IMG/VR virus record: IMGVR_UViG_3300025770_000870
Location: 177,919-241,918 of that record
DNA length: 64,000 nucleotides
Direction: 5' to 3' (one strand)
The notes under the pieces were generated by a model. The model saw nothing but the letters and a program-made list of their open reading frames with translations. It had not been told where the DNA came from and did no database searches. Positions 1 through 64,000 of the stretch are shown here, piece after piece. The translations under genes and the position numbers were made by a program. Within the stretch, counting starts at the first letter, position 1, and the number at the start of each line of letters is the position of its first letter.

Positions 1-87
1 GTAAATCCTTTTATAACCAAGGAGGTTTTAATAGAATGGAGTAATATAAAGAAAACTTTCGAGAGTTTTATCTACAAAAGAGATTAA

Positions 88-738
88 TTATTTCTTTTTC
101 TTATCTTCTTCTTTACCGGTCATCGCCCTTTTAATTAAATCATTCAATTTTCTATTATCCATTACTTCACCACCTTCATCCTTTACTCCTTCATCGGCAG
201 CGTGAGCGACTTGTGATTTAAGAACATCTGGACTTTCAATATCATTCAAGCCTAAATCGCTTCTTAGTGTTTTGTAGAATTTTTCAAGATCTGTTCTTTG
301 TGTTGATAGAAATTTAGAATTTTCTCTTATCTGACCAATTGTTTGATTGACAACTTCGTGCATTCTAGCTGAGTTATCACCGTTATCTACCTGCCTTAGT
401 TGATTTAAGAAGTTTTTACGAGTCATTTTAGAAAGAAATATAGCCTCGGCATAAACTAAAGCATCTTCCCTCATTTTTGTTTTTATGTATGAGTGTTCTT
501 TTAATTGTGGTACATCACTTAGATATAAATCTACAAGTGACTCTAAGACTTCCATTGATTGTTGTGATGAAACACTTAAATCTGAATCGTAATCATATAT
601 CTCTATTTCTCCTAGATCTGGTAAGTCCTCGGGTTTAGCTAAGTGGTCAGATATATCAAAATTGAAATCATTACTTTCTGACTGAATTTGGTCAAATTCA
701 TCTTGTAATCTATTTCTTTCATTCTCACTTTTAGACAT
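88..738 (-). CDS. hypothetical protein (acidic, helical), divergent from terminase
   Basis: 216-aa ORF sharing a 45-bp AT-rich intergenic TATATATA element with TerL; no recognised motif. Confidence 0.7.
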   Translation of the reverse strand: MSKSENERNRLQDEFDQIQSESNDFNFDISDHLAKPEDLPDLGEIEIYDYDSDLSVSSQQSMEVLESLVDLYLSDVPQLKEHSYIKTKMREDALVYAEAIFLSKMTRKNFLNQLRQVDNGDNSARMHEVVNQTIGQIRENSKFLSTQRTDLEKFYKTLRSDLGLNDIESPDVLKSQVAHAADEGVKDEGGEVMDNRKLNDLIKRAMTGKEEDKKKK

Positions 739-783
739 AGAGGTGGTTTTTTACAATATATATAAAAAAAATATGCTTTCTTT

Positions 784-2916
784 ATGGCTAAGGAACAAGT
801 ACAGAGACAAATGATATTCACAACCATTCTGGTTGATGATGCTACTGATAAAATAAATGATGGTGTTGTTGTTAAGAGATACCAGAACCCTTGGCTAAAA
901 AGTGAAGTTGGTTTAAGAAGAGCTGGTGTTACTTTTAAGATGACTACTACTGAACAACAAGAGTATATTAGATGTGCTTTGGATGTTCACTATTTCACTG
1001 AAAAATATTGTAAGGTTAAAACAGAGGACGGTAGTGTAGGTAATATAAAACTTCGAGATTATCAAAAAGATATGATGGATAATTTTGTTAATAATAGATT
1101 TAATATATTAATGGCATCCAGGCAGGTCGGTAAGACTATATCATCCTCTATTTTTATGTTACATACAATTTTATTTAATAATGATAAGAATGTGATGATA
1201 GTTGCGAATAAAGGTGATACTGCGGTTGAGATTGTTGATAAGATGAAATCTATTTATACTTTATTACCTTTCTTTCTAAAGCCTGGTATAAAAACCTGGA
1301 ACCAGAAATCATTAACATTTGAGAATGGGTGTAGGATAAAGACATCTGCTAGAACAAAGACACCTGCGATTGGTTTTACTATTGATGTTTTATATCTTGA
1401 TGAGTTTGCTCATATACCATCCAATATTATAGAACCATACTACACGGCTGTATTTCCAACTGTATCAGCAATTAAGAATTCTAAGATTATAATAACATCA
1501 ACACCCAATGGTATGAACTTATTCCATAAATTACTTACTGATGGTGAGAGACCAGATGGTGATCCTAGAAGGAATAACTTTAAAGCTCATAGGGTTTATT
1601 GGTATCAAGTACCGGGTAGGTTTGTTACTTATGTTAGATTGAATGATCATAAATTATATGAACAGGGTATTGATAAGGAATATATTTTAAAATTTCTTCA
1701 AGAAAACCTTGGTGATATTACTAAAGTTGATATGTCTTATAATATTGATTTACAAAAAAATATTATAAGTGTACTTAATAATGATAAATGCTCTGATGAT
1801 GATATTAGATCATTGATGATAGTAAATTCAAAGGACGAGGAGATTCCTTTATTTTCTGTTGCTGAGTTAACAACTTGGAAAGAAGAAGCTATTAAGGATA
1901 TTGGTGGAGAAGATGCTTTTAACCAAGAGTACGGTTTGAGATTTATCAATGCTAGTAAATCTCTATTAAATGAGTCTATTATAGATGATTTATTAAAGTC
2001 TAAGAAAAATTATATTCATGAGGAAATTTCAGAATTTGAAAAACTTAGATTTAGTTATAATGAATTAAGATGGGTTGATGATGATGTTTACCTACCATTA
2101 ATGAGAAAGGATTATAAAATTGTATTATCTGTGGATATCGCCGAGGGTTTAGGACAAGATTATTCAATAATAAATATATTCAGAGTTAATAATAAGACAA
2201 AGGAAGTCATAGATAACCAAAAGGCAGCATATACATCAATTGTTGATTTCTTTAAATTAGAACAAATAGGTATATATAGGAGTAATTTAGTATCTGTTAA
2301 GCAATTGGCTGAGATTTTATATCTTATTGCCTTTGAGTATTTTAATCCAGATAATGTTAAAGTTGTTTTAGAATTAAATAATTATGGCAATACATTATTA
2401 GCTGAGCTACCACATGTTTTTGAGGGTAATAATGATTATGGTTCTTCTATTTTTGTTAGATATAAACATAGAGCTGATGCTAACGAAGAGAAGGTTGGGT
2501 TAAAAGTTGGAGAAAATAAAAATTTATTGGTTAAGGATTATCAAGACTTAATGATATCTAAGGGATTCTCAATTAATAATGAGGAAACAATTAGAGAGAT
2601 AACAACCTTTGTTAAACACACAACAACTGCTGGTAATACCAGATATGCTGCTGATGTAGGTCATGATGATTGCGTTATGACTATTGTTAACTCAACATCT
2701 ATATTTAAAAAGAGTGAATTTCGTGAAATGGTTGAGGAATGGTCGAGTAAATTTACAGATAGAGATCTTATGTCTTATATAAATGGGTGCTTGAAAAACT
2801 TTGATTATGTTGAGGGTGTGGATTATGGACAAGTACTAAAGGTTAGAAGAAATTTCCAAAATCGTAATAAGAATACTGGATTAGATAATAACATTGGTAC
2901 TTGGTTTGGTCAATAA
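784..2916 (+). CDS. terminase large subunit (T4 gp17-like)
   Basis: Q motif LRDYQ, Walker A ASRQVGKT, Walker B YLDEFAH, coupling motif ITSTPNG, nuclease motifs SVDIAEGLGQDYS and GHDDCVM. Confidence 0.95.
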   Translation: MAKEQVQRQMIFTTILVDDATDKINDGVVVKRYQNPWLKSEVGLRRAGVTFKMTTTEQQEYIRCALDVHYFTEKYCKVKTEDGSVGNIKLRDYQKDMMDNFVNNRFNILMASRQVGKTISSSIFMLHTILFNNDKNVMIVANKGDTAVEIVDKMKSIYTLLPFFLKPGIKTWNQKSLTFENGCRIKTSARTKTPAIGFTIDVLYLDEFAHIPSNIIEPYYTAVFPTVSAIKNSKIIITSTPNGMNLFHKLLTDGERPDGDPRRNNFKAHRVYWYQVPGRFVTYVRLNDHKLYEQGIDKEYILKFLQENLGDITKVDMSYNIDLQKNIISVLNNDKCSDDDIRSLMIVNSKDEEIPLFSVAELTTWKEEAIKDIGGEDAFNQEYGLRFINASKSLLNESIIDDLLKSKKNYIHEEISEFEKLRFSYNELRWVDDDVYLPLMRKDYKIVLSVDIAEGLGQDYSIINIFRVNNKTKEVIDNQKAAYTSIVDFFKLEQIGIYRSNLVSVKQLAEILYLIAFEYFNPDNVKVVLELNNYGNTLLAELPHVFEGNNDYGSSIFVRYKHRADANEEKVGLKVGENKNLLVKDYQDLMISKGFSINNEETIREITTFVKHTTTAGNTRYAADVGHDDCVMTIVNSTSIFKKSEFREMVEEWSSKFTDRDLMSYINGCLKNFDYVEGVDYGQVLKVRRNFQNRNKNTGLDNNIGTWFGQ

Positions 2917-2921
2917 AAATA

Positions 2922-3203
2922 CTAATTTACTTCCATAGTTACTGATAACCCAGCACTTTCCAATTTATCTTTCATTGTTGAAATAGTTTCTAAGTCTCCG
3001 TACTTTACATCACAGATTCCTTTGAAGTGTACAAGATGAGCACATTGATTAGCTTGTTCTTGTTCATGGTCACAAACCTTCATTAAACAAGTGATTACCC
3101 AATCAAATGAATTGTGATCATCGTTATGTAAATCAAGTCTAAATGGTTTAGAAAGTATTTCATCTACCTTAGTCTCACTTTTTTTCTTTGTAATAGTTGC
3201 CAT
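2922..3203 (-). CDS. clpS: ATP-dependent Clp protease adaptor ClpS
   Basis: LHNDDHNSFDWV...VHFKG.C.V...LESAGL matches the ClpS core. Confidence 0.9.
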   Translation of the reverse strand: MATITKKKSETKVDEILSKPFRLDLHNDDHNSFDWVITCLMKVCDHEQEQANQCAHLVHFKGICDVKYGDLETISTMKDKLESAGLSVTMEVN

Positions 3204-3228
3204 TTTTATTATTTCCTTTTTGTATATA

Positions 3229-3744
3229 TTAATATGTATTTGTTATCTTATTTACTATATCAACAACTGTTACCTCACAATCTTGTTCACTAGCCCATTC
3301 TCTGAACTTTACAAGGTGTTCGTGTCTATCATCATACATGATGAAATTATCACAGTTTGTTTTTTCAATTAATTTTTCGAAAAGTTTGGTTTTGAATTTG
3401 AATGTATCTCCACCATCATTTAAGTGAATTTCATCAAATGATAAATTGTGTTTATTTAGAATTTTTTCAACATTTCCTCTCATTCCTGGTGATTTTTCTA
3501 ATCTACCAGTTGCCATTATTATGTAGTTATCCTCATCTGATACTGCTTCAAGATATCTTTGATATACCCATTCATTTTTATCAACTTCGAAAACATCATT
3601 ATCCAAAGATTCCGATTTACCCCACCATCCAACATATGGCCATGTCATCTCGGTCTTTTTCAACCAAATATCTTTACCTTCAGTCGGCATTGGTGAGTGT
3701 ACTAATGTACCATCAAAATCGAAACAGTATAATGTTTTTGTCAT
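3229..3744 (-). CDS. HAD-superfamily phosphatase (Swiss-army-knife RNA-repair HAD-like)
   Basis: FDFDGTL motif I, ATGR motif II, MYDDR motif IV. Confidence 0.8.
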   Translation of the reverse strand: MTKTLYCFDFDGTLVHSPMPTEGKDIWLKKTEMTWPYVGWWGKSESLDNDVFEVDKNEWVYQRYLEAVSDEDNYIIMATGRLEKSPGMRGNVEKILNKHNLSFDEIHLNDGGDTFKFKTKLFEKLIEKTNCDNFIMYDDRHEHLVKFREWASEQDCEVTVVDIVNKITNTY

Positions 3745-3783
3745 GTTGTTATATATTTATTTTGTCATGTTGTTATATATTTA
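3736..3783. repeat. perfect 24-bp tandem duplication (2 copies) of promoter plus start codon
   Basis: TTTTGTCATGTTGTTATATATTTA at 3736-3759 and 3760-3783. Confidence 0.9.
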
Positions 3784-3872
3784 ATACAAATATAAGTAAA
3801 ATCCTTGAATTTTTCAAATAATACAAGGAGATAATTTGTTAATTTATATATACACCAAAATAAAAAAGTTTT

Positions 3873-4286
3873 ATGAAGTTAGATATTAAGTCAATTCTCA
3901 TATTAATACTTCTAGGGTTTACACTTATATTTGGGTATAAGTGGTACTTTAGTACTGATGGTGAGATTGGTGAAAAATTAGACCAATTACAGGAAAGGTA
4001 TGATGAGATTGAATTAAAGAAACAAGAATCTAATAAAAGGTTAGAAGATAATTCCTTTATTATAGATTCTTTGATGTTAGTTGATAGTCTAAATGGTGAA
4101 AAAATTGCATTACTAGAATTTAATATTAGAGAAGCTGAGGATAAAGCTACCGAAAGCGCTGATAACCTTAGTAGGATAAAAAGAGAATTAGCGGATACTA
4201 GAAAGAAGATAGAAGAATTAAAGAAAAATCCACCAAATAGAACAGGAGACGATTTACTTAATTCTATAAAAAATAAAACGAAATAA
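3873..4286 (+). CDS. membrane-anchored coiled-coil protein (possible i-spanin-like)
   Basis: N-terminal hydrophobic helix ILILILLGFTLIFGY followed by a long heptad region. Confidence 0.5.
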   Translation: MKLDIKSILILILLGFTLIFGYKWYFSTDGEIGEKLDQLQERYDEIELKKQESNKRLEDNSFIIDSLMLVDSLNGEKIALLEFNIREAEDKATESADNLSRIKRELADTRKKIEELKKNPPNRTGDDLLNSIKNKTK

Positions 4287-4786
4287 TGAAAAGTTTATTA
4301 ACATTGTTGGTTGGGTTATTAATTTCTATTAATGTACTTTCACAAGAAATAGAATATCCTAGATATGAATTAGATTCTTTGGGTCAAAGTGTTGTTGTTA
4401 TGACAATAGAACAAGCTCAAAAGCTTGATAATAATTCTGATTTATTACAACTATTTGAGCAGTTAAATGTCCAGATTGGTAGTTATGATTCGGTTTGTGT
4501 TAAGGCGGTTAATGATAAGAATATTTTGATATCAGAACAAAAAGTTTTAATAGAACAATTAAACACTAGTATTGATACTAAGGACACCACAATCGAAACT
4601 TTACAAAAACAAGTAACTGAGTATCAGTTAAGGGAGGTTATGTTTAATGATCAATTGATAAATCTAAAGGATCAGATAGATTTGAAAGATAAACAGATAC
4701 GTGAGATGAAAACTAAGATGATAATAGGAGGAGGTCTCGGAGGTCTCGCTATTGTTGGTTTAATAATATCTATATTATTACCATAA
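4286..4786 (+). CDS. exported coiled-coil protein with C-terminal TM helix (possible spanin partner)
   Basis: signal-peptide-like N-terminus, coiled coil, C-terminal GGGLGGLAIVGLIISILL; translationally coupled to the upstream ORF. Confidence 0.5.
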   Translation: MKSLLTLLVGLLISINVLSQEIEYPRYELDSLGQSVVVMTIEQAQKLDNNSDLLQLFEQLNVQIGSYDSVCVKAVNDKNILISEQKVLIEQLNTSIDTKDTTIETLQKQVTEYQLREVMFNDQLINLKDQIDLKDKQIREMKTKMIIGGGLGGLAIVGLIISILLP

Positions 4787-4848
4787 TTAAGTTGTAAAAA
4801 ACGGCTTTTAATACTTAATATATAACTTATAAAAAAATTCTATTAAAT

Positions 4849-5442
4849 ATGAAGCATATTAGAACGTATGAAAAATATCGTATTGTAAAGAACAGATCTG
4901 AAATTATCAAAGAAGCTGTTCTACAAGTTAATGATATTTATAAAGTAAAGACAATGATTGATATTCCTCAATCTTTGATTAACTCTTATGTTAAGAAAGT
5001 TAAAGAAACTACTGGTAAGAACCTAAGACAATTTTTTGGTGATGTTGACATCGCTGAGGAAATTGTTAAATATATTAATATGAACAATCTTGATATAGAG
5101 AAGATTCCAGGTGGAGCTTTGATGGGTGGTCAAGAAGAAACACAAGTTCAGCAAGCTCAACCAGAAGCACAACCACAAGCTCAAATGCAACCTCAGGTTC
5201 AACCAGAAGCACAACAAACACAACCACAAGGTGAGTTTGAAGAGCCACAAGCAGATGCTCAAGTACAGGCTCAAGATGGTCAAGTACAAGTTCAAGCAGA
5301 TGGTCAAACACAAGTACAAGATGGTCAAGTACAGGCTCAAGATGGTCAAGTACAGGCTCAAGATGGTCAAACACAAGGTCAAGTACAAGGTCAAGCACAA
5401 GACGAAGATGAAGAAGAGGACGAAGAAGAACTTCCACTTTAA
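4849..5442 (+). CDS. Gln-rich low-complexity protein with CTS-like N-terminus
   Basis: starts MKHIRTYEKY; QAQDGQV repeats; acidic tail EEEELPL; late-promoter motif upstream. Confidence 0.75.
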   Translation: MKHIRTYEKYRIVKNRSEIIKEAVLQVNDIYKVKTMIDIPQSLINSYVKKVKETTGKNLRQFFGDVDIAEEIVKYINMNNLDIEKIPGGALMGGQEETQVQQAQPEAQPQAQMQPQVQPEAQQTQPQGEFEEPQADAQVQAQDGQVQVQADGQTQVQDGQVQAQDGQVQAQDGQTQGQVQGQAQDEDEEEDEEELPL

Positions 5443-5465
5443 TTTATAGAAAATATTAAAAAATG

Positions 5466-5497
5466 AAACCCATCAAATAAACTTTGATGGGTTTTTT
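5466..5497 (+). terminator. intrinsic terminator
   Basis: AAACCCATCAAA-taaac-TTTGATGGGTTT followed by a T-run. Confidence 0.8.
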
Positions 5498-5515
5498 ATT
5501 TAATATATACTTACA

Positions 5516-6130
5516 ATGAGATACCTAAAGGCATATGAGAATTATAATACTGATACAACACTTATAATTGTTGATGTTCAAAAATCATTTAAGAAATTCT
5601 TTTCTGAGATGTACATAAATAAATTAAAAAAGTATTGTAATGAATTTGTCAATGTTTATCAAATCTGGGATAACCATACAGATGGTAAAATTGTTGATAA
5701 AGACTACTTATATGATAAAAATCCTGAAATTCCAATACATGATGATTTATACCATTTTCCTAACCAAAGTGAGTTAATCGAAAAGAGATATAATTATGAT
5801 GTAGATGCTGATTTTTATAAAAAAATTCTAGATAAGGAAGTTTATAAAGAGATTAGTGATAAAGAGGATAATAAACAATTAAAAAAAGGTGACTTTTTCC
5901 GAACAAAAGAGGGAACTATTATAGTTTATATTGGTAATAATCATAAATGGTTCCAAGTTCCTATTAAATTATATAAACATCTTGTTGAATTAAGGGGTAA
6001 GAGTGTTATTATTGTTGGTGGTTCTGATTCTGAATGTTTGGAGGATATTATTACATCTGCTGAAAGTCTTGGTGTTAATATTAAAAGAGATTATAAGTAT
6101 ATCTACTCAGCAAATCATTGTCCTATCTAA
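5516..6130 (+). CDS. isochorismatase/cysteine-hydrolase-fold protein
   Basis: LIIVDVQKSF N-terminal motif and IIVGGSDSECLE; CTS-like start MRYLKAYENY. Confidence 0.6.
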   Translation: MRYLKAYENYNTDTTLIIVDVQKSFKKFFSEMYINKLKKYCNEFVNVYQIWDNHTDGKIVDKDYLYDKNPEIPIHDDLYHFPNQSELIEKRYNYDVDADFYKKILDKEVYKEISDKEDNKQLKKGDFFRTKEGTIIVYIGNNHKWFQVPIKLYKHLVELRGKSVIIVGGSDSECLEDIITSAESLGVNIKRDYKYIYSANHCPI

Positions 6131-6504
6131 ATTACTGAAGCATAAACCTCATAGTCTTTGAGATTGAATGTTATAACCATATACTCTTGGTGTCTATCTG
6201 GATCTTCGAAAAACTCAACTGTTAGCCCATAGTCTATACCATCTATTTCCTCTATATAATCTGATATTTGTGCTCTAATATCTCCTTCGATAGCTTCTGC
6301 TGATAATCTTGTTTCATATAATAGAGCTGGTAAATCTGCTCCGAAGTTTGGATCACCTAATAAATCACCTTTATTAGTGAAAATGACCATTTCGTATTTT
6401 TGTACGATCACCCTAATCACATCATCCTCAATCATTTCTTTATCGGTGAATCTTGGGTGACCAGGGTAACCTATGTAGAAGTCTATAAAATTAATATCTG
6501 CCAT
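6127..6504 (-). CDS. baseplate wedge protein, gp25/GPW-like
   Basis: TNKGDLLGDPNFGADLPALLYE matches the GPW_gp25 T.KGER...P.FG..L..LLFE pattern. Confidence 0.8.
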   Translation of the reverse strand: MADINFIDFYIGYPGHPRFTDKEMIEDDVIRVIVQKYEMVIFTNKGDLLGDPNFGADLPALLYETRLSAEAIEGDIRAQISDYIEEIDGIDYGLTVEFFEDPDRHQEYMVITFNLKDYEVYASVI

Positions 6505-6536
6505 GTGTTTATATATTAATTTTTATATATACTCAT

Positions 6537-7106
6537 ATGAAATATCTGAAATTTTTTGAATCTTATAGAGGAACTGTATCTGTTAATAGAGATATTTTTA
6601 TAAAGGTTTTATCTGATTATAGTAGTATATATGATGATGGTTTGGTTACACAATTAGAGGAATTGGGATTTGAGAGTAGTGATGTAATTGCTGATATGAT
6701 AGAAGATTCATTGAATAATGGTGATCGTATAAGTTTAGAGGCTATAACACTTTTAGTTGATGAGATATCAAGAGGTAATTCTGAGAGGAGCGCAAGTAAG
6801 TTACAGGATATTTATAATGAATGTGAATATCATTTAAATAATAGTACTGTTGATGTTATTGATAACTTGAAAGATATATTCTCTGAATATGTTGATGATA
6901 ATAAAGCAATGATATATAAAACTGGTGATAAATCTGACAACCGATGTGTCGTTTTACTAAAACAGGTTGATGTTTTGTTAAATATCGATTTCGATGAAGT
7001 ATTAAATAGGGTTAAAGAATTTGTAAACTTAAAACATATGGAATATGTTGGTAGTAAAGACCGAATTAAATTTGAGTTTTATGAAAGATATCCTGATGAA
7101 GATTAG
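6537..7106 (+). CDS. hypothetical protein with CTS-like N-terminus
   Basis: starts MKYLKFFESY, a few nt after TTATATATAC. Confidence 0.7.
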   Translation: MKYLKFFESYRGTVSVNRDIFIKVLSDYSSIYDDGLVTQLEELGFESSDVIADMIEDSLNNGDRISLEAITLLVDEISRGNSERSASKLQDIYNECEYHLNNSTVDVIDNLKDIFSEYVDDNKAMIYKTGDKSDNRCVVLLKQVDVLLNIDFDEVLNRVKEFVNLKHMEYVGSKDRIKFEFYERYPDED

Positions 7107-8062
7107 TTCAATATATCTCTTAACTTACCAATTATAGTCATCCCTAAAACAATAGGATCTGTGTTAGTCTCTAATTTTGACGAATAATCTGATATTATAT
7201 AATTACACTCGAATAACTTATCAACATTTTTACCTTGTTCCATAGACCATTTTATAAATGGTGTTCCTAATACTTTAATCATACCATCTATTTTCTCAGG
7301 ACCGAACATATTCATTAAGAAATGATAGATTTTTTCGTAATCCATTGATGTGTCATATATAGTCTTGTATAAATCTAACCTAACCTTATTAGAAACATTA
7401 GATGATGATGTCGATTCTCCAGTTTTTATGTGTGTTTCAAGATCAACCATTATTTCTCTGAAATCTGGGAACTTCTTATTGATAATAGTAACTAAACTTT
7501 CCTTTGATATTTCTTCTTCTTCTGTTGGTAATACAGTATTATTAATTCTCTTGTATATTGCTTGTTTTAGAAACTTTTCTTCTTCTAAATTCTCACAATC
7601 GAAGTTTAATCTAGGTATTCTGGATTTAATACCACCATCTATCTTATTTAAGTGATTGGTTGTTATTATAAACCTAACATTTTTACTATACTTTTCTATA
7701 AATGCTTTAAACCCATCTTGAAACTGAGCGGATGTTCTTTCAAACTCATCAAAAAATATATATTTATAATCTGATTCTGTTTCCATCATAGGTGAAAACT
7801 TACAAAAATCATCAATTTCATTTCTAAGTAAATCAATTGATGTCTCGATAGAACTATTTATTTCTAGGAATGGTTTATCCTTGGTGTATTTACCAATGAG
7901 TATTCTAGCTAAGCTGGTTTTGCCAGTTCCATAATTTCCATGAAAAATATAATTTCCATCAATTCCGTTTTCAAAATGCTTTCTGATTCTAGGTAATAGA
8001 ATCACATCATCCATAGTCTTTGGACGCCATCTTTCCCATAATAATAATTTTTTTACGCTCAT
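7103..8062 (-). CDS. sliding-clamp loader ATPase subunit (T4 gp44/RFC-like)
   Basis: WERWRPKT box, GNYGTGKT Walker A, FFDEFE Walker B, IKSR (SRC-like) motif. Confidence 0.9.
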   Translation of the reverse strand: MSVKKLLLWERWRPKTMDDVILLPRIRKHFENGIDGNYIFHGNYGTGKTSLARILIGKYTKDKPFLEINSSIETSIDLLRNEIDDFCKFSPMMETESDYKYIFFDEFERTSAQFQDGFKAFIEKYSKNVRFIITTNHLNKIDGGIKSRIPRLNFDCENLEEEKFLKQAIYKRINNTVLPTEEEEISKESLVTIINKKFPDFREIMVDLETHIKTGESTSSSNVSNKVRLDLYKTIYDTSMDYEKIYHFLMNMFGPEKIDGMIKVLGTPFIKWSMEQGKNVDKLFECNYIISDYSSKLETNTDPIVLGMTIIGKLRDILN

Positions 8063-8124
8063 AACATGTATATTGATATTTTGTGATAAGTTTTGGAGAA
8101 GATTTAGTTTTTATATATACATCT

Positions 8125-9168
8125 ATGATAGGTGAAAGATTTAATATGGAGGATGTTTTCTTCCGAGATTTAACAGTTTGTGTTCTTGATACCTTAGAAG
8201 GTCAAGTTAATTGGGTTAATAGATTTTCTTCTGGGGATGTTTATGTAAAAGTACCTTTTTATTACTCATTGACGGGTGATGAGAGGTTTTTATTGGATAC
8301 ATTTCAGGATGATGTGGTTTCTGAAAATAGATTTGTTGAATTAAACACCGATATTATACCAAGGGGTCACATAACAATGACTGGATTTAATATTAATTCT
8401 GATGAATTCTCCAATCCTAATGTTTGGTTGAGAATGGTTGTCGAGAATGAGGTTGAGATAAGAAAGATTTTAGCTAAAGTTAGAGCAGTTCCTATTACTG
8501 TTAGTTATGATTTGGAAATATTACTTTCTAGTGAAGTAGATACGTTCAAGTGTAGTCAGGCAATAATGGATACTTTATGGTTATATAAATTTATGTATTT
8601 TGAGCATAACTTTATGAATATAGATGCTGTTATATTAATGCCAGATGGTAATTCAATAGAAATGGCACGTGAAAAAAATATGTCTTCTGATAATAATATT
8701 AAGATGAAGGTCTCATTTGAGGTACAAACATATTATCCAGCTTTTAGAAAAGATAGATATAATGGTGTGGGTTATCCTAGGAATTATGGTGATGGTATGA
8801 CTGATTTAAATGGTCATACAATAGTAGATGGGTTTTCGGAGGGATTTGGTACTGATAACCCATCGAATTCTCCTGGACCGTTCGCGCCCGGAGGTGGTAC
8901 TAATAACGTACCGAATTCTCCTTATGATTATATTGGTGGTCTAGATCCTAATATTAATACTGGTACTACACCATATGGTGCTACTGGTAATTATACATAC
9001 ATTCAAAATCCTAATGGTTCCGGTGATCCTGATTATTATATCACACCTAAAAGAACTAGATGGTTTAATAATATACTAAGAGCTAGACAAAAATCTAGTA
9101 TACCAATAAATAACCCAAATTCACAAGATCCTAATAATGGATCATCAGGAAATCCTTACACTCCGTAA
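8125..9168 (+). CDS. tail completion/sheath terminator (T4 gp15-like) with Gly/Pro/Asn-rich extension
   Basis: VPFYYS, IIPRGHI and VPITVSYDLEI resemble gp15 blocks; start probably the ATG near 8125-8126 (MIGERF) just after the late promoter, not the 8083 track start. Confidence 0.55.
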   Translation: MIGERFNMEDVFFRDLTVCVLDTLEGQVNWVNRFSSGDVYVKVPFYYSLTGDERFLLDTFQDDVVSENRFVELNTDIIPRGHITMTGFNINSDEFSNPNVWLRMVVENEVEIRKILAKVRAVPITVSYDLEILLSSEVDTFKCSQAIMDTLWLYKFMYFEHNFMNIDAVILMPDGNSIEMAREKNMSSDNNIKMKVSFEVQTYYPAFRKDRYNGVGYPRNYGDGMTDLNGHTIVDGFSEGFGTDNPSNSPGPFAPGGGTNNVPNSPYDYIGGLDPNINTGTTPYGATGNYTYIQNPNGSGDPDYYITPKRTRWFNNILRARQKSSIPINNPNSQDPNNGSSGNPYTP

Positions 9169-9269
9169 ATATTTTACGATCTGTTAAAGGAATATATAAA
9201 AATGGTAAAAAATGACTTTTTACTATTAATATATAATAATAAGTAGAAAAAAAAATAATATTTTAAAGT

Positions 9270-10553
9270 ATGAAGAATCTTAAACTCGAGTTGTTTAACT
9301 TCAAGAAAAATCTTTCACTTGATCAAGAAGACGTTGCACTTATTGTAGAGGGGCATATGAATGCTTGTAATGAGCATGCCGAGAAAGCAATAATTAATTC
9401 TCTTAATGAGAAATTAAGATCTTTCACGTATGATAGCGCTGTGAAGGGTCTATTGGAGAGTTTAAACGATGATATGTCAAATCACGAACTAATATATGAA
9501 TTAAAAAGTTTATATAATGTTCTTAATACCCAAAACCAAGGAGAGCTTTATAGACAACCAATTAATGTTCTTTTACAAACAATCAATTTAGAATCTGATG
9601 AAGATAGAATGTCTAAGGTTTTGAATGAATTAGCTATTTATGACTGGGTTCCAGAAATTAAAGTATTTGTTCATAACTTAACAAAGTCTCCGGAGAAAAG
9701 AAATAACCTATTGAGTGGTGGTTCTGGTGAGTCAGTATTCACTATTGTTGAATCTGTTGAAGATGGTCACATCGCTTTAATTAAAGATTCTTGGTTCTTA
9801 CTTACAGAAAATGTTATTGAAAAAACACTTTTAGAAAACCATGTTAAAAATGAAGAAGACTTAAAAAGTCTTAGAATGATTGAATCAGCTATGAAATATG
9901 CTACTATCAGTGAAGATAGAGTTAATTTCAGAATATCTGAATATCTAACAATTGGTCTTTCTGTTAGTAAAAAAGGTGGTATCTTTATTAATGAAGATGA
10001 ATTAAATGAAGAAACTACATTAGAAAGTCTTTTCTCATCTCCAATTGTTCCTATTGTTAACAAAAACTTTTACCCTATTTTACTTGAGGTATCTCATAAT
10101 ATGGATAAATTTGTTGAATTGGATGTTGTTAAAAAGATTAATAACTTAATCAACCCTTATTTAGAGTGTTTTGCATTCAATTATAAAAACACTACTTTCT
10201 TATATAGATGTGATGAGAGATATGGTAATTCATTCTTTAAGTATGAATCAGCTATCGAACTTGTTAATGAAGTAAGAAATGAACTTAATTATGATTTGAC
10301 ATATTTTTATGAAAATAAATTAGATGGTGAGTTAATCATTAAGAGAAAGCTTGAAGATAAAGAAAGAGAAATCACTCTTAAATTAGAGGATGTCAATTTC
10401 AATATTGAAAAGGTTAAAGGTTCTATACAAATGATTGGTGAATCGGAAGTTTTATCAACAGCTCTTAATAACCTAGAGAAAAGAAAAGTAAATCTTGATG
10501 GTGAATTATTGGGTATTAAAGAAGTACAATTCAAAGAAGTAACTAAACTTTAA
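9270..10553 (+). CDS. late-expressed hypothetical protein (possible head/core protein)
   Basis: 427-aa ORF behind TTAATATATA, many [LI]-x-E sites, followed by a terminator. Confidence 0.6.
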   Translation: MKNLKLELFNFKKNLSLDQEDVALIVEGHMNACNEHAEKAIINSLNEKLRSFTYDSAVKGLLESLNDDMSNHELIYELKSLYNVLNTQNQGELYRQPINVLLQTINLESDEDRMSKVLNELAIYDWVPEIKVFVHNLTKSPEKRNNLLSGGSGESVFTIVESVEDGHIALIKDSWFLLTENVIEKTLLENHVKNEEDLKSLRMIESAMKYATISEDRVNFRISEYLTIGLSVSKKGGIFINEDELNEETTLESLFSSPIVPIVNKNFYPILLEVSHNMDKFVELDVVKKINNLINPYLECFAFNYKNTTFLYRCDERYGNSFFKYESAIELVNEVRNELNYDLTYFYENKLDGELIIKRKLEDKEREITLKLEDVNFNIEKVKGSIQMIGESEVLSTALNNLEKRKVNLDGELLGIKEVQFKEVTKL

Positions 10554-10571
10554 TTATAAAAAATAAATATT

Positions 10572-10603
10572 AAAAAATCCTCAAAGAAATTTGAGGATTT
10601 TTT
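10572..10603 (+). terminator. intrinsic terminator
   Basis: AAAATCCTCAAA-gaaa-TTTGAGGATTTTTT. Confidence 0.8.
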
Positions 10604-10691
10604 GTTTATATAAACTTTTCATGATTTAGTCCTATAACATGAAAGCATGAAAGAACAAATAGAGTTCTATAAAAAAATAAATGCTAATTAA

Positions 10692-11057
10692 ATGTACTTA
10701 AATAATAAAGATTTATATGTAGAGATTATCGTATCAAAAGCCCAAGGAAGATTAACCAGATCGGCTGAAAAAATGTTAGAACTTCTAGCTAAAAAAACAA
10801 TCAAAAAAATGAGATACTACTCAAATGACGACAAAATGGATTGTTATCAAAGTGGGTTGTTGGATATGTTCCAAAACTGGTTCAACTTCAATGAGGAAAA
10901 ATCGGTTAATGCCTTCGCATACTTTACAGAAGTCTTCAAGAGAGGTATTGCCAAGGGTTATAATGAACTTTATAAGAAAAAAGGTGATAACGAACACAAA
11001 ATAAAATTAATCTCAATAGAGGGTTCTAATGATGGTCAAGGTATTCACTCTTTGTAA
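10692..11057 (+). CDS. late-transcription sigma factor (T4 gp55-like, short)
   Basis: MYLNNKDLY start and NFNEEKSVNAFAYFT match gp55 blocks YVNNKEL and NF.PEK..N.FAYFT. Confidence 0.8.
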   Translation: MYLNNKDLYVEIIVSKAQGRLTRSAEKMLELLAKKTIKKMRYYSNDDKMDCYQSGLLDMFQNWFNFNEEKSVNAFAYFTEVFKRGIAKGYNELYKKKGDNEHKIKLISIEGSNDGQGIHSL

Positions 11058-11143
11058 TAAGTCATCAAAGGTATTCACATGTTTGGTCGGATCTCCGAAT
11101 TTGAGAGAAACCAAATAAGAAAACAGAAAATAAATAAGATACT

Positions 11144-11178
11144 AAAAAACCCACTCAAATAAATGAGTGGGTTTTTTT
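11144..11178. terminator. bidirectional intrinsic terminator
   Basis: AAAAAACCCACTCA-aataaa-TGAGTGGGTTTTTTT between convergent genes. Confidence 0.85.
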
Positions 11179-11196
11179 ATTTAATATAAATTATAT

Positions 11197-12279
11197 TTAT
11201 ACTGAAACTGGTACTTCACTAAATATCGTCTCTAACATTCTTTCAGTAACTTGGTATGGGTCACAATTAGAAGCTGGTCTTCTATCTTCAAAATACCCTT
11301 TCTTATCAACAATTGATTGTGCTGGTATTCTAATACTTGTGTCTCTCGTACTGTAACCGTGTGTAAATTCGTGTATAGTTGAAGTTTCATGTTCTCCTGT
11401 CATTCTCTTATCATTCTCTAATCCATATACTGCCATGTGCTCTTTGTGAGTTTCTTTTAATTTCATAACAGCTTCATCTATTAAAGATAATCCACCTTCT
11501 TCTCTCATTTCCTTTGTTGAGAAGTTAACGTGACACCCTGATCCATTCCAATCACCAGTCATTGGCTTTGGGTGTAATGATACAATAACATTGTATTTTT
11601 CAGCTACCCTTTCTAATAAGTATCTAGATACCCACATTTGGTCACATCCATTTAGTGGTTTCACTGGTCCAATTTGATATTCCCATTGGCCTAACATAAC
11701 TTCCGCATTTACTCCTGAGATGTCTAAATCAATTTCTATACACATATTCATATGATCTTCAACTATACCTCTACCAACAACACTATCAGATCCTATACCA
11801 CAATAATAATCTCCTTGTTGTCTTGGTTCACCTTTTTCGAATCCTAATGGTAGTGCTCCATTCGTTCCAAATGGATTTCTATCTTTCTTCGTTAAAGTGT
11901 ATTCTTGTTCCCATCCAAACCAAGGTAATTCATCCTTTTCGATTGTTTCGTCTATACCTAGTTCTTCGATTTTTTCTTGTAGTTTGTTTCTGTGATTACT
12001 TTCGTGTTGTGTACCATCTGGGTTTAATACCTCACAAAAAACTAATTTGTTTTGGTCACCTCTAAATGGGTCCTTAGTTATGAAAACTGGATTTAGTAAA
12101 CAATCTGTATTCTTCCCCTTTCCCGCTTCTGCTTGTTTTGTTGAACTTCCATCAAATGACCACATTGAGTAGTCTTCCACTTTTAAGGAATCCTTTGTTT
12201 TAATTACTTTTGTTTTACTTCTTAGTTGTTGTGGATTTGACCCATCCAACCATATATACTCTAATTTAATATTTTGCAT
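11197..12279 (-). CDS. glnII: glutamine synthetase type II
   Basis: EYIWLDG, FDGSST, NAEVMLGQWEYQIGP, WNGSGCHVNFST, YFEDRRPASNCDPY. Confidence 0.95.
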   Translation of the reverse strand: MQNIKLEYIWLDGSNPQQLRSKTKVIKTKDSLKVEDYSMWSFDGSSTKQAEAGKGKNTDCLLNPVFITKDPFRGDQNKLVFCEVLNPDGTQHESNHRNKLQEKIEELGIDETIEKDELPWFGWEQEYTLTKKDRNPFGTNGALPLGFEKGEPRQQGDYYCGIGSDSVVGRGIVEDHMNMCIEIDLDISGVNAEVMLGQWEYQIGPVKPLNGCDQMWVSRYLLERVAEKYNVIVSLHPKPMTGDWNGSGCHVNFSTKEMREEGGLSLIDEAVMKLKETHKEHMAVYGLENDKRMTGEHETSTIHEFTHGYSTRDTSIRIPAQSIVDKKGYFEDRRPASNCDPYQVTERMLETIFSEVPVSV

Positions 12280-12375
12280 AAAAATAGTTTTTGTTTTTGT
12301 TTTTATTTTTATTTTTACTTTTTTTTTAAACTTTGTTTACTTTTTAATATAAAAAAACATATATAAAATATAATT

Positions 12376-12672
12376 ATGAATAAAGTTATTTTACAAATAT
12401 GGGAAGAATCAGAGAGGGGTCAAGGATCACGGCCTGATGGTTGCTCTTTACACATTGATTTAAATAATCAAAAAAAATATGTAAAGGATTCTTATGAAGA
12501 TAGAAGTGGTGATGTTCCTGATACCTATGAAAGAATTGTTGGTGATCCAATAGAGGCTTTTATTGATGATGGTTTATTTGATATTATCAATGAAGATAAA
12601 AATGTTAGATTATTTGAAAATGAGTTAAATAATCTAATAAAAATGGAAGAAATTATAATAAATCATGATTAA
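12376..12672 (+). CDS. hypothetical phage protein
   Basis: 98-aa ORF with WEESERG.G.RPDG.SLH block; AAACT-N15-TATAAA upstream. Confidence 0.65.
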   Translation: MNKVILQIWEESERGQGSRPDGCSLHIDLNNQKKYVKDSYEDRSGDVPDTYERIVGDPIEAFIDDGLFDIINEDKNVRLFENELNNLIKMEEIIINHD

Positions 12673-13006
12673 TGTATTTTACATATTACCTATTTTATTC
12701 ATTTTTATGAATGTTTATCATATGCTTAAGAATAAGCAATTAGATAAGAGATTTAGAGAAAGAGATATAATTGGTATGTCAAGATTGGATATTATATATT
12801 ATTTTACTAAAATTTCATATTGGATATGGGTACCAATTGGTTTCTTTACTAATCAACCAGAACTATTCTATGTATTATTTGTTTTGGGATTTTTGAAATT
12901 TCCCACTTACCATTTTAATAAAAATATTTTCAGGATCTATAATGATATATACCCAATTTTTTCTATATCCACACTAATTACAATTTTTTTTCATTGGTTG
13001 TTTTGA
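12665..13006 (+). CDS. small multi-pass membrane protein
   Basis: several hydrophobic segments; overlaps the upstream ORF. Confidence 0.6.
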   Translation: MINVFYILPILFIFMNVYHMLKNKQLDKRFRERDIIGMSRLDIIYYFTKISYWIWVPIGFFTNQPELFYVLFVLGFLKFPTYHFNKNIFRIYNDIYPIFSISTLITIFFHWLF

Positions 13007-13839
13007 AATTCGTACCATTTTTCAATATTAATAGATTCTGATACATCAAAGTTTTTAAAATTCTTAATTCTTGGTAATCTACCTTTCCATTTTTTATTTA
13101 AAAATAATAGTTTGTTTTTATCAATTTTACAATTTTTATTCGAAATACTACCCTCATTAAAAAGGTTTATCATTTCATCCATACTTAATGTTTTATGTTT
13201 TTTGTCAAAATTTGGATCCGGATGCGACCATCCAAATTTTACTAACCAATTTAATAAAACTTCTTTACTATATTCTTTGTAATCCTCTGTTGTTCCATTA
13301 CCAGTTCTTTTCGATAGTTTTTTATTACCTTCGAATAAAAGACCAGCATGTGTTATTTCTGGAAATTGTTTATCAGACTCAACCTCACAAATTTTATTCC
13401 ATATTATTCTTTGTTTTATTTCATTAGAAATATGATCTACACCTCTTACTATATTTGTTACGTCATAATCATAATCATCTAATATAGAAGAGAAGTTATA
13501 GGTTGGGAATCCATTATTTCTAAGTATAACCATTTCATAACCACCCATATCTAACACATAACCCTTTTCAGTTTTCGTTCCGATTTTCTCAGCAACTTCT
13601 TTATATCTGTCTAATCTTTCTGATTGTCTAAATGTTATATCACTATCCAAACCAAATTTATTCATTTGATCATAGATATAATCTATCCATTCTGGTTTAT
13701 TTCTTTCTTGATCGGTGTCATCAATACGTAGTATGAAAGTACCATTGTTAGCTTTAGCCATTAAATAGTTTAGCAATGCTGTTCTTAAAGTTCCTAAGTG
13801 GAATTGTCCTGTTGGTGACGGAGCTACTCTTGTTATCAT
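12991..13839 (-). CDS. minimal glutamyl-tRNA synthetase-like protein (no anticodon-binding domain)
   Basis: RVAPSPTG, HLGT (HIGH), LRIDDTD, QSER, RGVDH, KLSKR (KMSKS), LGWS-like FGWS; only 282 aa. Confidence 0.85.
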   Translation of the reverse strand: MITRVAPSPTGQFHLGTLRTALLNYLMAKANNGTFILRIDDTDQERNKPEWIDYIYDQMNKFGLDSDITFRQSERLDRYKEVAEKIGTKTEKGYVLDMGGYEMVILRNNGFPTYNFSSILDDYDYDVTNIVRGVDHISNEIKQRIIWNKICEVESDKQFPEITHAGLLFEGNKKLSKRTGNGTTEDYKEYSKEVLLNWLVKFGWSHPDPNFDKKHKTLSMDEMINLFNEGSISNKNCKIDKNKLLFLNKKWKGRLPRIKNFKNFDVSESINIEKWYEFQNNQ

Positions 13840-13894
13840 AATAATATTATTTTTACTTATTAAGTATATATTAAAAATAATATGAGTAAATTTT

Positions 13895-14416
13895 TTAACT
13901 AAACATTTTCAAATGATCTTCTGTTATTATAATAAATTCATAACCCTTTTTATTACACCAATTTATCATAGTTTCCCATTTATTCTTGTTCTTATATGCC
14001 ATTTTTAAGTCATACTCGAAGTTTTTCAACTTTTTAGTTCCTTTTTCAGGAACACTAAGTTTACCAGCATTAAGAGCGATTACCATATTATATTCCTTTT
14101 TAGGTTTTACTTCAACAACTACTTGTTTTAGTACACCATTTACCCTCATTTCATAATAGAAATCTACATAATACGTATGTTTTTTAACTTTAGCATCTCC
14201 ATTTTCAAAATGTGTCATTTGGTAAGGTATATTTAAACATTCGGCTCCCCACATTGTTACTTGATCATTATTATCTAACCAAAACATTATTTTCTTTTCC
14301 CAAGAACTCCTATAATAAAGTCCACGTTCAGCATTTAACTTTATCACTTTATCTTTATTTTTTGGTATATAATTACCACCATGATATTTAGAATTATTTG
14401 GTTTCGAGTTTAACAT
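13895..14416 (-). CDS. head completion protein (T4 gp4-like, TnsA-type nuclease fold)
   Basis: YRSSWE, HTYYVDF, VEVKP, W...GYEFIIITE. Confidence 0.9.
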   Translation of the reverse strand: MLNSKPNNSKYHGGNYIPKNKDKVIKLNAERGLYYRSSWEKKIMFWLDNNDQVTMWGAECLNIPYQMTHFENGDAKVKKHTYYVDFYYEMRVNGVLKQVVVEVKPKKEYNMVIALNAGKLSVPEKGTKKLKNFEYDLKMAYKNKNKWETMINWCNKKGYEFIIITEDHLKMFS

Positions 14417-14455
14417 TATGATTATAATTTTTTTTATATATAAAAGAAAAATGTC

Positions 14456-15172
14456 TTGATGGGTGAATTAGCAGAAAGAGTTAAAATAAATTTATTGGTT
14501 AATGGTAATGGCATTCCGGATAACTTCAAAAATAATTCTTTATTTTTTTATAATAAATATCAAGAATCTACTAAGGAGGTTCTAGGAGTTTCTGTTACTG
14601 ATATACAACCTGGAGGGTTTTATTTTATACACTATTTAGATACCTCTAGTTGGATGCAATTTTCTCCAGTTTTTGTATCTGATTATAAGAAATTCTCAAA
14701 TAAAATTATTATATTTGCTATCAACTTTAACTTTATACCTATTGAGGTTAGAACATTGTTATTTGATCAGTATGTTAGTGAACAAGACTTTGAGAATGAT
14801 GCTTTATTAAAAGTTGATTATAAAGGTGTTTATGATAAATTAAGAGATTTGGGTTTTGAATATGCTATGGTGGAGTATGATGCTTCAAGAGTTAAATTAG
14901 TACATAAAATAGAATTAGACCTATTACCAAGATTTTTATATTCACAACATCCTAAAAATATTTATGACCCTAAGAAGTTAATACAAATATGGGATGCTAA
15001 GATAGCTAATAGGGATGAGAGACATAAAGAAATGATGATGGCTAGTATAGATGAATTCTTTGATATAAATAATGATATATCGGAGAAGTATGGTGTTCTT
15101 AGAAACCACGTTTCTAGAATACGAAATAATATGAAGAAGTATGGACCGGGAGGTTCTAACACATGGACTTAA
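14456..15172 (+). CDS. DNA end-protector (T4 gp2-like), tentative
   Basis: PGGFYFIHY...SPVF...AINFNFIP resembles the gp2 G.MY.F.Y...P....GLNLHY pattern; adjacent to gp4-like gene. Confidence 0.5.
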   Translation: MMGELAERVKINLLVNGNGIPDNFKNNSLFFYNKYQESTKEVLGVSVTDIQPGGFYFIHYLDTSSWMQFSPVFVSDYKKFSNKIIIFAINFNFIPIEVRTLLFDQYVSEQDFENDALLKVDYKGVYDKLRDLGFEYAMVEYDASRVKLVHKIELDLLPRFLYSQHPKNIYDPKKLIQIWDAKIANRDERHKEMMMASIDEFFDINNDISEKYGVLRNHVSRIRNNMKKYGPGGSNTWT

Positions 15173-15184
15173 AAAATAATAATA

Positions 15185-15535
15185 ATGAGAATTTTCAGAA
15201 AAAGTAAAAAAGAACTTAGTGGTGATGTAAAACCTATGGGTATTAAATATACAATAGAAAGACCAAGTGAGTCTGATATTGCTAACTTACAGAGGCAAAG
15301 AGAAAATATGAAAAAGCCAATTACTAATAAGGTTGATAAGATGATTTTACAGGATATTTCGGATAGATTATATGGTCCTGATTCTGATGATTATATTAAA
15401 TCGTTGAATAAATTGAATAAATTATTTAAACCTAGAGCTGGAAAATCATGTAATGATTTCTTTGATCCAGATATAGTGGAGAATGTCAAGAAAAACCAGA
15501 AAAAAATAAATGAAATAATAAAACACGAGTCTTAG
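15185..15535 (+). CDS. hypothetical protein
   Basis: 116-aa ORF ending inside a terminator hairpin. Confidence 0.6.
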   Translation: MRIFRKSKKELSGDVKPMGIKYTIERPSESDIANLQRQRENMKKPITNKVDKMILQDISDRLYGPDSDDYIKSLNKLNKLFKPRAGKSCNDFFDPDIVENVKKNQKKINEIIKHES

Positions 15536-15548
15536 CTCGTGTTTTTTT
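15520..15548 (+). terminator. intrinsic terminator
   Basis: AAAACACGAG-tcttag-CTCGTGTTTT plus T-run. Confidence 0.75.
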
Positions 15549-15608
15549 GTTACAGGAGGTAGGTGTTAAAATTAATATATAACTTAAATTTTTAAATTAT
15601 TTTAATAT

Positions 15609-17306
15609 ATGCCATCATATAATAACTTTAACGGAGCAGCAGGAGCAGATTCTAACTTCGCTGCTAGTAATTCAGCAGTTGAGAATAAAGGACTATTTAG
15701 TCGTATTCTAAGAAACCTTTCAAATTATGGTATGAACTATGATGATATGATCATCAGAAATCAAGTTGGTATCGGTATAAATGAGGATCCATATTCAGCT
15801 AGAGGTAATTCGATGTATGATTTCTTTAGTCAGAGAGCTGTGGCTTCTGTTTTGAATAGAAAGTCAATACCTTATCTAGATAAAGCATATGGTGATAAGA
15901 GAAGAATACTTAGAGAGTATTCTATTAAGGATGAAATAAGAGATTTTGTGAGTACTATATCGGATGAGTCTATTGTTTTTAATGATGATGTTGCCTTTTG
16001 CTCACCTAAATCACTATCAAATGAATATCCACAAGAAGTAAGAGATAAGTATCAAGAATATTTCGAAAAAATATACAATAAGTATGGATTTTCTGATGGT
16101 ATTAGTGCTTGGGATATGATGAGAGATTTCCTTATTGATGGTTATATAGCTATTGAGATTATATATGATGATAAGAAAAAGAATATTGTTGGTTTCAATA
16201 GAATGAGACCAGAAACTTTAGTACCTGCTTATGAACCAGCTATTGGACACTTATGGATACAATTTCCAGAGGATCCACAATTAAGGAGAATATTTTTAGA
16301 TTCACAAATAGTTTATATATCATATTCAACACAGAATGATTATTCAGAAACTTCTTATGTTGAAGGTTTGATAAAACCATATAATCAATTAAAAATATTA
16401 GAACAAACTAGAATAATGTTCAATGTTATAAACGCTACTCTTTATCAAAAATTTACAATTCCTATTAAAGGATTGTCTAGACAAAGAGCAGAAGAACAAA
16501 TAGGTCAGTTAATACATGATTATTCAGAAGAAGTTGAGTGGGATGATAGTCTAGGAACACTTACTATCAATGGTGCTAAGCACTTACCTTACAATAAACA
16601 AATATGGTTTCCTGAGGGAGATGCTGGTACTCCTAATATGGAGATGGTTTCACCAGAAGGTCATGATTTGAATGATGAAACTATGTTATCTTGGTTTTAT
16701 AAGTCTCTTAAAAGAGCTTCTAAGATACCTATATCTAGATTCGAAGGTGAAAATGGTGGTGGTAACCTTTTTGGTGACGCTTCTGAGATGACTAGAGATG
16801 AGATTAAATTTCACAATTTTATTAGTAGATTAAGAGCTAACTTTAAAGAACTTATTGTTAAGCCACTTAAATTACAAATGTTAATTGAGTTTCCTGAATT
16901 AACAGAGGATGAGGTATTTACTAATAGAGTTGATATTGACTTCTATACTAATCAAATATTTGAAGATTGGAAGAAGATAAATAACTTAGCTAAGAAATCA
17001 GAAATAGTTGGAACTTTATTAGGTGTTATGAGAACAGATGAAAAACCTTATTTTCACATTGAGTGGATAATGGATAATATATTCAAGCTTACTCCAGAGG
17101 AGAAAGCTGAGAATGACAGGTATTGGGCTCGTGATGCTGGTGAAGGTGTTGGTTCTGGTGAAGAAGGCGCTGAAGGCGGAGATGATGGAGGCGACTTTGG
17201 TGAATCTGGTGATGTTGGTGGTGTAGATGATGCTGGTGGTGGAGATGATGGTGGAGATGCTGGTGGAGATGCTGGTGGAGATGACGGTGGAGAATTTGAA
17301 TTCTAA
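15609..17306 (+). CDS. portal protein (T4 gp20-like) with Gly/Asp-rich tail
   Basis: FLIDG, SYVEGLIKPYNQLKILE, ITRDE-like MTRDEIKFHNFISRLR; late promoter upstream. Confidence 0.92.
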   Translation: MPSYNNFNGAAGADSNFAASNSAVENKGLFSRILRNLSNYGMNYDDMIIRNQVGIGINEDPYSARGNSMYDFFSQRAVASVLNRKSIPYLDKAYGDKRRILREYSIKDEIRDFVSTISDESIVFNDDVAFCSPKSLSNEYPQEVRDKYQEYFEKIYNKYGFSDGISAWDMMRDFLIDGYIAIEIIYDDKKKNIVGFNRMRPETLVPAYEPAIGHLWIQFPEDPQLRRIFLDSQIVYISYSTQNDYSETSYVEGLIKPYNQLKILEQTRIMFNVINATLYQKFTIPIKGLSRQRAEEQIGQLIHDYSEEVEWDDSLGTLTINGAKHLPYNKQIWFPEGDAGTPNMEMVSPEGHDLNDETMLSWFYKSLKRASKIPISRFEGENGGGNLFGDASEMTRDEIKFHNFISRLRANFKELIVKPLKLQMLIEFPELTEDEVFTNRVDIDFYTNQIFEDWKKINNLAKKSEIVGTLLGVMRTDEKPYFHIEWIMDNIFKLTPEEKAENDRYWARDAGEGVGSGEEGAEGGDDGGDFGESGDVGGVDDAGGGDDGGDAGGDAGGDDGGEFEF

Positions 17307-17323
17307 AAGATATTTAAAAAAGG

Positions 17324-17355
17324 AAACCTCTTAAAATTAATTAAGAGGTTTTTTT
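17324..17355. terminator. bidirectional intrinsic terminator
   Basis: AAACCTCTTAA...TTAAGAGGTTTTTTT between convergent genes. Confidence 0.8.
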
Positions 17356-17809
17356 ATGCCGCAGTTTTTGGGTCGGGTATATCAAAGTAAAATTGTGTTA
17401 CGCTATTACAACTTGGAAGTTTCATTTGTTTAACTTCTAGTAAACACCCCGATTCTAATATGTTTTTTAATTCTTTACCTTTTGGTGTATCTAGAACTTT
17501 TAATACTATTTTTAACTCATCCACTTTATTATTCGTTATGATAAAAGACATTGACCTAACAAAAAATGATATACTTTTTAATAATATATCAGAATATTCT
17601 GGTTTTCCTAAACTACCATATACCGGACTATTTATTTTTGATATTTCGGTTACGTCAAATCCAATCCTTTTACCTTCGTTTAATAAAACATTAAGTTTTA
17701 TCTCACGTTTATATTGTATCCATTGTGGAAATTTAGTTAGTAATCGATCATAGTTATTTAACTCAACATCATTTCCTAAAACAACATTATATTCTAGTAA
17801 ATCATCCAT
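17354..17809 (-). CDS. degenerate prohead-protease (gp21) paralog with REIKLNVLL motif
   Basis: VYGSLGKP and LKVLDTPKGKELKNILESGC align with VYGEFDHP and IKLLSTYWGKEAKALVDDGC of the 20295 protein. Confidence 0.6.
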   Translation of the reverse strand: MDDLLEYNVVLGNDVELNNYDRLLTKFPQWIQYKREIKLNVLLNEGKRIGFDVTEISKINSPVYGSLGKPEYSDILLKSISFFVRSMSFIITNNKVDELKIVLKVLDTPKGKELKNILESGCLLEVKQMKLPSCNSVTQFYFDIPDPKTAA

Positions 17810-19713
17810 TACATTTTTATGAAATCTATTTGTTTCTTTTCTAAATCAACACCATTAACTATGATAGTTATCTCATCACCTAATCTGATTCTATCCCCAA
17901 CATCATTAAAGATTTGATAGTTTTGTGTGTCTATATTATAATTACCTTCTAAAGATTGGTATCTTATCATACCCTCACATTTACTTTCTGTTAATTCAAC
18001 ATATAATCCCCAATCAGTTACACCAGAAACTATCCCAGTGAATACTTTCCCAATTTTATCTAAAAGATATTCGGCTTGTTTGTATTTTATAGAATCTCTT
18101 TGGGCTCTGGATGCTATCAATTCTCTACTTGAACACCATTTAGCCTCATCTTCAACTTTAGTAGGGTTTCCTTGTTTCTTATTATGTAAGAAATCAAGTA
18201 ACATTCTATGTGTCATTAAATCCGGATACCTACGTATTGGACTTGTGAAGTGTGAATAGTGTGTGAATCCTAATCCATAATGTCCTATGTTTTGTATTGT
18301 GTATGTTGCTTTAGACATACATCTAGTTACAACCGTACTTAACATATTTTCTTCTGGTGTTCCTTTAACATCTTGTAATAACTTGTTTATAGATTTTTTA
18401 AGATCTTCAGATTCGCCTTCTATTTTGAATTCGTGACCAAAAGTCTTACACACATTTGATAATGCTGTTAACTTCTCCATATTAGGAGTATCATGTACTC
18501 TAAATACATTAGTTCTCGAATTACTTGATAATAGTTTAGCAACAGATTTATTAGCTAGTAACATAAATTCTTCAATTAATTTATTAGCTTCTTTCTGTTC
18601 TTTGAAATAAACACCAATTGGTTTCTTATTATCCTCTGCTAATTCGAATCGAACTTCCACACCACCCATCTCTAATGAACCGTCTTTAATTCTTTTCTTT
18701 CTTATTTTCTTAGCTAATGTGTTTAGATGATTAATCATCAATGGATAAACACTACCATCACCTGTGTATTTTTCATCATTACCCTCGATTATCTCTTGAG
18801 CATCCTCATAAGCAAATCTCATATCAGAATGTATGACTGTTTTACCGTGCCATTCTTTAACAATTTTACCATCCGAGTCTAGTGTAAATACAACTGAAAA
18901 TGCTAACCTATCTTCATTAGGTTTTAATGAACATATTCCATTACTAAGTCTTTCTGGTAACATAGATACACATCTATCAACTAGATACACAGATGTTGCT
19001 CTTTCATAAGCTTCATCATCTAATTTAGTACCAGGTTTAACATAGTGTCCAACATCAGCAATATGTACTCCTACTTCAAATCTATTATCATTCATTACTT
19101 TAAGTGATAATGCGTCATCAAAATCACGAGCATCTACTGGGTCGATTGTTATTGTTGTTGTATCTCTCATATCTCTACGAGATTTTATTTCCTTTTCGGT
19201 TATTACTTCTGGTGTGAGTTCTGATTCGTTTATAACATCTTGTGGAAAATCAACTGGTAATCCATATTCATACATTATCGAATTCATCTCAGCGTTATTA
19301 TCACCAACATCTCCTAATATCTTAGTTATCTTAGCTTGTGGGGATTTACTATCTACCCACTTTGTGAGTTCGACTATAACCTTTTGGTTATCTTCCGATT
19401 TTAATCCACCCTTGATATAGAAATCAACTGGTATTCTTTTATTATCTGCTATAACAAATGTTGATTTACCATTAATATGTACCTTACCAACGAATTCTTT
19501 CTTATTCCTTGATATTGTGTTAATTACTTTAGCTTCTAATTTCCTATCACCCCTAAATACTTCTACAATTACTTTATCTAAGTGTAAAGCATTTTTAGTA
19601 TTCTTCTTATAAATGAAAATTGATTTATCGTTTATTGTGATTGTTGCGTGTCTGTTTGTTGAGAACTCTATTTGACCTTCGTAACGTTCTCCTTCTTTTA
19701 TATTATTATTCAT
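17809..19713 (-). CDS. rnr: ribonuclease R (RNB family 3'-5' exoribonuclease)
   Basis: TIDPVDARDFDDALS, VHIADV, HFTSPIRRYPD, C-terminal S1 domain; likely start MNNNIKEG at 19713. Confidence 0.95.
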   Translation of the reverse strand: MNNNIKEGERYEGQIEFSTNRHATITINDKSIFIYKKNTKNALHLDKVIVEVFRGDRKLEAKVINTISRNKKEFVGKVHINGKSTFVIADNKRIPVDFYIKGGLKSEDNQKVIVELTKWVDSKSPQAKITKILGDVGDNNAEMNSIMYEYGLPVDFPQDVINESELTPEVITEKEIKSRRDMRDTTTITIDPVDARDFDDALSLKVMNDNRFEVGVHIADVGHYVKPGTKLDDEAYERATSVYLVDRCVSMLPERLSNGICSLKPNEDRLAFSVVFTLDSDGKIVKEWHGKTVIHSDMRFAYEDAQEIIEGNDEKYTGDGSVYPLMINHLNTLAKKIRKKRIKDGSLEMGGVEVRFELAEDNKKPIGVYFKEQKEANKLIEEFMLLANKSVAKLLSSNSRTNVFRVHDTPNMEKLTALSNVCKTFGHEFKIEGESEDLKKSINKLLQDVKGTPEENMLSTVVTRCMSKATYTIQNIGHYGLGFTHYSHFTSPIRRYPDLMTHRMLLDFLHNKKQGNPTKVEDEAKWCSSRELIASRAQRDSIKYKQAEYLLDKIGKVFTGIVSGVTDWGLYVELTESKCEGMIRYQSLEGNYNIDTQNYQIFNDVGDRIRLGDEITIIVNGVDLEKKQIDFIKM

Positions 19714-19723
19714 ATTCCTTTTA

Positions 19724-20137
19724 TTAGGAAATATCGTTTTGTTTATTATCGCGTTTGGATATGTTGTCAACACCGTACTTATCTATAAGTGTTTTTTTCA
19801 TTTTTTTCAATATTTTATTGTTTTGTATTGGATAGTCAACACCGTAATTTTCTCTTAATGATTTTTTCCTTTTTGATTCTGAGCATTTTCTACAAGAGTA
19901 TTCACCCCAGTTATTATCATATTTAATATAGTTCTTGAATATTACATCCTTTTCGATTCCACATTTATCACACTTACACTTTATTTTATAGTGGGATCCT
20001 TTGGATAGTAATTCAACTGGTATTATTAATAATTCACCAATTGTAACATCACTATATCCTAGATTTTCATAGTATGAATAGTTTGCTTCGCTTATTTTAA
20101 CTTTTATCTCTCTAGTTATTATCATAAAAAACCTCAA
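19724..20137 (-). CDS. zinc-ribbon protein with KYGV repeats (homing-endonuclease-like DNA-binding remnant)
   Basis: CKCDKC...CRKC followed by NYGVDYP and KYGVDNI repeats; no nuclease motif seen. Confidence 0.5.
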   Translation of the reverse strand: MRFFMIITREIKVKISEANYSYYENLGYSDVTIGELLIIPVELLSKGSHYKIKCKCDKCGIEKDVIFKNYIKYDNNWGEYSCRKCSESKRKKSLRENYGVDYPIQNNKILKKMKKTLIDKYGVDNISKRDNKQNDIS

Positions 20138-20215
20138 AATTTTAATTATTTATTAAATATGTGTTGTCCTCTTCCCGTACTCACCAAACCTTCTTTAATA
20201 AAAGATTATAGAGCC

Positions 20216-20234
20216 TCTGTAAAGAATCCACCTT
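20216..20234 (+). promoter_or_regulatory. 19-bp element upstream of the prohead protease late promoter
   Basis: TCTGTAAAGAATCCACCTT, identical copy at 22439-22457 with the same spacing to ATATATAC. Confidence 0.7.
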
Positions 20235-20294
20235 TGTTATTTTTAGAATTTACATTGTCAATATATACTAAGAAGCAAAAAATAATTATTTTAC

Positions 20295-22436
20295 ATGAAA
20301 CCGGTTTTAATAGTAGAAAATTCACAAAACCAACTTATTAGAGAGAGTAACTCTGCTAATAAGGGGTACACATTAGGTGGTACATTCACCGAATTCGGTG
20401 TCAAGAACAGAAATGAACGTATTTATTCGGCTGATAAATTTTTACCAGCATTGAATGAAATGAATGAACGTATAAGTGGCTTAGGTGCTGTTTATGGTGA
20501 ATTCGATCATCCAGACGTTTTTGACACATCACTCTCAAGAGCCTCGCATATTATCACAAAGGCAAGTTATATCCAAGAGAAAAATATCGTAGCGGGAGAG
20601 ATTAAATTACTAAGTACTTACTGGGGTAAGGAAGCAAAAGCACTTGTCGATGACGGGTGTCCTGTATTCGTTTCTTCAAGAGCTGCTGGTATTACTGAAT
20701 CTGATGGTTCAGTTTCCCTTAAAAAATTATTTACTTATGACATTGTTGCTGACCCAGGATTTGCGTCAGCTAAAATGGATGTTAAGGTACTTAATGAGTC
20801 ATTGGGATATAATGACGAAAAATCTAACTTTAGGATATATGAAATGTCCGATGAGTCAAAAATAAATGAGTTATTCAATATGAACAAAAATGAGTTTGTA
20901 ACAAAAAAACAATTGACTGACTACTCTAACTACTTAGTTAACGAATTAGCATCAACTAAGAAGACAGTTAATACAGCCATTACTAAAGGTAATGTAGCTC
21001 CAAAGAAATTGGAACAATTATTAGAGTATTATGAAGAGTTAAACAACTCTAATTCAAAAGTAGCTAAGTATCTTGATTATTTATCAGAAAAGGTACAAAT
21101 AGTAGTTAATGAGAATAAATCATTAAAGAAGACAACTGAGAAATTAGTTAAACATAATGATTATTTAGCAGAAAACTTAGAGAAATCTATTAATTACGCT
21201 GAGTATTTAGGTGAAAACTTAGATAAGAACATTGATTATTCTGAGTATTTAGCTGAGAATTTAGACAAGAACATATCTTATGCTGAGTATTTAGCTGAGA
21301 ATGTTGATAAAAACATTTCATATTCTGAGTATTTAGCTGAGAGTTTAGATAAGAACATTGCTTATTCTGAATATATCGCTGAGAATTTAGACAAAAACAT
21401 CGCTTATTCTGAGTATATCGCTGAGAATTTAGACAAAAACATTGCTTACTCTGAGTATATCGCAGAAAACGTTGATAATAATATCGCTTATTCTGAATAC
21501 TTATCTGAGCATGTTGAAGGTAACATTGCTTACTCTGAGTATATCGCAGAACATTTAGATGATAACATCGCTTATTCTGAGTATGTAGCAGAGAATCTTG
21601 ACAAATCAATTAATTATCAAGGATTGATAGTTGAGAGATTAAACGGAGATAAATTATTTGAATCTGTTGAAGGATCTGAAAGCTTCCCATCTCTAGACGA
21701 TGCTGGTTTTGAAGCTTTTGATGATGAAGAAAACAAAGATGAAGAAAATTGTAATCTTGAAGTATCATTAGATAATAATGATGAAGAAAATGGTGTTGAA
21801 GAATCTGTTGAGAATACAGATGATTACGCAACAGAAGAAAACAAAGATGAAGAAAATAAAGATGAAGAAAACAAAGAAGATAAAACTGAAAGCCATGATA
21901 TGGTAAACGGTGATAGTGATTCTGAATTATCTGAATCTATTGATAAACTAATTGAAGAAGCTAAAAAACGAAAAGTTTCTGAAACAACAGATGTGAATTT
22001 CTTGAAGTTCATGTCTAAATCACAAGTTGACAGCTTTTACGCTTTGTCAAATGACGAACAAGAGTCAGTTAAAGTCCATATAAACGAAAGAGACTACTTT
22101 ACTCAAAAAGATGTTTTGTTATTGATATCTGAAGCACTATCAACTAAGAACGAATCTCTTGAAGAGAGAATAATCAGATTGATGCCTGAAAACACAAAGC
22201 CAATCTGGGAACAATTAAACGACACTTCTAAGAAATCTATCTTGTCACAAGCTAGATTATATCCAGAAGACGTTTTAACTACTGAGGCACAAGTTGAACA
22301 TTTTTGGTCAACTAGAAAGCTAAAGACAAATGAGTCTGTAACAAAGAAACTTGTATCACATGAAAGCCTTATCCAAGAAGATAAACTTTCAGATAATGAT
22401 GTTCAAGCGATAATGGAAAGATTCAAAAATATTTAA
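20295..22436 (+). CDS. prohead protease (gp21-like) fused to a scaffold/core domain
   Basis: KNRNERIY, YGEFDHP, SHII, VSSRAAG, DIVADPG; then 14-aa repeats and an acidic region. Confidence 0.9.
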   Translation: MKPVLIVENSQNQLIRESNSANKGYTLGGTFTEFGVKNRNERIYSADKFLPALNEMNERISGLGAVYGEFDHPDVFDTSLSRASHIITKASYIQEKNIVAGEIKLLSTYWGKEAKALVDDGCPVFVSSRAAGITESDGSVSLKKLFTYDIVADPGFASAKMDVKVLNESLGYNDEKSNFRIYEMSDESKINELFNMNKNEFVTKKQLTDYSNYLVNELASTKKTVNTAITKGNVAPKKLEQLLEYYEELNNSNSKVAKYLDYLSEKVQIVVNENKSLKKTTEKLVKHNDYLAENLEKSINYAEYLGENLDKNIDYSEYLAENLDKNISYAEYLAENVDKNISYSEYLAESLDKNIAYSEYIAENLDKNIAYSEYIAENLDKNIAYSEYIAENVDNNIAYSEYLSEHVEGNIAYSEYIAEHLDDNIAYSEYVAENLDKSINYQGLIVERLNGDKLFESVEGSESFPSLDDAGFEAFDDEENKDEENCNLEVSLDNNDEENGVEESVENTDDYATEENKDEENKDEENKEDKTESHDMVNGDSDSELSESIDKLIEEAKKRKVSETTDVNFLKFMSKSQVDSFYALSNDEQESVKVHINERDYFTQKDVLLLISEALSTKNESLEERIIRLMPENTKPIWEQLNDTSKKSILSQARLYPEDVLTTEAQVEHFWSTRKLKTNESVTKKLVSHESLIQEDKLSDNDVQAIMERFKNI
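21174..21635 (+). repeat. 11 x 42-bp in-frame tandem repeat (NLDKNIAYSEYIAE consensus)
   Basis: units counted in the translation from NLEKSINYAEYLGE to NLDKSINYQGLIVE. Confidence 0.9.
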
Positions 22437-22438
22437 TG

Positions 22439-22457
22439 TCTGTAAAGAATCCACCTT
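22439..22457 (+). promoter_or_regulatory. 19-bp element upstream of the major capsid late promoter
   Basis: identical to 20216-20234. Confidence 0.7.
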
Positions 22458-22521
22458 GGTAAAAATCAAGAATTTGTGGGTTTATATATACATTAATTAA
22501 AAAAAATAAAAAAAGAAAATT

Positions 22522-24252
22522 ATGTCACACATTAGAATAGACAAACAAAAAGCTATGAAGAAATGGTCTCCAGTATTAGAGAACATGGGAGTTGCTGGTG
22601 AAGATAGATTGGATTGGATGTCAGAATATGCTGAATTTCACTCAATCAATGAAAACGCTTACGCAAACGCTTCAAACGTATCGGGTATGGGAGCTGTAGT
22701 AGCTGCACAACCTAATTCATTAGCTGGTAACACAATTGGCAATTACGCTGACTCAACTGGTTCAGGTGATGTTGGTCAAAACCTTTTACCGGTAGCGATG
22801 AAAATAGCAGCTCAAACAATCGGTTTAGATTTAGTAGCTGTTAAACCTTCTCCAGGTCCAAAAATTGATTTATTATATATCGACTTTAGATATGATGATG
22901 CTCATTTAGGAGATTCAGACGAAAGACCACAAGTCTTTAAGATTGCACCAAACGCTACATTTTTAACTACTGGTGCTGGTGGTATGACAGCAGTTATCGC
23001 TGGATTAAGAGCTCAATTAGCTACGAATACAATCACTGAAACAGTTGGTGGTTTAACTGGTAGAATGTGGAATGATATCACAGATGGTTCAGATGTAGTT
23101 GTAGAACCAACACCTTCAAAAGAAGGAAAAGTTGAATTTTTAGGATTCTCTAGAATTGATGGTTATCCAATGTTCAGAGCTTACAGACAGATGAATACAT
23201 CTCACACAGATGTTGGTTCAGCTCAAGCAAACTGGGGATTTGACCCGACTAGAAACACATTTAGTCCTACAATGTCAATGGCTTCTCAAATTACTGATTT
23301 AGGAGATGTTACTTTAACTGATGAGCCTACTATTGAATTAGTATCAGCTCTTGAAGATCACATTCCTGGTTTCTCTGCAAACTGGATGTCGGATGCTACT
23401 GGCCCTGCTGGTAACTATCCAATGGATAGAGAAATGGACGATAAAAGATACTCTGGTATCATCGGACCAAAAATTAGTTCTAAAACAGTTGCCGTAGGTA
23501 CTATTGAAGTATCTTCAGCTCTTAGAAGAACTGAAATTGAAGATATCAAAGCTAACACTGGTATGGATATCGTTCAAAAAATGGAGTCAATTCTTGTTAA
23601 TGAATTATCTCAAACAATCTCTAAGCAAATTGTTGCTAAGATATTTGAAATGGGTTCACTTAACAGATTATCTGCACCAGCTTATGTTGGAACAGCACCG
23701 GCACCATTAGCGGGACAAACAATCTTTGACTTAAACACAGCTTATGCAACTGTTGCTGCTGGTAATGGAAACGTTGGTGGTGAAACTACACACGCTGTTC
23801 AAAGAAAGCTTGTAACTAAGATAGCTCACGCTTCTAACTACATCGCTACAGAGGGACGTGTTGGTCCAGCTCAATACCTTATTACAAATGGGGGATTAGC
23901 AGCAGCACTTTCTGATATCTCTGGTTATACAATTAACCCAGTGAAATCAAAAATCAATGGTCAAGGTCAATTATACCCAGTAGGTTCAATTGGAGATATT
24001 TCAATATATGTTGATCCATATATGAGATATAACGACAATAGAATTGCTCTTGGTAGAAAGAACAATCCAGATCAACCAGGTATTATTTTTGTACCTTACT
24101 TAATGGCTCAGTCTATATCTGTAATTTCTGAAGCGACTTTCGCTCCTAGAATGTTACTAAGATCTAGATACGCTGTAACAGAAGTTGGTTGGTTCCCACA
24201 AAAACAATTTATGACTATCGAAGTTACAGATGTGAATACACTTCTTAACTAA
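22522..24252 (+). CDS. major capsid protein (T4 gp23-like)
   Basis: KKWSPVLE start, QTIGLDLVAVKP, IFVPY, TFAPRMLLRSRYAV; lies downstream of protease/scaffold. Confidence 0.92.
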   Translation: MSHIRIDKQKAMKKWSPVLENMGVAGEDRLDWMSEYAEFHSINENAYANASNVSGMGAVVAAQPNSLAGNTIGNYADSTGSGDVGQNLLPVAMKIAAQTIGLDLVAVKPSPGPKIDLLYIDFRYDDAHLGDSDERPQVFKIAPNATFLTTGAGGMTAVIAGLRAQLATNTITETVGGLTGRMWNDITDGSDVVVEPTPSKEGKVEFLGFSRIDGYPMFRAYRQMNTSHTDVGSAQANWGFDPTRNTFSPTMSMASQITDLGDVTLTDEPTIELVSALEDHIPGFSANWMSDATGPAGNYPMDREMDDKRYSGIIGPKISSKTVAVGTIEVSSALRRTEIEDIKANTGMDIVQKMESILVNELSQTISKQIVAKIFEMGSLNRLSAPAYVGTAPAPLAGQTIFDLNTAYATVAAGNGNVGGETTHAVQRKLVTKIAHASNYIATEGRVGPAQYLITNGGLAAALSDISGYTINPVKSKINGQGQLYPVGSIGDISIYVDPYMRYNDNRIALGRKNNPDQPGIIFVPYLMAQSISVISEATFAPRMLLRSRYAVTEVGWFPQKQFMTIEVTDVNTLLN

Positions 24253-24273
24253 ATAGTTAAATTGAAAATACCG

Positions 24274-24301
24274 AAAAAAGACTCCTTGTGGGTCTTTTTT
24301 C
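24274..24301 (+). terminator. intrinsic terminator after capsid gene
   Basis: AAAAAGAC(T)-loop-(G)GTCTTTTTT. Confidence 0.65.
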
Positions 24302-24326
24302 TTTTTAAATAATTTATATATACACT

Positions 24327-24716
24327 ATGATTAAAAAGTATAATTATTTCTTTGAGTCTAAGAAGACTAAGTTCCCTAATATTAAGAAAGTTGAAGTAGA
24401 AGGATTCTTTATTCATATAGGTAGAGACTCCAAATCTAACGACCACTTAACATTTAACGTTGCTGATGATAAAGACATCTGGATGCACGCTAAGGGTGTT
24501 CCTGGGAGTCATGTTATTATAAGAGTTAGAGAAAACTTACCAACTCAAGAAATACTAAGATATGTTGCTGAATTAGCTAAAAAGAATAGTAAAGCTAGTA
24601 AAGAAGATAATGTAACTGTTGTTTATTGCCAAAGAAAATTTGTTAAGAAAGAAAGTGGTATGAATGAGGGTCAAGTAAGAGTTGATTATATCAATGCCTA
24701 CGAAATCGTAGTTTGA
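24327..24716 (+). CDS. standalone NFACT-R (DUF814, RqcH/FbpA C-terminal RNA-binding) domain protein
   Basis: IGRDSKSNDHLT, DIWMHAKGVPGSHVII, VVYCQRKFVKK; CTS-like start MIKKYNYFFES. Confidence 0.9.
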   Translation: MIKKYNYFFESKKTKFPNIKKVEVEGFFIHIGRDSKSNDHLTFNVADDKDIWMHAKGVPGSHVIIRVRENLPTQEILRYVAELAKKNSKASKEDNVTVVYCQRKFVKKESGMNEGQVRVDYINAYEIVV

Positions 24717-24753
24717 TATTTAATATATAAGATTAATAAAATAAATTTTTATA

Positions 24754-26109
24754 ATGGCAGGAGAAACTAAAAGAGTAAAATTTTCGGATAAATTACTAAA
24801 GATACTTAAAAGTATGGAGGATAATAATAGTTATCTAGCTTTTGAACTTCTTTGGATGAATGATCCAACTGCAAAATATCATAATGGCCTTAATATAACA
24901 AATGTTGATTGTGGTACAGATAAATCATCAGATTTTAATTTCACTGTTGTTATTGGTGGTAAGAAAAATATAATGAAAATTGGTAAATTCATTAGATATT
25001 ACTTTTCTAATCTATTTAGTAGTGATGAGATAACAAAATTTGCTCATGCTTTCAATAGAGTGAAGAATGGTGGTAAGGCTGAACAATCTGGTAAAAAAGT
25101 TGAAATACCTGAGTTTAGTTATAATCCAAAAGACCCTAGGTCTACATTCTTATCACTTGTTACAGAAACATACCCACACCCACATGAGGAGAAAGTTATG
25201 AAATACTTACCAAAAGACTTAGATAAAGATGAATTTGGTAATTATTATAAAGTGATTCCTGGTGATGATACTACAATGTTTAGTTCTCACCTTGATACGG
25301 CTGATAGAAGTCCAGTTCCTACTAACCTATTCACTAAAGAGGTAGATGGGGATGAGATAATCTATACTGATGGTAGTACAATATTAGGGGCTGATGATAA
25401 GTCTGGAGTTACTGTTATGATGTATATGATGGTTCATAATATCCCAGGTATTTATTATTTCTTTATTGGTGAAGAAAGAGGTGGTATTGGTTCTAATCAA
25501 TTAGCTGATGTTTATGATAAATTTGATTTCCTAAAAAATGTTAAGAAATGTATTTCTTTTGATAGAAGAAGAACAATTTCTGTTATAACACATCAAATGG
25601 GTGGTCGTTGTTGTTCTGATGCTTTTGGTACAGGACTTTGTAAAGAGTACAATAAACAAGGACTTAACCTTTCATTGGATAATGGTGGCGTTTATACTGA
25701 TTCTGCTTCATTTATGGATATTATTCCTGAGTGTACTAATTTATCTGTTGGTTATTTAAATGAACACACAGGTAGAGAAGAACAAAACATGACATTTTTA
25801 ATACAGTTGTGTAAAACTTCTATTAATGTTGATTGGGCTGGATTACCAGTTGCTAGAAAAGTAGGTTTGAACCTTGATTTAGTGCAGAAGCACAAATCTT
25901 TAATTGATGTTATAAAAAATGCAGTATTTGAATTAGAGGTGAAGATGGTTGGGTTTGAGGATAAAATATATATAAGAATAGATTTAGATGATACTAATCT
26001 AGTAACTGTTTATGATACTTTGAATATTGTACAAAACTTACTTGATAAACATAAAGTAGATAGTATGTGTATTTTTACTGAAACATATCTTAAAATAGAA
26101 TTAACATAA
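24754..26109 (+). CDS. M28-family metallopeptidase with N-terminal extension
   Basis: SHLDT, GADDKSG, GEERG, SFDRR, TDSA, NEHT zinc-ligand motifs. Confidence 0.8.
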   Translation: MAGETKRVKFSDKLLKILKSMEDNNSYLAFELLWMNDPTAKYHNGLNITNVDCGTDKSSDFNFTVVIGGKKNIMKIGKFIRYYFSNLFSSDEITKFAHAFNRVKNGGKAEQSGKKVEIPEFSYNPKDPRSTFLSLVTETYPHPHEEKVMKYLPKDLDKDEFGNYYKVIPGDDTTMFSSHLDTADRSPVPTNLFTKEVDGDEIIYTDGSTILGADDKSGVTVMMYMMVHNIPGIYYFFIGEERGGIGSNQLADVYDKFDFLKNVKKCISFDRRRTISVITHQMGGRCCSDAFGTGLCKEYNKQGLNLSLDNGGVYTDSASFMDIIPECTNLSVGYLNEHTGREEQNMTFLIQLCKTSINVDWAGLPVARKVGLNLDLVQKHKSLIDVIKNAVFELEVKMVGFEDKIYIRIDLDDTNLVTVYDTLNIVQNLLDKHKVDSMCIFTETYLKIELT

Positions 26110-26110
26110 T

Positions 26111-26605
26111 ATGAAGAATATTAAGAATTATAAGAAGTTCCTAGAAAAGGAAAATATAAGAGAGGATGAGAACTCATATCTTAATGATGATATTAACGAT
26201 CCTTGGGGTGATCCAAGTGATAGATGGTCTGATCGGTCGGATTATGATGATGAGGGTTACCAGTATCTTAATGGTGGTGAGTCTAGATCTAGTGAGGATG
26301 ATAATGATGATAGAGATGATGTTCAACATTTACTTTACTTGTTAAGAACAATGTTTAAGAACAATGGTATTGAGGTTGAAATAGAACATAAGAACTTAGA
26401 TATTATGATATATTGTGTTATGAATAGAAAGGAAAGATTAAAAGATGTTATTAATGTTTTAGATGTGGCTAATAAATTGAAGAAGGATGTATTACCACAA
26501 TATGATTGTGAGTTTGAGATGTGGGAAACTAGAAAAGGTAAACCAATGTTAACCTTTAACTTCTTTTATGATGAAGGTTTGAACGATGATCGTGTTCCAT
26601 TTTAA
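26111..26605 (+). CDS. acidic hypothetical protein with CTS-like N-terminus
   Basis: starts MKNIKNYKKFLE; ends LNDDRVPF. Confidence 0.7.
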   Translation: MKNIKNYKKFLEKENIREDENSYLNDDINDPWGDPSDRWSDRSDYDDEGYQYLNGGESRSSEDDNDDRDDVQHLLYLLRTMFKNNGIEVEIEHKNLDIMIYCVMNRKERLKDVINVLDVANKLKKDVLPQYDCEFEMWETRKGKPMLTFNFFYDEGLNDDRVPF

Positions 26606-26675
26606 CTATAAACAATCCATTTTAACAACTTTTAAATATTTTAGTATATTATATATACATTAATTACAAACACTT

Positions 26676-27052
26676 GGGGGTGTCATAGAATAGATTCGCA
26701 GAGTAAAGGTAGTTATGCAGGTATCGGATTGTTAAATACCCGATTAATAAATTAAATAACAAAACAGTAAACGGAAACGTAACAGAAGTAGCAAGCAAAG
26801 AAGATTTAGTATTTGCTCTACAAAACAACCTACTTAACGTAGGGGAGTTAGTTGAAGCTTAATAGAGGAAACTCTTGAAAATTTAACAACTGATTTACAC
26901 AGTTAAAAAGGTAAGACCGTTATTTGATAATTTTTAGAAGTCTTTTCAAAAAAATTATCTAGTTTGAAAGTTTAGAAAAACTTTCTAAGCCTGTAAATGA
27001 ATAATTATTGTTAACTGAGGAAGACACGATGGGCAGTACATCGTCATCTCCA
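26676..27052 (+). ncRNA. ssrA: tmRNA (one-piece)
   Basis: 5' GGGGGTG pairs with 3' CATCTCC (27045-27051) including the G3.U70 alanine determinant and discriminator A; T-arm ACGATG/CATCGT; helix 2 TGCAGG/CCTGTA and TAGTTAT/ATAATTA; internal tag ORF 26773-26862; late promoter upstream and terminator downstream. Confidence 0.88.
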
Positions 27053-27087
27053 CAAGAGCCGATTGAATACTTTCAATTGGATTTTTT

Positions 27088-27120
27088 AACCTCACTTCCT
27101 ACATGGGAGTGAGGTTTTTT
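27088..27120 (+). terminator. intrinsic terminator after tmRNA
   Basis: AACCTCACTTCC-tacat-GGGAGTGAGGTT plus T-run. Confidence 0.85.
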
Positions 27121-27184
27121 AATGCTATAGAACTATGACGTATTGTTTTTGATAAACTAATCTATTATTTTAAATATAATAGTT

Positions 27185-27661
27185 ATGATTAATAAATTCG
27201 AAGGTCGCTGGAGATTTCTATCAAACTTCTATCCGTGTGTGGTAGAACACCAAGGTATATCATATCCATCAAATGAACATTATTATGTTGCTATGAAAGT
27301 GACGGATGAACAATTTATTAATGGTAGATATTATACCGCTGGTGATTTCAGAGAAATGATAGCGACAATACCAAGTGCTGCTATTGCTAAAAAGTTAGGA
27401 CAGAAAATAAAGGTTCGTAAAGATTGGGAAGTTAAGAAGATTGAATTTATGAACTGGGGTGTTAGAGAAAAATTTAATAACAACTCAACTCTTCGAGAAT
27501 TATTATTATCAACTGGTGACGATGAACTAATCGAGGGTAATTTTCATAAAGATACTTTTTGGGGAGTTTGTAATGGAAAGGGTAAAAACCATCTTGGTAA
27601 AATTCTTATGGAAGTAAGAAGAGAGTTGAGAGGTGAGAAGAGAGTTGGTCTGTTTATTTGA
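27185..27661 (+). CDS. NADAR (YbiA/DUF1768) family protein
   Basis: FLSNFYP, YPSNEHYY, REKF...LRELLLSTGDDELIEGN...DTFWGV...GKNHLGKILMEVR. Confidence 0.92.
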   Translation: MINKFEGRWRFLSNFYPCVVEHQGISYPSNEHYYVAMKVTDEQFINGRYYTAGDFREMIATIPSAAIAKKLGQKIKVRKDWEVKKIEFMNWGVREKFNNNSTLRELLLSTGDDELIEGNFHKDTFWGVCNGKGKNHLGKILMEVRRELRGEKRVGLFI

Positions 27662-27755
27662 ATAAAAAAGGGAAACTTTTGATAAGATTGCTTCTATAAC
27701 TAAAAGTAAGAAAAAATATAGAAAATAATTTCTAAAAAATATAAAACCAATAAAA

Positions 27756-28727
27756 ATGTCTGTTATTAGCTATTTTGGTGGCAAGTCCTCAAAGGTCTTC
27801 CATCAGTTCATCAACACAAGAATACCAAAAGATGGTATCAAAACTTATGTAGAACCATTCTCAGGTGCAATGGGAACGTATATGGATGACCCAAATCTTA
27901 AATTCGATACAGTTGTTTATAATGATAAGAACCGCCACCAGGTGAACTTATATAAGTGTTGTCAAAATCCAACAGAAATGTTGATACATATAGATAATCT
28001 AAAGAGTGGTTTATTACACACAACAGAAACGGATCCAATAAAAAATTGGGATTTTTATAAAGCTATTTATAAGACATTTCAAAAGAATGATTTCTTAGAT
28101 GATATGGATTTTGAGATTGGGGATTATGAAAAAGCTGCTATGTATGCTTTCTTAATTACATCAGCTCATAATTCAGTTTATCCAAGAGGAGCAGGGTTTA
28201 ATGGTTATAAGAAGAATAATGGCAAACTTAAAATAGAAGCACTTGTTAATAAACTAAAGAAGGGTAAGTACACAGAGAAATTGGAATCAATTACTGAGTT
28301 CTATAATATTGATTTTGAGGAATTGATAAACAAATATGATTCAGTAGATACATTTCTTTACTTAGACCCACCTTACGCTAGATTTGACGAGGCTAAAGGA
28401 ATGGATGATGCTAGGAGACTATTCTGGTATGGATGTGATGATGAAGGTGTCTTTGGACCCGAATCACATAGAAGGTTATTAGAAATGCTTAAAAAGACTG
28501 ATTGTAGATGGTCATTATCTTATTATTACTTTCCTTTATTAGAAGAATTATTACCAAGAGACCAATATAACTGGGTTGAGAAAGAAGTATTTAGAAGTTC
28601 TGCTCATGGTGGTAACAATTCGGATAATAAAAAGGTACAAGCTAAAGGTGTTGAGATGCTTATTATGAATTATAATCCAGAAACGGGAGAAAAAATCACT
28701 AATAAGGATGTCGAATGTGAACTTTAA
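27756..28727 (+). CDS. DNA adenine methyltransferase (Dam/D12 class)
   Basis: YFGGKS, YVEPFSGA, YNDKN, LYLDPPY. Confidence 0.9.
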   Translation: MSVISYFGGKSSKVFHQFINTRIPKDGIKTYVEPFSGAMGTYMDDPNLKFDTVVYNDKNRHQVNLYKCCQNPTEMLIHIDNLKSGLLHTTETDPIKNWDFYKAIYKTFQKNDFLDDMDFEIGDYEKAAMYAFLITSAHNSVYPRGAGFNGYKKNNGKLKIEALVNKLKKGKYTEKLESITEFYNIDFEELINKYDSVDTFLYLDPPYARFDEAKGMDDARRLFWYGCDDEGVFGPESHRRLLEMLKKTDCRWSLSYYYFPLLEELLPRDQYNWVEKEVFRSSAHGGNNSDNKKVQAKGVEMLIMNYNPETGEKITNKDVECEL

Positions 28728-29460
28728 GATTGTTGATATTTTCGAGAGTGTTAAGGATGATATTTTTTCAATTCAACCATATTTATCTATTAATAATAAT
28801 CTAAAAAATTTCACTACTAATACATTTAGTTTATCAATTCCGATGGAATTGGATGGGTTTGGTGTTGATACTGATGCTGAGATGATAAGTCTTATTAGGA
28901 TTGAGATGAATCAAAGTATTTATAAAACAATTTTGAAAGAATTATTCAATACTTCAAAATTTGATTATATAGATATTTCTAAAACTGTTAATACTCACCA
29001 ATCTGTTAATGATATTATTGATTTTTTATCTATTGATTGTATAGATAAAAAATATAAGTATTTAGTTACGAATACTTCTATGGCTAATTCAATAGGTGAT
29101 AGTTCATTATTTAACTTTAAACCAAGTGCATCGGTTGTAGAATCTCAAGGTTTACCATATTTATTTGGGTCTTTGATTAAATATGATGTTTATATAGATC
29201 CTTTTATGAAATTTGATGATAATAGAATTTGCTTATTTGATTCTTGTGAGATTAATATAGAGAATATAAATCAAACTGTTACATCAGCGGCCACATTTGC
29301 ACCTAAGATGATGATAAGTTATGATGTGGCTTTTAAAATAGCAGACTCTAAGGTTATATTTGTTTTAGATGGTAATGAATCAAGTAGTTCTTATAAGCAA
29401 TATAAACAATTACAGCGTGATATAAAAATAAATTCTTTATTAGATGGCTCAACAGATTAA
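28708..29460 (+). CDS. truncated major-capsid paralog with C-terminal RDIKINSLL motif
   Basis: YDVYIDPFMKFDDNRICL and AATFAPKMMI align with ISIYVDPYMRYNDNRIAL and EATFAPRMLL of the 22522 capsid. Confidence 0.75.
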   Translation: MSNVNFKIVDIFESVKDDIFSIQPYLSINNNLKNFTTNTFSLSIPMELDGFGVDTDAEMISLIRIEMNQSIYKTILKELFNTSKFDYIDISKTVNTHQSVNDIIDFLSIDCIDKKYKYLVTNTSMANSIGDSSLFNFKPSASVVESQGLPYLFGSLIKYDVYIDPFMKFDDNRICLFDSCEINIENINQTVTSAATFAPKMMISYDVAFKIADSKVIFVLDGNESSSSYKQYKQLQRDIKINSLLDGSTD

Positions 29461-29665
29461 TAATACATTCCAGGTGAATTCGGCTTCTAATAAAAATGCT
29501 ATTGTGGTTGATCCAGATGGATACACAACTATTGATAAATTAATACTTGTTGATCAAAAAGATGGAACTAAGTGGGATTTTTCAATTTATGATGGTGAGG
29601 TATTAGTTGAGCCACATGGTAAATCAGAAAAAAGAGAATATAGAATCAATAAGGTTATTTCTTAA
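29444..29665 (+). CDS. small protein, tail-fibre-like fragment with REYRINKVI motif
   Basis: LILVDQKDGTKWDFSIYDGEVLV resembles a fibre beta-hairpin motif; shared C-terminal motif. Confidence 0.5.
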   Translation: MAQQINNTFQVNSASNKNAIVVDPDGYTTIDKLILVDQKDGTKWDFSIYDGEVLVEPHGKSEKREYRINKVIS

Positions 29666-30113
29666 TTAATTTAATCTTTAAGTTACCATTTCCTTTTATT
29701 AGTCTATGATAAACACCCATAGGTATTTCTACAATACCCTCAATTACTTTTGGAAGTTGATTATCGATTTGAATCATCCAATCAGTTTCATTTATAGACT
29801 CTATAATTCTATCTTCTCTATCACGATGCCAAATAAATTCACCTGAATCAGTTTCTTGTTTAAATTCTCTGATAAATGTATTCTCTGATAACTGTTCTTC
29901 AATAAATGGTAATACAACGTCTGGGTTTTCATTTTGCCATTCTTTCAAAGCTTTCATATCAAATTCTTTTAATTCATTATCATATCCACATTGGTGACAT
30001 AAATATTTTCTATCATCATTTATTTCAATTTCCCAATTCCAATCACAGTTATCACAAGTAATTTCTTTGATTTTAGCGATTTCGAATATTTTATATGTTT
30101 CTAAGTGTTTCAT
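29655..30113 (-). CDS. zinc-ribbon plus cupin-like protein with CTS-like N-terminus
   Basis: MKHLETYKIFE; CDNC...CHQC; IWHRDREDRIIE and GVYHRLIKG. Confidence 0.6.
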   Translation of the reverse strand: MKHLETYKIFEIAKIKEITCDNCDWNWEIEINDDRKYLCHQCGYDNELKEFDMKALKEWQNENPDVVLPFIEEQLSENTFIREFKQETDSGEFIWHRDREDRIIESINETDWMIQIDNQLPKVIEGIVEIPMGVYHRLIKGNGNLKIKLIKK

Positions 30114-30133
30114 TTATTATAAATACTAATATT

Positions 30134-30703
30134 TTACCAATACCCAGGGTAGGTTCGCCCATTCCAAAGATGTCCGTATTTCGTGAGACGACAAGCCCAA
30201 TATCCAGCAGTTGTTCTATCCTTTTTGGTTGAGCATTTATGTCTAGCCGCGAAGCTCTTTCTAGCATCTGGGTTACTAACTTTAGCTGTTAGTCCACCAT
30301 GTACATCTCCAAAGGCAAGTTTTTTAACATTACCAGTCTTTGGGTTTTTAACATAAACGTGATATTTCTTAGTCCCGCCTCTTTTAGGATAATTTAATTT
30401 AACTTCTTTACCCTTATACTCTGCTTCATTTAATTCTTGAATATTTTCTATTGGTAAATCAAGTGGTACTAATTCATTATTAAACACTCCGAACCTACCA
30501 ATATCTGTTGATTCGAATAATTCATTATCTATATCACACAATTCAACAGTATTAGAATCGAATAACTTTCTAGCTTCTTTTATTACTTCATAAAAAGCAT
30601 CTGAACCAGGTCTAAAAACATTTTCAGTTATAGGTTTAGAACTATCTAAATGGTATTTTAGATTCTCTGATATTTCTTTATATTGATTAAATTTGTGTAT
30701 CAT
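30134..30703 (-). CDS. conserved T4-like phage protein (basic C-terminal domain) with CTS-like N-terminus
   Basis: VYVKNPKTGNVKKLAFG...ARKSFAARHKC...AGYWAC block familiar from large myoviruses. Confidence 0.65.
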   Translation of the reverse strand: MIHKFNQYKEISENLKYHLDSSKPITENVFRPGSDAFYEVIKEARKLFDSNTVELCDIDNELFESTDIGRFGVFNNELVPLDLPIENIQELNEAEYKGKEVKLNYPKRGGTKKYHVYVKNPKTGNVKKLAFGDVHGGLTAKVSNPDARKSFAARHKCSTKKDRTTAGYWACRLTKYGHLWNGRTYPGYW

Positions 30704-31119
30704 TCTTCTACTTCATTTTCACCATCACTTGTAAATTCAGAGAAGTTAATAACACCAACACCATCACTCTCAACACATTCGCATCCGGGGCATCCACATT
30801 CACAGCCAGCTTCTCCGGTGCAATTATCACAACAAGCACAATCTCCTGATAAAGTTTCATCACTTTCTTCTTCTAATTCATTCTCCATATCAATATTCTC
30901 AATATTCTCAATATTATCGATGTTAATCGTTATGAAGTTTTCAAACTTAACAATCTTATCCATTTCTTTTTTAAATGCCTTATCAACCTTTTCTTGGTCC
31001 TCAACAGATGTTGTGAATCCAGGTTCAACATCTTTATCAACTAGTTCTTTAGCATCAAATGTAATTTCTTGTGTTTCTTCTTCTTTTTTGGCTTCATTAA
31101 ACCTTTTAATCTTTTTCAT
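30700..31119 (-). CDS. acidic protein with metallothionein-like Cys cluster and CTS-like N-terminus
   Basis: MKKIKRFNE; CACCDNCTGEAGCECGCPGCEC. Confidence 0.7.
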   Translation of the reverse strand: MKKIKRFNEAKKEEETQEITFDAKELVDKDVEPGFTTSVEDQEKVDKAFKKEMDKIVKFENFITINIDNIENIENIDMENELEEESDETLSGDCACCDNCTGEAGCECGCPGCECVESDGVGVINFSEFTSDGENEVEE

Positions 31120-31127
31120 AGTTTTAA

Positions 31128-31334
31128 TTATTTCTTTTGGTACATTCCTTCCAGTACTTGGTACATAGCATCAACAACTCCATAAGAGTCAACTCCGAAG
31201 TCACCTTCATATTTTTCAGCAATTGAGATTATATCCTTTTCAAGTTCTTCCCATTTATCTCCAGATCTTTGTTTTTTTAGAACATCATCCCAATTAAACT
31301 CTTCACTTTCGTTAAATTTCTTTAAGTGTTTCAT
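31128..31334 (-). CDS. small protein with CTS-like N-terminus
   Basis: MKHLKKFNES. Confidence 0.7.
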   Translation of the reverse strand: MKHLKKFNESEEFNWDDVLKKQRSGDKWEELEKDIISIAEKYEGDFGVDSYGVVDAMYQVLEGMYQKK

Positions 31335-31708
31335 TATTTACTACTTATTTTTTTAATTATCTGAGCACATTTTTCATACTCTTCTTTATCTTCATATTCA
31401 GTTAGAAACTCTCTTAATTGTTGAGTATCTGCCAATTCTAATTTTATTAGAAATTTAATTTCCTTTAATTCATCGAAGTTTTTTATTTCATGGTCAATTA
31501 TTTTATCAACAATTTCTCTATCAAATTGTGACATTCCCATAAAATCATTCCAATCATTAATATCATTATCTTTTAAGAATTCTAAAATGTTAAATAAACA
31601 AGTATCTAATCTTGATTTTTTAGATGACTTATTTGTTTTTTTCTTATTAAATATCTTTCTAAAGAATTCTTCGTTTATAAATTCCATATAGCTATCGATT
31701 CTTATCAT
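31334..31708 (-). CDS. protein with C-terminal UVR (UvrB/UvrC)-like motif and CTS-like N-terminus
   Basis: likely start MIRIDSYMEFINE at 31708; ends EYEDKEEYEKCAQIIKKI. Confidence 0.6.
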   Translation of the reverse strand: MIRIDSYMEFINEEFFRKIFNKKKTNKSSKKSRLDTCLFNILEFLKDNDINDWNDFMGMSQFDREIVDKIIDHEIKNFDELKEIKFLIKLELADTQQLREFLTEYEDKEEYEKCAQIIKKISSK

Positions 31709-31778
31709 TACATATATATTAATTTTCTCTATCAAGAAATGTAAAATTAATATATAAACAAAACCGGAATGTAAATAG

Positions 31779-34700
31779 ATGTCAAATCATAAGAATCTTG
31801 TATTTTTCAATAAAGAAGGAGACTACTTAAACTTTAATTATAGTGAATCTAATGATAGATTCGAAGGAGATATGCTCTTTCACGAAAATTCAACAGATAC
31901 GTTTAAGACTTATGGTCTTTATACTATGGAAAATATACCATCTTTTGAGTTTGAATTACCTGGTGAATTAACAACTAAAAAGTTTCAATTATTTAATGAA
32001 TATGGTTTAAACCTATATGGTGCTAAGTATGATGACCAAGATATAATAAATATCGAACCGGTTAATAACGATCCCTCTTTCTACTCTAAATGGATATATG
32101 GTATTGACTTTGAATCAAAATTCCCAACAGGAACACTTATCAAGTTTAATAGTCCTTTATTTGAGTTTAATAATATTAACCAAACATATGCTGTTGTTAG
32201 TAGTAAGAAAAATGCTATTATGATTATTGGGCAGATGGATAATGCTACATTTGAAAGTACTTACTATTCATCATATATTGATGTGAATAGTTATGATAAT
32301 AAAACGATAACGGGAATTAATGCTGTTGGTGTTTATAATTATATAGATTCTTCTTATGATAATAATTTATCTGATTGGTCAGAGCCGGATTTTTATGATG
32401 AATATTATGTTGGTAAGAAATTAAATTTAGTTAATACTGAATTTAATGATTCGGTAGTCTCTGTTGAGAATATAGATGTTACAGATCAAGTTCATTTTGA
32501 ATTCTCAACAAACAATTCTAATTTACCCGATGATTCAAATTTTATAATAGAAGTTATAACAAAAACTGATATACCTAAGGTGTATGAAGGAGGGTTAAGT
32601 ATAACTACTGATAGTAGAATCTATATAAATAACGTTTTTAATTACCCACATATACTAAAATCTGGTACGGAATTCAAAATTATAGGATCTGTTGATAATC
32701 AAAATTTTTTAAGAGTTTCTAATATACCAACATTTGCTGGTAACACACAATTAACATATTATGCTACACAGTCTCAAGTTTTATTCAATAATAGAATATA
32801 TGAATGTGTAAAAGGTTATACACAAAGCTTTGCATCACAAACAACATCCTTTGTAACACCTTTAAATACTAATTATTGGTCTAACCCAACTTATGTTAAA
32901 GTTGAACAGTCCACGGTTGCAGAATCTTTATTATCTGCTCAGATATATTTAACAACAGATAGATATTATTTTTATACTGGTTGGACTAGTTCAGCTGCTG
33001 TTACATTAGCGTCTGCTGCTGATAAATATAAAGAAGATCTTAAAATATTTAATATTGATTTATTTTATAAAAATAATACATTAAAATCTGATTTAATTTA
33101 TCCTAGTGATTATGCTAAAGTTAACTTTTATCATAGTGAAATAGGTGCTACCTATTCCATCGGCTCTGAATTAAAAACTTCTGAGAGATTGGTTGAGGTT
33201 GAAGAAGAATTAAATTATGAATTAAATTATGATATATCTGAGAATTTCAAATATAATATTGTTTTTACTGATATTGATGAATTTGGTATACTGGTCGAGG
33301 TCAATAAAATGATATATGATGAAGAAGTTGCCTTTATTTATACCGGATCAATCATTGATATGGAAAGAACAATAGATAGAACTTTAAGATCTTGGTTATC
33401 ACGGTGGTATTTAAGATTATTATCATTAGGTATAATAGCTGAATTAAAATATGTAGGTAATTATACTTCTGTATTTTATAATTCAATTGTTTTGAGAACA
33501 GAATATCCTAATGTTCCACTTGATATAAATAATGTTGAGGTTGGTATAACAGCAAATTATCATATAGAACACTCTAGAGTTTTGTTCGATGACATGGGAC
33601 CATTTTTAAATATCATAATAAATGATGAATCATATTCACAACAAACAATTTATAGTGGATTACTTCCGGATATCCCATCTACTTTATCAGCTTGGATGGA
33701 AAAACATTCTGAGATATTAGTCAGCTTCGAGATTTTCGTAACAAATATTAATAATTTATTGAAATTTGATATTAAGCATTTGGGTAGAAGACTAGATTAT
33801 ACAATAACTACTGGTAAATTAAATATACCGGGTTTACAAGATTATATAATAACAGAAAAGATATTAGGTAATCATGGTATGTTAATAGCTTCTAATGAGG
33901 TTTTACTACCTGATACATCATTAACATCATTTGAGGATTCTGGGTTCGCTACGGGTATGGTATTTGCTATAAACAATACATACCATCCATATGTTAATCA
34001 AGATTTTAATATACAATTTTTAGACCCACAGGTGCTGAATTTGAGTTATCAAGGACCTTTTTGGGGATTAACCGATAGTATTTGTAATTCATCAGCTTTT
34101 GTTACATTAGCATTTGATTATGGTTTTGGCCAAACTGGTTGCCAGCCAATAATTGTACCAACTCAATCTGAGGGTGGTGCGTTTGGCGGAGGTGATGATG
34201 GTGCTTCTCCAGGATTACCAATGAGCTCCTTCGATTTGAATATGTTCTCTTTATCATATAATCTGAATGAATATGTGGTTAATGAATATGATTTAAATTC
34301 TTTCTCTGGGACTACCGGATTAGTTGATATTAAATATGTTCAGTTATCTAATTCTATGTATGCTTATGGAGATGAATTAGTTGTTATAGATGCTTATATA
34401 GGACAATATATAACAACAGTTGCTTTACCAGGTAATACACAAAGTATAGAGGTTGAATTTAACCCTATAAATAATTATCTTTACTGTTTATCTAAAAACA
34501 GTATTTATGTTGTTGATCCTCTTATTAATACCTTGATTAACACAATTTCTTTATCTAATGACGCTTTTGATATCGGGATGAATCCAATAAATGGTGATGT
34601 TTATGTTACATATGATAATATACCATATATTGATATTTGGGAATATAATAATTTAACTAATATACCAAATCATAATCTGACAACACCATCACCATTAGAT

Positions 34701-37646
34701 ACTAAGACGGGAAAAATGGTATTTAATGATTTTGAAGGTGATATGTATATTACAACTAATGCTGATTTGGTAGTTAGAATAGATGGTTTAACAAGAACAT
34801 TTCAGACGAGTTATGGTGTTACTGGATTAACACATTCGATTTTTTATGAACCGGTTAATGAGGGTATATATGTTTATGGATCTGCTAGTTTATGGAAAAT
34901 AGATAATGGCGCTACACAATCGATTGCTTTACCATCACAAGCATTCAATGATGTTATATTTAATAATATAACTGGTGAGATGAACGTATCCGATTCATCT
35001 ACAAATTTTACTAGAATGAATTTAGATACTGATTTTTATTTACAAACCGGTGTTTCTAATTATGGGTATTTAATGATAAATCAATTTGATGGTGATGTTT
35101 ATTTATCATCACAAACATATGATAATATACTGGTTTTGGATGGTGTTGATGGTACTGTTAAATATACCGCTCCTGTGAGCGCACAGACGACAAAATTAGT
35201 TTATAATCCTGAAAGAAAATCTATATGGGCAATACAGCCATCTATAAACTCAGTCGTTGAGCTTGATGTTGAGCTTGGTGGTGTTATAAATTTATTACCA
35301 CCAACATATGATACAATTGAGGATAATCAATACGGTACTTTGGATCCAGATTATGAACAAAGAGAAAGTATTTGGTTAAAAACCAGAGATTATATGAGAA
35401 GACCGAGAGAAAATTTTGAGGGTGATGTCTCTGTTAAGTATTATTGGAGGTGGCTTTCTGATAATGTTCCTCAATTCTTCTTATATGATTTTAGTGGTAT
35501 TCAATTAGATAGAACCACAACTGGATCATATTCTTATATTGGTGAAAGACCTTTAACAGAAGTAGTTCTTAATAAATATCCAAATAGTGATATTAGTAAG
35601 GTATCTTTGTCACAATACCAACAAACTATATTCGATAAGGTCGAACAAACATTAAGTTATGTTGATGATGAGGATGATATTTCAACTGATGTAGAACCTT
35701 TGCAATTATTTTTGGGATTCAAATCTGAAAATCCAGGTGCTTTAAGATCTGTATTGCAATTGTATAAGAAAGAAGAAATTTATTTCGATATTATATCGGA
35801 TACTGTGAATAGTATTACACTTGAAACTTTGGATATTAATAATGAGAATAAAAGAGGTCAATTAACAATATTAGAATCATCAATTGAAACATTTACTAAA
35901 AAGGGATTAAAACCTGGTCAACATATTGTTGTTTATTTAAAGGATACTATGAATGATGAAAATCAGTATATATCTGGTAATAATGGTATTCTTTTGAAGG
36001 TTAGGGAGGTTTATACCAAGACGTTAGTTGTGGATTTCTTTAATCTATCTTATGACTTCATAGAGTATGAAAATACTGTTATATCGGATTATCCATTTGT
36101 CGGTACTAATACTTATTTAGATTTAAGTATAAAGGTTGTTGATAGAGAAATAGGTAGGTTCACAACCTATGCTGAGACAGAGGAGGAAGATATTCGATTT
36201 AAAGTAGAATTGGGTAATGTTGGTAAATTAATTGGTCCAAATGAAGTTTTTATATTCAAGGAGTATGATATATTAGAGGGTGGTATAGACTGGCCTTATC
36301 TCAATAAGAAGAGAAAGGAGATGTTGATGATGAAACATTTGATATATCCTTATATCGGAGCTTATAAGTCTATTATAAATGCGATTAATTACTTTGGTTA
36401 TAATGATTTACAATTGAATGAATATTATAAAAATGTTGATCCAGCTTCCGAGAATTTCTCTAAGTTGTTTAAGGTTGAAATACCTGATATATTTGATAAT
36501 AGTGTTGATGGTTGGGAAGAAAATGACTTCATAAAACACACAATGCCGAATAATAAATTTGATGGTACAAATTTATTTAATTTAACATATTTTATAACAG
36601 ATAAAGAGGGTAATAATGTACTCAGTTATAGTATTGATGAAATTATTATAAAATTACAAGGATTGAAATTTTGGCTTAAGAATAATATTATCCCATTGAC
36701 ACATAAGATAATGGATATAACAGGTAAATCTTATATAAATAATGGTACTTATATAGTACACAAGGTACATGATGTTAGAATATTTAATATAAATCAAGAA
36801 ATGACACCGATAACATTTAAATTAAATGAGTCTTATTTATCTCCTGTTAATAGTGGATCTACTGTTTATGATTGTGTTCTTGATTTTTATTCAATAATAC
36901 CTGGAGTTGGTGCTGAGATTACACCATCGGAGACATTATTAGAAAAGCCTAAAACTTTTAATGGTTCTAATTTGGTTCTTCCTGATTATTTTAATATTAA
37001 AATAAGAACTTATAAAACTTATAAAGAATGGGCTCCTTTTAAAACTTATATTACCGGTGATAAGGTTACTTATTATGATAAATTATATGAGTCTGTTATT
37101 GATAACAATAAGGTTAAAAATCCTAGAAAATATGAAAATGCTACTGAGTGGAATGCTACTGATGGTTACCAATTAACTAATATAGTTCAATATAGAAGAG
37201 ATTTTTATGTTTATAGTGGTTTAGGTAATACACAATCAATCATCAGTCCTAATTTAGATCCAGGAAATTGGTTAGATGTTACTGAGTGGAGGCAACTTGA
37301 TTATGATCCTGTACAGACTATAAATGAATTTAGATCTGGTGATGATTTGTTACCATTTAATTTCATTATTGATTCAAATATTGACCCGTTTATAGTCATT
37401 GAAGTTACATCAGATAATGGATATGGTAGTGTTTATAGTGATAAAAAAAATTATGAAATTAGAGGATTGAAAGATTTAACAGAACCATATAATCCTATTG
37501 ATCCAATTGGTCCTTTTGAGCCAATACCACCAGTTTATGGAGAACAACCAGCAATTCCTTTCCATGGTGGGCATGGAAACCCACATGGTGAGCCACCAGT
37601 ACTACCACCACCCGGCCGTGGAGGAATTCCAAATATTTCGCCGTAG
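31779..37646 (+). CDS. large virion structural protein (baseplate/fibre, central beta-propeller)
   Basis: 1955 aa, YVTN-like repeats (EFNPINNYLY, MNPINGDVYV, YNPERKSIW), GAYKSIINAINYFGY wedge-like block, late promoter. Confidence 0.7.
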   Translation: MSNHKNLVFFNKEGDYLNFNYSESNDRFEGDMLFHENSTDTFKTYGLYTMENIPSFEFELPGELTTKKFQLFNEYGLNLYGAKYDDQDIINIEPVNNDPSFYSKWIYGIDFESKFPTGTLIKFNSPLFEFNNINQTYAVVSSKKNAIMIIGQMDNATFESTYYSSYIDVNSYDNKTITGINAVGVYNYIDSSYDNNLSDWSEPDFYDEYYVGKKLNLVNTEFNDSVVSVENIDVTDQVHFEFSTNNSNLPDDSNFIIEVITKTDIPKVYEGGLSITTDSRIYINNVFNYPHILKSGTEFKIIGSVDNQNFLRVSNIPTFAGNTQLTYYATQSQVLFNNRIYECVKGYTQSFASQTTSFVTPLNTNYWSNPTYVKVEQSTVAESLLSAQIYLTTDRYYFYTGWTSSAAVTLASAADKYKEDLKIFNIDLFYKNNTLKSDLIYPSDYAKVNFYHSEIGATYSIGSELKTSERLVEVEEELNYELNYDISENFKYNIVFTDIDEFGILVEVNKMIYDEEVAFIYTGSIIDMERTIDRTLRSWLSRWYLRLLSLGIIAELKYVGNYTSVFYNSIVLRTEYPNVPLDINNVEVGITANYHIEHSRVLFDDMGPFLNIIINDESYSQQTIYSGLLPDIPSTLSAWMEKHSEILVSFEIFVTNINNLLKFDIKHLGRRLDYTITTGKLNIPGLQDYIITEKILGNHGMLIASNEVLLPDTSLTSFEDSGFATGMVFAINNTYHPYVNQDFNIQFLDPQVLNLSYQGPFWGLTDSICNSSAFVTLAFDYGFGQTGCQPIIVPTQSEGGAFGGGDDGASPGLPMSSFDLNMFSLSYNLNEYVVNEYDLNSFSGTTGLVDIKYVQLSNSMYAYGDELVVIDAYIGQYITTVALPGNTQSIEVEFNPINNYLYCLSKNSIYVVDPLINTLINTISLSNDAFDIGMNPINGDVYVTYDNIPYIDIWEYNNLTNIPNHNLTTPSPLDTKTGKMVFNDFEGDMYITTNADLVVRIDGLTRTFQTSYGVTGLTHSIFYEPVNEGIYVYGSASLWKIDNGATQSIALPSQAFNDVIFNNITGEMNVSDSSTNFTRMNLDTDFYLQTGVSNYGYLMINQFDGDVYLSSQTYDNILVLDGVDGTVKYTAPVSAQTTKLVYNPERKSIWAIQPSINSVVELDVELGGVINLLPPTYDTIEDNQYGTLDPDYEQRESIWLKTRDYMRRPRENFEGDVSVKYYWRWLSDNVPQFFLYDFSGIQLDRTTTGSYSYIGERPLTEVVLNKYPNSDISKVSLSQYQQTIFDKVEQTLSYVDDEDDISTDVEPLQLFLGFKSENPGALRSVLQLYKKEEIYFDIISDTVNSITLETLDINNENKRGQLTILESSIETFTKKGLKPGQHIVVYLKDTMNDENQYISGNNGILLKVREVYTKTLVVDFFNLSYDFIEYENTVISDYPFVGTNTYLDLSIKVVDREIGRFTTYAETEEEDIRFKVELGNVGKLIGPNEVFIFKEYDILEGGIDWPYLNKKRKEMLMMKHLIYPYIGAYKSIINAINYFGYNDLQLNEYYKNVDPASENFSKLFKVEIPDIFDNSVDGWEENDFIKHTMPNNKFDGTNLFNLTYFITDKEGNNVLSYSIDEIIIKLQGLKFWLKNNIIPLTHKIMDITGKSYINNGTYIVHKVHDVRIFNINQEMTPITFKLNESYLSPVNSGSTVYDCVLDFYSIIPGVGAEITPSETLLEKPKTFNGSNLVLPDYFNIKIRTYKTYKEWAPFKTYITGDKVTYYDKLYESVIDNNKVKNPRKYENATEWNATDGYQLTNIVQYRRDFYVYSGLGNTQSIISPNLDPGNWLDVTEWRQLDYDPVQTINEFRSGDDLLPFNFIIDSNIDPFIVIEVTSDNGYGSVYSDKKNYEIRGLKDLTEPYNPIDPIGPFEPIPPVYGEQPAIPFHGGHGNPHGEPPVLPPPGRGGIPNISP

Positions 37647-37761
37647 TGTTTCGAATCCAAAATAATAGCTCATCAAAAGTTGAATATTTTACCTAACGCT
37701 CGATTAATTTAATGGTACACGTTTCCAGACATATACGGTTTTTAGTAAAACTAAACATCAT

Positions 37762-37795
37762 AAAAAAACCCCATCATAAAAATGATGGGGTTTTT
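37762..37795. terminator. bidirectional intrinsic terminator
   Basis: AAAAAACCCCATCAT-aaaa-ATGATGGGGTTTTT. Confidence 0.85.
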
Positions 37796-37816
37796 ATTTA
37801 TTGTTTATTCTATTAT

Positions 37817-38497
37817 TTAGTTGTTTGGTTCAACAACGTTTGCTTCAACAACTTCCGATTCAACCTCTTTAGCTACTGGTGGTGCGATATTAACACCCTC
37901 TTCAAAAGAAAGTACCCAGTCTTGTATTTGAGTTGAAAGATTCTTAGCTGTAGCATCATAGTAATTAAATACTTTACTGATTGCTCCAATTCTACGTAGA
38001 ACTTGTGCGAAGTAATAAGCTGCGTTTGTAAGTCCTTTTACTTTATGCTCTGATATTAAGTGATAGATATATGTTATCTCAGTTGCGTTTACAGGAAAAG
38101 ATACTAGGTCTGTATCATTTGTGTATTTAGCTTCTTTCATACCACCTAATAATTCTGTTAGTTCGATAGCAAAGAATACAGTATTTGTATCATATTCTAA
38201 ATGCTTAAGAATTAAATCAGTTAAGAATTTATATTGTTTTCTGTTTAGGTGAAAATTATATTTCGCATTTGTCATAACAACCGACAATTCTTTCCAAAGC
38301 ATTTGTGAATTTTTATAAAGTTCATCTTTTTCTTCAGCGGATTTACCTTCACCATGATTATTTATCATATAATCATTGATTTCTTCTATTTTAGAATCAA
38401 GAGCTGATTCATTTTCAGGTGTTAATAACAGTTGTTCTATTTCATTTTCCATGAAAGTAACATCTGGTTTGATAACATTTGTTTCGATTTGTGTCAT
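37817..38497 (-). CDS. hypothetical helical protein
   Basis: 226-aa ORF in a minus-strand operon. Confidence 0.7.
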   Translation of the reverse strand: MTQIETNVIKPDVTFMENEIEQLLLTPENESALDSKIEEINDYMINNHGEGKSAEEKDELYKNSQMLWKELSVVMTNAKYNFHLNRKQYKFLTDLILKHLEYDTNTVFFAIELTELLGGMKEAKYTNDTDLVSFPVNATEITYIYHLISEHKVKGLTNAAYYFAQVLRRIGAISKVFNYYDATAKNLSTQIQDWVLSFEEGVNIAPPVAKEVESEVVEANVVEPNN

Positions 38498-38527
38498 ATT
38501 AATTAATTTATTTTTTATCTATATTTA

Positions 38528-38782
38528 TTATACTCTTTCTGTGTAAATTGTTTCGTCAAATATTGAATTTAATGATTCTAATTTATCTTTTGAGTTTGTA
38601 TATTTTTCAATCCATTTATCATGTTCATCCATTAAATCAGAATGTTCACCTATAGCTACTAAGTTGTTTACATATAGTGAAAGGTTAGCTCTTGCTTCTT
38701 CCATTTCTGCTTCATACTTTTTTCTTAAAGCTTTGATGTAGTTATATCCTAGGTTTTCACCTTGTTTTATCTTGTTTTCCAT
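38528..38782 (-). CDS. small coiled-coil phage protein
   Basis: ALRKKYEAEMEEARANL...IGEHSD block typical of T4-like phages. Confidence 0.7.
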   Translation of the reverse strand: MENKIKQGENLGYNYIKALRKKYEAEMEEARANLSLYVNNLVAIGEHSDLMDEHDKWIEKYTNSKDKLESLNSIFDETIYTERV

Positions 38783-38783
38783 A

Positions 38784-39215
38784 TTAAACTATAAATTCTT
38801 CGTCACTTTTAGCATCCTTTTGTTGCTCTTGATACAATTCCTCAACTTTATTAGCTCTTGCTACTTTTTCCACACCATATTTGTTTACTAATCCAGAGAA
38901 TGTATTAAGGTCTGTTCTAACTAATTTAATTTTACCAGAATCGATGTTAATATTAATTTTATCAATTTCTTGTTCGAATAAAATTGTTATTGATTCATCA
39001 TCATAAGCAGTTAATAAATCTTCATTGATTGAAATCAATAATTCCTTATCCATGATTGCTACATACTTATCTGGTATTTTACTCACGTTGATGATTGCTT
39101 TTTGTTTCTGGTCTCCTTGAAATTGAAATTTCATTGATACAGGGAATGACTTTTTATTGAAAATCTCATAAAAGTCGCTTATTGTGTCTTCCGACAGTTC
39201 GTAAAATCTATCCAT
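38784..39215 (-). CDS. degenerate phage metallopeptidase-like protein
   Basis: ILFEQEIDKI...DLNTFSGLVNKYG recalls the HEL.H...HDV.EF...YG family with the His ligands lost. Confidence 0.4.
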   Translation of the reverse strand: MDRFYELSEDTISDFYEIFNKKSFPVSMKFQFQGDQKQKAIINVSKIPDKYVAIMDKELLISINEDLLTAYDDESITILFEQEIDKININIDSGKIKLVRTDLNTFSGLVNKYGVEKVARANKVEELYQEQQKDAKSDEEFIV

Positions 39216-39269
39216 TGTTTAATGTTTTTGTTTTTATATTATAAGGTGTATATATGAAAAGTTTACTAT

Positions 39270-39743
39270 TTATATAAATAAAAATAGTAATATCGTTGAT
39301 AAAACGACAGCAGTTGGTATTACTTTATAATATAAGTTATTGTAATACTTATCTGACTTAAAAATTGAAAATCCAACAACAATTAAGTATGAGTATTTAT
39401 CAACTTTATCAATCTTATAAACATCATAAAGTTCTAGTAGTCCTTTTGAAGATAAATACTTTGATAATTCTGATGTATATTCTTTTATGTAGGTTTCTGA
39501 TATTTTATCTATATCTGCCTTTTTAAGTGAAAAATTTTCCCCTATTAAATCTTCTGGTACGTTAAGTACTGTGTAAATTCTCTTAGCACTATCAATTCTA
39601 ACATTGAATTTTGGCTCTAGTTCAAATTGTATTTCCTTTAAAATCTTTTTATAAGATCTAAAGAGTTTGATCTTTTTAAAGAGTGATATATTCTTATTCA
39701 TAAATGTTATATCATTAATAATGTTTTTGTTTATGTGAATCAT
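39270..39743 (-). CDS. hypothetical protein with C-terminal TM anchor
   Basis: ends VIPTAVVLSTILLFLFI. Confidence 0.6.
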   Translation of the reverse strand: MIHINKNIINDITFMNKNISLFKKIKLFRSYKKILKEIQFELEPKFNVRIDSAKRIYTVLNVPEDLIGENFSLKKADIDKISETYIKEYTSELSKYLSSKGLLELYDVYKIDKVDKYSYLIVVGFSIFKSDKYYNNLYYKVIPTAVVLSTILLFLFI

Positions 39744-39755
39744 TAATTTTAAAAA

Positions 39756-42700
39756 TTAGTTTAATTCCTCTACATTCTGAATCTTTCCATCACTCGCATC
39801 TTGTATAAATTCATCTATTGTGTTTGTTGATTTGTCAATATTTGTCAATAATCCTATTAATAAATCCAGTTGTTGTGGTATTGATCTACCTTCTAAACCA
39901 TACTTAGTTTTATCTGTAAGATTAGGTAACTTAACATTCTTTTTACCAACTGATTCTGGTTTATCTTCTCCACCCCATAATCCGGTAAATTTACCGAGGT
40001 CATCCATTGGGTGCCATCCACCATCATTCTCACTTTTTATTTGACTTAAATCATTTGCTAATTGATCAGTTTGAAGAGATTTAACTTCCTTTAGCTTTTC
40101 CATGTTGATTGCTTCTAAAGCAATTCCAAATTTCTCAAAAGAGGTGGTTAATATATCATATGAATCCGCTAATACAACCATACCACCTGCAATTCTCATT
40201 ATTGGATCCTCTCCAAATCCAAATGCGCCAGCAACACTACCCAAGAAGGATCCTTCTTTTTCTTCGACTCTTGTTAAATACTCAGCTAATCTAGTATAGT
40301 CTATTATATTTCTGCTTAATTTCTTTATAAAGAGAGGGTCTATTTTAACATCAAAATATTTTTTATTTTTATAAAAAATATAAGCTGTGTTTGCCATAGC
40401 TTGTGCTACTCTATCAATAATACCCATATCTTTTTCAGTTCTAACCACTTCCGTTTTCGTACTCGTCTTAGCACCGAAACCAGCAAATCCTCCTGATTTA
40501 CTACTTGTAGTTTTTGTTGAAGTAGTTACTAACATATCATCAAGCCATTTTCCCAACTTTGCGAATCCCATTACATTCGTAGCTATATTTGGTATAAATT
40601 TTGGATCTAGTTTAACTGCAAAATATCTTTTATTATCAAAAAGAATACGGGCTGTGTTTGCCATTGATTGAACACCACCCTCCAACATTGAGGAGTTCAC
40701 AGAAAAACTGTATTCGCTGTATCCAGCCATAGTTAAATCATAAAATATATCTAAAAAGGAATTTATCGCCTTTCGAATACCGATACCCCATGCTTCATCA
40801 GGATGATTTTGCCAATATTCTTTCCCAACACTCCCTAGTGTTTCTCCAGCACTCCTTATAGATCTAGCTATGATTCTTATCCCAGATCCTAGTGATTGTG
40901 CTACTTCCTCTTGGCTTGGTCCAGTCCATCCACCACCATTTGTCATCATCAGATTAAAGACTTCCGAGAACGATCCAATTGCTTCTGCAACACCTTTACC
41001 CCAACCTTTACCAGGAACATTGTCCTTTTTCCATATTTCTGGGATAGTGTCATAAAATATCCAACCCGCATCAACTATCGCCCTTGAAACCGATCGAATT
41101 CCGTAACTCATTGCCTTTATTGTCGTAACAGACGAAGAATACCAGCTCGTATTGTTCATAGCTTCAAATACTGGTGCAAATGAGTTAATTGCTGCTCCAA
41201 CACCTTCTCCCCAACGTTTTTTTGGATAGTTTTTCTTAAATGCTGCTTTATTTTCTGCGAATATACCCGCTGCATCTATAATAGCATAAGATATAGATCG
41301 GATAGCTCTTTCCATATCAGCTACTGATGGTCCATTGGACCACCCTCCTTGATTGTTCAAAACCTCATATACTGGTGCGAATGCGCCAATTGCTGTTCCA
41401 ACCCCTTCGGCCCAACGTTTTGATGGTCCATCCTTGAATTGGTCACTCGCTCCGGAAAATTTATCAGCGGCTGATATAATACCATCAGAAACCGTTGTGA
41501 TAGCATTCGTAAAATCATCAGGACCTACACCACTACCACCAAGTATTGACATTATAGAATTCATCTGCATCATTTTATAAATAGGCATAAATGCTCCTAA
41601 TGCTATCGATATTCCTTCTGCCCACTCTTTTGTTGGACCACCTTTATAATTTCCCTTATAAAGAGTATGTGATACGGCTACTATTGTATCTGCTATCGTC
41701 AACATCATACCCTGTGCTACTAAAAATGGATCATCTCCTCCGAAGAATGAAATAATAGCACCCGCTACACTCATGACACCCAATGCCATTATAATTGGTG
41801 TAAATGTTAAATATAATAATGCTGTAGCTGTTGCCCATTCTAACATACCTGCATTATCATATTTACCCTTGGATAGAATATCTGATACTTTTGCTATAGT
41901 AGCAGCTACAACTAGTATAGCACCTAAACCAGCTAAAAATATTAGTGCTTGTGGACCAAATACCATCAGACCCAAGAGTATAGCGGCGGTAGCCATAACT
42001 GTCATAGCTAAGGCCACTCCGGCTAACCACTCTATACCTGGGTAGGTTTCATAAGTACCTAATGCTTGAATGTAATCCAATGCTACAATAGCAAGTGCTA
42101 CAACTAGTATAGCAACTAAACCAGCTAAAAATACTAGTGCTTGTGGACCAAATACAAACGATCCTAAGAGTACAGCAGCGACACCCATCGCTACCATACT
42201 TAAACCTACTCCGATTATCCAATCTAAACCTGGATATGTATCATAATTACCTAATGCTAAAATGTGTGATGTTACCATTACTGCTACCGCTATAATCAAA
42301 ATTGCTAATCCACCTTTTAATAGATCAACAACACCCATCTTACTTAATACCTTCATTGGTCCGACTAATGCAATAGTAAGACCGGCCATTAATACACCAA
42401 TTGCTGCTATTTTAAGTATTAGTCCCCAACTTATATCAGCGGTTAATGCTAAAATGTGTGATGATACCATAATCGCTATTGATATCAATGTAAAGAATAT
42501 TGGTATTTTAGGGAGTGATGACCATTCCATTTTATTCATTGCTTTAACTATTTTTACCATCCCAAATGATAAAACAACAAATAATATTGCTATAAGTACT
42601 GATGTAAACCATTGCATAAGACCCACTGGTTGTACTAAAGAGAGTGCGTATGATGCTCCTGCTATACCTAGTGCGATAGCTGGTAGAATTAATGGTAAGA

Positions 42701-43580
42701 AAATAGATGCTTGTATTAAATCTTTGGTACCCATTCCCTTAAATGCTTGTAACATATTTCTAATACCATATGATACTACTGCGAATATTGCCGCTATGAA
42801 TATAGATGCTATTACTTGTGAGAATCCTATTGGTTGTACTAATCCTAATGCGTATGATGCGAGAGCAATACCTAATGCGATAGCTGGTAAAATCAATGGT
42901 AAGAAAAGAACAGATTTCACTATACTGGCCATTGATAGACCCTTAAATGCTCCTAATAATTTTCTAATACCAAATGCAATTACCGAAAATACACCAGCTA
43001 CAAAAACAGCGGTTATTGCTTGCATAAATGATATAGGCCTTATCATTGATAATGCGTAAGATGAAAGAGCTACTGCTATTGACATAAATACCATAGCTAA
43101 AGAAGCCAGAGCTATATCTTTTAATGAGGATCCTTTGGTCGCTTCCGCCACTTGAGCAAACGCGAATCCTATTGCTACCATAGCTAATCCTAAACCAATA
43201 GCTGATAAAACATCAACCGGTCCGACTAATTTCAACGCTAATCCTATTGCTAAAACAGCTACTGCTATTAGTAATATAGTACCAACACCTTTTTTAATAC
43301 TACTTTCTTTCTTCTTATCAGTACCACTTTCCTCAATAACATCCTTAGATTTCTCTTTGGAAAGAGCTATTATTGTTTTCTGATTGGTTAAAATTTCTTG
43401 AGTATCAGTTTTAATTGATTGTATACCTACGTTTATGGCTTCTAATTTCTTACCAAAATCACCTCCTTTTAATGCAGCGCCTGTTGCAGAAGCACCATCT
43501 TTCTTACTATCGAGAGCTGCCGCTATCATTTCTAATGAAACTGATAAATTGTCTAATGCTTTTAATAATTGCTTATCCAT
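39756..43580 (-). CDS. tape measure protein
   Basis: 1274 aa, Ala/Gly/Leu-rich amphipathic and hydrophobic repeats, periodic W..G....I..F motifs, late promoter. Confidence 0.75.
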   Translation of the reverse strand: MDKQLLKALDNLSVSLEMIAAALDSKKDGASATGAALKGGDFGKKLEAINVGIQSIKTDTQEILTNQKTIIALSKEKSKDVIEESGTDKKKESSIKKGVGTILLIAVAVLAIGLALKLVGPVDVLSAIGLGLAMVAIGFAFAQVAEATKGSSLKDIALASLAMVFMSIAVALSSYALSMIRPISFMQAITAVFVAGVFSVIAFGIRKLLGAFKGLSMASIVKSVLFLPLILPAIALGIALASYALGLVQPIGFSQVIASIFIAAIFAVVSYGIRNMLQAFKGMGTKDLIQASIFLPLILPAIALGIAGASYALSLVQPVGLMQWFTSVLIAILFVVLSFGMVKIVKAMNKMEWSSLPKIPIFFTLISIAIMVSSHILALTADISWGLILKIAAIGVLMAGLTIALVGPMKVLSKMGVVDLLKGGLAILIIAVAVMVTSHILALGNYDTYPGLDWIIGVGLSMVAMGVAAVLLGSFVFGPQALVFLAGLVAILVVALAIVALDYIQALGTYETYPGIEWLAGVALAMTVMATAAILLGLMVFGPQALIFLAGLGAILVVAATIAKVSDILSKGKYDNAGMLEWATATALLYLTFTPIIMALGVMSVAGAIISFFGGDDPFLVAQGMMLTIADTIVAVSHTLYKGNYKGGPTKEWAEGISIALGAFMPIYKMMQMNSIMSILGGSGVGPDDFTNAITTVSDGIISAADKFSGASDQFKDGPSKRWAEGVGTAIGAFAPVYEVLNNQGGWSNGPSVADMERAIRSISYAIIDAAGIFAENKAAFKKNYPKKRWGEGVGAAINSFAPVFEAMNNTSWYSSSVTTIKAMSYGIRSVSRAIVDAGWIFYDTIPEIWKKDNVPGKGWGKGVAEAIGSFSEVFNLMMTNGGGWTGPSQEEVAQSLGSGIRIIARSIRSAGETLGSVGKEYWQNHPDEAWGIGIRKAINSFLDIFYDLTMAGYSEYSFSVNSSMLEGGVQSMANTARILFDNKRYFAVKLDPKFIPNIATNVMGFAKLGKWLDDMLVTTSTKTTSSKSGGFAGFGAKTSTKTEVVRTEKDMGIIDRVAQAMANTAYIFYKNKKYFDVKIDPLFIKKLSRNIIDYTRLAEYLTRVEEKEGSFLGSVAGAFGFGEDPIMRIAGGMVVLADSYDILTTSFEKFGIALEAINMEKLKEVKSLQTDQLANDLSQIKSENDGGWHPMDDLGKFTGLWGGEDKPESVGKKNVKLPNLTDKTKYGLEGRSIPQQLDLLIGLLTNIDKSTNTIDEFIQDASDGKIQNVEELN

Positions 43581-43659
43581 AAAAAACTTTTATTTCCAAA
43601 GTATATATAAAAACTGGATACGTCTTCTTAATATATACATGTACAAATAATACATTATT

Positions 43660-44109
43660 ATGGGATTTAAAAAGTTAGTTAATTACTACGTATTACGCAA
43701 ATCTTTAAAAGAAATCGAGATGAATAGAATTTTAGAAAAAATATACAAGAAAATAAAAATTTCTACTAAAGAAAAGAAATTTTTGGATTTATATAATCGT
43801 ACTACCGAAGAGGTTGCTAAGGATTTGATGTTCTTGTCTAAAAATGCAACTTCTAGAAAGGTTAAAGAAATATTAGAAAGAGGTAAGAAAGTCATTTGTG
43901 ATTTACATGATAGGGATGGTAAAATTGGACTTGAGATACTTAGTATTGAGAATAATGTCGATTCTGTTACATGTGATGTTATTATGAGAAATGAGACACA
44001 TCAATTACATGATAGATTTTTATATAATATTATTTATAATAATATAAAAAAAGAGTATTCATTACAAGAACAAGACGAATATTATGAAAAAATAGAAGCT
44101 ACGAAATGA
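43660..44109 (+). CDS. hypothetical protein
   Basis: EMNRILEKIYKKIKISTKEKKFLD helix motif near the N-terminus. Confidence 0.65.
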   Translation: MGFKKLVNYYVLRKSLKEIEMNRILEKIYKKIKISTKEKKFLDLYNRTTEEVAKDLMFLSKNATSRKVKEILERGKKVICDLHDRDGKIGLEILSIENNVDSVTCDVIMRNETHQLHDRFLYNIIYNNIKKEYSLQEQDEYYEKIEATK

Positions 44110-44378
44110 TAAAGAAATTTAAACAATTTAATGAAGAAATATCTGGTACTGAATTGGTTGGTCCTATTGGTCCTGCTTATGGTGAGACGGGGTTACAGAA
44201 TAAAACCATAAATTCACATGACACAAATGTTATTTATTCAGAGATGGATTCTAAGATATATACAATAGATGAATATAATGATATTTATGGTGAGTACCTT
44301 AAATTTGGTGGATCTCCGTTAGATGGATTTACAAAAGAAAATATAGATATAATATTGGATTTTTTACAAACTAATTAA
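44106..44378 (+). CDS. small protein with CTS-like N-terminus
   Basis: MIKKFKQFNEE. Confidence 0.7.
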   Translation: MIKKFKQFNEEISGTELVGPIGPAYGETGLQNKTINSHDTNVIYSEMDSKIYTIDEYNDIYGEYLKFGGSPLDGFTKENIDIILDFLQTN

Positions 44379-44423
44379 TTTAATTTATATATACATTTTG
44401 ATAAAAAACAGAAATCAAAATTT

Positions 44424-45752
44424 ATGAGCAAGTTAGTAACATTAAACGGGTTAAATGATGAAGAAATATTAAATGATATATTCATCGATGAGATAATTGT
44501 CCTTGAAGATATACAGGGAAGTAAAATATGGGTTAATTGGGATGGTAAGCATTTTAATATCAAACCTAAATCTATATCAAATGAGTCAATAAATCTAATT
44601 GACTTAGCAATGCAAAATTATTATAATCCGGCTATCAATTATTTAAATTCATTAGATGATAGAACAAAAAGCCTTTTAAATAAAAAATGGTGGTTTTGTT
44701 TCGAGTATTTTCCTGATGAGCAACCTGCTAATATAGAGTATAATAGAGTTCCTAAGAATAATCTTGTTCTTACAGCTATTTCTAAGTCTAGAAAATATGA
44801 ATTTACTATTGAAGAGTTAGATGAGTATTCTAGATTATTTAATGTTGATGTGGTGCCGGTTATATATCAAGGTACTTTGACCGAAAGTATGAAAGAAGCG
44901 ATAAAGTATTTTATTAATACTAGTGAGGATGATTTAGAGTATATTTTTGGTGAAAAGTCATTTGCATTCTTCTTTTATGGAATATTAAACCCATCAGTTA
45001 ATAACTCTTTCTTAATGGATAATGAATTCCAAAATAATGTTGAGAAACTTATTATTAAGAGTAAAACAAAGGATATTTCATTTCAGTTATTAAATCCTTT
45101 ATATAAAAGGTTGAGTGATGATAATCATACAGACTTTGTTGAGATTTATACATTAATATTAATTAATTTCTTGAATTTTTCTCAATCTATTAATTTAGAA
45201 GATATTAAATTGAAAGGTGATAGAAAAGATGAAGTTTACATATATTTAGTTTCTAAAATATTCAATGTTTATATATCGGAGGTCAAACAAGATTTACTTG
45301 ACTTTGACTTTGTTGTTCCTGAATTCTTTGATAAGGATAAATTTAAGATAAATATTGAATTGATTAGTAATAAATTAACAAAGGATTATATAAAAGAGAG
45401 TGATAAATTAGAATATATTTTTAAGGTTATTCTTGGATCTTTCAACAAGAAAAGAAAGAAACCAATTGGTATATTCACTGAGAATACAGTTAAGTTATTT
45501 AATAAATTTGTAGTTGATATCGATGATTATATCGATACTTATTTAGGAAAACTACATGAAATTGAATTAGGTAGATCTGGTCTACTAGATTTCGGTGACT
45601 TCTTTGATATTCAATATGATACTGATGGAGAGGGTGAAGTTTATCCAGATGTTTACTCAGAGTTTTCTAAGACTGGTGGTCAGAACAAGAAGAAGAAAAA
45701 AGGTAAGGGTGGTAAATTCCCAATTGATCCAGGTAAAATTCCATTTAAATAA
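44424..45752 (+). CDS. RNA-ligase-fold protein lacking the catalytic Lys
   Basis: LEDIQGSK in place of EKxDGxN, FCFEYF (motif III-like), VVPVIYQG. Confidence 0.5.
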   Translation: MSKLVTLNGLNDEEILNDIFIDEIIVLEDIQGSKIWVNWDGKHFNIKPKSISNESINLIDLAMQNYYNPAINYLNSLDDRTKSLLNKKWWFCFEYFPDEQPANIEYNRVPKNNLVLTAISKSRKYEFTIEELDEYSRLFNVDVVPVIYQGTLTESMKEAIKYFINTSEDDLEYIFGEKSFAFFFYGILNPSVNNSFLMDNEFQNNVEKLIIKSKTKDISFQLLNPLYKRLSDDNHTDFVEIYTLILINFLNFSQSINLEDIKLKGDRKDEVYIYLVSKIFNVYISEVKQDLLDFDFVVPEFFDKDKFKINIELISNKLTKDYIKESDKLEYIFKVILGSFNKKRKKPIGIFTENTVKLFNKFVVDIDDYIDTYLGKLHEIELGRSGLLDFGDFFDIQYDTDGEGEVYPDVYSEFSKTGGQNKKKKKGKGGKFPIDPGKIPFK

Positions 45753-45943
45753 TGATTGATATTAAAATGACCTCTGTCGAGGTAAAGGCCGAAGTACGCG
45801 AACTAAAATGTAAATATACTCGTGAAATGGCTAAGGATATACACTATTATAGTGGTTTAGATCCTTTTAGTATGGATAATAGAAGAACAACAAGAAAAGA
45901 TTCGATTAATAATATTTTTAATATAACAAAACATGATAAATAA
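45752..45943 (+). CDS. 63-aa gp23-capsid-like fragment with RKDSINNIF motif
   Basis: SVEVKAEVRELKCKYTREMAKDIHYYSGLD resembles the gp23 block V.AKSR.LKAEYT.ELAQDL.A.HG.D. Confidence 0.6.
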   Translation: MIDIKMTSVEVKAEVRELKCKYTREMAKDIHYYSGLDPFSMDNRRTTRKDSINNIFNITKHDK

Positions 45944-47195
45944 TCCGCCTATAAAGAATATGAAGGTATCAAAAAAATTATCCAGTACGGATTCTTCCAA
46001 AAATATAGTTGAAAAGCTAAACAAGAAAACTTTCCTATTACAATACTTACCATCCGTTTTAGAATACTTAGAATCAGAAAAATACATAAATTATAAAAAT
46101 GAAAAGTTAAAAACAGCTTACTTGATCGATATCATACATAATATGGTATTAAAATATTATTTCAAGAAAGAGAATAAATTTGTTATAAATGCAACTATAT
46201 TGAAAGATAAGTATGGATATCTTTATAATTATTATATCAATTATCTAATTGAGACCAAGATAATAAGTATGGTTTCTAATTATAGGAAAGGTGTATCTTC
46301 TCGTAAATATTCACTAAATGCTAAAATCATCAAATCAAAGATTCAAAGAAGATATAGAAACAAAGATAAAGTCTTATTGAAGAAATATAAAAAGAAAGTA
46401 ATGGATAGCATTGACTTCTCTGATAATGATGATTATTTGATAGGTAAAGATATCCGAGAGAAATTAATATCTGACCTTTTTTCCGTTGAGATTCAATTCG
46501 ATAGAGCTATATTTTTCCTGGATGCATTAAAAGATGAAAAATATGATGTCTATAATAGAAATGTTTATTCTGTTGAGTGTGTTAATGATAAGCATATATT
46601 TTATCACTTTGATAGCTATGGTAGAATGCACACCAATTTCACAATACTTAGATCATTCATTAGAAAGAATTGTTTATTGATAGATGGTGAGGAAACTTGT
46701 GAGATAGATATTAAAAATAGCCAACCATTATTCCTATCTAAATTAATAAAAGATAGTGATACTAAGTGGGTCAAGGAGGAAGAGTTTGAATTATTTAGAG
46801 AACTAACACTTAGTGGTAATTACTACCAATACATGATGAATGTATTGGGTATTAAAAATAGAAACGATGCTAAGGAATTAACATACAAAGTTCTTTTTGG
46901 TAGAAACATTACTAGTAAGGCTGATATTGGATTTAGAAAGGCTTTCCCGACTATACACAATTTTATAAAATTATATAAAAAGGATAATGGTAATTATAAA
47001 ACGATGGCTTATGATTTACAAAAAGCAGAGTCGAATCTTATATTCAATCGAATAATAAGACGTATAATTGTATTATACCCAGAAATAAAAATGATAACGG
47101 TACATGATAGTATTGTTTTTCCTAAAAAATATAAAGACATTATTGATGATATCTTTGAACAAGAACTTGAAAATGAATTCAATTTAACAAAATAA
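45933..47195 (+). CDS. family-A polymerase-like palm/fingers protein with N-terminal wHTH-like region
   Basis: YGRMH, motif A EIDIKNSQP, motif B RNDAKELTYKVLFG, motif C TVHDSIV; no exonuclease domain. Confidence 0.6.
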   Translation: MINNPPIKNMKVSKKLSSTDSSKNIVEKLNKKTFLLQYLPSVLEYLESEKYINYKNEKLKTAYLIDIIHNMVLKYYFKKENKFVINATILKDKYGYLYNYYINYLIETKIISMVSNYRKGVSSRKYSLNAKIIKSKIQRRYRNKDKVLLKKYKKKVMDSIDFSDNDDYLIGKDIREKLISDLFSVEIQFDRAIFFLDALKDEKYDVYNRNVYSVECVNDKHIFYHFDSYGRMHTNFTILRSFIRKNCLLIDGEETCEIDIKNSQPLFLSKLIKDSDTKWVKEEEFELFRELTLSGNYYQYMMNVLGIKNRNDAKELTYKVLFGRNITSKADIGFRKAFPTIHNFIKLYKKDNGNYKTMAYDLQKAESNLIFNRIIRRIIVLYPEIKMITVHDSIVFPKKYKDIIDDIFEQELENEFNLTK

Positions 47196-47382
47196 TATAT
47201 ACAATATGAAAACTTACTATTTAAAATCAAAATTATCAAAAGAGGTTATAAGTAAATCAGTTTTTGAATCATTATCAATAGCTATTGAGTATTTTTCTGA
47301 AGTTAAGAGATTAAACCCTGAAGAACTTCTTAAAATATACATAGTCAATGATAGTGAACTAAAATAGTTAATATATACCTTT

Positions 47383-47922
47383 GTGATTGATTTAACTAAC
47401 CCCAAAATATCATATATTGTGATATCATCTGAAAAGATTGATGATATTATGTCAATTTTGTATGCTAAAAATTATCAAATTATACCGATAAAGGGTTATT
47501 ATCAAGGTCAATATGAGGATTCATTGATGGCTTTTGGTGTTGATAATGATGAGTTAAGAAAAGATTTGATTTTTTTACTTAACCATTTTAGAGAGGATTG
47601 TGGTATAGTTAAATACTTTGGTGAGACCGGTGCTAAGAAAGTGTTCAAAGACGGCTCAGAGAAGCCCTTAGGTATCGTATTGTATAATACAGACTCAGAT
47701 AACATTTCATATTTATATGATGGTATATCGTTCTCTTTTGTTGAACAAGTTAGATATTGGAAACCTAAGAATAAAGAAGATTTTTCTGTTGGTATGTTAG
47801 TTGAATATATGAATAATAATAAGTGGTATGAAAAGGAAGTTATTAATCCATCAGAAGAATACCATAAGCTATATAAGCTTATGATAAAGTATGATAAGAT
47901 TAGAGTAGCTACTACTAACTAA
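47383..47922 (+). CDS. hypothetical protein (possible SAM-lyase/DUF3293-like fold)
   Basis: KGYYQGQYEDSLMAF...FREDCGIV pattern. Confidence 0.4.
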   Translation: MIDLTNPKISYIVISSEKIDDIMSILYAKNYQIIPIKGYYQGQYEDSLMAFGVDNDELRKDLIFLLNHFREDCGIVKYFGETGAKKVFKDGSEKPLGIVLYNTDSDNISYLYDGISFSFVEQVRYWKPKNKEDFSVGMLVEYMNNNKWYEKEVINPSEEYHKLYKLMIKYDKIRVATTN

Positions 47923-48718
47923 TCTCAAACCAAACAATTCGATTCTCGAATGTTGGTGTTTCTTTTATAAAATAAGTTTGATAATTATCTCCGTTATTAA
48001 CATTGTTAACAACATTTAATCCTGTACATCTCTCACCTTTTGGTCTTACTCCGATTACTTTACTTGGATTTATTTTACTTGAGTGTATTACTTGAGCCCC
48101 ATTTATATTACCTATGATGTCATCATAATTATTTGATAAATTAAAATTATATGATGTTGATAATAAGTATTCTACTATATTATCTCCTATAATAAATGCG
48201 GTAGCGGGACCTAAGTTACTTTTCATAGATAAAACATTACTAATAAATGTCATCTTTGTGATTATTCTTCTGGAATCAGCATCTGATTGTTCATTTGTTG
48301 TTAAAAATTTATCATTTTTTAATTTAAGAGTTACGTCTGTGTAAAATTTACATTTTTTCATTGGTTTACTTGTTAAAGTATCCAATGTTGATATAATATC
48401 ATTATATAATAATGCTTCACTTATGAATTTTTTAGCAGTTACATTTTGCGACATCATTCTTGTTGAGAATGTTCCAATTGTATCCAACCCATCATAAATA
48501 CCTTGCGGTAACCAATCCATATCATCATATTCTTCTTGTTTTTCAGCAAGAACAGAATTTATAGATGATTGTCTATGTCTTCTTTTGAGTTCATTCATTA
48601 TCCACTCATCATCAGATGATAAAGTATCCGTATAATAAATAACACCCTTGGGTAAAGAGGGTTTATTATTTTCTGTGTAATTACATATCAATTTTATATT
48701 AGACAGCAAGGTGCTCAT
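47915..48718 (-). CDS. degenerate major-capsid paralog fragment with RHRQSSINSVL motif
   Basis: RRIITKMTFISNVLSMKSNLGPATAFII aligns with capsid RKLVTKIAHASNYIATEGRVGPAQYLIT. Confidence 0.6.
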   Translation of the reverse strand: MSTLLSNIKLICNYTENNKPSLPKGVIYYTDTLSSDDEWIMNELKRRHRQSSINSVLAEKQEEYDDMDWLPQGIYDGLDTIGTFSTRMMSQNVTAKKFISEALLYNDIISTLDTLTSKPMKKCKFYTDVTLKLKNDKFLTTNEQSDADSRRIITKMTFISNVLSMKSNLGPATAFIIGDNIVEYLLSTSYNFNLSNNYDDIIGNINGAQVIHSSKINPSKVIGVRPKGERCTGLNVVNNVNNGDNYQTYFIKETPTFENRIVWFEIS

Positions 48719-49466
48719 ATTTGTTTTTCATTCCTATTTTTGGTATAGATGCGTTTGTTATCTTTTGTATTTCTTCTTTACTCATCTTGGAAGTTTTTTC
48801 TAATAATTGTAAAGTTCTTTGGTAATATCTATTATCAGGAGCCACTCTTTCATGGTATAGGTGATAACATCTAGCTTTTAATTCGGTGTGTTTCAAGAAG
48901 TGTTTAACTTTCATTGTTTGATAATCATCTTCACCACCCCAGCCTATAAAGTCTTCGTTCCACCCACCAATTCTTAATAAAGAATCTCGTCTGAAAATTG
49001 CTATACCTCCTGAAATATTTATTTTTTGGTTATCTGTCTCACCTCTACCAGGTCTATTAATATTAACAACCTGTTCCAAAGGTAGATTGGACTCCTGTGG
49101 ATTTAGATCAACCACGGAATGATATGGACTAACCATATCATATTCTGTTAATGCCTGGAGACCCTTTATGAAATCTTTTGGATTCATAACTAAATCAGAA
49201 TCACCACAAACAATTATGTTTGAGTTGGAGTGTTTTAATCCTATATTAAATGCCCAAGACCTATTATAAGGCATTTTTGATTTTATGAAAATATGCTTAC
49301 ATCTTAAATTTAAGTGTGATATTTTTGAGTGTTTATCTTGTTCTACAAGAATAATTTCTGATCCTGAAAAGGAGTTAGCCCAATCCAGTGTTCTTCTTAG
49401 GTTGTTTAACCTATCTATTGTGTGTCTATATCCTATTATAAACGTGAATTTGTATGATTGTTGCAT
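48699..49466 (-). CDS. glycosyltransferase (GT2/GT7 galactosyltransferase-like)
   Basis: YNRSWAFNIG, DSD motif, GGWNEDFIGWGGEDD, YHLYH. Confidence 0.88.
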   Translation of the reverse strand: MQQSYKFTFIIGYRHTIDRLNNLRRTLDWANSFSGSEIILVEQDKHSKISHLNLRCKHIFIKSKMPYNRSWAFNIGLKHSNSNIIVCGDSDLVMNPKDFIKGLQALTEYDMVSPYHSVVDLNPQESNLPLEQVVNINRPGRGETDNQKINISGGIAIFRRDSLLRIGGWNEDFIGWGGEDDYQTMKVKHFLKHTELKARCYHLYHERVAPDNRYYQRTLQLLEKTSKMSKEEIQKITNASIPKIGMKNKYEHLAV

Positions 49467-49571
49467 TAAAAAAGTTATTTTTTATTTATATAAACACTTA
49501 TAGCTTTTGTTTTATAGTTCTTAACTAAACATTATATAAATATTATTCTATAATACTTTAAATCTTATATT

Positions 49572-49976
49572 ATGGATAAAAAAGTAGGAAGATTTGAAAA
49601 AATATTTTTTCCTGAACTAAATATAAAAGTGGATTCTAAAATAGACACTGGTGCTTATAGCGTTTCTTTACACGTTGAGGATATCAACGAAGTGGATGGT
49701 AAATTATACTTCTGGGTTGGTGATGAATCTAATAAATTCATATATGATGATTTTAATATTATTAGTGTTAAGAGTTCTTTTGGTAAAAATCAAAAAAGAT
49801 ATTCTATAAAATTGAAGATGCATCTGGGTAAACTTACCTATGATGTTTTCGTATCACTGAGTGATAGAAAAAAAATGAAGTTTCCTTGTTTGATAGGTAG
49901 AAAATTTCTACATAAACACGGATTTTTGGTAGATGTGAGAAAAAAGAATTTACATGATAGAAATAAAAAAATGTAA
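49572..49976 (+). CDS. RimK-associated putative ATP-dependent zinc/aspartic protease
   Basis: SKIDTGAYSVSLH and LSDRKKMKFPCLIGRKFL. Confidence 0.88.
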   Translation: MDKKVGRFEKIFFPELNIKVDSKIDTGAYSVSLHVEDINEVDGKLYFWVGDESNKFIYDDFNIISVKSSFGKNQKRYSIKLKMHLGKLTYDVFVSLSDRKKMKFPCLIGRKFLHKHGFLVDVRKKNLHDRNKKM

Positions 49977-50493
49977 TTATTTTACTGGTGATAATAGCAT
50001 CTCTGATGGTATTAAAGATATTGTTAATTTTTTAGAATTATCAGGCAGAAATTATTTGCTATTAACTCCACCTAAAAATAGTGACATTGATAAATCAACA
50101 CAAACAAATACAATAAAATATTATTTGGATAATCAATTACACTTTAATAACTTTGTTGAGTTTGTTGATATTATAGAAAATGAAGGCAATTTATTTAGGG
50201 TTGATTTGTTGGTTTTGGATTTTTGGCATTTAACACCTATTGAGATATCTATTTGGAAAAAAGAAATTGATAAATTGGGATTAGACCATTTGATAATAGC
50301 TAAAGAATATCACTATAAATCTACTGATGATGTTACAGACTATCATCTTAGAAGAGAGTATAAAACGGTTGGTAAAAATGAATTATTTATAACTGATAAT
50401 ATAAATAAATGGACATCAACTTTAGAATCTTTAATAAAATCTTATAGAAGAGATAAGAAAATCAATGATATATTTGGTGGAACTGATAATTAG
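49954..50493 (+). CDS. degenerate RecA/DnaB-like fold protein with RDKKINDIF motif
   Basis: Walker-B-like VDLLVLD without an intact Walker A; shared C-terminal motif. Confidence 0.5.
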   Translation: MIEIKKCNYFTGDNSISDGIKDIVNFLELSGRNYLLLTPPKNSDIDKSTQTNTIKYYLDNQLHFNNFVEFVDIIENEGNLFRVDLLVLDFWHLTPIEISIWKKEIDKLGLDHLIIAKEYHYKSTDDVTDYHLRREYKTVGKNELFITDNINKWTSTLESLIKSYRRDKKINDIFGGTDN

Positions 50494-50528
50494 CCCTATA
50501 TTTGTTATTAAATATAAACTAAATATAT

Positions 50529-51611
50529 ATGAGAACTAGACGAAAATTTATTAAACTAACAAAGTTTACATATCCATATGGAACCGAAAATCAATTAAAA
50601 AAATTCTTACCGAAGGGATATACAGAAGATGAGCATGGTAATTTCTATTTGAAGATTGGTGATAAACCATCTACTATGTTTACTTGTCACCTTGATACGG
50701 CTTGTGCTGAACAAGAAAGAGTTAATCATGTATTTCGTGGTAAGTTTGTTGGTACTGATGGGACTACAATTTTAGGAGCTGATGATAAAGCCGGAATGGT
50801 TATTATCTTATCACTTATCGAAAAAAAAGTACCTGGACTTTATTACTTCTTTATTGGAGAGGAAGTTGGGTGTATTGGTTCAAACGCACTTTCCGGAACT
50901 TGGTTAAAAACTGAATTCTCTGAATACATTACAAAATGTGTATCTTTTGATAGAAGAGGTACTACTTCTGTTATTACAGAACAATTGTATGGTAGATGTG
51001 CGTCTGATGAATTCGCAACTGAACTTTCACTTAGATTAAATAATGTTGGTAAATTTAATTTCTCACCTGATGATACTGGAGTTCTAACAGACTCAATTAA
51101 CTTTATGGATTTTGTACCGGAGTGTACTAATATATCTGTTGGTTATTATAATGAACATGGTGGTGATGAAATCCAAGATTTGGATTTCTTGAAGAAATTA
51201 AGTAAAGCTGTTTGTGAAATTGATTGGGAAACACTTCCAATTAAAAGAGATCCAATATCTGATTTTGATGATGATGATGATGATTTACATGAGTATGAAG
51301 AAGATGGTAAATTCTCAACAGAGTTCTATTCATACTTTAAGAGTAAAGAAGATGTGAAGAAAATGTATATATCTATTAATCATATAGAATCCGAAAAAGC
51401 TGAAATACGCAATTGGTTATATGTGAGTGGTTCTTATCCTGGATTTACTGATATTTTATGGAATGGCCATAAATTAAGAGTTAAAATTAATGATGATATA
51501 GAAGTTGTTGGTGATAGAATTGAGTTAATTGATTTGATGCCGGAATTAGGATCTGTTCCTAAAAGTCAATTAAGTGCTAGTGTTAAAAAATATAGAAGTA
51601 TTGTGATGTAA
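50529..51611 (+). CDS. second M28-family metallopeptidase
   Basis: CHLDT, GADDKAG, GEEVG, SFDRRG, TDS, NEHG; clearly paralogous to the 24754 ORF. Confidence 0.8.
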   Translation: MRTRRKFIKLTKFTYPYGTENQLKKFLPKGYTEDEHGNFYLKIGDKPSTMFTCHLDTACAEQERVNHVFRGKFVGTDGTTILGADDKAGMVIILSLIEKKVPGLYYFFIGEEVGCIGSNALSGTWLKTEFSEYITKCVSFDRRGTTSVITEQLYGRCASDEFATELSLRLNNVGKFNFSPDDTGVLTDSINFMDFVPECTNISVGYYNEHGGDEIQDLDFLKKLSKAVCEIDWETLPIKRDPISDFDDDDDDLHEYEEDGKFSTEFYSYFKSKEDVKKMYISINHIESEKAEIRNWLYVSGSYPGFTDILWNGHKLRVKINDDIEVVGDRIELIDLMPELGSVPKSQLSASVKKYRSIVM

Positions 51612-52136
51612 TCAGATTCTTTTATCTGGACTTACAAAATCATTATAGGTGTCTGCCTTTACAACGAGGTAGGCATCTTCTAGTTCATACCAATTTCCTT
51701 CATCCACATCATCACCTCCTAATCCTCTATTAGCAACATCATCAGTAAAAACTTTGAACTTATAAATTGAATAACCACCATCAAAATAAACAGCGATAAC
51801 TTCATCACCGTCCTTAACAGAATCTCTTTCATCAGAAAGTTCTTTTAATTCATTAACATCAATTTCACTTGATCTTATTTTTTTGAAATCTTTTCCTAGA
51901 TTTTGATGAACTTGTTTAGATATTAACTTAGCCATTTTCTCTTGAAGGTCACCCAATTCAAATGATTGTCCTGGTGTTATATCTCCTGATACTGTATCAA
52001 ATTCTCCGTGTATATCAAAAAATAAATCATTAATTTTATCTTCTAATAAATCTAATGTATATTTATAAATATCATCCTCTGTATGAGAAACCTTTTCAAA
52101 AGACTCAGTTATATATTCTGACCATTTTTTAATCAT
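51612..52136 (-). CDS. hypothetical protein with CTS-like N-terminus
   Basis: MIKKWSEYITES. Confidence 0.7.
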   Translation of the reverse strand: MIKKWSEYITESFEKVSHTEDDIYKYTLDLLEDKINDLFFDIHGEFDTVSGDITPGQSFELGDLQEKMAKLISKQVHQNLGKDFKKIRSSEIDVNELKELSDERDSVKDGDEVIAVYFDGGYSIYKFKVFTDDVANRGLGGDDVDEGNWYELEDAYLVVKADTYNDFVSPDKRI

Positions 52137-52285
52137 AATTTAGGGGTTTTATATTCTGGTTTATTTGCTATTATTAACATCTGTCCAGTTGTTAACTCAT
52201 TATAATTCCAACCATTCTTTTTACAAAAGCCTATTATAAACCTCTCTCTTAGTATCGATTTTCCTTTATTTGCTTTCTTTTTCAT
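52133..52285 (-). CDS. 50-aa basic hypothetical protein (not in ORF track)
   Basis: hand translation MKKKANKGKSILRERFIIGFCKKNGWNYNELTTGQMLIIANKPEYKTPKL*; ATGA overlap with the next gene. Confidence 0.65.
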   Translation of the reverse strand: MKKKANKGKSILRERFIIGFCKKNGWNYNELTTGQMLIIANKPEYKTPKL

Positions 52286-52287
52286 AA

Positions 52288-52695
52288 TTAAATTAAAAAT
52301 ATATATATGAACACTTGTAAAGAAACACCAAATAAAACCATTGGTGTTTTCTTTTTATCTTGTTCTGAAGGTGGTAAATGCACATGTGTCTCTGTTATTG
52401 AATTTTTATCCAATTTTTTAATTGTTTGTTCAAATATTATTCTATGAAAATACTTGAACATAAAAATTTGTGCTATTATAAATGGTATTGATACCCATCC
52501 AATTGTATATGTTAATAATGTCCCAGTCGTTAATAACACTAAAAATCTTTGAATATTGAATATTTTTTTAGCACAAAATTCAGAACTCCTTTTATTTTTA
52601 CTCTTGATATGTTCAAAAAAACCTTCCCGTAAACCTTCCGACATAGAATAAAGTATCCAGATTAAGTTTGTTATTGTTATTGCTATAAAATCCAT
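52288..52695 (-). CDS. membrane protein
   Basis: three to four hydrophobic segments. Confidence 0.65.
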   Translation of the reverse strand: MDFIAITITNLIWILYSMSEGLREGFFEHIKSKNKRSSEFCAKKIFNIQRFLVLLTTGTLLTYTIGWVSIPFIIAQIFMFKYFHRIIFEQTIKKLDKNSITETHVHLPPSEQDKKKTPMVLFGVSLQVFIYIFLI

Positions 52696-52750
52696 ACTTA
52701 TAAACTTCTGCTTTTTTGTATATATTAAATATAATAACTATATTTGTTGT

Positions 52751-53209
52751 ATGTTTGAAATAAAAGGTAAAATAGTATTCGATCCAATCGATAAAACTAA
52801 GAAGCACTCTAAGCAGTCTTCCTGGAAGAAAGTCGTTATGATCGAGTTCAAGGATGATACTTGGTCTTACTATTCTTGGTTTTTAAAAAAAAGATTTGGA
52901 CTAGTCTTGAATAAACCACTTCGAGGAACCCACTTTACTATTATTAACGATATTGTTGATGATGTAATATACAAACAAGCTAAGAAAATGTTTGATGGTA
53001 CTGAAATAACAATTCAATACGATCCAACAAATATACGTTCTAATGATAAAGGTCACTGGTGGATAAAGGCTTATTCTGATGATGCTATAAATATAAGAAG
53101 TGTTATGGGATTGGGTGATCCTTATTTCGGTTTCCACATTACTATGGGATTAGCTACTAACACACAATTAGAACACTCTAAATATATTAAACAATATTTG
53201 AGATTGTAA
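52751..53209 (+). CDS. 2H-phosphoesterase-fold protein
   Basis: two Hx[T/S]h motifs, THFTI and FHITM, about 70 aa apart. Confidence 0.6.
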   Translation: MFEIKGKIVFDPIDKTKKHSKQSSWKKVVMIEFKDDTWSYYSWFLKKRFGLVLNKPLRGTHFTIINDIVDDVIYKQAKKMFDGTEITIQYDPTNIRSNDKGHWWIKAYSDDAINIRSVMGLGDPYFGFHITMGLATNTQLEHSKYIKQYLRL

Positions 53210-53238
53210 ACTAAAATAATAATACCACTATAATCTAT

Positions 53239-53715
53239 GTGGTTAATAATCTAAGAAATATAATTATTGGTGATACCAATGTAGGAAAATCTACTTATTT
53301 GTATCAAATAGCAAACACATTAAATAAATGTGGGTATTCGGTATGCCTTATTGATGGTGATGGGTCTGGTATATCAAACCCTATTGATAATGATGTTATA
53401 AACCTTGTGAATAAGAATGATGTTAGGTTATTTAAGATGGTAAATAATATTGATGATATTGATGTTATTTTAATTGATGATATTGGATATTTATCTTCTG
53501 AGTGTATATCTGAGGTTTCTGATAGTAAAAAGGTTATTATATCAATTTGTTTCAAGGACTGGGGATCCAAACTGAATAAGTTTGTTGAAAAAAGTGAAAT
53601 ATTTAAATTGACTAAGACAACAATTGAGTATAATAATTCTATTATAGATAGAAATGGATATTTATTACAATCAATAAGAGAAACAAAACTAAAATACTTA
53701 TTAAATGAAAAATAG
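53239..53715 (+). CDS. miniature P-loop NTPase (RecA/DnaB-like) with RETKLKYLL motif
   Basis: GDTNVGKST Walker A, VILIDD Walker B, only 158 aa. Confidence 0.6.
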   Translation: MVNNLRNIIIGDTNVGKSTYLYQIANTLNKCGYSVCLIDGDGSGISNPIDNDVINLVNKNDVRLFKMVNNIDDIDVILIDDIGYLSSECISEVSDSKKVIISICFKDWGSKLNKFVEKSEIFKLTKTTIEYNNSIIDRNGYLLQSIRETKLKYLLNEK

Positions 53716-54763
53716 TGTGGATAAACAGTATATAGATTTTCTAAAATATATACTTGAAAATGGTGAATTAAAAGAAGATAGAACCGGAACCGGAACCATT
53801 TCAATATTTGATTATTCAATGACATTTGATATGTCAGAGGGTTTTCCGTTATTAACTTCTAAGAAAGTTTTTACAAAAGCTGTAATACACGAGCTAATAT
53901 GGTTTTTGAGAGGTGATACAAATATAAAATATCTTGTCGATAATGGTGTTAATATTTGGAATGGTGATGCCTTTAAGAATTATATGAAGAATTCTAGTGA
54001 ATTTAAGGGTGATTGGCCAGATACTATGATTGATTTTATTGATAGGGTTAAATCTGATGGTGAATTTGCTAAGAAATGGGGAGATTTAGGCCCTGTTTAT
54101 GGTAAACAATGGAGAAACTGGAAAGGTTATAAGAAAGTTGTTAATGGTTGGGAACATAATTCTCCTTCTAGTTGGAAGGACGTTCCTCAGGTAGACCAAA
54201 TAGCCGATTTAATAAGAGACCTTAAAAATAATCCAGATTCTAGAAGGCTTATGGTCAGTGCTTGGAATCCTGGAGAGCTTGATAAGATGGTTTTACCACC
54301 TTGTCATTATGGGTTTCAGTGTTATACTAATAAAATGACACACGATGAAAGAAGGGAATGGTGGTGTTCGTCAATAAATAAGTCTTTAATATATTCACAG
54401 GATATGACTGATGATATGTTAGATGATAGAGAAGTACCTAGAAAAAAATTGAGTCTTAAATGGAATCAAAGATCAGTGGATTCATTTTTAGGATTACCAT
54501 TTAATATAGCATCATATGGTATATTATTACACCTTTTAGCTAGAGAGGTTAATATGGTTCCAAATCAATTAAAGTTTTCTGGTGGTGATTGTCATATATA
54601 TACTAACCATGTTGATCAAGTAAAACAACAATTAACAAGAGAAACATTTGGTTTGTGTAAAATAGAATTAAATAACATTTCGATAGATAATTTATATTTT
54701 GATAATATCAAGATTATTAATTATGAATCATCTGGTGTTATAAAAGCACCTTTATCAAACTAA
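53705..54763 (+). CDS. thyA: thymidylate synthase
   Basis: DRTGTGT, FPLLTSKK, ELIWFLRG, LPPCHY, QRSVDSFLGLPFNIASY, HIYTNH. Confidence 0.97.
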   Translation: MKNSVDKQYIDFLKYILENGELKEDRTGTGTISIFDYSMTFDMSEGFPLLTSKKVFTKAVIHELIWFLRGDTNIKYLVDNGVNIWNGDAFKNYMKNSSEFKGDWPDTMIDFIDRVKSDGEFAKKWGDLGPVYGKQWRNWKGYKKVVNGWEHNSPSSWKDVPQVDQIADLIRDLKNNPDSRRLMVSAWNPGELDKMVLPPCHYGFQCYTNKMTHDERREWWCSSINKSLIYSQDMTDDMLDDREVPRKKLSLKWNQRSVDSFLGLPFNIASYGILLHLLAREVNMVPNQLKFSGGDCHIYTNHVDQVKQQLTRETFGLCKIELNNISIDNLYFDNIKIINYESSGVIKAPLSN

Positions 54764-54808
54764 TTTATTATTAATAGATGGGTTTAAAAATTAAAATTAA
54801 AAATATAA

Positions 54809-55303
54809 ATGAGTAATTTAGCAAAACAATATGAATATTTAGAAAAACTTGTTGAACAGGTTAAAGATATGGATACTGATGAATTATCAGATGAGGTGGA
54901 TAATGAATCTTCTACTAAGGTAATTGAAGAACAAAAGATATTTTTTTGGATTAGACTTTATTTAAGTGAGGAAGATCCTAATGTTAAAGTTGGTGATGAT
55001 ATCACAATAGAATGGGTACATACGGGTGAGAAGTTAAAAACTAAATTTGCTGCTTATGGTAAAGAAGGTGTTAATAAAGACCAAGGTGATGAAATGACAA
55101 ATTATAACCCAGAAGATGATAAAAGAATACTTTGTTTGATGATAGATACTAAAATGATTAACTTCAATGATGATTTACCTTTTATAAGAACATTATTTAA
55201 GACTGGTTATCATTATGAGTATCAATTAGTGAAAAGAAATGATTTAACATTTACTAATGATAGAAGTGGTATTATGTTGGATTATTTTGATTGTGATTTT
55301 TAA
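54809..55303 (+). CDS. hypothetical protein
   Basis: 164-aa ORF downstream of thyA. Confidence 0.7.
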   Translation: MSNLAKQYEYLEKLVEQVKDMDTDELSDEVDNESSTKVIEEQKIFFWIRLYLSEEDPNVKVGDDITIEWVHTGEKLKTKFAAYGKEGVNKDQGDEMTNYNPEDDKRILCLMIDTKMINFNDDLPFIRTLFKTGYHYEYQLVKRNDLTFTNDRSGIMLDYFDCDF

Positions 55304-55412
55304 TAAAAGTGTATTTCATACTTTATATATACTTTAATTAATTATATCCCGAAATATCAAGGAAACGAGTTTTTGGATATAATATATACAGTATAAAAAA
55401 TTATATTTTAAT

Positions 55413-55808
55413 ATGAAATATTTAAAGACGTTTGAAAATTACTCTCCAGTAAATGAAGAGGAAGAAGGAATAAGAAAGTTCTTTACTGGTCATGACAGTA
55501 GTGATGATAGAGATAAGGCTATGGTAGCTTTCAATAAAGCTTTAGATGATGCTGAAGAAGCTGCAAATAAAAATCCAAAGGGTTATTCGTTTAACAGAGA
55601 ACGTTTAGAAAAAGAAGCTAGTGAAAATAACTATAAAGGTGGATTAAGAATCCAAAGAGGTGGTAGAAAAGACAGATCACCCGGTCAAGCATCCGCTAAT
55701 TCGAGTAGAATGTACGTTGTTTATGACGATGGTGTTACTGGATTTGTAGATGTGTTTGTAAAACCAGCAGCTGCTAATAGAAAAGATAGTGGATTTAATA
55801 GACCATAA
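55413..55808 (+). CDS. hypothetical protein with CTS-like N-terminus
   Basis: MKYLKTFENYSPVNE; late promoter upstream. Confidence 0.75.
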   Translation: MKYLKTFENYSPVNEEEEGIRKFFTGHDSSDDRDKAMVAFNKALDDAEEAANKNPKGYSFNRERLEKEASENNYKGGLRIQRGGRKDRSPGQASANSSRMYVVYDDGVTGFVDVFVKPAAANRKDSGFNRP

Positions 55809-55829
55809 TTCATAAGGAGTTAAATAAAT

Positions 55830-55859
55830 AAAAAAAGGGACTTTTGAGTCCCTTTTTTT
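55830..55859. terminator. bidirectional intrinsic terminator
   Basis: AAAAAAAGGGAC-ttttga-GTCCCTTTTTTT. Confidence 0.85.
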
Positions 55860-55868
55860 ATGCCTTTT

Positions 55869-56285
55869 TTATGATGCTGTTGATGATAAAATATTTTTAT
55901 CAATTTTATCTAGTGAGTCCATACCAGTTTCATTAATCTTATCAAGTATATCATCAATCGAAGTCGTTTCTACTCGAAAATCTTCAAATAGGTAAGGTGT
56001 TAATTTCTCTACTTCTGGATATTTTTTTTGTGTCTTACCCTTAATAACCGAATCAGTTACATCAAGAACATCAAATTCAAATCCGTATTTTGTGAAAATA
56101 TTAGCAAATGTATCAACTTTATAATCATTTAGTCTAATAAAGACATCATCATTTTCTGTGAATCCTACATATTTTACATCCTCAGGATTTAAACAATTAG
56201 TAAAGTCATTATATATTGGGTGTTTTACATCCTCAATATCGACAAGTTTCGTGAATTTTAGTAAGTAAATTTTGTTAGCTTTCAT
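55869..56285 (-). CDS. hypothetical protein with C-terminal DUF6576-like motif
   Basis: SIDDILDKINETGMDSLDKIDKNIL. Confidence 0.65.
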   Translation of the reverse strand: MKANKIYLLKFTKLVDIEDVKHPIYNDFTNCLNPEDVKYVGFTENDDVFIRLNDYKVDTFANIFTKYGFEFDVLDVTDSVIKGKTQKKYPEVEKLTPYLFEDFRVETTSIDDILDKINETGMDSLDKIDKNILSSTAS

Positions 56286-56482
56286 AATAGTGGTTTTAAT
56301 GAATATCTTAATTGATATACTACAATATACGAATAATATATCAATTAACCTAATTTTTAGTAAGTTATTTTTAATATAATTACTTTATATATTGTCTAAT
56401 AAATATACACATATTATTTCGATAAACAAAACATTTCATAACTTTTCTCTATAAATTATCTATAATAAATTAAAATAAGAAT

Positions 56483-58021
56483 ATGTTAGTCGAAACTCAA
56501 TATTTAACACATAGTAAAAAATTAGTAGTAAGTTACGTTGATAAGACGGGCGATATAAAATTAAAATATTATAATTGGGATAATCCAATGAAATATGTTT
56601 CTTGTGAAGATACTGATAAGCAAAAGCATCCAAAGTTTAAATCTTGGGATGGTAAGAATGTTAAGCAAATAGAGGTTAATCACCCAGATAGATATGCTGT
56701 TTATGAATTCTTAGATGGTTTACCAGAGAGTGAGAGAGAAGAAATATTCGAATTTAATTTACCTAAAATATACTTTATTGATATTGAGACAGAAATTGTT
56801 GATGGCTTTCCAGAAGCTGCTGATATTTATAAGGAGGATGCTGATGGTAATAATATCCTTATAAAGGAGGGAGCTTGTACTAGAGTATTATCTATATCGA
56901 TAGTTTATGATGATAAAATCATTCTATTGGGATTAAAGGATATGCCGGAAGATATGCAGGAAAGAATAATAACAAATACCAATGAATATTTCAAAGATGT
57001 TGGTGGTGTAGAGTATAAATTTAAGTATGTCAAATATGAAGATGAGTTTGATATGTTATATGCTTTCTTTCATAAGATGGTTCCTAAGATGCCACTACTA
57101 ACTGGTTGGAATTTCCTTAAATATGATTGGTTGTATTTAGTTAACCGTTGTAAAAAGATATCAAAATGGGTAAATGGTAAAGAATATACCATAAATCCAA
57201 ATGTTTCATCTTTAACAAAAAGATTAAATAAGAAATGGGGTACTGAATATGAAGTTCCTGCTCATAGGATGATTTTTGATTATATGCAGTTGTATGAGAT
57301 ATGTGATACATCTATTAAAGTAAAGGAATCATCATCTTTAGATTTCGTTTCGAGTAAATTAGTTGGTGTTGAAAAGATTAAATACACTGGGTCGTTACAG
57401 AAGCTATATGAGGATGACTTTGAAACATTTATGTATTATAATGCTGTCGATTCTGTATTGGTACAAAAAATACATGATTCAAGAAATTATATCTCTATTA
57501 TTTATGCGATTTCTTCATTGTCTAAAATCAGAATAGTTGATGTTGTTTCTCAAATGAATAATGCTCTTGGTTCATTAGCTATTACAGAAGGCGTTTTGAG
57601 AAACAGATTTCGTGAAATGGATAACATAGTATTATTCAAAGAAGAAAAGGGTGATGCTGAATCCACAATCGCCGGCGGATGGGTTAAGGATCCTGTCGTG
57701 GGTATGAATGAGTGGGTTGTGTGTTACGATTTTGCTTCCTTGTATCCAACTACACAAAGGCAATTTTATATATCACCAGAGAACTTTGTGGGTATCCAAG
57801 ATAAAGAGGATAAGGCTAAGTGTGCTAATGGTAGACCGATTGAAGATAATATGGTCGTCTGTGTAAACGGTAGTGTTTTTGAAAAAAGATTATCACCTAC
57901 ACTTAGGATGTTGGAGGATGTTTATGGTGATAGAAAGAAGAATAAGAAAATAATGATGGTTAAGAAAGAAGAACGTAAAGATATTCTTGATCAAATAGCT
58001 GAATTAGAAGGAGAGATATAA
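56483..58021 (+). CDS. family-B DNA polymerase, N-terminal half (3'-5' exonuclease + motif A); split gp43A-like
   Basis: ExoI FIDIET, ExoII GWNFLKYD, ExoIII YNAVDS, motif A YDFASLYP; ends in the fingers with no KxxxNSxYG or YGDTDS. Confidence 0.9.
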   Translation: MLVETQYLTHSKKLVVSYVDKTGDIKLKYYNWDNPMKYVSCEDTDKQKHPKFKSWDGKNVKQIEVNHPDRYAVYEFLDGLPESEREEIFEFNLPKIYFIDIETEIVDGFPEAADIYKEDADGNNILIKEGACTRVLSISIVYDDKIILLGLKDMPEDMQERIITNTNEYFKDVGGVEYKFKYVKYEDEFDMLYAFFHKMVPKMPLLTGWNFLKYDWLYLVNRCKKISKWVNGKEYTINPNVSSLTKRLNKKWGTEYEVPAHRMIFDYMQLYEICDTSIKVKESSSLDFVSSKLVGVEKIKYTGSLQKLYEDDFETFMYYNAVDSVLVQKIHDSRNYISIIYAISSLSKIRIVDVVSQMNNALGSLAITEGVLRNRFREMDNIVLFKEEKGDAESTIAGGWVKDPVVGMNEWVVCYDFASLYPTTQRQFYISPENFVGIQDKEDKAKCANGRPIEDNMVVCVNGSVFEKRLSPTLRMLEDVYGDRKKNKKIMMVKKEERKDILDQIAELEGEI

Positions 58022-58025
58022 TTAA

Positions 58026-58664
58026 TTACTTGACCTTAATAGGTTCCCAATTTAAATTTGGAAGTCTTTCTTTTATAACCTTAGTTGCTTTTCTTAAAAA
58101 TTTTGAATTATCATCATAGAATATAACTTTATTAACACCAGTTTCTTTAACAAGTTCAACTATTTTGTGACCTTTCCACTCACCCGCATTTTTTATTCTG
58201 GTTGGTAACATATGTAATCCATATTTTGGATATTCAATTCCTAACTTTGATAAAACGGATATTAACTTTTCTTTTATTACTTCTGGTCTAGCTGTTACTA
58301 TACATTTATTATCCACCTTATTATATAGGTCAATTAGTGGTTTTAATTCTGTTGGTAAACTCTCATCTGTTTGTGAAAATATATTTGGAGTTACTAGATA
58401 TAATCTAGATTTTTTTCTAACCCAGTTTCCAAATTCTTTATATCTATATGTTGGGTCGTCAAGATATATGCGACCATTTTCCCATTTTAAATCTTCGATT
58501 TTACAACCTGATCTTCTAATAGAAATATCTAATAGGTCTTTGACTGAATAACTCTCCTTTAAGTATTTTAGAGCTAGTTCCTCAAAACTAGGAGTCTCTA
58601 CTAATGTATCATCAAAATCAAATACATATAAGGTATCATATTCTTCAAATCTGTTAATCCTCAT
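58026..58664 (-). CDS. second HAD-superfamily phosphatase with CTS-like N-terminus
   Basis: FDFDDTL, VTAR, FYDDN; starts MRINRFEEY. Confidence 0.8.
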   Translation of the reverse strand: MRINRFEEYDTLYVFDFDDTLVETPSFEELALKYLKESYSVKDLLDISIRRSGCKIEDLKWENGRIYLDDPTYRYKEFGNWVRKKSRLYLVTPNIFSQTDESLPTELKPLIDLYNKVDNKCIVTARPEVIKEKLISVLSKLGIEYPKYGLHMLPTRIKNAGEWKGHKIVELVKETGVNKVIFYDDNSKFLRKATKVIKERLPNLNWEPIKVK

Positions 58665-58833
58665 AAAGAACTTCGTTAATTATATCCGAAAGCATATCAC
58701 CAAACATAAATATACATTTATTATAAACGATTTTATCATCAGTCTCTCCTAGACCAATCAAATTTTCGATATATATTTCAATGTCTTCTTTTGTTGTGTA
58801 AGTTCCGAATTCGTCATAAAAGTGCGGTATCAT
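58654..58833 (-). CDS. 59-aa acidic hypothetical protein (not in ORF track)
   Basis: hand translation MIPHFYDEFGTYTTKEDIEIYIENLIGLGETDDKIVYNKCIFMFGDMLSDIINEVLYED*. Confidence 0.6.
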   Translation of the reverse strand: MIPHFYDEFGTYTTKEDIEIYIENLIGLGETDDKIVYNKCIFMFGDMLSDIINEVLYED

Positions 58834-58938
58834 AAAATATTTAGGTGTTTTCTTATATATTTATATTACTTCTTAAAAAAGTACATTTTACAACTAAAGT
58901 CTAAAAAAAGATATAATTTTTATAAAATAAATTATTCT

Positions 58939-60606
58939 ATGTCTCTAAAAAAAGATTTATCCAAATACAAACCTAGAAAAGAACAACAAGAAGCTTTAGA
59001 ATTTATTGATGGTCAATTCAATGCTGATCCTCTAAAGAAATTCTTTCTACTTAATTTACCAGTTGGGACCGGTAAAAGTCACTTAGCTTTGATGATATCA
59101 GAATGGTATCGAAAAAATGTTAACCGAACAGCTAGAGTTGATATTATAACTAACAGTAAAATATTACAAGATCAATATGCTGATACTTATAAATCAATAT
59201 CCGATTTAAAGGGTAAAGATAATTATGAGTGTGAGCAATACTCTTGTTCTTGTGCTCAAGGTGCTGAGTTTAATAAACTTAATAAGACTACTTGTGATTC
59301 TTGTCCATATTCAAATTCTAGAGAATCTTATATGGCTGGGGGTATTTCATTGACAAATTTCTATCTTTATATATTATACGCTATGTATAATCCTAAGATG
59401 ATGGAGAATAGAGGGGCTAGGGTATTGGTGGTCGATGAAGCTCATGATTTTGATGATGTTATGTCTGATTTTGTTTCTATTAGAATGACAGAGGGTATAA
59501 TTAAGAAATTTATGTTTAGTGACGAAAAGAATCTTATTAAGAAATTAAAAGCTGTTCGTAACATAGAACAGTATGTTTCATATCTTAGAATATTAAATAG
59601 TGAGATACTATCAACTGTTGAGAGTATGGAAAAGGGAATTGGTTCTAAGAGTAGAAATGTTCGAGAAGATAAGAGAGATCTTAAATTAAGTAAGTTATTT
59701 AAATCTAAAAATTCGGATGTTAAGGTAATGCAATTAGTTAATGATTTGAGACAGTATCAAGTCAAGATAGAACTTTTCTTAAAAGAGTTCAAGGAGAATC
59801 CAAATAACTGGGTGCTTGAATCTAGATATAATGAAAAGTTAAGGCAAAAAGAGTTATCATTAGAGCCTATTTGGGCTTATGACTACTTAGATAAGTATGT
59901 ATTTAGTAATTATGATATGGTTTTTCTTATGTCTGGTACTATTTTGGATAAGAATTTATTCTGTCAGTTGAATGGTTTAGATATTAAGAAAGCAGCTTAT
60001 TACTCAATTGAGTCTCCATTTCCATTAAAGAATAGACCACTATATTATATGCCTCTTGGTAAGATGTCATATAAGAGTAAAGAGGAAACATTCAAAAGAT
60101 ATATTCCATATATTAAGAAGTTATTGAGTAAGTATGAGGGTAAGAAAGGTATTATACACACCAATTCATTTGAATTAGCTAATTGGATACAGAAATCAAT
60201 AAAGGATCCAAGATTGGTTTACCATGATTCATCCAATAAAGATGAAGTTCTAAAGATGCATTTTGAGAGTGATGAACCAACAGTTATTGTTAGTCCAAGT
60301 ATGGGTACTGGTGTTTCGTTTGATGATGAAAGAGCTAGATTTCAAATAATCGCTAAGGTTCCTTATCCTAGTTTAGCTTCTCAGAAGAATAAATTGAGAC
60401 AAAGTAATAACCCGGATTGGTATGCTTGGAAGACGGTTTCTGGTATAATACAGATGAGTGGTAGAGCAGTTAGGTCAAATACTGACTACTGTGATACGAT
60501 TATAATCGATGGTTCTTTTGGTGATGTTATTAAACATAGTTCACACTTCTTACCACAATGGGTACAAAGTGCGGTCAAACGTATTAATATAAAAATAGAA
60601 GCCTAA
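58939..60606 (+). CDS. DinG/Rad3(XPD)-like SF2 helicase
   Basis: PRKEQ, PVGTGKS, VVDEAH, MSGT, GVSF, QMSGRAVRS; likely start MSLKKDL at 58939. Confidence 0.88.
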   Translation: MSLKKDLSKYKPRKEQQEALEFIDGQFNADPLKKFFLLNLPVGTGKSHLALMISEWYRKNVNRTARVDIITNSKILQDQYADTYKSISDLKGKDNYECEQYSCSCAQGAEFNKLNKTTCDSCPYSNSRESYMAGGISLTNFYLYILYAMYNPKMMENRGARVLVVDEAHDFDDVMSDFVSIRMTEGIIKKFMFSDEKNLIKKLKAVRNIEQYVSYLRILNSEILSTVESMEKGIGSKSRNVREDKRDLKLSKLFKSKNSDVKVMQLVNDLRQYQVKIELFLKEFKENPNNWVLESRYNEKLRQKELSLEPIWAYDYLDKYVFSNYDMVFLMSGTILDKNLFCQLNGLDIKKAAYYSIESPFPLKNRPLYYMPLGKMSYKSKEETFKRYIPYIKKLLSKYEGKKGIIHTNSFELANWIQKSIKDPRLVYHDSSNKDEVLKMHFESDEPTVIVSPSMGTGVSFDDERARFQIIAKVPYPSLASQKNKLRQSNNPDWYAWKTVSGIIQMSGRAVRSNTDYCDTIIIDGSFGDVIKHSSHFLPQWVQSAVKRINIKIEA

Positions 60607-60635
60607 AAAAAGAGACTCGATTGAGTCTCTTTTTT
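60605..60635. terminator. bidirectional intrinsic terminator
   Basis: AAAAAAAGAGACTC-gatt-GAGTCTCTTTTTT. Confidence 0.85.
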
Positions 60636-60653
60636 GTTTTATATATCTGTTAA

Positions 60654-60995
60654 TTATTTCTTTTCTATTGTTACTTCATAATAAGTACCATTTCTACCAC
60701 CTACACTAAGTACTGGAAATTTCTCTTTCATTTCTTTGAGAATTTCCTCATCAAAAGGCATATATACATAAAAAGCTTCTTTACCATCATTTTTCCATCC
60801 ATCTCCATTCCAAATGAATGCTGTTTTATCTGACCCAGGATCACTTACACCCTTGAACTTTTTACCTAAATCATGACCCTCATTACCTGAGTTGATATCT
60901 TTAACTTCTAAATCATTGTTTTGTAAGAAGGATTTAGCCATGTCAATTTCTTTAGATTCTACACTTTCGTTAAATTTTAACCAATTCTTAATCAT
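60654..60995 (-). CDS. hypothetical protein with CTS-like N-terminus
   Basis: MIKNWLKFNES. Confidence 0.7.
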   Translation of the reverse strand: MIKNWLKFNESVESKEIDMAKSFLQNNDLEVKDINSGNEGHDLGKKFKGVSDPGSDKTAFIWNGDGWKNDGKEAFYVYMPFDEEILKEMKEKFPVLSVGGRNGTYYEVTIEKK

Positions 60996-61468
60996 TATTT
61001 CTTTTTCTTTTTAGCTAAGATTGCTTTTTGTAATCCAGCTGGAAGTTTCTTTTGACCCGCAGTTAATCCTTTGGTATCTACTTTATCTTCCTTCTTATCT
61101 TCCTTCTTATCTTTAGTATCTTTCTTACCTTTAACATCTTTCTTATCATCCTTATCAACATCTTTACCTTCTTTTTTCTTACCTTTTTGTTTATCTAAGT
61201 AAGCTTTTAACCCAGCGTTCATGCCTTTTTTCTCAACTACTTGTGATTCTTCGTCACCCCAGAGTCTTATTTTTCTTTGGTTTTCTTTTTCTTCTAAATC
61301 TTCTTCTTCTTCATCTGATACGGAACCTAACTGTCCTTCAAAATCTTCAATACCTTCAACATCATCGATTAAATCTGTATTTTCTTCTTCCGGATTGATA
61401 TCATCTTCATTATTAAATCTACCAAGATCTCTAGGATCGTAGTTTTCAAATTTCTTTAGGTATTTCAT
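60995..61468 (-). CDS. bipolar acidic/Lys-rich protein with CTS-like N-terminus
   Basis: MKYLKKFENY; acidic first half, K/D-rich second half. Confidence 0.75.
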   Translation of the reverse strand: MKYLKKFENYDPRDLGRFNNEDDINPEEENTDLIDDVEGIEDFEGQLGSVSDEEEEDLEEKENQRKIRLWGDEESQVVEKKGMNAGLKAYLDKQKGKKKEGKDVDKDDKKDVKGKKDTKDKKEDKKEDKVDTKGLTAGQKKLPAGLQKAILAKKKKK

Positions 61469-61603
61469 ATATGTTAATATTTTTTATAACTTATATATTA
61501 AATTATATAATGTAATTTCTTGATTTATCTTCTTTTGTTAATGTTTTTAAAAAAAAACATTTTATTTCACCTTTTTTCTAGGTGGTTTTTAATATATATT
61601 AAT

Positions 61604-62416
61604 ATGAATAGTATAAAGAGATATGGTGAATATGTGAGTTTCGATGACATGGCCTTTGAGTTTGTTGACTCATTCCAAACGATGATAAAAGAGAATGATG
61701 AGTTGGATGATGATGGTGATTGGAAAACACATTGGAAAAAATTTAAAAACGATTTAAAATTACACGGTGGTCTTATCGGTACATTTGGTGCTGGTATCGG
61801 TGCTTTCATACCCGTTGTTCAATCAATGATGGGTAATATGAATATATCAACCGAGGTCACTCTTGAAATTTCTGTATTACTCACTATATGTTCATTGACT
61901 ATAATTTATTTAGAAGAAAAGAAATTTAAAAATTATGAGGAAGAAGCTTTATTAACAAAAGATTCTAAATCTATGTTAGAAGAATTGAAGATGAGAGGTA
62001 TTGGAAACGGCCTTGTTAAATTGGTTATCAAATCTTTTGAATCTGTGACTAATATATTTTCGGTTATTGGAAAACATTTAGGAGCTCTTGTTGGAGGTGT
62101 TATTGATATGTTTACTTATACAGCTTTAATGATTCCTGTTATGAATGGTATATTGTATTTAATTGGTAAGTATGAACTTACTCCTGAAACAGTTATTCAA
62201 AATCTTATAGGCCTTGCTGCTGGTATAGGTACATTAGTTGCTAAACATGGCATAAATTATATAATTAATAAGATTAAAGGAAAATTCAAAATAGAAAAAG
62301 GTGATGTCCTTGATGAACTCGACACACCAAAAATCCAAAAATTTAATCTTTATGGATCCGATATCGATGATATGTTTGATGATATTGAACCTATAAACGA
62401 TGAGAACTTAATTTAA
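61604..62416 (+). CDS. membrane protein with CTS-like N-terminus
   Basis: likely start MNSIKRYGEY at 61604 after AATATATA; several Gly-rich hydrophobic helices. Confidence 0.65.
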   Translation: MNSIKRYGEYVSFDDMAFEFVDSFQTMIKENDELDDDGDWKTHWKKFKNDLKLHGGLIGTFGAGIGAFIPVVQSMMGNMNISTEVTLEISVLLTICSLTIIYLEEKKFKNYEEEALLTKDSKSMLEELKMRGIGNGLVKLVIKSFESVTNIFSVIGKHLGALVGGVIDMFTYTALMIPVMNGILYLIGKYELTPETVIQNLIGLAAGIGTLVAKHGINYIINKIKGKFKIEKGDVLDELDTPKIQKFNLYGSDIDDMFDDIEPINDENLI

Positions 62417-62479
62417 GATACTGGATTATTATAAACTTAGTTAGTTCATTTAATATAATATTAAAATAAAAGATATTTA

Positions 62480-63814
62480 ATGACTACACCTCAATTAGAG
62501 AAAGTATATTTTAATTACGTTGTAAGCAACAAGAAGTTTTTCGAGATCGTAAAACCGTTCTTCTTTAGGAATTCAGAAATCCAATTTGTTTATGGGGTAA
62601 TTAGAAATTATATGTTAAGTGGTAAAGACCCTGACATTCCAAGCCCAAGACAAATATTAGATATGGTTTCTTTAGAAGATAAAGAAGGTAATATCACGAA
62701 AGATATTTTAAAATCAATACTAAAAGTAGATCTTAAAGAATATGATGAGAAGAATTTCATCGAACCTAATTTTAATGGTTGGGTACTTTCTAATAGGTTG
62801 AAAACTGGTACTGTTGATATAATAGATGAGACAAGAGGTCTTGATAATATATCTGATTTTGATAAAGCGATTGAAGCAGCAAATAGAATAAAATGTATAG
62901 TTGATGATATGTCAAGTTTAAATTTTATTCAAGATGATGATTTAGGATCCGATTTTGATGATGCTGAAAATCACATACAAGATTCTTCCAAATTTAAAGT
63001 TAAATGTGGATTTGAGACAATTGATCATATGCTTGGTGGTGGATGGGACATTCAAACACTAAATGTGATAATGGCTGAAACTAATGGTGGTAAATCACTA
63101 TGGATGCAAAATTTTGCTGTTCATTCCGCTAATATGGGTTCTAACGTCCTATATATAACTATGGAAATGAGTGAGCGAAAAGTTATGAAGAGACTTGGTG
63201 CTATGAGATTGAAGATTCCTATCAATGATTATGATAATGTATCAAAGGATACTGATTTAATTAAAAAGAAAATAGCGGCTTTGAGTCAAACTGAGGGGGT
63301 TGGTGATATTTTTGAAAAGAGTGTCGGTAAAATTTATACTAAATTTTGGGCTGCTGGTACCGCGAACATTTCAGACTTTGATAACTATATTCAAAGATTG
63401 AAAGAAAAGAAAGGTATTAAGATAGACATGATAGTTGTTGATTATATAACATTAATTGCTCCTATTAAAGGAATCGGATCTGATAACTTATACTCTAAAG
63501 GTAAACAATTAGCCGAGGGTCTGAGAGCACTGGGAGCTAAATATATGTGTCCTGTTATCACCGGTGTTCAAGTAGCTAAAGATGCTTGGGGATCATCTGA
63601 TATAACATTAGAGAGTGTTCCTGAGTCTAAGGCGATAGCCGAAACTGCTGATACATTCTTCGCTATTATCAGAACGGAAGAAATGAAAAGACAAAACCTT
63701 TATAGGTTTAAGTTATTAAAACAAAGAGATGGTGATTTCTTAAAATCACAGATAAGGTTGAATTTGAATTCGACATATTTGACTCTTGAAAATGATCAAT
63801 TTATCGATCAATAA
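62480..63814 (+). CDS. replicative DNA helicase (T4 gp41/DnaB-like)
   Basis: AETNGGKS Walker A, YITMEMSE, IVVDYI Walker B, TGVQ, ESKAIAETAD. Confidence 0.93.
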   Translation: MTTPQLEKVYFNYVVSNKKFFEIVKPFFFRNSEIQFVYGVIRNYMLSGKDPDIPSPRQILDMVSLEDKEGNITKDILKSILKVDLKEYDEKNFIEPNFNGWVLSNRLKTGTVDIIDETRGLDNISDFDKAIEAANRIKCIVDDMSSLNFIQDDDLGSDFDDAENHIQDSSKFKVKCGFETIDHMLGGGWDIQTLNVIMAETNGGKSLWMQNFAVHSANMGSNVLYITMEMSERKVMKRLGAMRLKIPINDYDNVSKDTDLIKKKIAALSQTEGVGDIFEKSVGKIYTKFWAAGTANISDFDNYIQRLKEKKGIKIDMIVVDYITLIAPIKGIGSDNLYSKGKQLAEGLRALGAKYMCPVITGVQVAKDAWGSSDITLESVPESKAIAETADTFFAIIRTEEMKRQNLYRFKLLKQRDGDFLKSQIRLNLNSTYLTLENDQFIDQ

Positions 63815-63829
63815 AAATGAAAAAAATCT

Positions 63830-64000
63830 ATGATTAAAAAGAAAGATGAAGAATTCGATGATGAGTTGAATGATGAAATAAATGATGATGATAAATTAGA
63901 CATCGTTGAAGAGTCGGGTGATGCTGAAGAGTCGGGTGATGCTGAAGAGTCGGGTGATGCTGAAGAGTCGGGTGATGCTGATAAGAAGAAAGAGGGAGAT
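63830..64000 (+). CDS. partial acidic protein (runs off the window end)
   Basis: MIKKKDEEFDDELNDEINDDDKLDIVEESGDA... open to position 64000. Confidence 0.6.
   Translation, partial: MIKKKDEEFDDELNDEINDDDKLDIVEESGDAEESGDAEESGDAEESGDADKKKEGD
63908..63979 (+). repeat. 4 x 18-bp perfect in-frame tandem repeat (EESGDA)
   Basis: GAAGAGTCGGGTGATGCT repeated four times. Confidence 0.95.

What the first reader, a model, noticed from the sequence alone, without database searches (positions are those of the whole stretch)
17354..53715. Family of broken copies of essential phage proteins sharing an R-[DE]-x-K-I-N-x-L tag: candidate decoy system
Seen in sequence: seven dispersed small ORFs carry the same short helical motif: YKREIKLNVLL (17354), LQRDIKINSLL (28708), EKREYRINKVI (29444), TTRKDSINNIF (45752), RRHRQSSINSVL (47915), YRRDKKINDIF (49954) and SIRETKLKYLL (53239). 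The rest of each ORF looks like a truncated or inactivated copy of a core protein: three major-capsid pieces, a prohead protease without its His, two P-loop remnants and a fibre-like piece. They lie in apparently non-structural operons (several behind AAACT-N16/17-TATAAY promoters), away from their intact counterparts. Established knowledge: several bacterial defences sense conserved phage proteins (Avs NLR-like proteins detect terminase and portal; CapRel and Lit respond to capsid). Inference: these could be decoys or sponges for such sensors, or dominant-negative assembly regulators, with the shared motif acting as a docking, oligomerisation or degradation tag.
Basis: partly seen in the sequence, partly recalled or inferred. 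Interest (0 to 1): 0.92.

Follow-up and report, generated by a model that had tools for sequence, protein, structure and literature searches.

The report
Proteome-wide C-terminal tag in huge phage
The shared motif is real, but it is not a mark of broken capsid genes: it is a short helical tag on the tail end of about one in ten proteins of this huge marine phage and its relatives, most likely an address label that brings many unrelated small proteins to one common partner.

Summary
All seven motif strings exist. The motif is far above chance: the strict pattern gives 4 hits against 0 in 500 shuffles. It is the best-conserved patch in orthologues that are only 30-70% identical, and it is selected at the protein level, not the DNA level.

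Several carriers do derive from core proteins:
- ORF 28708 is a compact HK97-fold paralogue of the major capsid protein.
- ORF 17354 is a prohead-protease paralogue without the catalytic His and Ser.
- ORF 49954 has a RecA-like core without a P-loop.
- ORFs 45752 and 47915 are only weakly capsid-like.
- ORF 53239 is an intact small P-loop protein, not a remnant.

The tag is not specific to such copies. In the complete 635-kb relative LR745206, 83-124 of 984 ORFs carry it. These are unrelated, small, acidic, fast-evolving proteins, and the tag almost always ends 0-7 residues before the stop. Small ORFs with a larger paralogue are tagged no more often than other small ORFs (17% vs 14%). Two other AT-rich huge phages lack the tag.

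I read it as a clade-specific docking peptide for one common receptor. My favoured role is targeting into the prohead, as the T4 capsid targeting sequence does. A degron or adaptor for a phage-encoded ClpC/ClpP is the close rival. The decoy idea is untested and does not explain most carriers.

The parts
17354..17809 (-). Tagged ORF of 151 aa. It is a paralogue of the prohead-protease domain without the catalytic His and Ser. The tag YKREIKLNVLLNE is N-proximal (DNA 17681-17713).
   Evidence: hhalign vs the protease family gives 93%, E=2.6e-7, residues 60-138 against 63-141. GEFDHP and SSRAAG are not conserved. All 32 family members show a tag-like K-R-[DE]-x-x-[LI]-x-x-[LIV]-L peptide at residues 9-49; 29 of them score at least 10 bits.
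28708..29460 (+). Tagged ORF of 250 aa. It is a compact HK97-fold paralogue of the major capsid protein. The tag LQRDIKINSLLDG is C-terminal (DNA 29410-29442).
   Evidence: hhalign vs the capsid family gives 99.5%, E=1.5e-22. The AF2 model has pLDDT 84.8, with the tag inside helix 227-245. Foldseek finds phage capsids, encapsulins and T4 gp23 at E~1e-6. Pfam Gp23 scores only 15.6 bits, below the cut-off.
29444..29665 (+). Tagged ORF of 73 aa, a small beta-rich protein of unknown fold. The tag EKREYRINKVIS is C-terminal (DNA 29627-29659).
   Evidence: Orthologues at 36-74% identity keep the tag. There are only faint fibre-like leads.
45752..45943 (+). Tagged ORF of 63 aa, with a possible copy of the capsid-protein E-loop segment. 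The tag TTRKDSINNIF is near the C-terminus (DNA 45887-45919).
   Evidence: Pfam Gp23 gives E=1e-4 (22.1 bits, below the 24.4 cut-off). hhalign vs the capsid family is not significant. The orthologue keeps RKESINKIF.
47915..48718 (-). Tagged ORF of 267 aa, probably capsid-like. The tag RRHRQSSINSVLAE is N-proximal (DNA 48548-48583).
   Evidence: hhalign vs the capsid family gives E=3e-4, 38%. The structural neighbours in the atlas are all capsid families, but the model is poor. The tag is conserved in two orthologues.
49954..50493 (+). Tagged ORF of 179 aa, with a RecA/RadA/KaiC-like core lacking Walker A. The tag YRRDKKINDIFGG is C-terminal (DNA 50443-50475).
   Evidence: The AF2 model has pLDDT 81.7. 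Foldseek top hits are RadA, KaiC and RecA at E~1e-5. All 120 homologues listed keep SYIRDKKIDxLF-type tails; 108 reach the PSSM cut-off.
53239..53715 (+). Tagged ORF of 158 aa, a small P-loop NTPase with Walker A and B. The tag SIRETKLKYLLNEK is C-terminal (DNA 53671-53703). It lies just upstream of thymidylate synthase.
   Evidence: Pfam and PHROG give sub-threshold P-loop hits. The orthologue tail reads KRELKLNTLLDEE. A distant match to a UvsX-like protein of LR745206 gives E=1.5e-4.
15609..17306 (+). Intact T4-type portal gene (context only, untagged).
   Evidence: Pfam Portal_T4 E=2e-56.
20295..22436 (+). Intact prohead protease fused to a scaffold that carries about twelve 14-residue repeats. 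It is the counterpart of ORF 17354 and is untagged.
   Evidence: PHROG head maturation protease E=1.6e-30; Pfam S77 is weak. Sequence.
22522..24252 (+). Intact gp23-type major capsid protein. It is the counterpart of ORF 28708 and is untagged.
   Evidence: Pfam Gp23 E=2.7e-26. Sequence.
58822..60606 (+). DinG/XPD-like helicase with an internal tag-like peptide, DKRDLKLSKLF, at residue 285.
   Evidence: PSSM 12.7 bits, and 18.3 bits in the LR745206 orthologue. Pfam helicase domains.

Best explanation
Shown. The seven ORFs carry one instance each of a clade-wide short linear motif.
- Consensus: K-[SQ]-x-[LI]-R-[DE]-x-K-[IL]-[ND]-x-[IL]-[LF]-[DNG].
- It is predicted helical and is tethered to the end of otherwise unrelated proteins.
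- In about 80% of carriers it ends 0-7 residues before the stop. In a few it is N-proximal or internal.
- About 8-12% of all ORFs carry it. These are small, acidic, fast-evolving proteins, mostly without any known family.
- Paralogues of capsid, scaffold, protease, polymerase and RecA-type proteins are among the carriers, but they are not enriched.

Inferred. One face of the helix (invariant Arg, Lys, then three hydrophobic residues at i, i+3, i+4) docks onto a single common receptor. Any polypeptide that acquires the tag is therefore delivered to the same place.

Most likely use (about 0.3-0.35). The tag acts as a capsid-targeting signal like the T4 CTS. It would bind the protease-scaffold core or the inner capsid surface of this T4-type head. 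A large, diversifying set of accessory proteins would then be packed into the prohead and delivered with the DNA. The general claim, a functional docking tag for a common partner, I hold at about 0.9.
For: Reality and selection of the tag:
- 74 hits at 14 bits or more against 1.1 in shuffles.
- codon usage at the motif equals genome usage.
- the motif is conserved in orthologues.

Clade specificity:
- Present in LR745206, LR756502 and IMG/VR relatives.
- Absent from 42 kb of Lak-B6, 50 kb of PTm1 and 42 kb of LR756508.

Modular tag on unrelated proteins:
- carriers unrelated to each other; no known families.

Position and structure:
- Position near the stop.
- Helix after a linker.

Fast evolution:
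- Median 56% identity vs 76-80% for untagged ORFs, p=7e-4.

Precedent for diverse proteins sharing only a targeting peptide:
- T4 IPII and IPIII start MKTYQEFIAE, with the same h-x-x-h-h-x-E pattern.

Link to a T4-type head:
- The head module here is T4-type: portal, S77 protease-scaffold and gp23.
- The two N-proximal tags are followed by L-x-E, the T4 protease site type (LNE in ORF 17354, LAE in ORF 47915).
- L-x-E ending at +10 is 16-fold enriched.
Against: - No receptor was identified and there are no virion data.
- Roughly 100 cargo species would be unprecedented.
- Carriers are acidic (median pI 5.1). T4 internal proteins are basic (my recollection, not checked here).
- Carriers are about 2.3-fold under-represented in operons behind the AATATATA element that precedes the portal, capsid and terminase genes: 6.5% vs 15%, p=0.007.
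- There is no protease-site motif between cargo and C-terminal tag.
- There is no sequence homology to the T4 CTS.
- Carriers include RecA-like and P-loop proteins that sit in nucleotide-metabolism operons.
- The relative encodes ClpC/ClpP, and the window encodes a tmRNA. Both fit a proteolysis-tag reading equally well.
Confidence: 0.33

Rival explanations
1. Degron or adaptor tag. The tag is recognised by a phage-encoded Clp machine (an N-domain-less ClpC-like unfoldase plus two ClpP), either directly or through an adaptor. Tagged proteins, mostly early accessory proteins, would be cleared on schedule. Alternatively they would carry whatever they bind to the protease.
For: - LR745206 encodes two ClpP (E<1e-53) and a ClpC-like ATPase with a VGF ClpP-binding loop. 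LR756502 has the ATPase at 82% identity, and no Lak phage record showed among the matches listed.
- A tagged ORF sits 20 nt upstream of the ClpC-like gene, and another lies next to ClpP2.
- The window encodes an abundantly transcribed, conserved tmRNA-like RNA. The phage therefore already uses C-terminal tagging.
- The tags are mostly C-terminal.
- Carriers are enriched in operons that lack the late-type promoter element.
Against: - The tail after the tag varies from 0 to 7+ residues, and about 20% of tags are internal or N-proximal. That is unlike classical terminal degrons.
- Another huge phage with a ClpC-like gene has no tag in 42 kb.
- The tag bears no resemblance to the tmRNA-encoded peptide.
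- No Clp genes lie in the window.
- Nothing shows instability of the carriers.
Confidence: 0.25
2. The tagged, inactivated copies of capsid, protease, scaffold, polymerase and RecA-type proteins are decoys or dominant-negative subunits. They would act against host sensors or competing phages, and the tag would supply docking or disposal.
For: - Real inactive or partial paralogues exist.
- They evolve much faster than the intact genes: 23-58% identity against 69-89%.
- The protease copy lacks its catalytic residues.
Against: - The tag is not enriched on paralogous fragments.
- Some capsid fragments lack it (g93266, g554784).
- About 95% of carriers show no relation to core proteins.
- No defence-related family was tested or found.
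- ORF 28708 is a complete compact HK97 fold rather than a broken piece.
Confidence: 0.1
3. Replisome or sliding-clamp docking peptide with PIP-box-like spacing, [DEQ]-x-x-[IL]-x-x-[IL]-[LF].
For: - The spacing matches PIP-type motifs.
- Two helicases carry internal tag-like peptides.
- ORF 49954's tail, INDIFGG, resembles the polymerase tail VVMDIFGG.
Against: - The split polymerase's C-terminus (VVMDIFGGFK) and the UvsX-like C-terminus (DAEDIFG) resemble the T4 gp43/gp55 tail SLDFL[FY]. They lack the tag's invariant Arg and Lys (PSSM below 5).
- The only weak gp55-like candidate has no tag.
- About 100 orphan carriers are hard to fit to a clamp.
Confidence: 0.07
4. Chance or composition artefact of a K/N/I-rich proteome, or a DNA element that happens to be translated.
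For: The genome is 30% GC and rich in K, I, N and L.
Against: - Shuffles give 0 of 500, and 1.1 against 74 observed.
- Two other AT-rich huge phages have none.
- There is a strong positional bias towards the C-terminus.
- Synonymous codons vary as in the rest of the genome.
- The motif is conserved across diverged orthologues.
Confidence: 0.01

Closest known systems
T4 capsid targeting sequence (CTS) of internal proteins IPI, IPII, IPIII and Alt
   Same: A short conserved peptide is the only thing shared by diverse, fast-evolving accessory proteins of a phage with a T4-type head (PMC3012670). Both have a hydrophobic i, i+3, i+4 pattern followed by x-E.
   Different: - The CTS is N-terminal, about 10 residues long, sits on a handful of proteins and is cut off by gp21.
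- Here the tag is mostly C-terminal and sits on about 100 proteins.
- It has invariant Arg and Lys and no sequence homology to the CTS.
- No cleavage site lies between cargo and tag.
- Encapsidation is not shown.
Encapsulin cargo-loading peptides, and the C-terminal coat-binding helices of scaffolding proteins and HK97-type proteases (my knowledge, not tested)
   Same: A short C-terminal peptide on a flexible linker docks on the inside of an HK97-fold shell.
   Different: - The consensus differs.
- The carriers are dispersed through the genome rather than placed next to the shell gene.
- Binding to the capsid protein is untested.
ssrA-type C-terminal degrons and Clp adaptor-binding peptides
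   Same: Both are C-terminal tags. The clade encodes a ClpC-like ATPase and ClpP, and the window encodes a tmRNA-like RNA.
   Different: - The tag is genome-encoded on about 10% of ORFs.
- It is helical, has variable tails and is sometimes internal.
- It has no similarity to AANDENYALAA-type tags or to this phage's own tmRNA frame.
T4 gp24 vertex protein (a paralogue of gp23)
   Same: ORF 28708 is a second HK97-fold paralogue of the major capsid protein, encoded near it.
   Different: ORF 28708 is half the size, lacks the N-terminal delta domain and the insertion domain, evolves three times faster than the capsid protein, and carries the tag.

Membership tests
T4-type capsid targeting sequence | A short peptide shared by otherwise unrelated, rapidly diverging proteins of one phage | tested here: met
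   122 of 123 carriers are unrelated to each other. Carriers diverge faster than other ORFs.
T4-type capsid targeting sequence | N-terminal position, ending in a prohead-protease site (L/I-x-E) | tested here: not met
   About 80% of tags are C-terminal, and no L/I-x-E lies upstream of them. Only the two N-proximal tags (ORFs 17354 and 47915) are followed by L-x-E.
T4-type capsid targeting sequence | Carriers are found inside the virion | not testable with these tools
   The phage is uncultured and no proteomics data are available.
Clp/ssrA-type degron | A cognate AAA+ protease is available | tested here: met
   A ClpC-like ATPase with a VGF loop and two ClpP are encoded in LR745206. None lies within the window.
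Clp/ssrA-type degron | The signal sits at the extreme terminus and destabilises its carrier | tested here: inconclusive
   Tails of 0-7 residues follow the tag, and about 20% of tags are internal. Stability is not testable here.
Sliding-clamp binding tail (T4 SLDFL[FY] / PIP-like) | Present at the C-terminus of the DNA polymerase and of clamp-dependent factors | tested here: not met
   The polymerase C-part ends in VVMDIFGGFK and the UvsX-like protein in DAEDIFG. Both are T4-like tails, not the tag. The gp55-like candidate has no tag.
gp23-family major capsid protein (ORF 28708) | HK97 fold and profile similarity to gp23-type capsid proteins | tested here: met
   hhalign E=1.5e-22. Foldseek finds capsids including T4 gp23. 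Pfam Gp23 itself is below the cut-off, 15.6 against 24.4 bits.
gp23-family major capsid protein (ORF 28708) | N-terminal delta domain / N-arm, and conservation typical of a shell subunit | tested here: not met
   The alignment covers only capsid-protein residues 345-550. Orthologues are 23-58% identical against 69-85% for the capsid protein.
S77 prohead protease (ORF 17354) | Catalytic His and Ser | tested here: not met
   GEFDHP aligns to GSLGKP, and SSRAAG aligns to VKQMK. Neither residue is conserved in the family.
RecA-superfamily ATPase (ORF 49954) | Walker A P-loop | tested here: not met
   The fold matches RadA, KaiC and RecA, but the loop after strand 1 reads TGDNSISDG, with no GK[ST].

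The most novel reading that the evidence does not exclude
A bait-and-dispose system on a proteome scale. Each of about 100 fast-evolving small proteins binds a different host or rival-phage target. Some do so by mimicking pieces of the capsid, scaffold, protease, polymerase or RecA-like proteins that defence sensors recognise. The common tag then hands the complex to the phage's own ClpC/ClpP, or sequesters it. That would be a bacterial-virus analogue of viral hijacking of degradation machinery.
Probability: 0.1. Interest if true: 0.95.

Novelty: new variant of a known kind. Interest (0 to 1): 0.8.

Why it matters
If one short peptide addresses about a tenth of a huge phage's proteome to a single receptor, it gives a handle on roughly 100 orphan genes per genome at once. 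Finding the receptor tells where they all go: the capsid interior, a protease or a compartment. The tag would also be a ready-made portable targeting signal for this widespread marine phage clade. It further shows that the apparent 'broken gene' family is two overlapping phenomena: many diverged paralogues of core proteins, and a general tag.

Tried and rejected
- Stop-codon recoding as the cause of 'broken' ORFs. The nearest relatives belong to a group where recoding occurs, but the standard code gives full coding density in the window and in LR745206. Treating TAG or TGA as sense adds little.
- A repeated DNA element, promoter or ribosome-site constraint at gene ends. Rejected because codons vary as in the rest of the genome, and the distance to the next gene varies.
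- A composition artefact. Rejected by shuffles and by two other AT-rich huge phages.
- One paralogous family. Rejected.
- The tag marks fragments of core proteins. No enrichment.
- A protease site between cargo and tag. Not found.
- The tag equals the clamp-binding tail. The polymerase and UvsX tails are of a different type.
- The tag equals the tmRNA-encoded peptide. No resemblance.
- ClpC presence predicts the tag. It does not in LR756508.
- Pfam and PHROG on 20 carriers and PDB sequence searches gave essentially nothing.
- Literature searches found no description of the motif.
- Promoter-class assignment is crude. The AAACT-N16/17-TATAAY class seen in the window is rare under my regex in LR745206.

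Full report
**What the window is.** The window is about 30% GC. Its nearest public records are the uncultured huge phages LR745206 (634,780 bp) and LR756502 (642,428 bp), at about 80% nucleotide identity and in synteny. The same capsid gene occurs on IMG/VR contigs of up to 483 kb. At least 14 marine or seawater DNA runs and six metatranscriptomes hold the sequence. More distant relatives by capsid protein are the Prevotella Lak phages (30%) and Tenacibaculum phage PTm1 (28%). The standard genetic code fits. Treating TAG or TGA as sense gains almost nothing, so the small ORFs are not artefacts of recoding.

**The observation.** All seven peptide strings are present. Five lie within 6-16 residues of the C-terminus of their ORF, and two lie near the N-terminus.
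- The slightly wider R[DE].[KR][IL]N.[LIV][LIF] fits four, against none in 500 shuffles.
- A position matrix built from the seven and their orthologues leaves a gap between them (22-31 bits) and the next window hit (12.7 bits).
- Codons differ between copies (CGT and AGA for Arg; ATA, ATT and ATC for Ile).
- Across 74 copies in LR745206, codon frequencies at motif positions equal genome usage. Selection therefore acts on the peptide.
- In orthologues only 30-70% identical, the motif is the best-kept patch.
- It is the top-scoring 9-residue window in the ORF 17354 (32 members), ORF 28708 (15 members) and ORF 29444 families.
- All 120 metagenomic homologues of ORF 49954 that were listed (45-100% identity) end in SYIRDKKIDxLF-type tails. 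Of these, 108 reach the matrix cut-off. The 12 below it that were printed read IRDKKIEHLF or IRDKKIEQIF.

**Are the carriers broken copies of core proteins?** Partly.
- The window holds a T4-type head module: portal (15609-17306), an S77 protease fused to a repeat-rich scaffold (20295-22436) and a gp23-type capsid protein (22522-24252).
- ORF 28708 is a true paralogue of the C-terminal 200 residues of the capsid protein (profile-profile 99.5%, E=1.5e-22).
  - Its model (pLDDT 84.8) is a complete compact HK97 fold. It matches phage capsids, encapsulins and T4 gp23.
  - It is a small second capsid-fold protein rather than a broken one.
- ORF 17354 aligns to the protease domain (93%, E=2.6e-7) with the His and Ser positions replaced throughout its family.
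- ORF 49954 models (pLDDT 81.7) as a RecA/RadA/KaiC-like core without a Walker A loop.
- ORF 53239 is a small P-loop protein with intact Walker motifs.
- ORFs 45752 and 47915 have only sub-threshold capsid signals.
- ORF 29444 has only faint fibre-like leads.
- Two carriers are not far from their counterparts. ORF 17354 lies 47 bases past the end of the portal gene, and ORF 28708 lies 4.5 kb past the capsid gene.

**The main result.** I rebuilt LR745206 from 14 fetched pieces and scanned its 984 ORFs.
- 124 ORFs score at least 11 bits, against 6.8 in shuffles. 74 score at least 14 bits, against 1.1.
- 83 ORFs have the tag within 12 residues of the stop. The tail after the last hydrophobic residue is 0-7 residues in about 80% of cases.
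- The consensus is K-[SQ]-x-[LI]-R-[DE]-x-K-[IL]-[ND]-x-[IL]-[LF]-[DNG], with Arg present in 73 of 74 copies.
- Carriers are spread evenly along the genome.
- They are unrelated to each other once the tag is masked (122 singletons of 123).
- They are small (median 118 aa) and acidic (median pI 5.1). Twenty of them gave essentially no Pfam or PHROG family.
- In the window, tagged ORFs are 56% identical to their LR745206 orthologues, against 76-80% for untagged ones (p=7e-4).
- The tag is also frequent in LR756502 (15 hits of at least 10 bits in 77 ORFs) and in 64 IMG/VR relatives (83 of 1,519 ORFs near the head module).
- It is absent from 42 kb of Lak-B6 (26% GC), 50 kb of PTm1 (31% GC) and 42 kb of LR756508.
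- It is therefore a clade-specific, proteome-wide tag.

**Relation between the tag and fragment paralogues.** LR745206 holds more small ORFs that copy pieces of core proteins.
- The capsid N-terminus (g291407) is tagged.
- Capsid residues 44-98 (g93266 and g554784) are untagged.
- A capsid C-terminal piece (g255010) carries a weak tag.
- Scaffold repeats (g460435) are tagged.
- A copy of polymerase motif A, DFASLYPSTQR (g83154), is tagged.
- A systematic test gives no enrichment. Of 788 ORFs of 270 aa or less, 29 have a larger paralogue. Five of those 29 are tagged, against 108 of the other 759 (p=0.59).
- That test sees only sequence-level paralogy. Untagged window ORFs were not examined with structure methods.
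- The 'family' is thus the overlap of two things: many diverged small paralogues, and a general tag.

**How the tag may work.** In both models the tag lies in a terminal helix after a linker.
- Confidence stays near 89 in ORF 28708 and falls from 85 to 48 in ORF 49954.
- On a helix, Arg0, Lys3, Ile4, Ile7 and Leu8 fall on one face. That is what a docking peptide looks like (inference).

*For targeting into the head:*
- T4 internal proteins are diverse defence proteins that share only a capsid targeting sequence, which puts them into the scaffolding core (PMC3012670).
- T4 IPII and IPIII start MKTYQEFIAE. This shares with the tag only the h-x-x-h-h-x-E pattern.
- This phage has a T4-type head.
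- The two N-proximal tags are followed by L-x-E, and L-x-E ending at +10 is 16-fold enriched.

*Against targeting into the head:*
- The number of carriers is very large.
- The carriers are acidic.
- No cleavage site lies between cargo and C-terminal tags.
- Carriers are under-represented in operons behind the AATATATA element that precedes the portal, capsid and terminase genes: 1 of 185 directly, and 6.5% vs 15% by operon, p=0.007.

*For a proteolysis tag:*
- LR745206 encodes two ClpP and an N-domain-less ClpC-like ATPase with a VGF loop. LR756502 has the ATPase as well.
- The window encodes a divergent tmRNA (see below).

*Against a proteolysis tag:*
- Tail lengths vary, and some tags are internal.
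- LR756508 has a ClpC-like gene but no tag in the 42 kb sampled.

*Clamp-binding reading (weak):*
- T4 gp43 and gp55 end in SLDFLFG and SLDFLYEAND.
- Here the split polymerase ends in VVMDIFGGFK and the UvsX-like protein in DAEDIFG.
- Those tails are of the T4 type and lack the tag's Arg and Lys.

I could not identify the receptor.

**Known or new.** Four literature searches and a text search of one recent preprint found nothing on such a motif in Lak-like or huge phages. The closest known kinds are the T4 CTS, encapsulin and scaffold C-terminal peptides, and Clp degrons. The tag fails at least one defining feature of each family that could be tested. I file it as a new variant of a targeting-peptide system, with its function unresolved.

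**Side finding.** I laid four metatranscriptomes on 24300-30200.
- They show one dominant RNA of about 370 nt at 26684-27061, in a gap without a credible ORF.
- Rfam gives a full-length but sub-threshold tmRNA match at 26676-27055 (8.8 bits). ARAGORN finds none.
- The 5' GGGGGUG pairs with the 3' CAUCUCC, with a G3-U pair.
- The stem covaries in 55 related loci (GGGGAAG with CUUCUCC; GGGGGUG with CACCUCC).
- An internal frame ending in TAA TAG is conserved as ...EV[AG][ST][KR]EDLVAAL....
- This is most likely a divergent phage tmRNA.

Noticed in passing
window 26676-27061 (+): An abundant RNA of about 370 nt appears in four marine metatranscriptomes. It is a divergent tmRNA candidate. The Rfam tmRNA match is full-length but scores only 8.8 bits, and ARAGORN is negative. 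The acceptor stem has a G3-U pair and covaries across 55 related loci. The internal frame ...ASKEDLVFALQNNLLNVGELVEA ends in tandem stops.
   Followed up: partly
window 56483-58021 (+); LR745206 130568-131992 (-): The family-B DNA polymerase is split. The window holds the exonuclease domain and motif A (512 aa). The part with motifs B and C lies about 100 kb away in the complete relative and ends in VVMDIFGGFK, a T4-like clamp-type tail. The UvsX-like protein ends in DAEDIFG.
   Followed up: partly
window 17354-20137 (-): A minus-strand cassette sits between the portal gene and the protease-scaffold gene of the head module. It holds an HNH-like gene, a full RNase II/R (RNB, CSD and S1 domains) and the tagged protease paralogue.
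   Followed up: no
window 20295-22436 (+): The prohead protease is fused to a scaffold with about twelve tandem 14-residue repeats (NIAYSEYIAENLDK) and an acidic stretch. A small tagged ORF in LR745206 (460435-460686) copies 3-4 of these repeats.
   Followed up: partly
window, upstream of 784, 15609, 22522, 31779, 39756(-), 44424 and many others: A T-rich run plus AATATATA or TATATATA lies about 12 or 26-39 nt before start codons of structural and many other genes, which suggests a late promoter. AAACT-N16/17-TATAAY precedes the polymerase, DnaB, Dam, NADAR and ORF 53239 genes. TAnnTTTG, which I recall as the Bacteroidota promoter type, precedes a few genes.
   Followed up: partly
LR745206 75119-75859 (-), 123556-124221 (-), 423224-425329 (+): The relative encodes two ClpP and a ClpC-like double-ring ATPase. 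The ATPase lacks the usual N-domain but has a VGF loop.
   Followed up: partly
window 24754-26109, 49572-49976, 50529-51611, 24327-24716, 27185-27661: Two paralogous peptidases (PHROG 4191), a retropepsin-like PF05618 protease, an NFACT-R RNA-binding domain protein and a NADAR protein lie between the head and replication genes.
   Followed up: no
window 31779-37646 (+) and 39756-43580 (-): Two giant ORFs (1955 and 1274 aa) have no Pfam match. The second lies in the window's most GC-rich stretch, 35.6%.
   Followed up: no
window 15185-15535 (+), 38528-38782 (-), 88-738 (-): These ORFs have weaker C-terminal tag-like tails (KKINEIIKHES, ESLNSIFDE, RKLNDLIK) that lack the Arg-Asp part. They may be degenerate tags.
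   Followed up: no

What the first reader, a model, noticed from the sequence alone, without database searches (positions are those of the whole stretch)
26676..27052. Phage tmRNA with an unusually long tag and a non-canonical T-loop
The acceptor stem with G3.U70, discriminator A and helix 2 is visible. CCA is not encoded (ACAA follows). The T-loop reads GGCAGUA instead of UUCRANY, a variant I recall from the permuted alphaproteobacterial tmRNAs, yet this gene is one-piece. The likely resume codon at 26773 has the UA at -5/-4 expected for resumption (UAAAC-GGA). It gives a 29-codon tag, GNVTEVASKEDLVFALQNNLLNVGELVEA followed by TAA TAG, roughly two to three times typical length and ending LVEA rather than ALAA. 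Inference: it may rescue ribosomes while sending products to a different protease, or to none.
Basis: partly seen in the sequence, partly recalled or inferred. Interest (0 to 1): 0.75.

Follow-up and report, generated by a model that had tools for sequence, protein, structure and literature searches.

The report
Hidden tmRNA of marine megaphages
This is a real, expressed ribosome-rescue RNA (tmRNA) from a roughly 480-kb marine phage that also encodes its own SmpB partner; it is so divergent (odd T-loop, 29-codon tag, no encoded CCA) that the standard tmRNA finders miss it and its relatives.

Summary
Window 26676-27052(+) is a one-piece tmRNA gene. ARAGORN finds nothing and Rfam RF00023 gives only 8.8 bits, but comparison with homologs settles it. 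Fifteen distinct homologs from large phage contigs support a 74-bp model that is paired in 95.5% of cells, with 28 pairs changed on both sides. The model has an acceptor stem with invariant G3.U70 and discriminator A, a long P2, PK1 ending 12 nt before the resume codon, PK2, PK3, a hairpin and a 6-bp T-arm with a GGCAGUA loop. A start-less frame of 27-29 codons follows an invariant UAAAC/U, always ends in UAA, and has only 3n indels. All five near-complete genomes with this RNA, including a 483-kb assembly of the window's own phage, encode SmpB, a CCA-adding-type enzyme and a Clp ATPase; four encode ClpP. In three ocean metatranscriptomes the only contig on 4 kb covers just this RNA. The tag's fate is untested. 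Phage tmRNA and SmpB are already known, so this is a new variant of a known kind. It belongs to a megaphage tmRNA lineage with long tags that ARAGORN misses.

The parts
26622..26650 (+). Sigma-70-like promoter candidate (TTAACA-17 nt-TATATT, 10/12), ending 25 nt upstream of the mature 5' end. It would give a short leader to be removed by RNase P.
   Evidence: This is a consensus match only; promoter-like sites were not enriched over shuffles (5 found, 3.8 expected). One RNA-library contig starts further upstream at 26609.
26676..27052 (+). The whole tmRNA gene (377 nt up to discriminator A; CCA not encoded).
   Evidence: RNA-library contigs cover 26684-27061, 26696-27053 and 26609-26997 with no mismatches.
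26676..26682 (+). Acceptor stem (P1), 5' strand GGGGGUG; G3 forms the alanine-identity G.U pair.
   Evidence: All 7 pairs are paired in 15/15 homologs. G3.U is invariant; pair 5 is A-U 10, G-C 3, G.U 2.
26695..26722 (+). P2 helix, 5' strand (segments P2a-f), following a stem-less D-loop region (26683-26694).
   Evidence: 21 pairs, 97-100% paired. Covarying pairs include cols 22/358 (CG5 UA5 AU4 GU1) and 30/350 (AU7 GC7 GU1).
26723..26760 (+). Pseudoknot PK1: stem 1 AUCGG/CCGAU (26723-26727 / 26740-26744); stem 2 GUUA in its loop (26731-26734) pairs with UAAC (26757-26760).
   Evidence: Stem 1 is invariant. Stem 2 is 95% paired with 3 of 4 pairs changed on both sides. It ends 12 nt before the resume codon, as in E. 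coli (PMC2481249).
26768..26772 (+). Frame-setting sequence UAAAC, with U at -5 and A at -4.
   Evidence: GUAAA is invariant in 15/15 and position -1 is C or U. In E. coli U85 and A86 set the frame. The 1-nt indels lie just upstream of it.
26773..26865 (+). Tag reading frame: 29 codons from GGA, with no start codon, then UAA UAG.
   Evidence: The frame is open in 15/15 (27-29 codons), always ends in UAA, has indels of 3 or 6 nt only, and is most variable at the third codon position. pN/pS is 0.68 against 0.86 and 0.77 in the other frames.
26789..26820 (+). Conserved hairpin inside the tag frame (26789-26799 / 26812-26820).
   Evidence: All four inner pairs change on both sides. The codon swaps K/R and F/A/S track the pairing.
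26888..26914 (+). Pseudoknot PK2: AACUG/CAGUU, with loop UUAC pairing to downstream GUAA.
   Evidence: Stem 2 is 100% paired with 2 double-sided changes; stem 1 is 81.5% paired in a poorly aligned stretch.
26915..26959 (+). Pseudoknot PK3: GAC/GUC crossed by GAUAAU(U)/(A)AUUAUC.
   Evidence: 84-86% paired, with 4 pairs changed on both sides. One subclade has an 11-nt deletion here and a different pairing seen only by eye.
26966..26985 (+). Hairpin at the position of PK4 (GAAAGU...ACUUUC).
   Evidence: 97.8% paired, with 4 of 6 pairs changed on both sides. No sterically plausible second stem was found.
26989..27022 (+). P2 helix, 3' strand, including the widely conserved CUAAGCCUGUA motif.
   Evidence: The same motif (CUAAGCAUGUA) is in the Marinimicrobia and Dyadobacter tmRNAs.
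27026..27044 (+). T-arm: 6-bp stem ACGAUG/CAUCGU and 7-nt loop GGCAGUA.
   Evidence: 92% paired, with 4 of 6 pairs changed on both sides. The loop consensus is RGCRGWR. It matches the alpha_tmRNA consensus GGCgGUA.
27045..27052 (+). Acceptor stem 3' strand CAUCUCC plus discriminator A. CAA follows, so CCA must be added after transcription.
   Evidence: All 15 homologs end ACAA or ACUA. All five related genomes encode a roughly 400-aa PolyA_pol/CCA-adding-type enzyme.
27059..27125 (+). Two tandem intrinsic terminators (27059-27080 and 27088-27116, each followed by a T-run).
   Evidence: 3 terminator-like sites in the region against 0.2 expected. Terminator hairpins occupy the same position in LR745206 and LR756502.

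Best explanation
It is a functional phage-encoded one-piece tmRNA (ssrA) that works with the phage's own SmpB. Shown: a discrete stable RNA of about 380 nt is present in ocean RNA libraries. Its ends form a tRNA-Ala-like domain, with a 7-bp acceptor stem, G3.U70, discriminator A and a T-arm. This domain is joined by a long P2 helix to a ring of pseudoknots (PK1-PK3 plus one hairpin) and a conserved, start-less reading frame of 27-29 codons. Inferred: the primary transcript runs from a promoter near 26622-26650 to the tandem terminators at 27059-27125. It is trimmed by RNase P and 3' nucleases, receives CCA from the phage or host CCA-adding enzyme, and is charged with alanine by the host AlaRS. 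It is then bound by phage SmpB and delivered to ribosomes stalled on broken or stop-less mRNAs during infection. Translation resumes at GGA (26773), positioned by U-5/A-4 twelve nt after PK1, adds A+GNVTEVASKEDLVFALQNNLLNVGELVEA, and terminates at UAA, which frees the ribosome. The fate of the tagged product is the least certain step. The tag always ends in a small hydrophobic residue (A or V) but never in ALAA, and its best-conserved part is the N-terminal two-thirds. Degradation by a Clp protease, possibly the phage's own Clp ATPase with ClpP, is my leading guess and is not shown.
For: Structure: a 74-bp model is paired in 95.5% of 1,088 cells, 28 pairs change on both sides, and shifted registers pair far less; MFE z-score is -2.95. 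RF00023 aligns end to end at exactly these coordinates, and RF01849 matches the T-arm and acceptor at E=0.009. Homology: the P2 motif CUAAGC-UGUA is shared with bacterial tmRNAs. The PK1 motifs and the DNVN tag start are shared with the 636-kb phage tmRNA, which does pass Rfam at 65 bits. Coding: no start codon, 0 stops in 15 sequences against 79 and 32 in the other frames, 3n indels only, UAA at a fixed column, third-position entropy highest, pN/pS lowest in this frame. The stop lies in a hairpin loop in about 10 of 15 sequences. Frame-setting U-5/A-4 and the 12-nt spacing from PK1 match E. coli. Partners: SmpB at 167-181 bits in 5/5 genomes, above the NCBIfam equivalog cut-off. G001 is the same phage as the window, at 100% identity over 14 kb. 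A CCA-adding-type enzyme is in 5/5, ClpP in 4/5 and a Clp ATPase in 5/5. No other tmRNA passes the cut-off in these genomes. Expression: in three independent metatranscriptomes the only contig on window 25000-29000 covers just the RNA, at depths of 4-30 and with no mismatches, while the flanking genes are uncovered.
Against: Both curated detectors fail: ARAGORN finds nothing and RF00023 gives 8.8 bits against a gathering score of 47. The T-loop lacks the UU that normally becomes m5U and pseudouridine. The D-loop lacks the usual GG. The T-stem has six pairs, so recognition by AlaRS, EF-Tu and the CCA enzyme is assumed rather than shown. Purifying selection on the peptide is weak (pN/pS 0.68), and some amino-acid changes follow RNA pairing rather than peptide chemistry. 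The RNA evidence comes from assembled contigs without strand or exact ends, and one contig starts 67 nt upstream of the mature 5' end. No aminoacylation, SmpB binding or tagging has been observed.
Confidence: 0.86

Rival explanations
1. It is a tmRNA-derived RNA that no longer tags. It could act as a decoy or competitor that occupies host SmpB, AlaRS or stalled ribosomes, or it could rescue ribosomes while the encoded peptide has no role of its own. The short CDS-less tmRNA-like RNA of mycobacteriophage DS6A inhibits host tmRNA in this way.
For: Selection on the peptide is weak and the C-terminus varies. A covarying hairpin inside the frame shows RNA-level constraint. A CDS-less phage form that inhibits endogenous tmRNA is on record (PMC11915505).
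Against: The frame, its length, its UAA stop and its 3n-only indels are kept across 67-100% identity. The frame-setting UAAAC and the PK1 spacing are invariant. The phage keeps its own intact SmpB with the C-terminal DKR tail in all five genomes, which a pure decoy would not need.
Confidence: 0.08
2. It is a structured non-coding RNA or small-ORF transcript unrelated to trans-translation. For example, it could be a tRNA-like element or phage sRNA that resembles tmRNA only by chance in AT-rich sequence.
For: It scores below threshold on every curated model, and ARAGORN is negative.
Against: The full set of tmRNA-specific features is present in the right order and with covariation. It is homologous to a megaphage tmRNA that passes Rfam. 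It co-occurs with phage SmpB in 5/5 genomes.
Confidence: 0.03
3. It is a tmRNA recently captured from an alphaproteobacterial host such as SAR11, which would explain the alpha-type T-loop.
For: The GGCAGUA loop matches the alpha_tmRNA consensus. Marine phages of SAR11 and OM43 carry alpha-type tmRNAs (PMC9004378).
Against: The gene order is one-piece, not permuted. The alpha model scores only 15.5 bits. The phage SmpBs form their own clade on a long stem, and their closest cellular relatives are Marinimicrobia and Bacteroidota, with no alphaproteobacteria among the best 80. The RNA is homologous to tmRNAs of other Mahaphages, whose predicted hosts are Bacteroidetes.
Confidence: 0.03

Closest known systems
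tmRNA of the 636-kb Mahaphage LR756504 (Al-Shayeb et al. 2020 genome set)
   Same: One-piece and phage-encoded. Same 5' GGGGGUG/CAUCUCC acceptor stem, same PK1 motifs (AUUGUUA...UAACAAAA), same resume context UAAAU|G. It has a long tag starting DNVN (24 codons), a non-canonical T-loop (GUCGUA), and a cognate phage SmpB.
   Different: It passes Rfam (65 bits), encodes CCA, and its tag ends MAVAA. The window's family scores 8.8 bits, has the loop GGCAGUA, lacks CCA, and has tags of 27-29 codons ending VEA, ATV, ELV and similar.
Canonical bacterial one-piece tmRNA (E. coli SsrA; Rfam RF00023)
   Same: Overall architecture: tRNA-Ala-like domain with G3.U70 and A73, long P2, PK1 12 nt before the resume codon, U-5/A-4, a start-less tag frame with its stop near a hairpin, further pseudoknots, and an SmpB partner.
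   Different: The T-loop is GGCAGUA rather than UUCRANY, the T-stem has six pairs, the D-loop has no GG, PK4 is reduced to a hairpin, the tag has 29 codons against the usual 10 and does not end in ALAA, and CCA is not encoded.
Alphaproteobacterial two-piece tmRNA and the jakobid mitochondrial tmRNA (Rfam RF01849)
   Same: The T-loop has GG in place of UU, consensus GGCgGUA (PMC1168896).
   Different: Those genes are circularly permuted and give two RNA pieces, whereas this gene is one-piece. There is no SmpB or sequence affinity to Alphaproteobacteria.
Two-piece tmRNAs of marine myophages (OM43 phage Melnitz, pelagimyophages)
   Same: Marine phage-encoded tmRNA, proposed to maintain the hijacked translation machinery or to recycle proteins (PMC9004378).
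   Different: Those are alpha-type, permuted and detectable with standard tools, and sit in phages of about 140 kb. I did not check whether those phages encode SmpB.
Mycoplasma tmRNA with long tags directed to Lon (background knowledge: Gur and Sauer 2008, not checked here)
   Same: A tag of about 27 residues whose internal residues, rather than a C-terminal LAA, carry the recognition signal. This is a precedent for a tag redirected to another protease.
   Different: It is a bacterial gene. These phages encode no Lon_C domain, and instead carry ClpP and a Clp ATPase.

Membership tests
tmRNA (ssrA; Rfam clan CL00001) | 5' and 3' ends form a 7-bp acceptor stem with the alanine identity pair G3.U70 and discriminator A73 | tested here: met
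   Paired in 15/15 homologs. G3.U and discriminator A are invariant, and pair 5 covaries.
tmRNA (ssrA; Rfam clan CL00001) | T-arm with a 5-bp stem and a T-psi-C-type loop (UUCRANY) | tested here: not met
   The arm exists and covaries (4 of 6 pairs), but the loop is GGCAGUA (family consensus RGCRGWR) and the stem has 6 pairs. GG for UU is a known exception in alpha and mitochondrial tmRNAs.
tmRNA (ssrA; Rfam clan CL00001) | No anticodon arm; a stem-less D-loop leads into a long P2 helix that joins the tRNA-like domain to the rest | tested here: met
   P2a-f has 21 pairs, 97-100% paired, several of them covarying. The single-sequence MFE recovers it.
tmRNA (ssrA; Rfam clan CL00001) | Pseudoknot PK1 just upstream of the resume codon | tested here: met
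   An H-type knot whose stem 2 covaries at 3 of 4 pairs, with a 12-nt gap to the resume codon as in E. coli.
tmRNA (ssrA; Rfam clan CL00001) | Frame-setting upstream sequence with conserved U-5 and A-4 | tested here: met
   UAAAC/U, with U and A invariant in 15/15.
tmRNA (ssrA; Rfam clan CL00001) | Internal reading frame without a start codon, under coding constraint, ending at a stop in or near a hairpin (P5) | tested here: met
   (frame, 3n indels, codon-position bias). The stop lies in a hairpin loop in about 10 of 15 sequences and is less clear in the window itself.
tmRNA (ssrA; Rfam clan CL00001) | Further pseudoknots (PK2-PK4) between the tag and the 3' strand of P2 | tested here: inconclusive
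   PK2 and PK3 are supported by compensatory changes. The fourth element is a covarying hairpin with no plausible second stem. Reduced pseudoknot numbers are known in active tmRNAs.
tmRNA (ssrA; Rfam clan CL00001) | 3'-terminal CCA | not testable with these tools
   CCA is not encoded (ACAA or ACUA in 15/15). The database authors note that the CCA position does not always encode CCA. One Marinimicrobia gene and the Dyadobacter gene also end CCACAA. A phage CCA-adding-type enzyme is present. Addition could not be read from assembled contigs.
tmRNA (ssrA; Rfam clan CL00001) | A cognate SmpB is available | tested here: met
   SmpB is in 5/5 genomes, including the window's own phage. It scores above the NCBIfam equivalog cut-off, and the C-terminal DKR tail is kept.
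tmRNA (ssrA; Rfam clan CL00001) | Recognition by the curated detectors (RF00023 at 47 bits or more; ARAGORN) | tested here: not met
   8.8 bits, and no ARAGORN call.
tmRNA (ssrA; Rfam clan CL00001) | Accumulates as a discrete stable RNA | tested here: met
   Contigs of 358-389 nt cover only this RNA in three metatranscriptomes, and the flanking genes are silent. Strand and exact ends are not resolved.
tmRNA (ssrA; Rfam clan CL00001) | Charged with alanine and adds the tag to stalled nascent chains | not testable with these tools
   This needs biochemistry or proteomics.
Alphaproteobacterial two-piece tmRNA (RF01849) | Circularly permuted gene, with the acceptor/T-arm piece upstream of the coding piece | tested here: not met
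   The 5' acceptor strand comes first and the T-arm and 3' acceptor strand come last, in all 15 homologs.
Alphaproteobacterial two-piece tmRNA (RF01849) | GGCNGUA T-loop | tested here: met
   GGCAGUA against the consensus GGCgGUA.
Alphaproteobacterial two-piece tmRNA (RF01849) | Scores above the family's gathering threshold (50 bits) | tested here: not met
   15.5 bits, over the 3' part only.
CDS-less phage tmRNA-like RNA (mycobacteriophage DS6A type) | A tRNA-like domain only, with no tag reading frame | tested here: not met
   It is a full-length 377-nt RNA with a conserved frame of 27-29 codons.

The most novel reading that the evidence does not exclude
These megaphages may carry a self-contained, partly orthogonal protein quality-control module. 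In this reading the tmRNA's remodelled D-loop and T-loop elbow has co-evolved with a phage-specific SmpB, so the pair works independently of the host's tmRNA and SmpB. The long tag, whose best-conserved part is the N-terminal 17 or so residues rather than the C-terminus, would be read by the phage's own Clp ATPase and ClpP, or by a phage adaptor, and not by host ClpXP. That would let the phage rescue ribosomes and recycle truncated proteins on its own terms during infection. The stand-alone NFACT-R gene 2 kb upstream could be a further part of the module.
Probability: 0.2. Interest if true: 0.8.

Novelty: new variant of a known kind. Interest (0 to 1): 0.55.

Why it matters
Phage-encoded tmRNA and SmpB have been reported, but mostly from what ARAGORN can detect. 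This family, and at least three other Mahaphage tmRNAs I checked, are invisible to ARAGORN, and the window's family is also invisible to Rfam at its gathering score. Trans-translation genes in the largest known phages are therefore probably under-annotated. The 15-sequence alignment could seed a covariance model to find them. The family is also a natural experiment. It is a one-piece tmRNA that lacks the T-loop UU (the m5U and pseudouridine sites) and the D-loop GG, has a six-pair T-stem, and is paired with its own long-diverged SmpB. Its tag is three times the usual length and does not keep the ALAA degron. That makes two questions testable: how much of the tRNA elbow trans-translation really needs, and whether a virus redirects tagged proteins to its own protease. 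The phage is widespread in seawater and the RNA is readily seen in ocean metatranscriptomes, so the question has ecological weight as well.

Tried and rejected
ARAGORN on the window, the local region and five related loci found no tmRNA. Rfam at gathering thresholds on the window and on G000 found nothing.

Complex prediction with the two halves of the tRNA-like domain plus phage SmpB was accepted but not folded, because the tool has no verdict for RNA-protein complexes. I did not build a full-length covariance model, because about 380 positions exceeds what the calibration forecast allows. I also avoided typing a 393-character structure string, so the pair statistics were computed in a script instead.

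An alphaproteobacterial origin was considered because of the T-loop. I rejected it on gene order, the weak alpha-model score, and the SmpB affinities.

A Marinimicrobia or Bacteroidota host tmRNA as the direct source was considered, but their tmRNAs are canonical, with 9-codon tags.

A phage Lon as the tag's reader was checked, and no Lon_C domain is present. A phage AlaRS was checked and found only as a partial hit in one genome. A second stem that would turn the fourth hairpin into PK4 (UUAG/CUAA) was rejected because its connecting loops would have zero length.

The sub-threshold RF00023 hits elsewhere in the related genomes lie in tRNA arrays, so they are not additional tmRNAs.
Full report
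**What is in the sequence.** The candidate lies in a 580-nt gap with no long ORF, between ORFs ending at 26605 and starting at 27185.
- GGGGGUG (26676-26682) pairs with CAUCUCC (27045-27051), giving G3.U70.
- A27052 is the discriminator and CAA follows, so no CCA is encoded.
- The T-arm is ACGAUG-GGCAGUA-CAUCGU (27026-27044).
- UAAAC precedes GGA at 26773, and the frame runs for 29 codons to TAA TAG (26860-26865). It has no ATG, GTG or TTG start upstream in frame.

**The standard detectors fail.** ARAGORN reports nothing, and Rfam at gathering thresholds reports nothing. In permissive mode RF00023 aligns end to end at 26676-27055 but scores only 8.8 bits against a gathering score of 47. The alphaproteobacterial model RF01849 matches the T-arm and acceptor region at 15.5 bits (E=0.009 locally).

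**Relatives.** The window is the last 64 kb of a 241,918-b IMG/VR virus record. A 483,262-b record, G001 (CheckV 98% complete), is 100% identical to it over 14 kb, so it is a fuller assembly of the same phage.
- The RNA region matches two unannotated uncultured phage genomes of 634,780 and 642,428 b at 81% and 76% identity. Genomes of these sizes are reported in Al-Shayeb et al. 2020, which predicted Bacteroidetes hosts for the largest Mahaphages.
- A conserved 16-mer retrieved 37 IMG/VR loci. About 30 are true homologs at 67-100% identity.
- Fifteen distinct full-length copies were aligned as A2.

**Structure.** RNAalifold on A2, followed by a covariation scan and a helix-by-helix count, supports a 74-bp model. 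It is paired in 95.5% of 1,088 cells, and 28 pairs change on both sides. With the 3' partner shifted by 1-2 columns, pairing falls to 0-76% per helix. The elements are:
- **Acceptor stem:** G3.U is invariant, and pair 5 is A-U, G-C or G.U.
- **P2:** a long interrupted helix of 21 pairs.
- **PK1:** an invariant hairpin whose loop pairs with UAAC downstream; 3 of those 4 pairs covary.
- **Tag-internal hairpin:** a covarying hairpin inside the tag frame.
- **PK2 and PK3:** both are H-type with compensatory changes.
- **Fourth element:** a covarying hairpin where PK4 would sit.
- **T-arm:** six pairs, four of them with compensatory changes.

The single sequence folds better than all 100 shuffles (z = -2.95) and recovers the acceptor stem, P2, P3 and the T-arm on its own. 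PK1 ends 12 nt before the resume codon, and U-5 and A-4 are invariant. These match the E. coli spacing and the experimentally defined frame-setting bases (PMC2481249).

**The tag.** All 15 copies have an open frame of 27-29 codons from the same column, ending in UAA at the same column.
- Indels inside the frame are 3 or 6 nt, while 1-nt indels occur just upstream.
- The other two frames contain 79 and 32 stops across the set, and the tag frame contains none.
- Variability is highest at the third codon position (entropy sums 11.8, 14.6 and 21.0).
- pN/pS is lowest in the tag frame: 0.68 against 0.86 and 0.77.
- The consensus is G[NK][VT][TN]EV[GA][TS]xEDLV[AF]AL..., and the C-termini vary: VEA, ETA, ATV, AVA, MAV, MTV, ELV. 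The last residue is always A or V.
- Selection on the peptide is real but weak. Within the internal hairpin the K/R and F/A/S codon changes follow base pairing, so part of the conservation is at the RNA level.
- In about 10 of 15 homologs the stop codon lies in the loop of a 6-10-bp hairpin, which is the usual P5 arrangement. The window's own fold is less clear there.
- The commonest tag length in the 2025 tmRNA database is 10 residues (PMC11915505), so 29 codons is about three times the norm.

**Partners.** All five near-complete genomes with this RNA encode the following, except ClpP, which is in four:
- SmpB at 167-181 bits. The window phage's copy is 145 aa, scores above the NCBIfam equivalog cut-off, and keeps the C-terminal DKR tail.
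- A nucleotidyltransferase of about 400 aa of the CCA-adding type, which fits the missing CCA.
- A two-ring Clp/Hsp100 ATPase of about 700 aa.
- ClpP, in four of the five, with two copies in the window's phage.

None has a Lon_C domain, and AlaRS appears only as a partial hit in one genome. None has another tmRNA above Rfam's cut-off, and the weaker hits I examined lie in tRNA arrays.

**Origin.** The nearest cellular SmpBs are from marine Candidatus Neomarinimicrobiota MAGs (48-53% identity), followed by Bacteroidota. In a quick ML tree the five phage SmpBs form one clade (SH-aLRT 100) on a long stem of 0.93, with the deeper placement unresolved.
- The sampling was limited to the 80 closest cellular hits.
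- The Marinimicrobia genomes have canonical tmRNAs (157-175 bits) with the tag ADYGYMAAA and canonical T-loops. Dyadobacter has GESTYAMAA.
- One Marinimicrobia gene and the Dyadobacter gene also end CCACAA, without an encoded CCA.

So the phage pair is an old phage lineage, not a recent capture from a host. Nothing points to Alphaproteobacteria apart from the T-loop.

**Wider lineage.** SmpB is also present in Lak phages and in the 636-kb and 735-kb Mahaphages at 42-44% identity.

| Phage | RF00023 score | Tag | T-loop | CCA |
|---|---|---|---|---|
| 636-kb (LR756504) | 65 bits | DNVNSFEQSILNELFAPVEMAVAA (24 codons) | GUCGUA | encoded |
| Lak-B5 | 48 bits | DDEIEFRMAA (10 codons) | UUCGAGU (canonical) | not encoded |
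| 735-kb (LR756501) | 21 bits (candidate only) | possibly 33 codons; RNA ends unclear | not resolved | not resolved |
| Window's family | 8.8 bits | 27-29 codons | GGCAGUA | not encoded |

The 636-kb RNA shares PK1 motifs and the resume context with the window's RNA. ARAGORN calls none of the three. Al-Shayeb et al. annotated tmRNAs with ARAGORN, and the 2025 database drew on ARAGORN and Rfind hits and on RefSeq viruses. This lineage has therefore probably gone unannotated. The window's family is its most divergent branch found so far.

**Expression.** DNA identical to the window is in many marine and seawater metagenomes from 2012 to 2025, and six metatranscriptome runs hold about the share of sampled words that the RNA alone would give. 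I laid four RNA runs from four studies on window 25000-29000.
- In three runs, the only contig is a 100%-identical piece at 26684-27061, 26696-27053 or 26609-26997, at depths of 4-30. The flanking protein genes are uncovered in those runs. That pattern argues for a discrete, abundant, stable RNA and against DNA carry-over.
- The fourth run holds a variant with about 3% differences.
- Contigs give neither strand nor exact ends, and one starts 67 nt upstream of the mature end, so it may be a precursor.
- A promoter-like site (26622-26650) and two tandem terminators (27059-27125) bracket the gene.

**Mechanism.**
- Shown: the architecture, the coding signature, the cognate SmpB and the expression.
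- Inferred from established tmRNA biology (reviewed in PMC3968760): RNase P and 3' trimming, CCA addition, alanylation through G3.U70, SmpB binding, entry into stalled ribosomes, resumption at GGA, and termination at UAA.
- Open: the tag's fate. It lacks the ALAA degron. Its terminal A or V is compatible with Clp-type recognition, its best-conserved part is N-terminal, and the phage brings its own Clp ATPase and ClpP.
- Also open: how the elbow forms. GG replaces the T-loop UU (a change known from alpha and mitochondrial tmRNAs, PMC1168896) and the D-loop GG is lost, so the elbow is remodelled. D-loop/T-loop contacts are needed for SmpB function, so co-evolution with the phage SmpB is plausible but untested.

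**Verdict.** This is a genuine phage tmRNA and a new, highly divergent variant of a known kind.

Noticed in passing
window 24327-24716 (+): A 129-aa stand-alone ORF with an NFACT-R_1 domain (PF05670, 59 bits; also NFACT-R_2). This is the RNA-binding module of the RqcH/NEMF ribosome quality-control factors. It lies about 2 kb upstream of the tmRNA, so it may be a second ribosome-rescue-related gene in the neighbourhood.
   Followed up: no
window 27185-27661 (+): The 158-aa ORF immediately downstream of the tmRNA terminators is a NADAR-domain protein (PF08719, 98.8 bits).
   Followed up: no
L154:1501-1857(-) (LR756504), L155:1501-1910(+) (Lak-B5), L158 (LR756501): Other Mahaphage genomes carry tmRNAs that Rfam scores at 65, 48 and 21 bits and that ARAGORN misses entirely. 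The 636-kb phage has a 24-codon tag. The 735-kb phage has a possible 33-codon tag ending EDLVLA, but its RNA ends could not be defined.
   Followed up: partly
window 25365-25848, inside ORF 24754-26109: Part of the 451-aa ORF with no Pfam hit has three further copies at 67-68% DNA identity elsewhere in the 483-kb genome (G001 near 166 kb, 218 kb and 303 kb), so it belongs to a paralogous gene family.
   Followed up: no
window 28708-29460 (+) versus 22522-24252 (+): By eye, the 250-aa ORF shares C-terminal motifs with the 576-aa capsid-like ORF (YIDPFMKFDDNRI / ATFAPKMM versus YVDPYMRYNDNRI / ATFAPRML). It may be a short paralog of the major capsid protein.
   Followed up: no
L044:1501-1631 (G002): A 131-nt tRNA-like gene with a canonical D-arm and T-arm, a GGGGAUG/CAUCCCC acceptor stem (no G3.U70), and about 55 extra nt in the middle. 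ARAGORN does not call it. It may be an intron-bearing or otherwise unusual tRNA within a phage tRNA array.
   Followed up: partly
L041:1313-1582 and L044:298-564: The phage tRNA arrays contain several unusually long (82-89 nt) genes that ARAGORN calls tRNA-Lys, and one tRNA with an undetermined anticodon.
   Followed up: no
window 26860-27043 and flanks, run X20: One metatranscriptome holds contigs with about 3-4% differences from the window over the tmRNA and two neighbouring genes, so a related strain's sequences are also present in RNA libraries.
   Followed up: no

Follow-up and report, generated by a model that had tools for sequence, protein, structure and literature searches.

A compact, C-terminally tagged paralogue of the major capsid protein with a predicted HK97 fold in a marine megaphage

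The window analysed here is the whole 64,000-nt stretch at positions 177,919 to 241,918 of the IMG/VR record IMGVR_UViG_3300025770_000870, that is, the last 64 kb of a 241,918-bp contig. A 483-kb contig (G001) carries identical copies of the capsid and mini-capsid genes, and we joined the two into a composite of about 546 kb, in which an 18-bp duplication at the junction does not matter here. DNA runs that hold the stretch are marine or seawater metagenomes. The following features of the window, all on the + strand, are referred to below:

22522-24252 (+), gp23-type major capsid protein (576 aa), the parent paralogue, followed by a strong terminator at 24273-24301
27059-27116 (+), tandem intrinsic terminators that separate the head-gene and RNA transcripts from the operon
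27140-27184 (+), putative operon promoter region with a conserved element, GATAAACTAAT in the window and TGGTAAACT in the related loci L004, L010 and L011, then TAAATATAAT
27185-27661 (+), NADAR-domain gene, first gene of the operon
27756-28727 (+), D12-class N6-adenine DNA methyltransferase gene
28708-29460 (+), mini-capsid gene (250 aa)
28726-28836 (+), predicted N-terminal helix (residues 7-18) and short beta-hairpin (residues 26-43) that stand in for the N-arm and E-loop
28870-29367 (+), predicted spine helix (residues 55-80) and P/A-domain core (residues 85-220), including the lineage motif DPFMKFDDNRI
29386-29445 (+), predicted family-specific C-terminal helix (residues 227-246), outside the HK97 core
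29416-29442 (+), C-terminal tag RDIKINSLL (R237-L245)
29444-29665 (+), small 73-aa gene (small73) that overlaps the mini-capsid gene and whose product ends in the same tag (REYRINKVI, nt 29633-29659)

To test whether the 250-aa ORF is related to the capsid protein, as a first-pass annotation had claimed from four aligned sequence blocks, we compared the two translations. The observation held: all four blocks are present, BLASTP of the ORF against the capsid ORF gave 30% identity over 108 aa (E 3e-15), and a profile of the ORF's family aligned collinearly with capsid residues 334-382 and 453-554. The capsid ORF matches Pfam Gp23 at E 2.7e-26, the NADAR-domain gene matches PF08719 at E 5.1e-28, and the methyltransferase matches PF02086 at E 3.4e-16 and has an intact DPPY motif. 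The methyltransferase stop lies at 28727, such that it overlaps the mini-capsid start by 20 nt. The mini-capsid itself matched no Pfam family at E<=0.01, including Gp23 (PF07068), and its homology was seen only against its own lineage's capsid proteins and in language-model features. A second, much weaker relative, a 135-aa ORF, lies elsewhere in the genome (G000 110653-111057).

The mini-capsid gene founds a family of its own. A word-indexed search found nine close homologues of 58-94% identity, and an exhaustive profile search found 592 representatives at E<=1e-3 and 225 at E<=1e-10, with nearly all of the best 150 being 215-280 aa long. Against a 94%-identical allele, omega was 0.38. The capsid protein is 73-78% identical to those of the 634-kb and 642-kb 'uncultured phage' genomes LR745206 and LR756502, 52-53% identical to LR756504 and LR756501, 36% to LR756500, and about 28-30% to Lak phages and Tenacibaculum phage PTm1. 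The gene order of protease, capsid, NFACT-R protein, peptidase, acidic protein, a 579-bp gap, NADAR, methylase, mini-capsid and small73 is conserved in LR745206, LR756502 and four IMG/VR contigs. The methylase, mini-capsid and small-gene order also holds beside a very divergent family member (locus L023), although the methylase is missing in one locus (L013), and small73 follows the mini-capsid gene in every locus long enough to show it.

Comparison of a predicted structure with the HK97 fold had been named in advance as the check that could overturn the capsid reading, and the prediction came out in its favour. With 146 family members as the alignment, AlphaFold gave a mean pLDDT of 88.9 and a pTM of 0.85. 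The model contains a helix (7-18), a short hairpin (strands 26-28 and 36-43), a 26-residue spine helix (55-80), the A and P domain elements up to residue 220, and an extra helix (227-246), for which block-mean pLDDT is about 90 for residues 221-240 and 74 for residues 241-250. Foldseek and VIA-align placed the model firmly in the HK97 fold, with the best matches to T4 gp23 (Z 13.0) and T4 gp24 (Z 12.2 and 12.0), followed by T7, HK97, encapsulins and others at Z 10-12 (about 11 for encapsulins and HK97), and about 200 of the 250 residues aligned. Alignments with encapsulins and the HK97 prohead begin at model residues 1-5 (the HK97 gp5 alignment covers its residues 119-383), those with T4 begin at 21-22, and all of these end near residue 222. 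The annotation's statement that the N-arm/E-loop half is missing therefore overstates the loss: about 330 N-terminal residues of the capsid protein have no counterpart, but the model retains a short N-terminal helix and hairpin before the spine helix, so that the core fold is essentially complete and carries a new C-terminal helix. The capsid proteins end right after the last strand, which rules out the idea that the tag is the capsid protein's own C terminus.

To determine the origin of the gene, we compared it with capsid proteins within and outside the lineage. The mini-capsid shares the derived motif (V/I)Y(V/I)DP(Y/F)M(K/R)(F/Y)(N/D)DNRI with the Mahaphage and PTm1 capsid proteins, whereas T4 gp23 and gp24 read YIDQYAKQDYFTV and YCDTNSPLDYVIV there. 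It therefore arose by a duplication inside this Bacteroidota-megaphage capsid lineage and is not an orthologue of gp24. Profile comparisons with T4 gp24 and gp23 were weak (hhalign E 0.0015 and 0.036, probabilities 17% and 1%); the best PDB sequence match of the family profile was gp24, at E 0.06. No full-length second capsid paralogue exists in the complete genomes LR745206 and LR756502.

The only invariant residue of the family, R237 (146 members), lies inside the C-terminal motif RDxKI(D/N)xIL. To survey for this motif in other proteins, we scanned six-frame translations with R[DNE]x[KR][IL][DNSE]x[ILV][ILV]. The composite genome gave 28 hits, of which 25 were within 16 residues of a stop and 22 in ORFs of at least 60 aa, with none in the reversed-sequence control; LR756502 gave 85 hits, of which 67 were C-terminal, with one control hit in total and none C-terminal. 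A strict DNA pattern gave 18 hits in LR745206 and 10 in LR756502, with controls of 0. Arginine is encoded by five different codons, Ile and Leu codons vary, and the x positions are free; conservation therefore acts on the peptide, and we reject the idea that the tag is a by-product of a DNA-level signal. All small73 orthologues keep R64 and the tag. After trimming the tag, 87 tagged proteins fell into 77 BLAST clusters, of which only eight were shared between the two genomes, including the mini-capsid and two weak, shorter relatives of it at G000 110163-111057. Tagged proteins are small (median 124 aa in LR756502), and Pfam and PHROG searches of 10 from this phage and 65 from LR756502 found nothing informative. 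Literature searches found no description of this family or motif.

We next asked whether the tag and the tailed mini-capsid occur together. Both are present in three genomes (this phage, LR745206 and LR756502). C-terminal tags are absent, by the six-frame scan unless noted, from PTm1 (225 kb), LR756504 (636 kb), LR756500 (462 kb), LR756501 (735 kb; strict DNA pattern), a 288-kb contig that CheckV rates 100% complete (G005) and a 100-kb contig (G002), and none of these, four complete relatives and two contigs, has a tailed mini-capsid. This co-occurrence rests on nine genomes or contigs, and the negatives are mostly more distant relatives. G002 is the most telling case, since its capsid protein is 73% and its protease 82% identical to this phage's, as close as LR756502's are, yet its head region keeps the peptidase and NADAR genes but has no methylase, no mini-capsid and no tag. 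Because G002 is only a fragment this stays provisional, but the same capsid machinery appears to work without the gene, and the gene and the tag seem to come and go together. Tail-less, shorter relatives of the capsid's A-domain region occur among replication-type genes in PTm1 (ORF-116, 191 aa), LR756500 (a 313-aa ORF) and LR756501 (a 188-aa ORF). A search by phyletic pattern for a tag receptor returned 172 genes shared with LR756502 and absent from the tag-negative genomes, too many to single one out.

The gene is a hot spot of divergence and recombination. Across orthologous loci the capsid protein is 68-85% identical while the mini-capsid is only 28-58% identical. Against the locus L010 the flanking DNA is about 90% identical, but identity drops to 58-64% inside the gene, whereas against the locus L187 the gene has dS 0.08 while the flanks have 0.37-0.45, and omega is 0.38 against 0.04-0.17. 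That these comparisons point in opposite directions indicates that alleles of this gene are exchanged independently of their flanks.

The first-pass annotation had also placed the operon under an early-type rather than a late promoter, which has no basis here: a sigma-70-type scan found 69 sites against 70.8 expected from shuffled sequence. The operon is insulated from the head genes by the tandem terminators. The protease and capsid genes share AATCCACCTTG, then a spacer, then TATATATAC, conserved in relatives, and the operon lacks this arrangement and has instead the TGGTAAACT...TAAATATAAT element conserved in L004, L010 and L011, whose promoter function is inferred. A TATATATAC / AATATATA element is enriched upstream of genes, and the AATCCACCTT element is confined to the protease and capsid genes; we assigned none of these elements to a temporal class. 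ARAGORN and Rfam at gathering thresholds found no RNA in 26606-27184. Transcription timing had likewise been put forward as a test, since late expression would favour a vertex protein. In three metatranscriptomes from two studies, contigs cover the capsid gene (depth 6-22) and the 'intergenic' stretch 26609-27061 (depth 19-30), ending at 27046-27061, while the operon shows only a 220-nt piece at depth 5; in a fourth run, a 90-95%-identical strain shows low-depth pieces. These are assembled contigs without a time series, DNA carry-over is possible and the prohead protease cleavage motif is unknown, so the data do not tell late expression and processing from the alternatives, and we take from them only that the operon is not expressed at capsid-gene level.

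The interpretation in the first-pass annotation was thus partly supported: the gene is a true paralogue of the phage's own gp23-type capsid protein, is predicted to have the HK97 fold and is not an ordinary gp24-type vertex gene, but the loss of the N-terminal half was overstated and the promoter class unsupported. Our tentative reading is that the mini-capsid is a conserved structural component of a clade-specific, tag-mediated recruitment system. In this view, after duplication inside the marine Mahaphage/PTm1 lineage it lost the propeptide, N-arm, insertion domain and long E-loop, and gained an amphipathic C-terminal helix carrying the tag, consensus (hydrophobic)-x-R-[DEN]-x-K-[IL]-[NDSE]-x-[ILV]-[LI], 0-16 residues before the stop. 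It would oligomerize through the retained capsomer (A-domain) interface into rings or a small shell, and the tags would act as docking peptides that bring together the mini-capsid, its partner small73 and the variable tagged proteins, either on the mini-capsid itself, as encapsulin cargo does, or on a common conserved receptor such as the prohead. It would be an accessory gene and not an essential penton. The grounds for this reading are the retained capsomer-forming core, a portable C-terminal helix shared with at least 77 unrelated small protein families, the strict co-occurrence, dispensability in relatives with near-identical head genes, the hot-spot evolution, and the low RNA representation relative to the capsid gene. 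Our analyses establish the homology, the fold (from a predicted structure), the family, the tag with its position and peptide-level conservation, the co-occurrence, and the fast, mosaic evolution, whereas oligomerization, docking and the location of the complex are inferences, the docking role by analogy with encapsulins (PMC8346489) and microcompartment encapsulation peptides.

Several points weigh against this reading. No binding has been shown, and the only complex prediction, mini-capsid residues 1-224 with small73, scored 0.08 and counts neither for nor against binding. The mini-capsid body is weakly conserved, with only G154 and D164 near-invariant and both shared with the capsid protein, which fits poorly with the body being the receptor of an invariant peptide and argues for another receptor, although the encapsulin-like N-terminal helix and the co-occurrence argue for the mini-capsid. 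The candidate shell carries the tag itself, unlike encapsulins, the tagged proteins have no recognizable domains, so their biology is unknown, and the position downstream of the head genes also fits a virion role.

The main rival, which we consider less likely, is a specialized minor virion protein, either a penton (a functional analogue of T4 gp24) or another special-site capsid subunit, with the C-terminal helix anchoring it to neighbouring hexamers or the scaffold. Consistent with this, it is the only other protein with the capsid core fold found in LR745206 and LR756502, it lies 4.5 kb downstream of the capsid gene on the same strand, as gene 24 follows gene 23 in T4, its core is complete with gp24 among the top structural matches, and a low transcript level would suit 55 copies per particle. 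However, it is not orthologous to gp24, it lacks the N-arm, insertion domain and long E-loop, which form the contacts between capsid subunits in T4, it is absent from relatives with 52-74% identical capsid proteins, including the CheckV-complete 288-kb contig and the contig with an 82%-identical protease, it evolves much faster than the capsid protein with shuffled alleles, and its tag is shared with at least 77 unrelated small protein families. Pentamer formation at the eleven non-portal vertices was not examined, and no virion data exist.

A somewhat weaker possibility is that the tag is a packaging signal loading a variable arsenal of small proteins into the head for injection with the DNA, the mini-capsid being one conserved passenger or an inner-core element and the receptor being the scaffold/protease core or the capsid protein's inner face. 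Many unrelated, fast-turnover small ORFans sharing one terminal peptide is the pattern expected of delivery signals, they cluster partly near the ends of the LR745206 and LR756502 records, and large phage heads carry many internal proteins, targeted in T4 by an N-terminal sequence. The receptor would need to be highly conserved, as the capsid protein and protease are. However, several small ORFs already share the capsid protein's N-terminal region and are better candidates for head targeting, one tagged protein has an N-terminal hydrophobic segment that looks transmembrane, and G002 has no tags despite its similar capsid protein and protease. Least likely is a soluble capsid mimic, a decoy for host defences that sense the capsid protein or a modulator of capsomer assembly with the tag as an unrelated signal such as a degron: the protein retains the most conserved capsid segment (GxxGxxxxYVDPYMxxDDNRI), diverges and exchanges alleles as arms-race loci do, and has tail-less relatives among replication genes, but no defence context or experimental hint exists, an omega of 0.38 is still purifying selection, and the tag's co-occurrence with the protein is left unexplained.

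Capsid-fold proteins that have left the capsid are rare, and we know of no described capsid-gene duplicate of this kind retained within a phage genome. The tag marks about 3% of ORFs of at least 60 aa in this phage (22 of 706), and three times as many ORFs in LR756502, offering a handle on ORFans that otherwise have no annotation. If it is a targeting signal, it defines a testable protein-sorting pathway in the largest known phages, and would offer a short portable peptide and a small HK97 scaffold as tools. A more far-reaching possibility, which we regard as unlikely, is that a subset of marine megaphages encodes an encapsulin-like system of its own, in which an HK97-fold mini-shell or hub recruits a large, rapidly changing set of small effector proteins through a conserved C-terminal encapsulation peptide, RDxKI(D/N)xIL, for co-packaging and injection or for an intracellular compartment.

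Among known systems, the T4 vertex protein gp24 (PDB 1YUE, 5VF3) is likewise an HK97-fold paralogue of a gp23-type capsid protein encoded downstream of the capsid gene. The mini-capsid differs in its length (250 aa against 427 aa), in lacking the insertion domain, N-arm and long E-loop, in its independent duplication (sharing DPYMxxDDNRI with its own lineage's capsid proteins), in its extra tagged helix and in its absence from close relatives. The T4 capsid targeting sequence of internal proteins and microcompartment encapsulation peptides are also short terminal peptides, shared by unrelated proteins, that direct them to a protein shell; the T4 signal is N-terminal and cleaved, microcompartment shells have a different fold, and neither receptor nor destination has been identified for the tag described here. 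Family 1 encapsulins with C-terminal cargo-loading peptides (PMC8346489) share a compact HK97 fold of about 250-280 aa with an N-terminal helix, which for the mini-capsid rests on a predicted structure only, and in both cases many proteins carry a short conserved C-terminal peptide, here 22-67 per genome including the product of the adjacent gene. There is no match to the encapsulin Pfam family (PF04454), the gene is phage-encoded, and the peptide is charged and predicted helical in the mini-capsid model, unlike encapsulin cargo peptides. Since the shell candidate carries the peptide too and binding is not shown, these data do not settle whether the tagged proteins are cargo; assembly into a closed icosahedral shell was not assayed. 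Family 4 'A-domain' encapsulins (PMC8346489) are truncated derivatives of the HK97 fold encoded directly downstream of an enzyme gene, often with overlapping genes, an arrangement similar to that with the D12 methylase. The 250-aa protein retains the P-domain, spine helix and hairpin and not only the A-domain (about 100 aa), descends from the gp23 family in phages, and has no known complex with the enzyme, whereas the still shorter relatives (the 135-aa ORF in this phage, PTm1 ORF-116 and the 188-aa ORF of LR756501) resemble the Family 4 proteins in size.

The following further features of the window were noticed in passing:

17354-17809 (- strand): 151-aa ORF with the tag motif near its N-terminus
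20225-20294 and 22437-22521: stretches upstream of the protease and capsid genes with a shared element
20295-22436: 713-aa head protease (phrog_207)
24327-24716: NFACT-R domain protein
26111-26605: 164-aa acidic protein
26606-27184: 579-bp 'intergenic' gap, with an RNA at about 26676-27061 (+ strand)

The head protease contains a long run of 13-residue tandem repeats (AENLDKNIAYSEYI...) followed by an acidic stretch, suggesting a fused scaffold. The protease and capsid genes share an upstream element, CTGTAAAGAATCCACCTT(T/G)G, followed about 30-35 nt later by TATATA(T)AC, and the capsid-gene copy is conserved in related loci. TATATATAC and AATATATA are 12-13-fold enriched upstream of genes genome-wide. 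Several small ORFs (88-180 aa open frames) share the N-terminal region of the capsid protein, residues about 7-117. They are located at 234152-234280, 436603-436812 and 41161-41307 of G001:C1 and 103607-103753 of G000:C1 (contigs of this phage), and at 291419-291667 of LR745206. This region looks like a shared propeptide or head-targeting segment of internal head proteins.

Outside the window, two adjacent, overlapping ORFs of 166 and 135 aa (G000:C1:110163-111057) both carry the tag and show weak similarity to the A-domain part of the mini-capsid family (HMMER E 5e-6; hhalign E 3e-4 and 1.4e-3). The pair is conserved in LR756502 at 91.1-91.5 kb. The 151-aa ORF at 17354-17809 carries the motif (REIKLNVLL) near its N-terminus instead of its C-terminus, and is one of the three non-C-terminal hits in the composite genome. 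In LR756501 (542.3-543.1 kb, locus L037), a 188-aa truncated capsid A-domain relative with an N-terminal charged, helix-like stretch lies directly upstream of a gene for a ribosomal protein bS21-like product, the latter assigned by eye. In L023, a locus of a distant relative, a 273-aa ORF (3532-4353) with a faint LAGLIDADG_3 match sits immediately upstream of the methylase and mini-capsid pair, suggesting that the region is a site for homing endonuclease insertion.

The 579-bp gap yielded metatranscriptome contigs at depth 19-30, equal to or above the capsid gene, and these contigs end at the first of two tandem terminators. Against the related locus L010, the gap is better conserved (0.80-0.95 nt identity) than the neighbouring acidic-protein gene (0.65). 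A search of Rfam gave only a sub-threshold, full-length tmRNA match (8.8 bits, E 0.26, 26676-27055), and ARAGORN found nothing. A 7-bp acceptor-like pairing (GGGGGUG / CAUCUCC) and an ORF ending ...GELVEA with a double stop are visible by eye, and the transcript may be a divergent phage tmRNA or a new abundant RNA. The same region encodes, directly after the capsid gene, the NFACT-R domain protein (Pfam E 8e-16), an RNA-binding domain of the ribosome-quality-control type. The acidic protein ends in ...NDDRVPF, which resembles the acidic C-terminal tip of bacterial SSB proteins.
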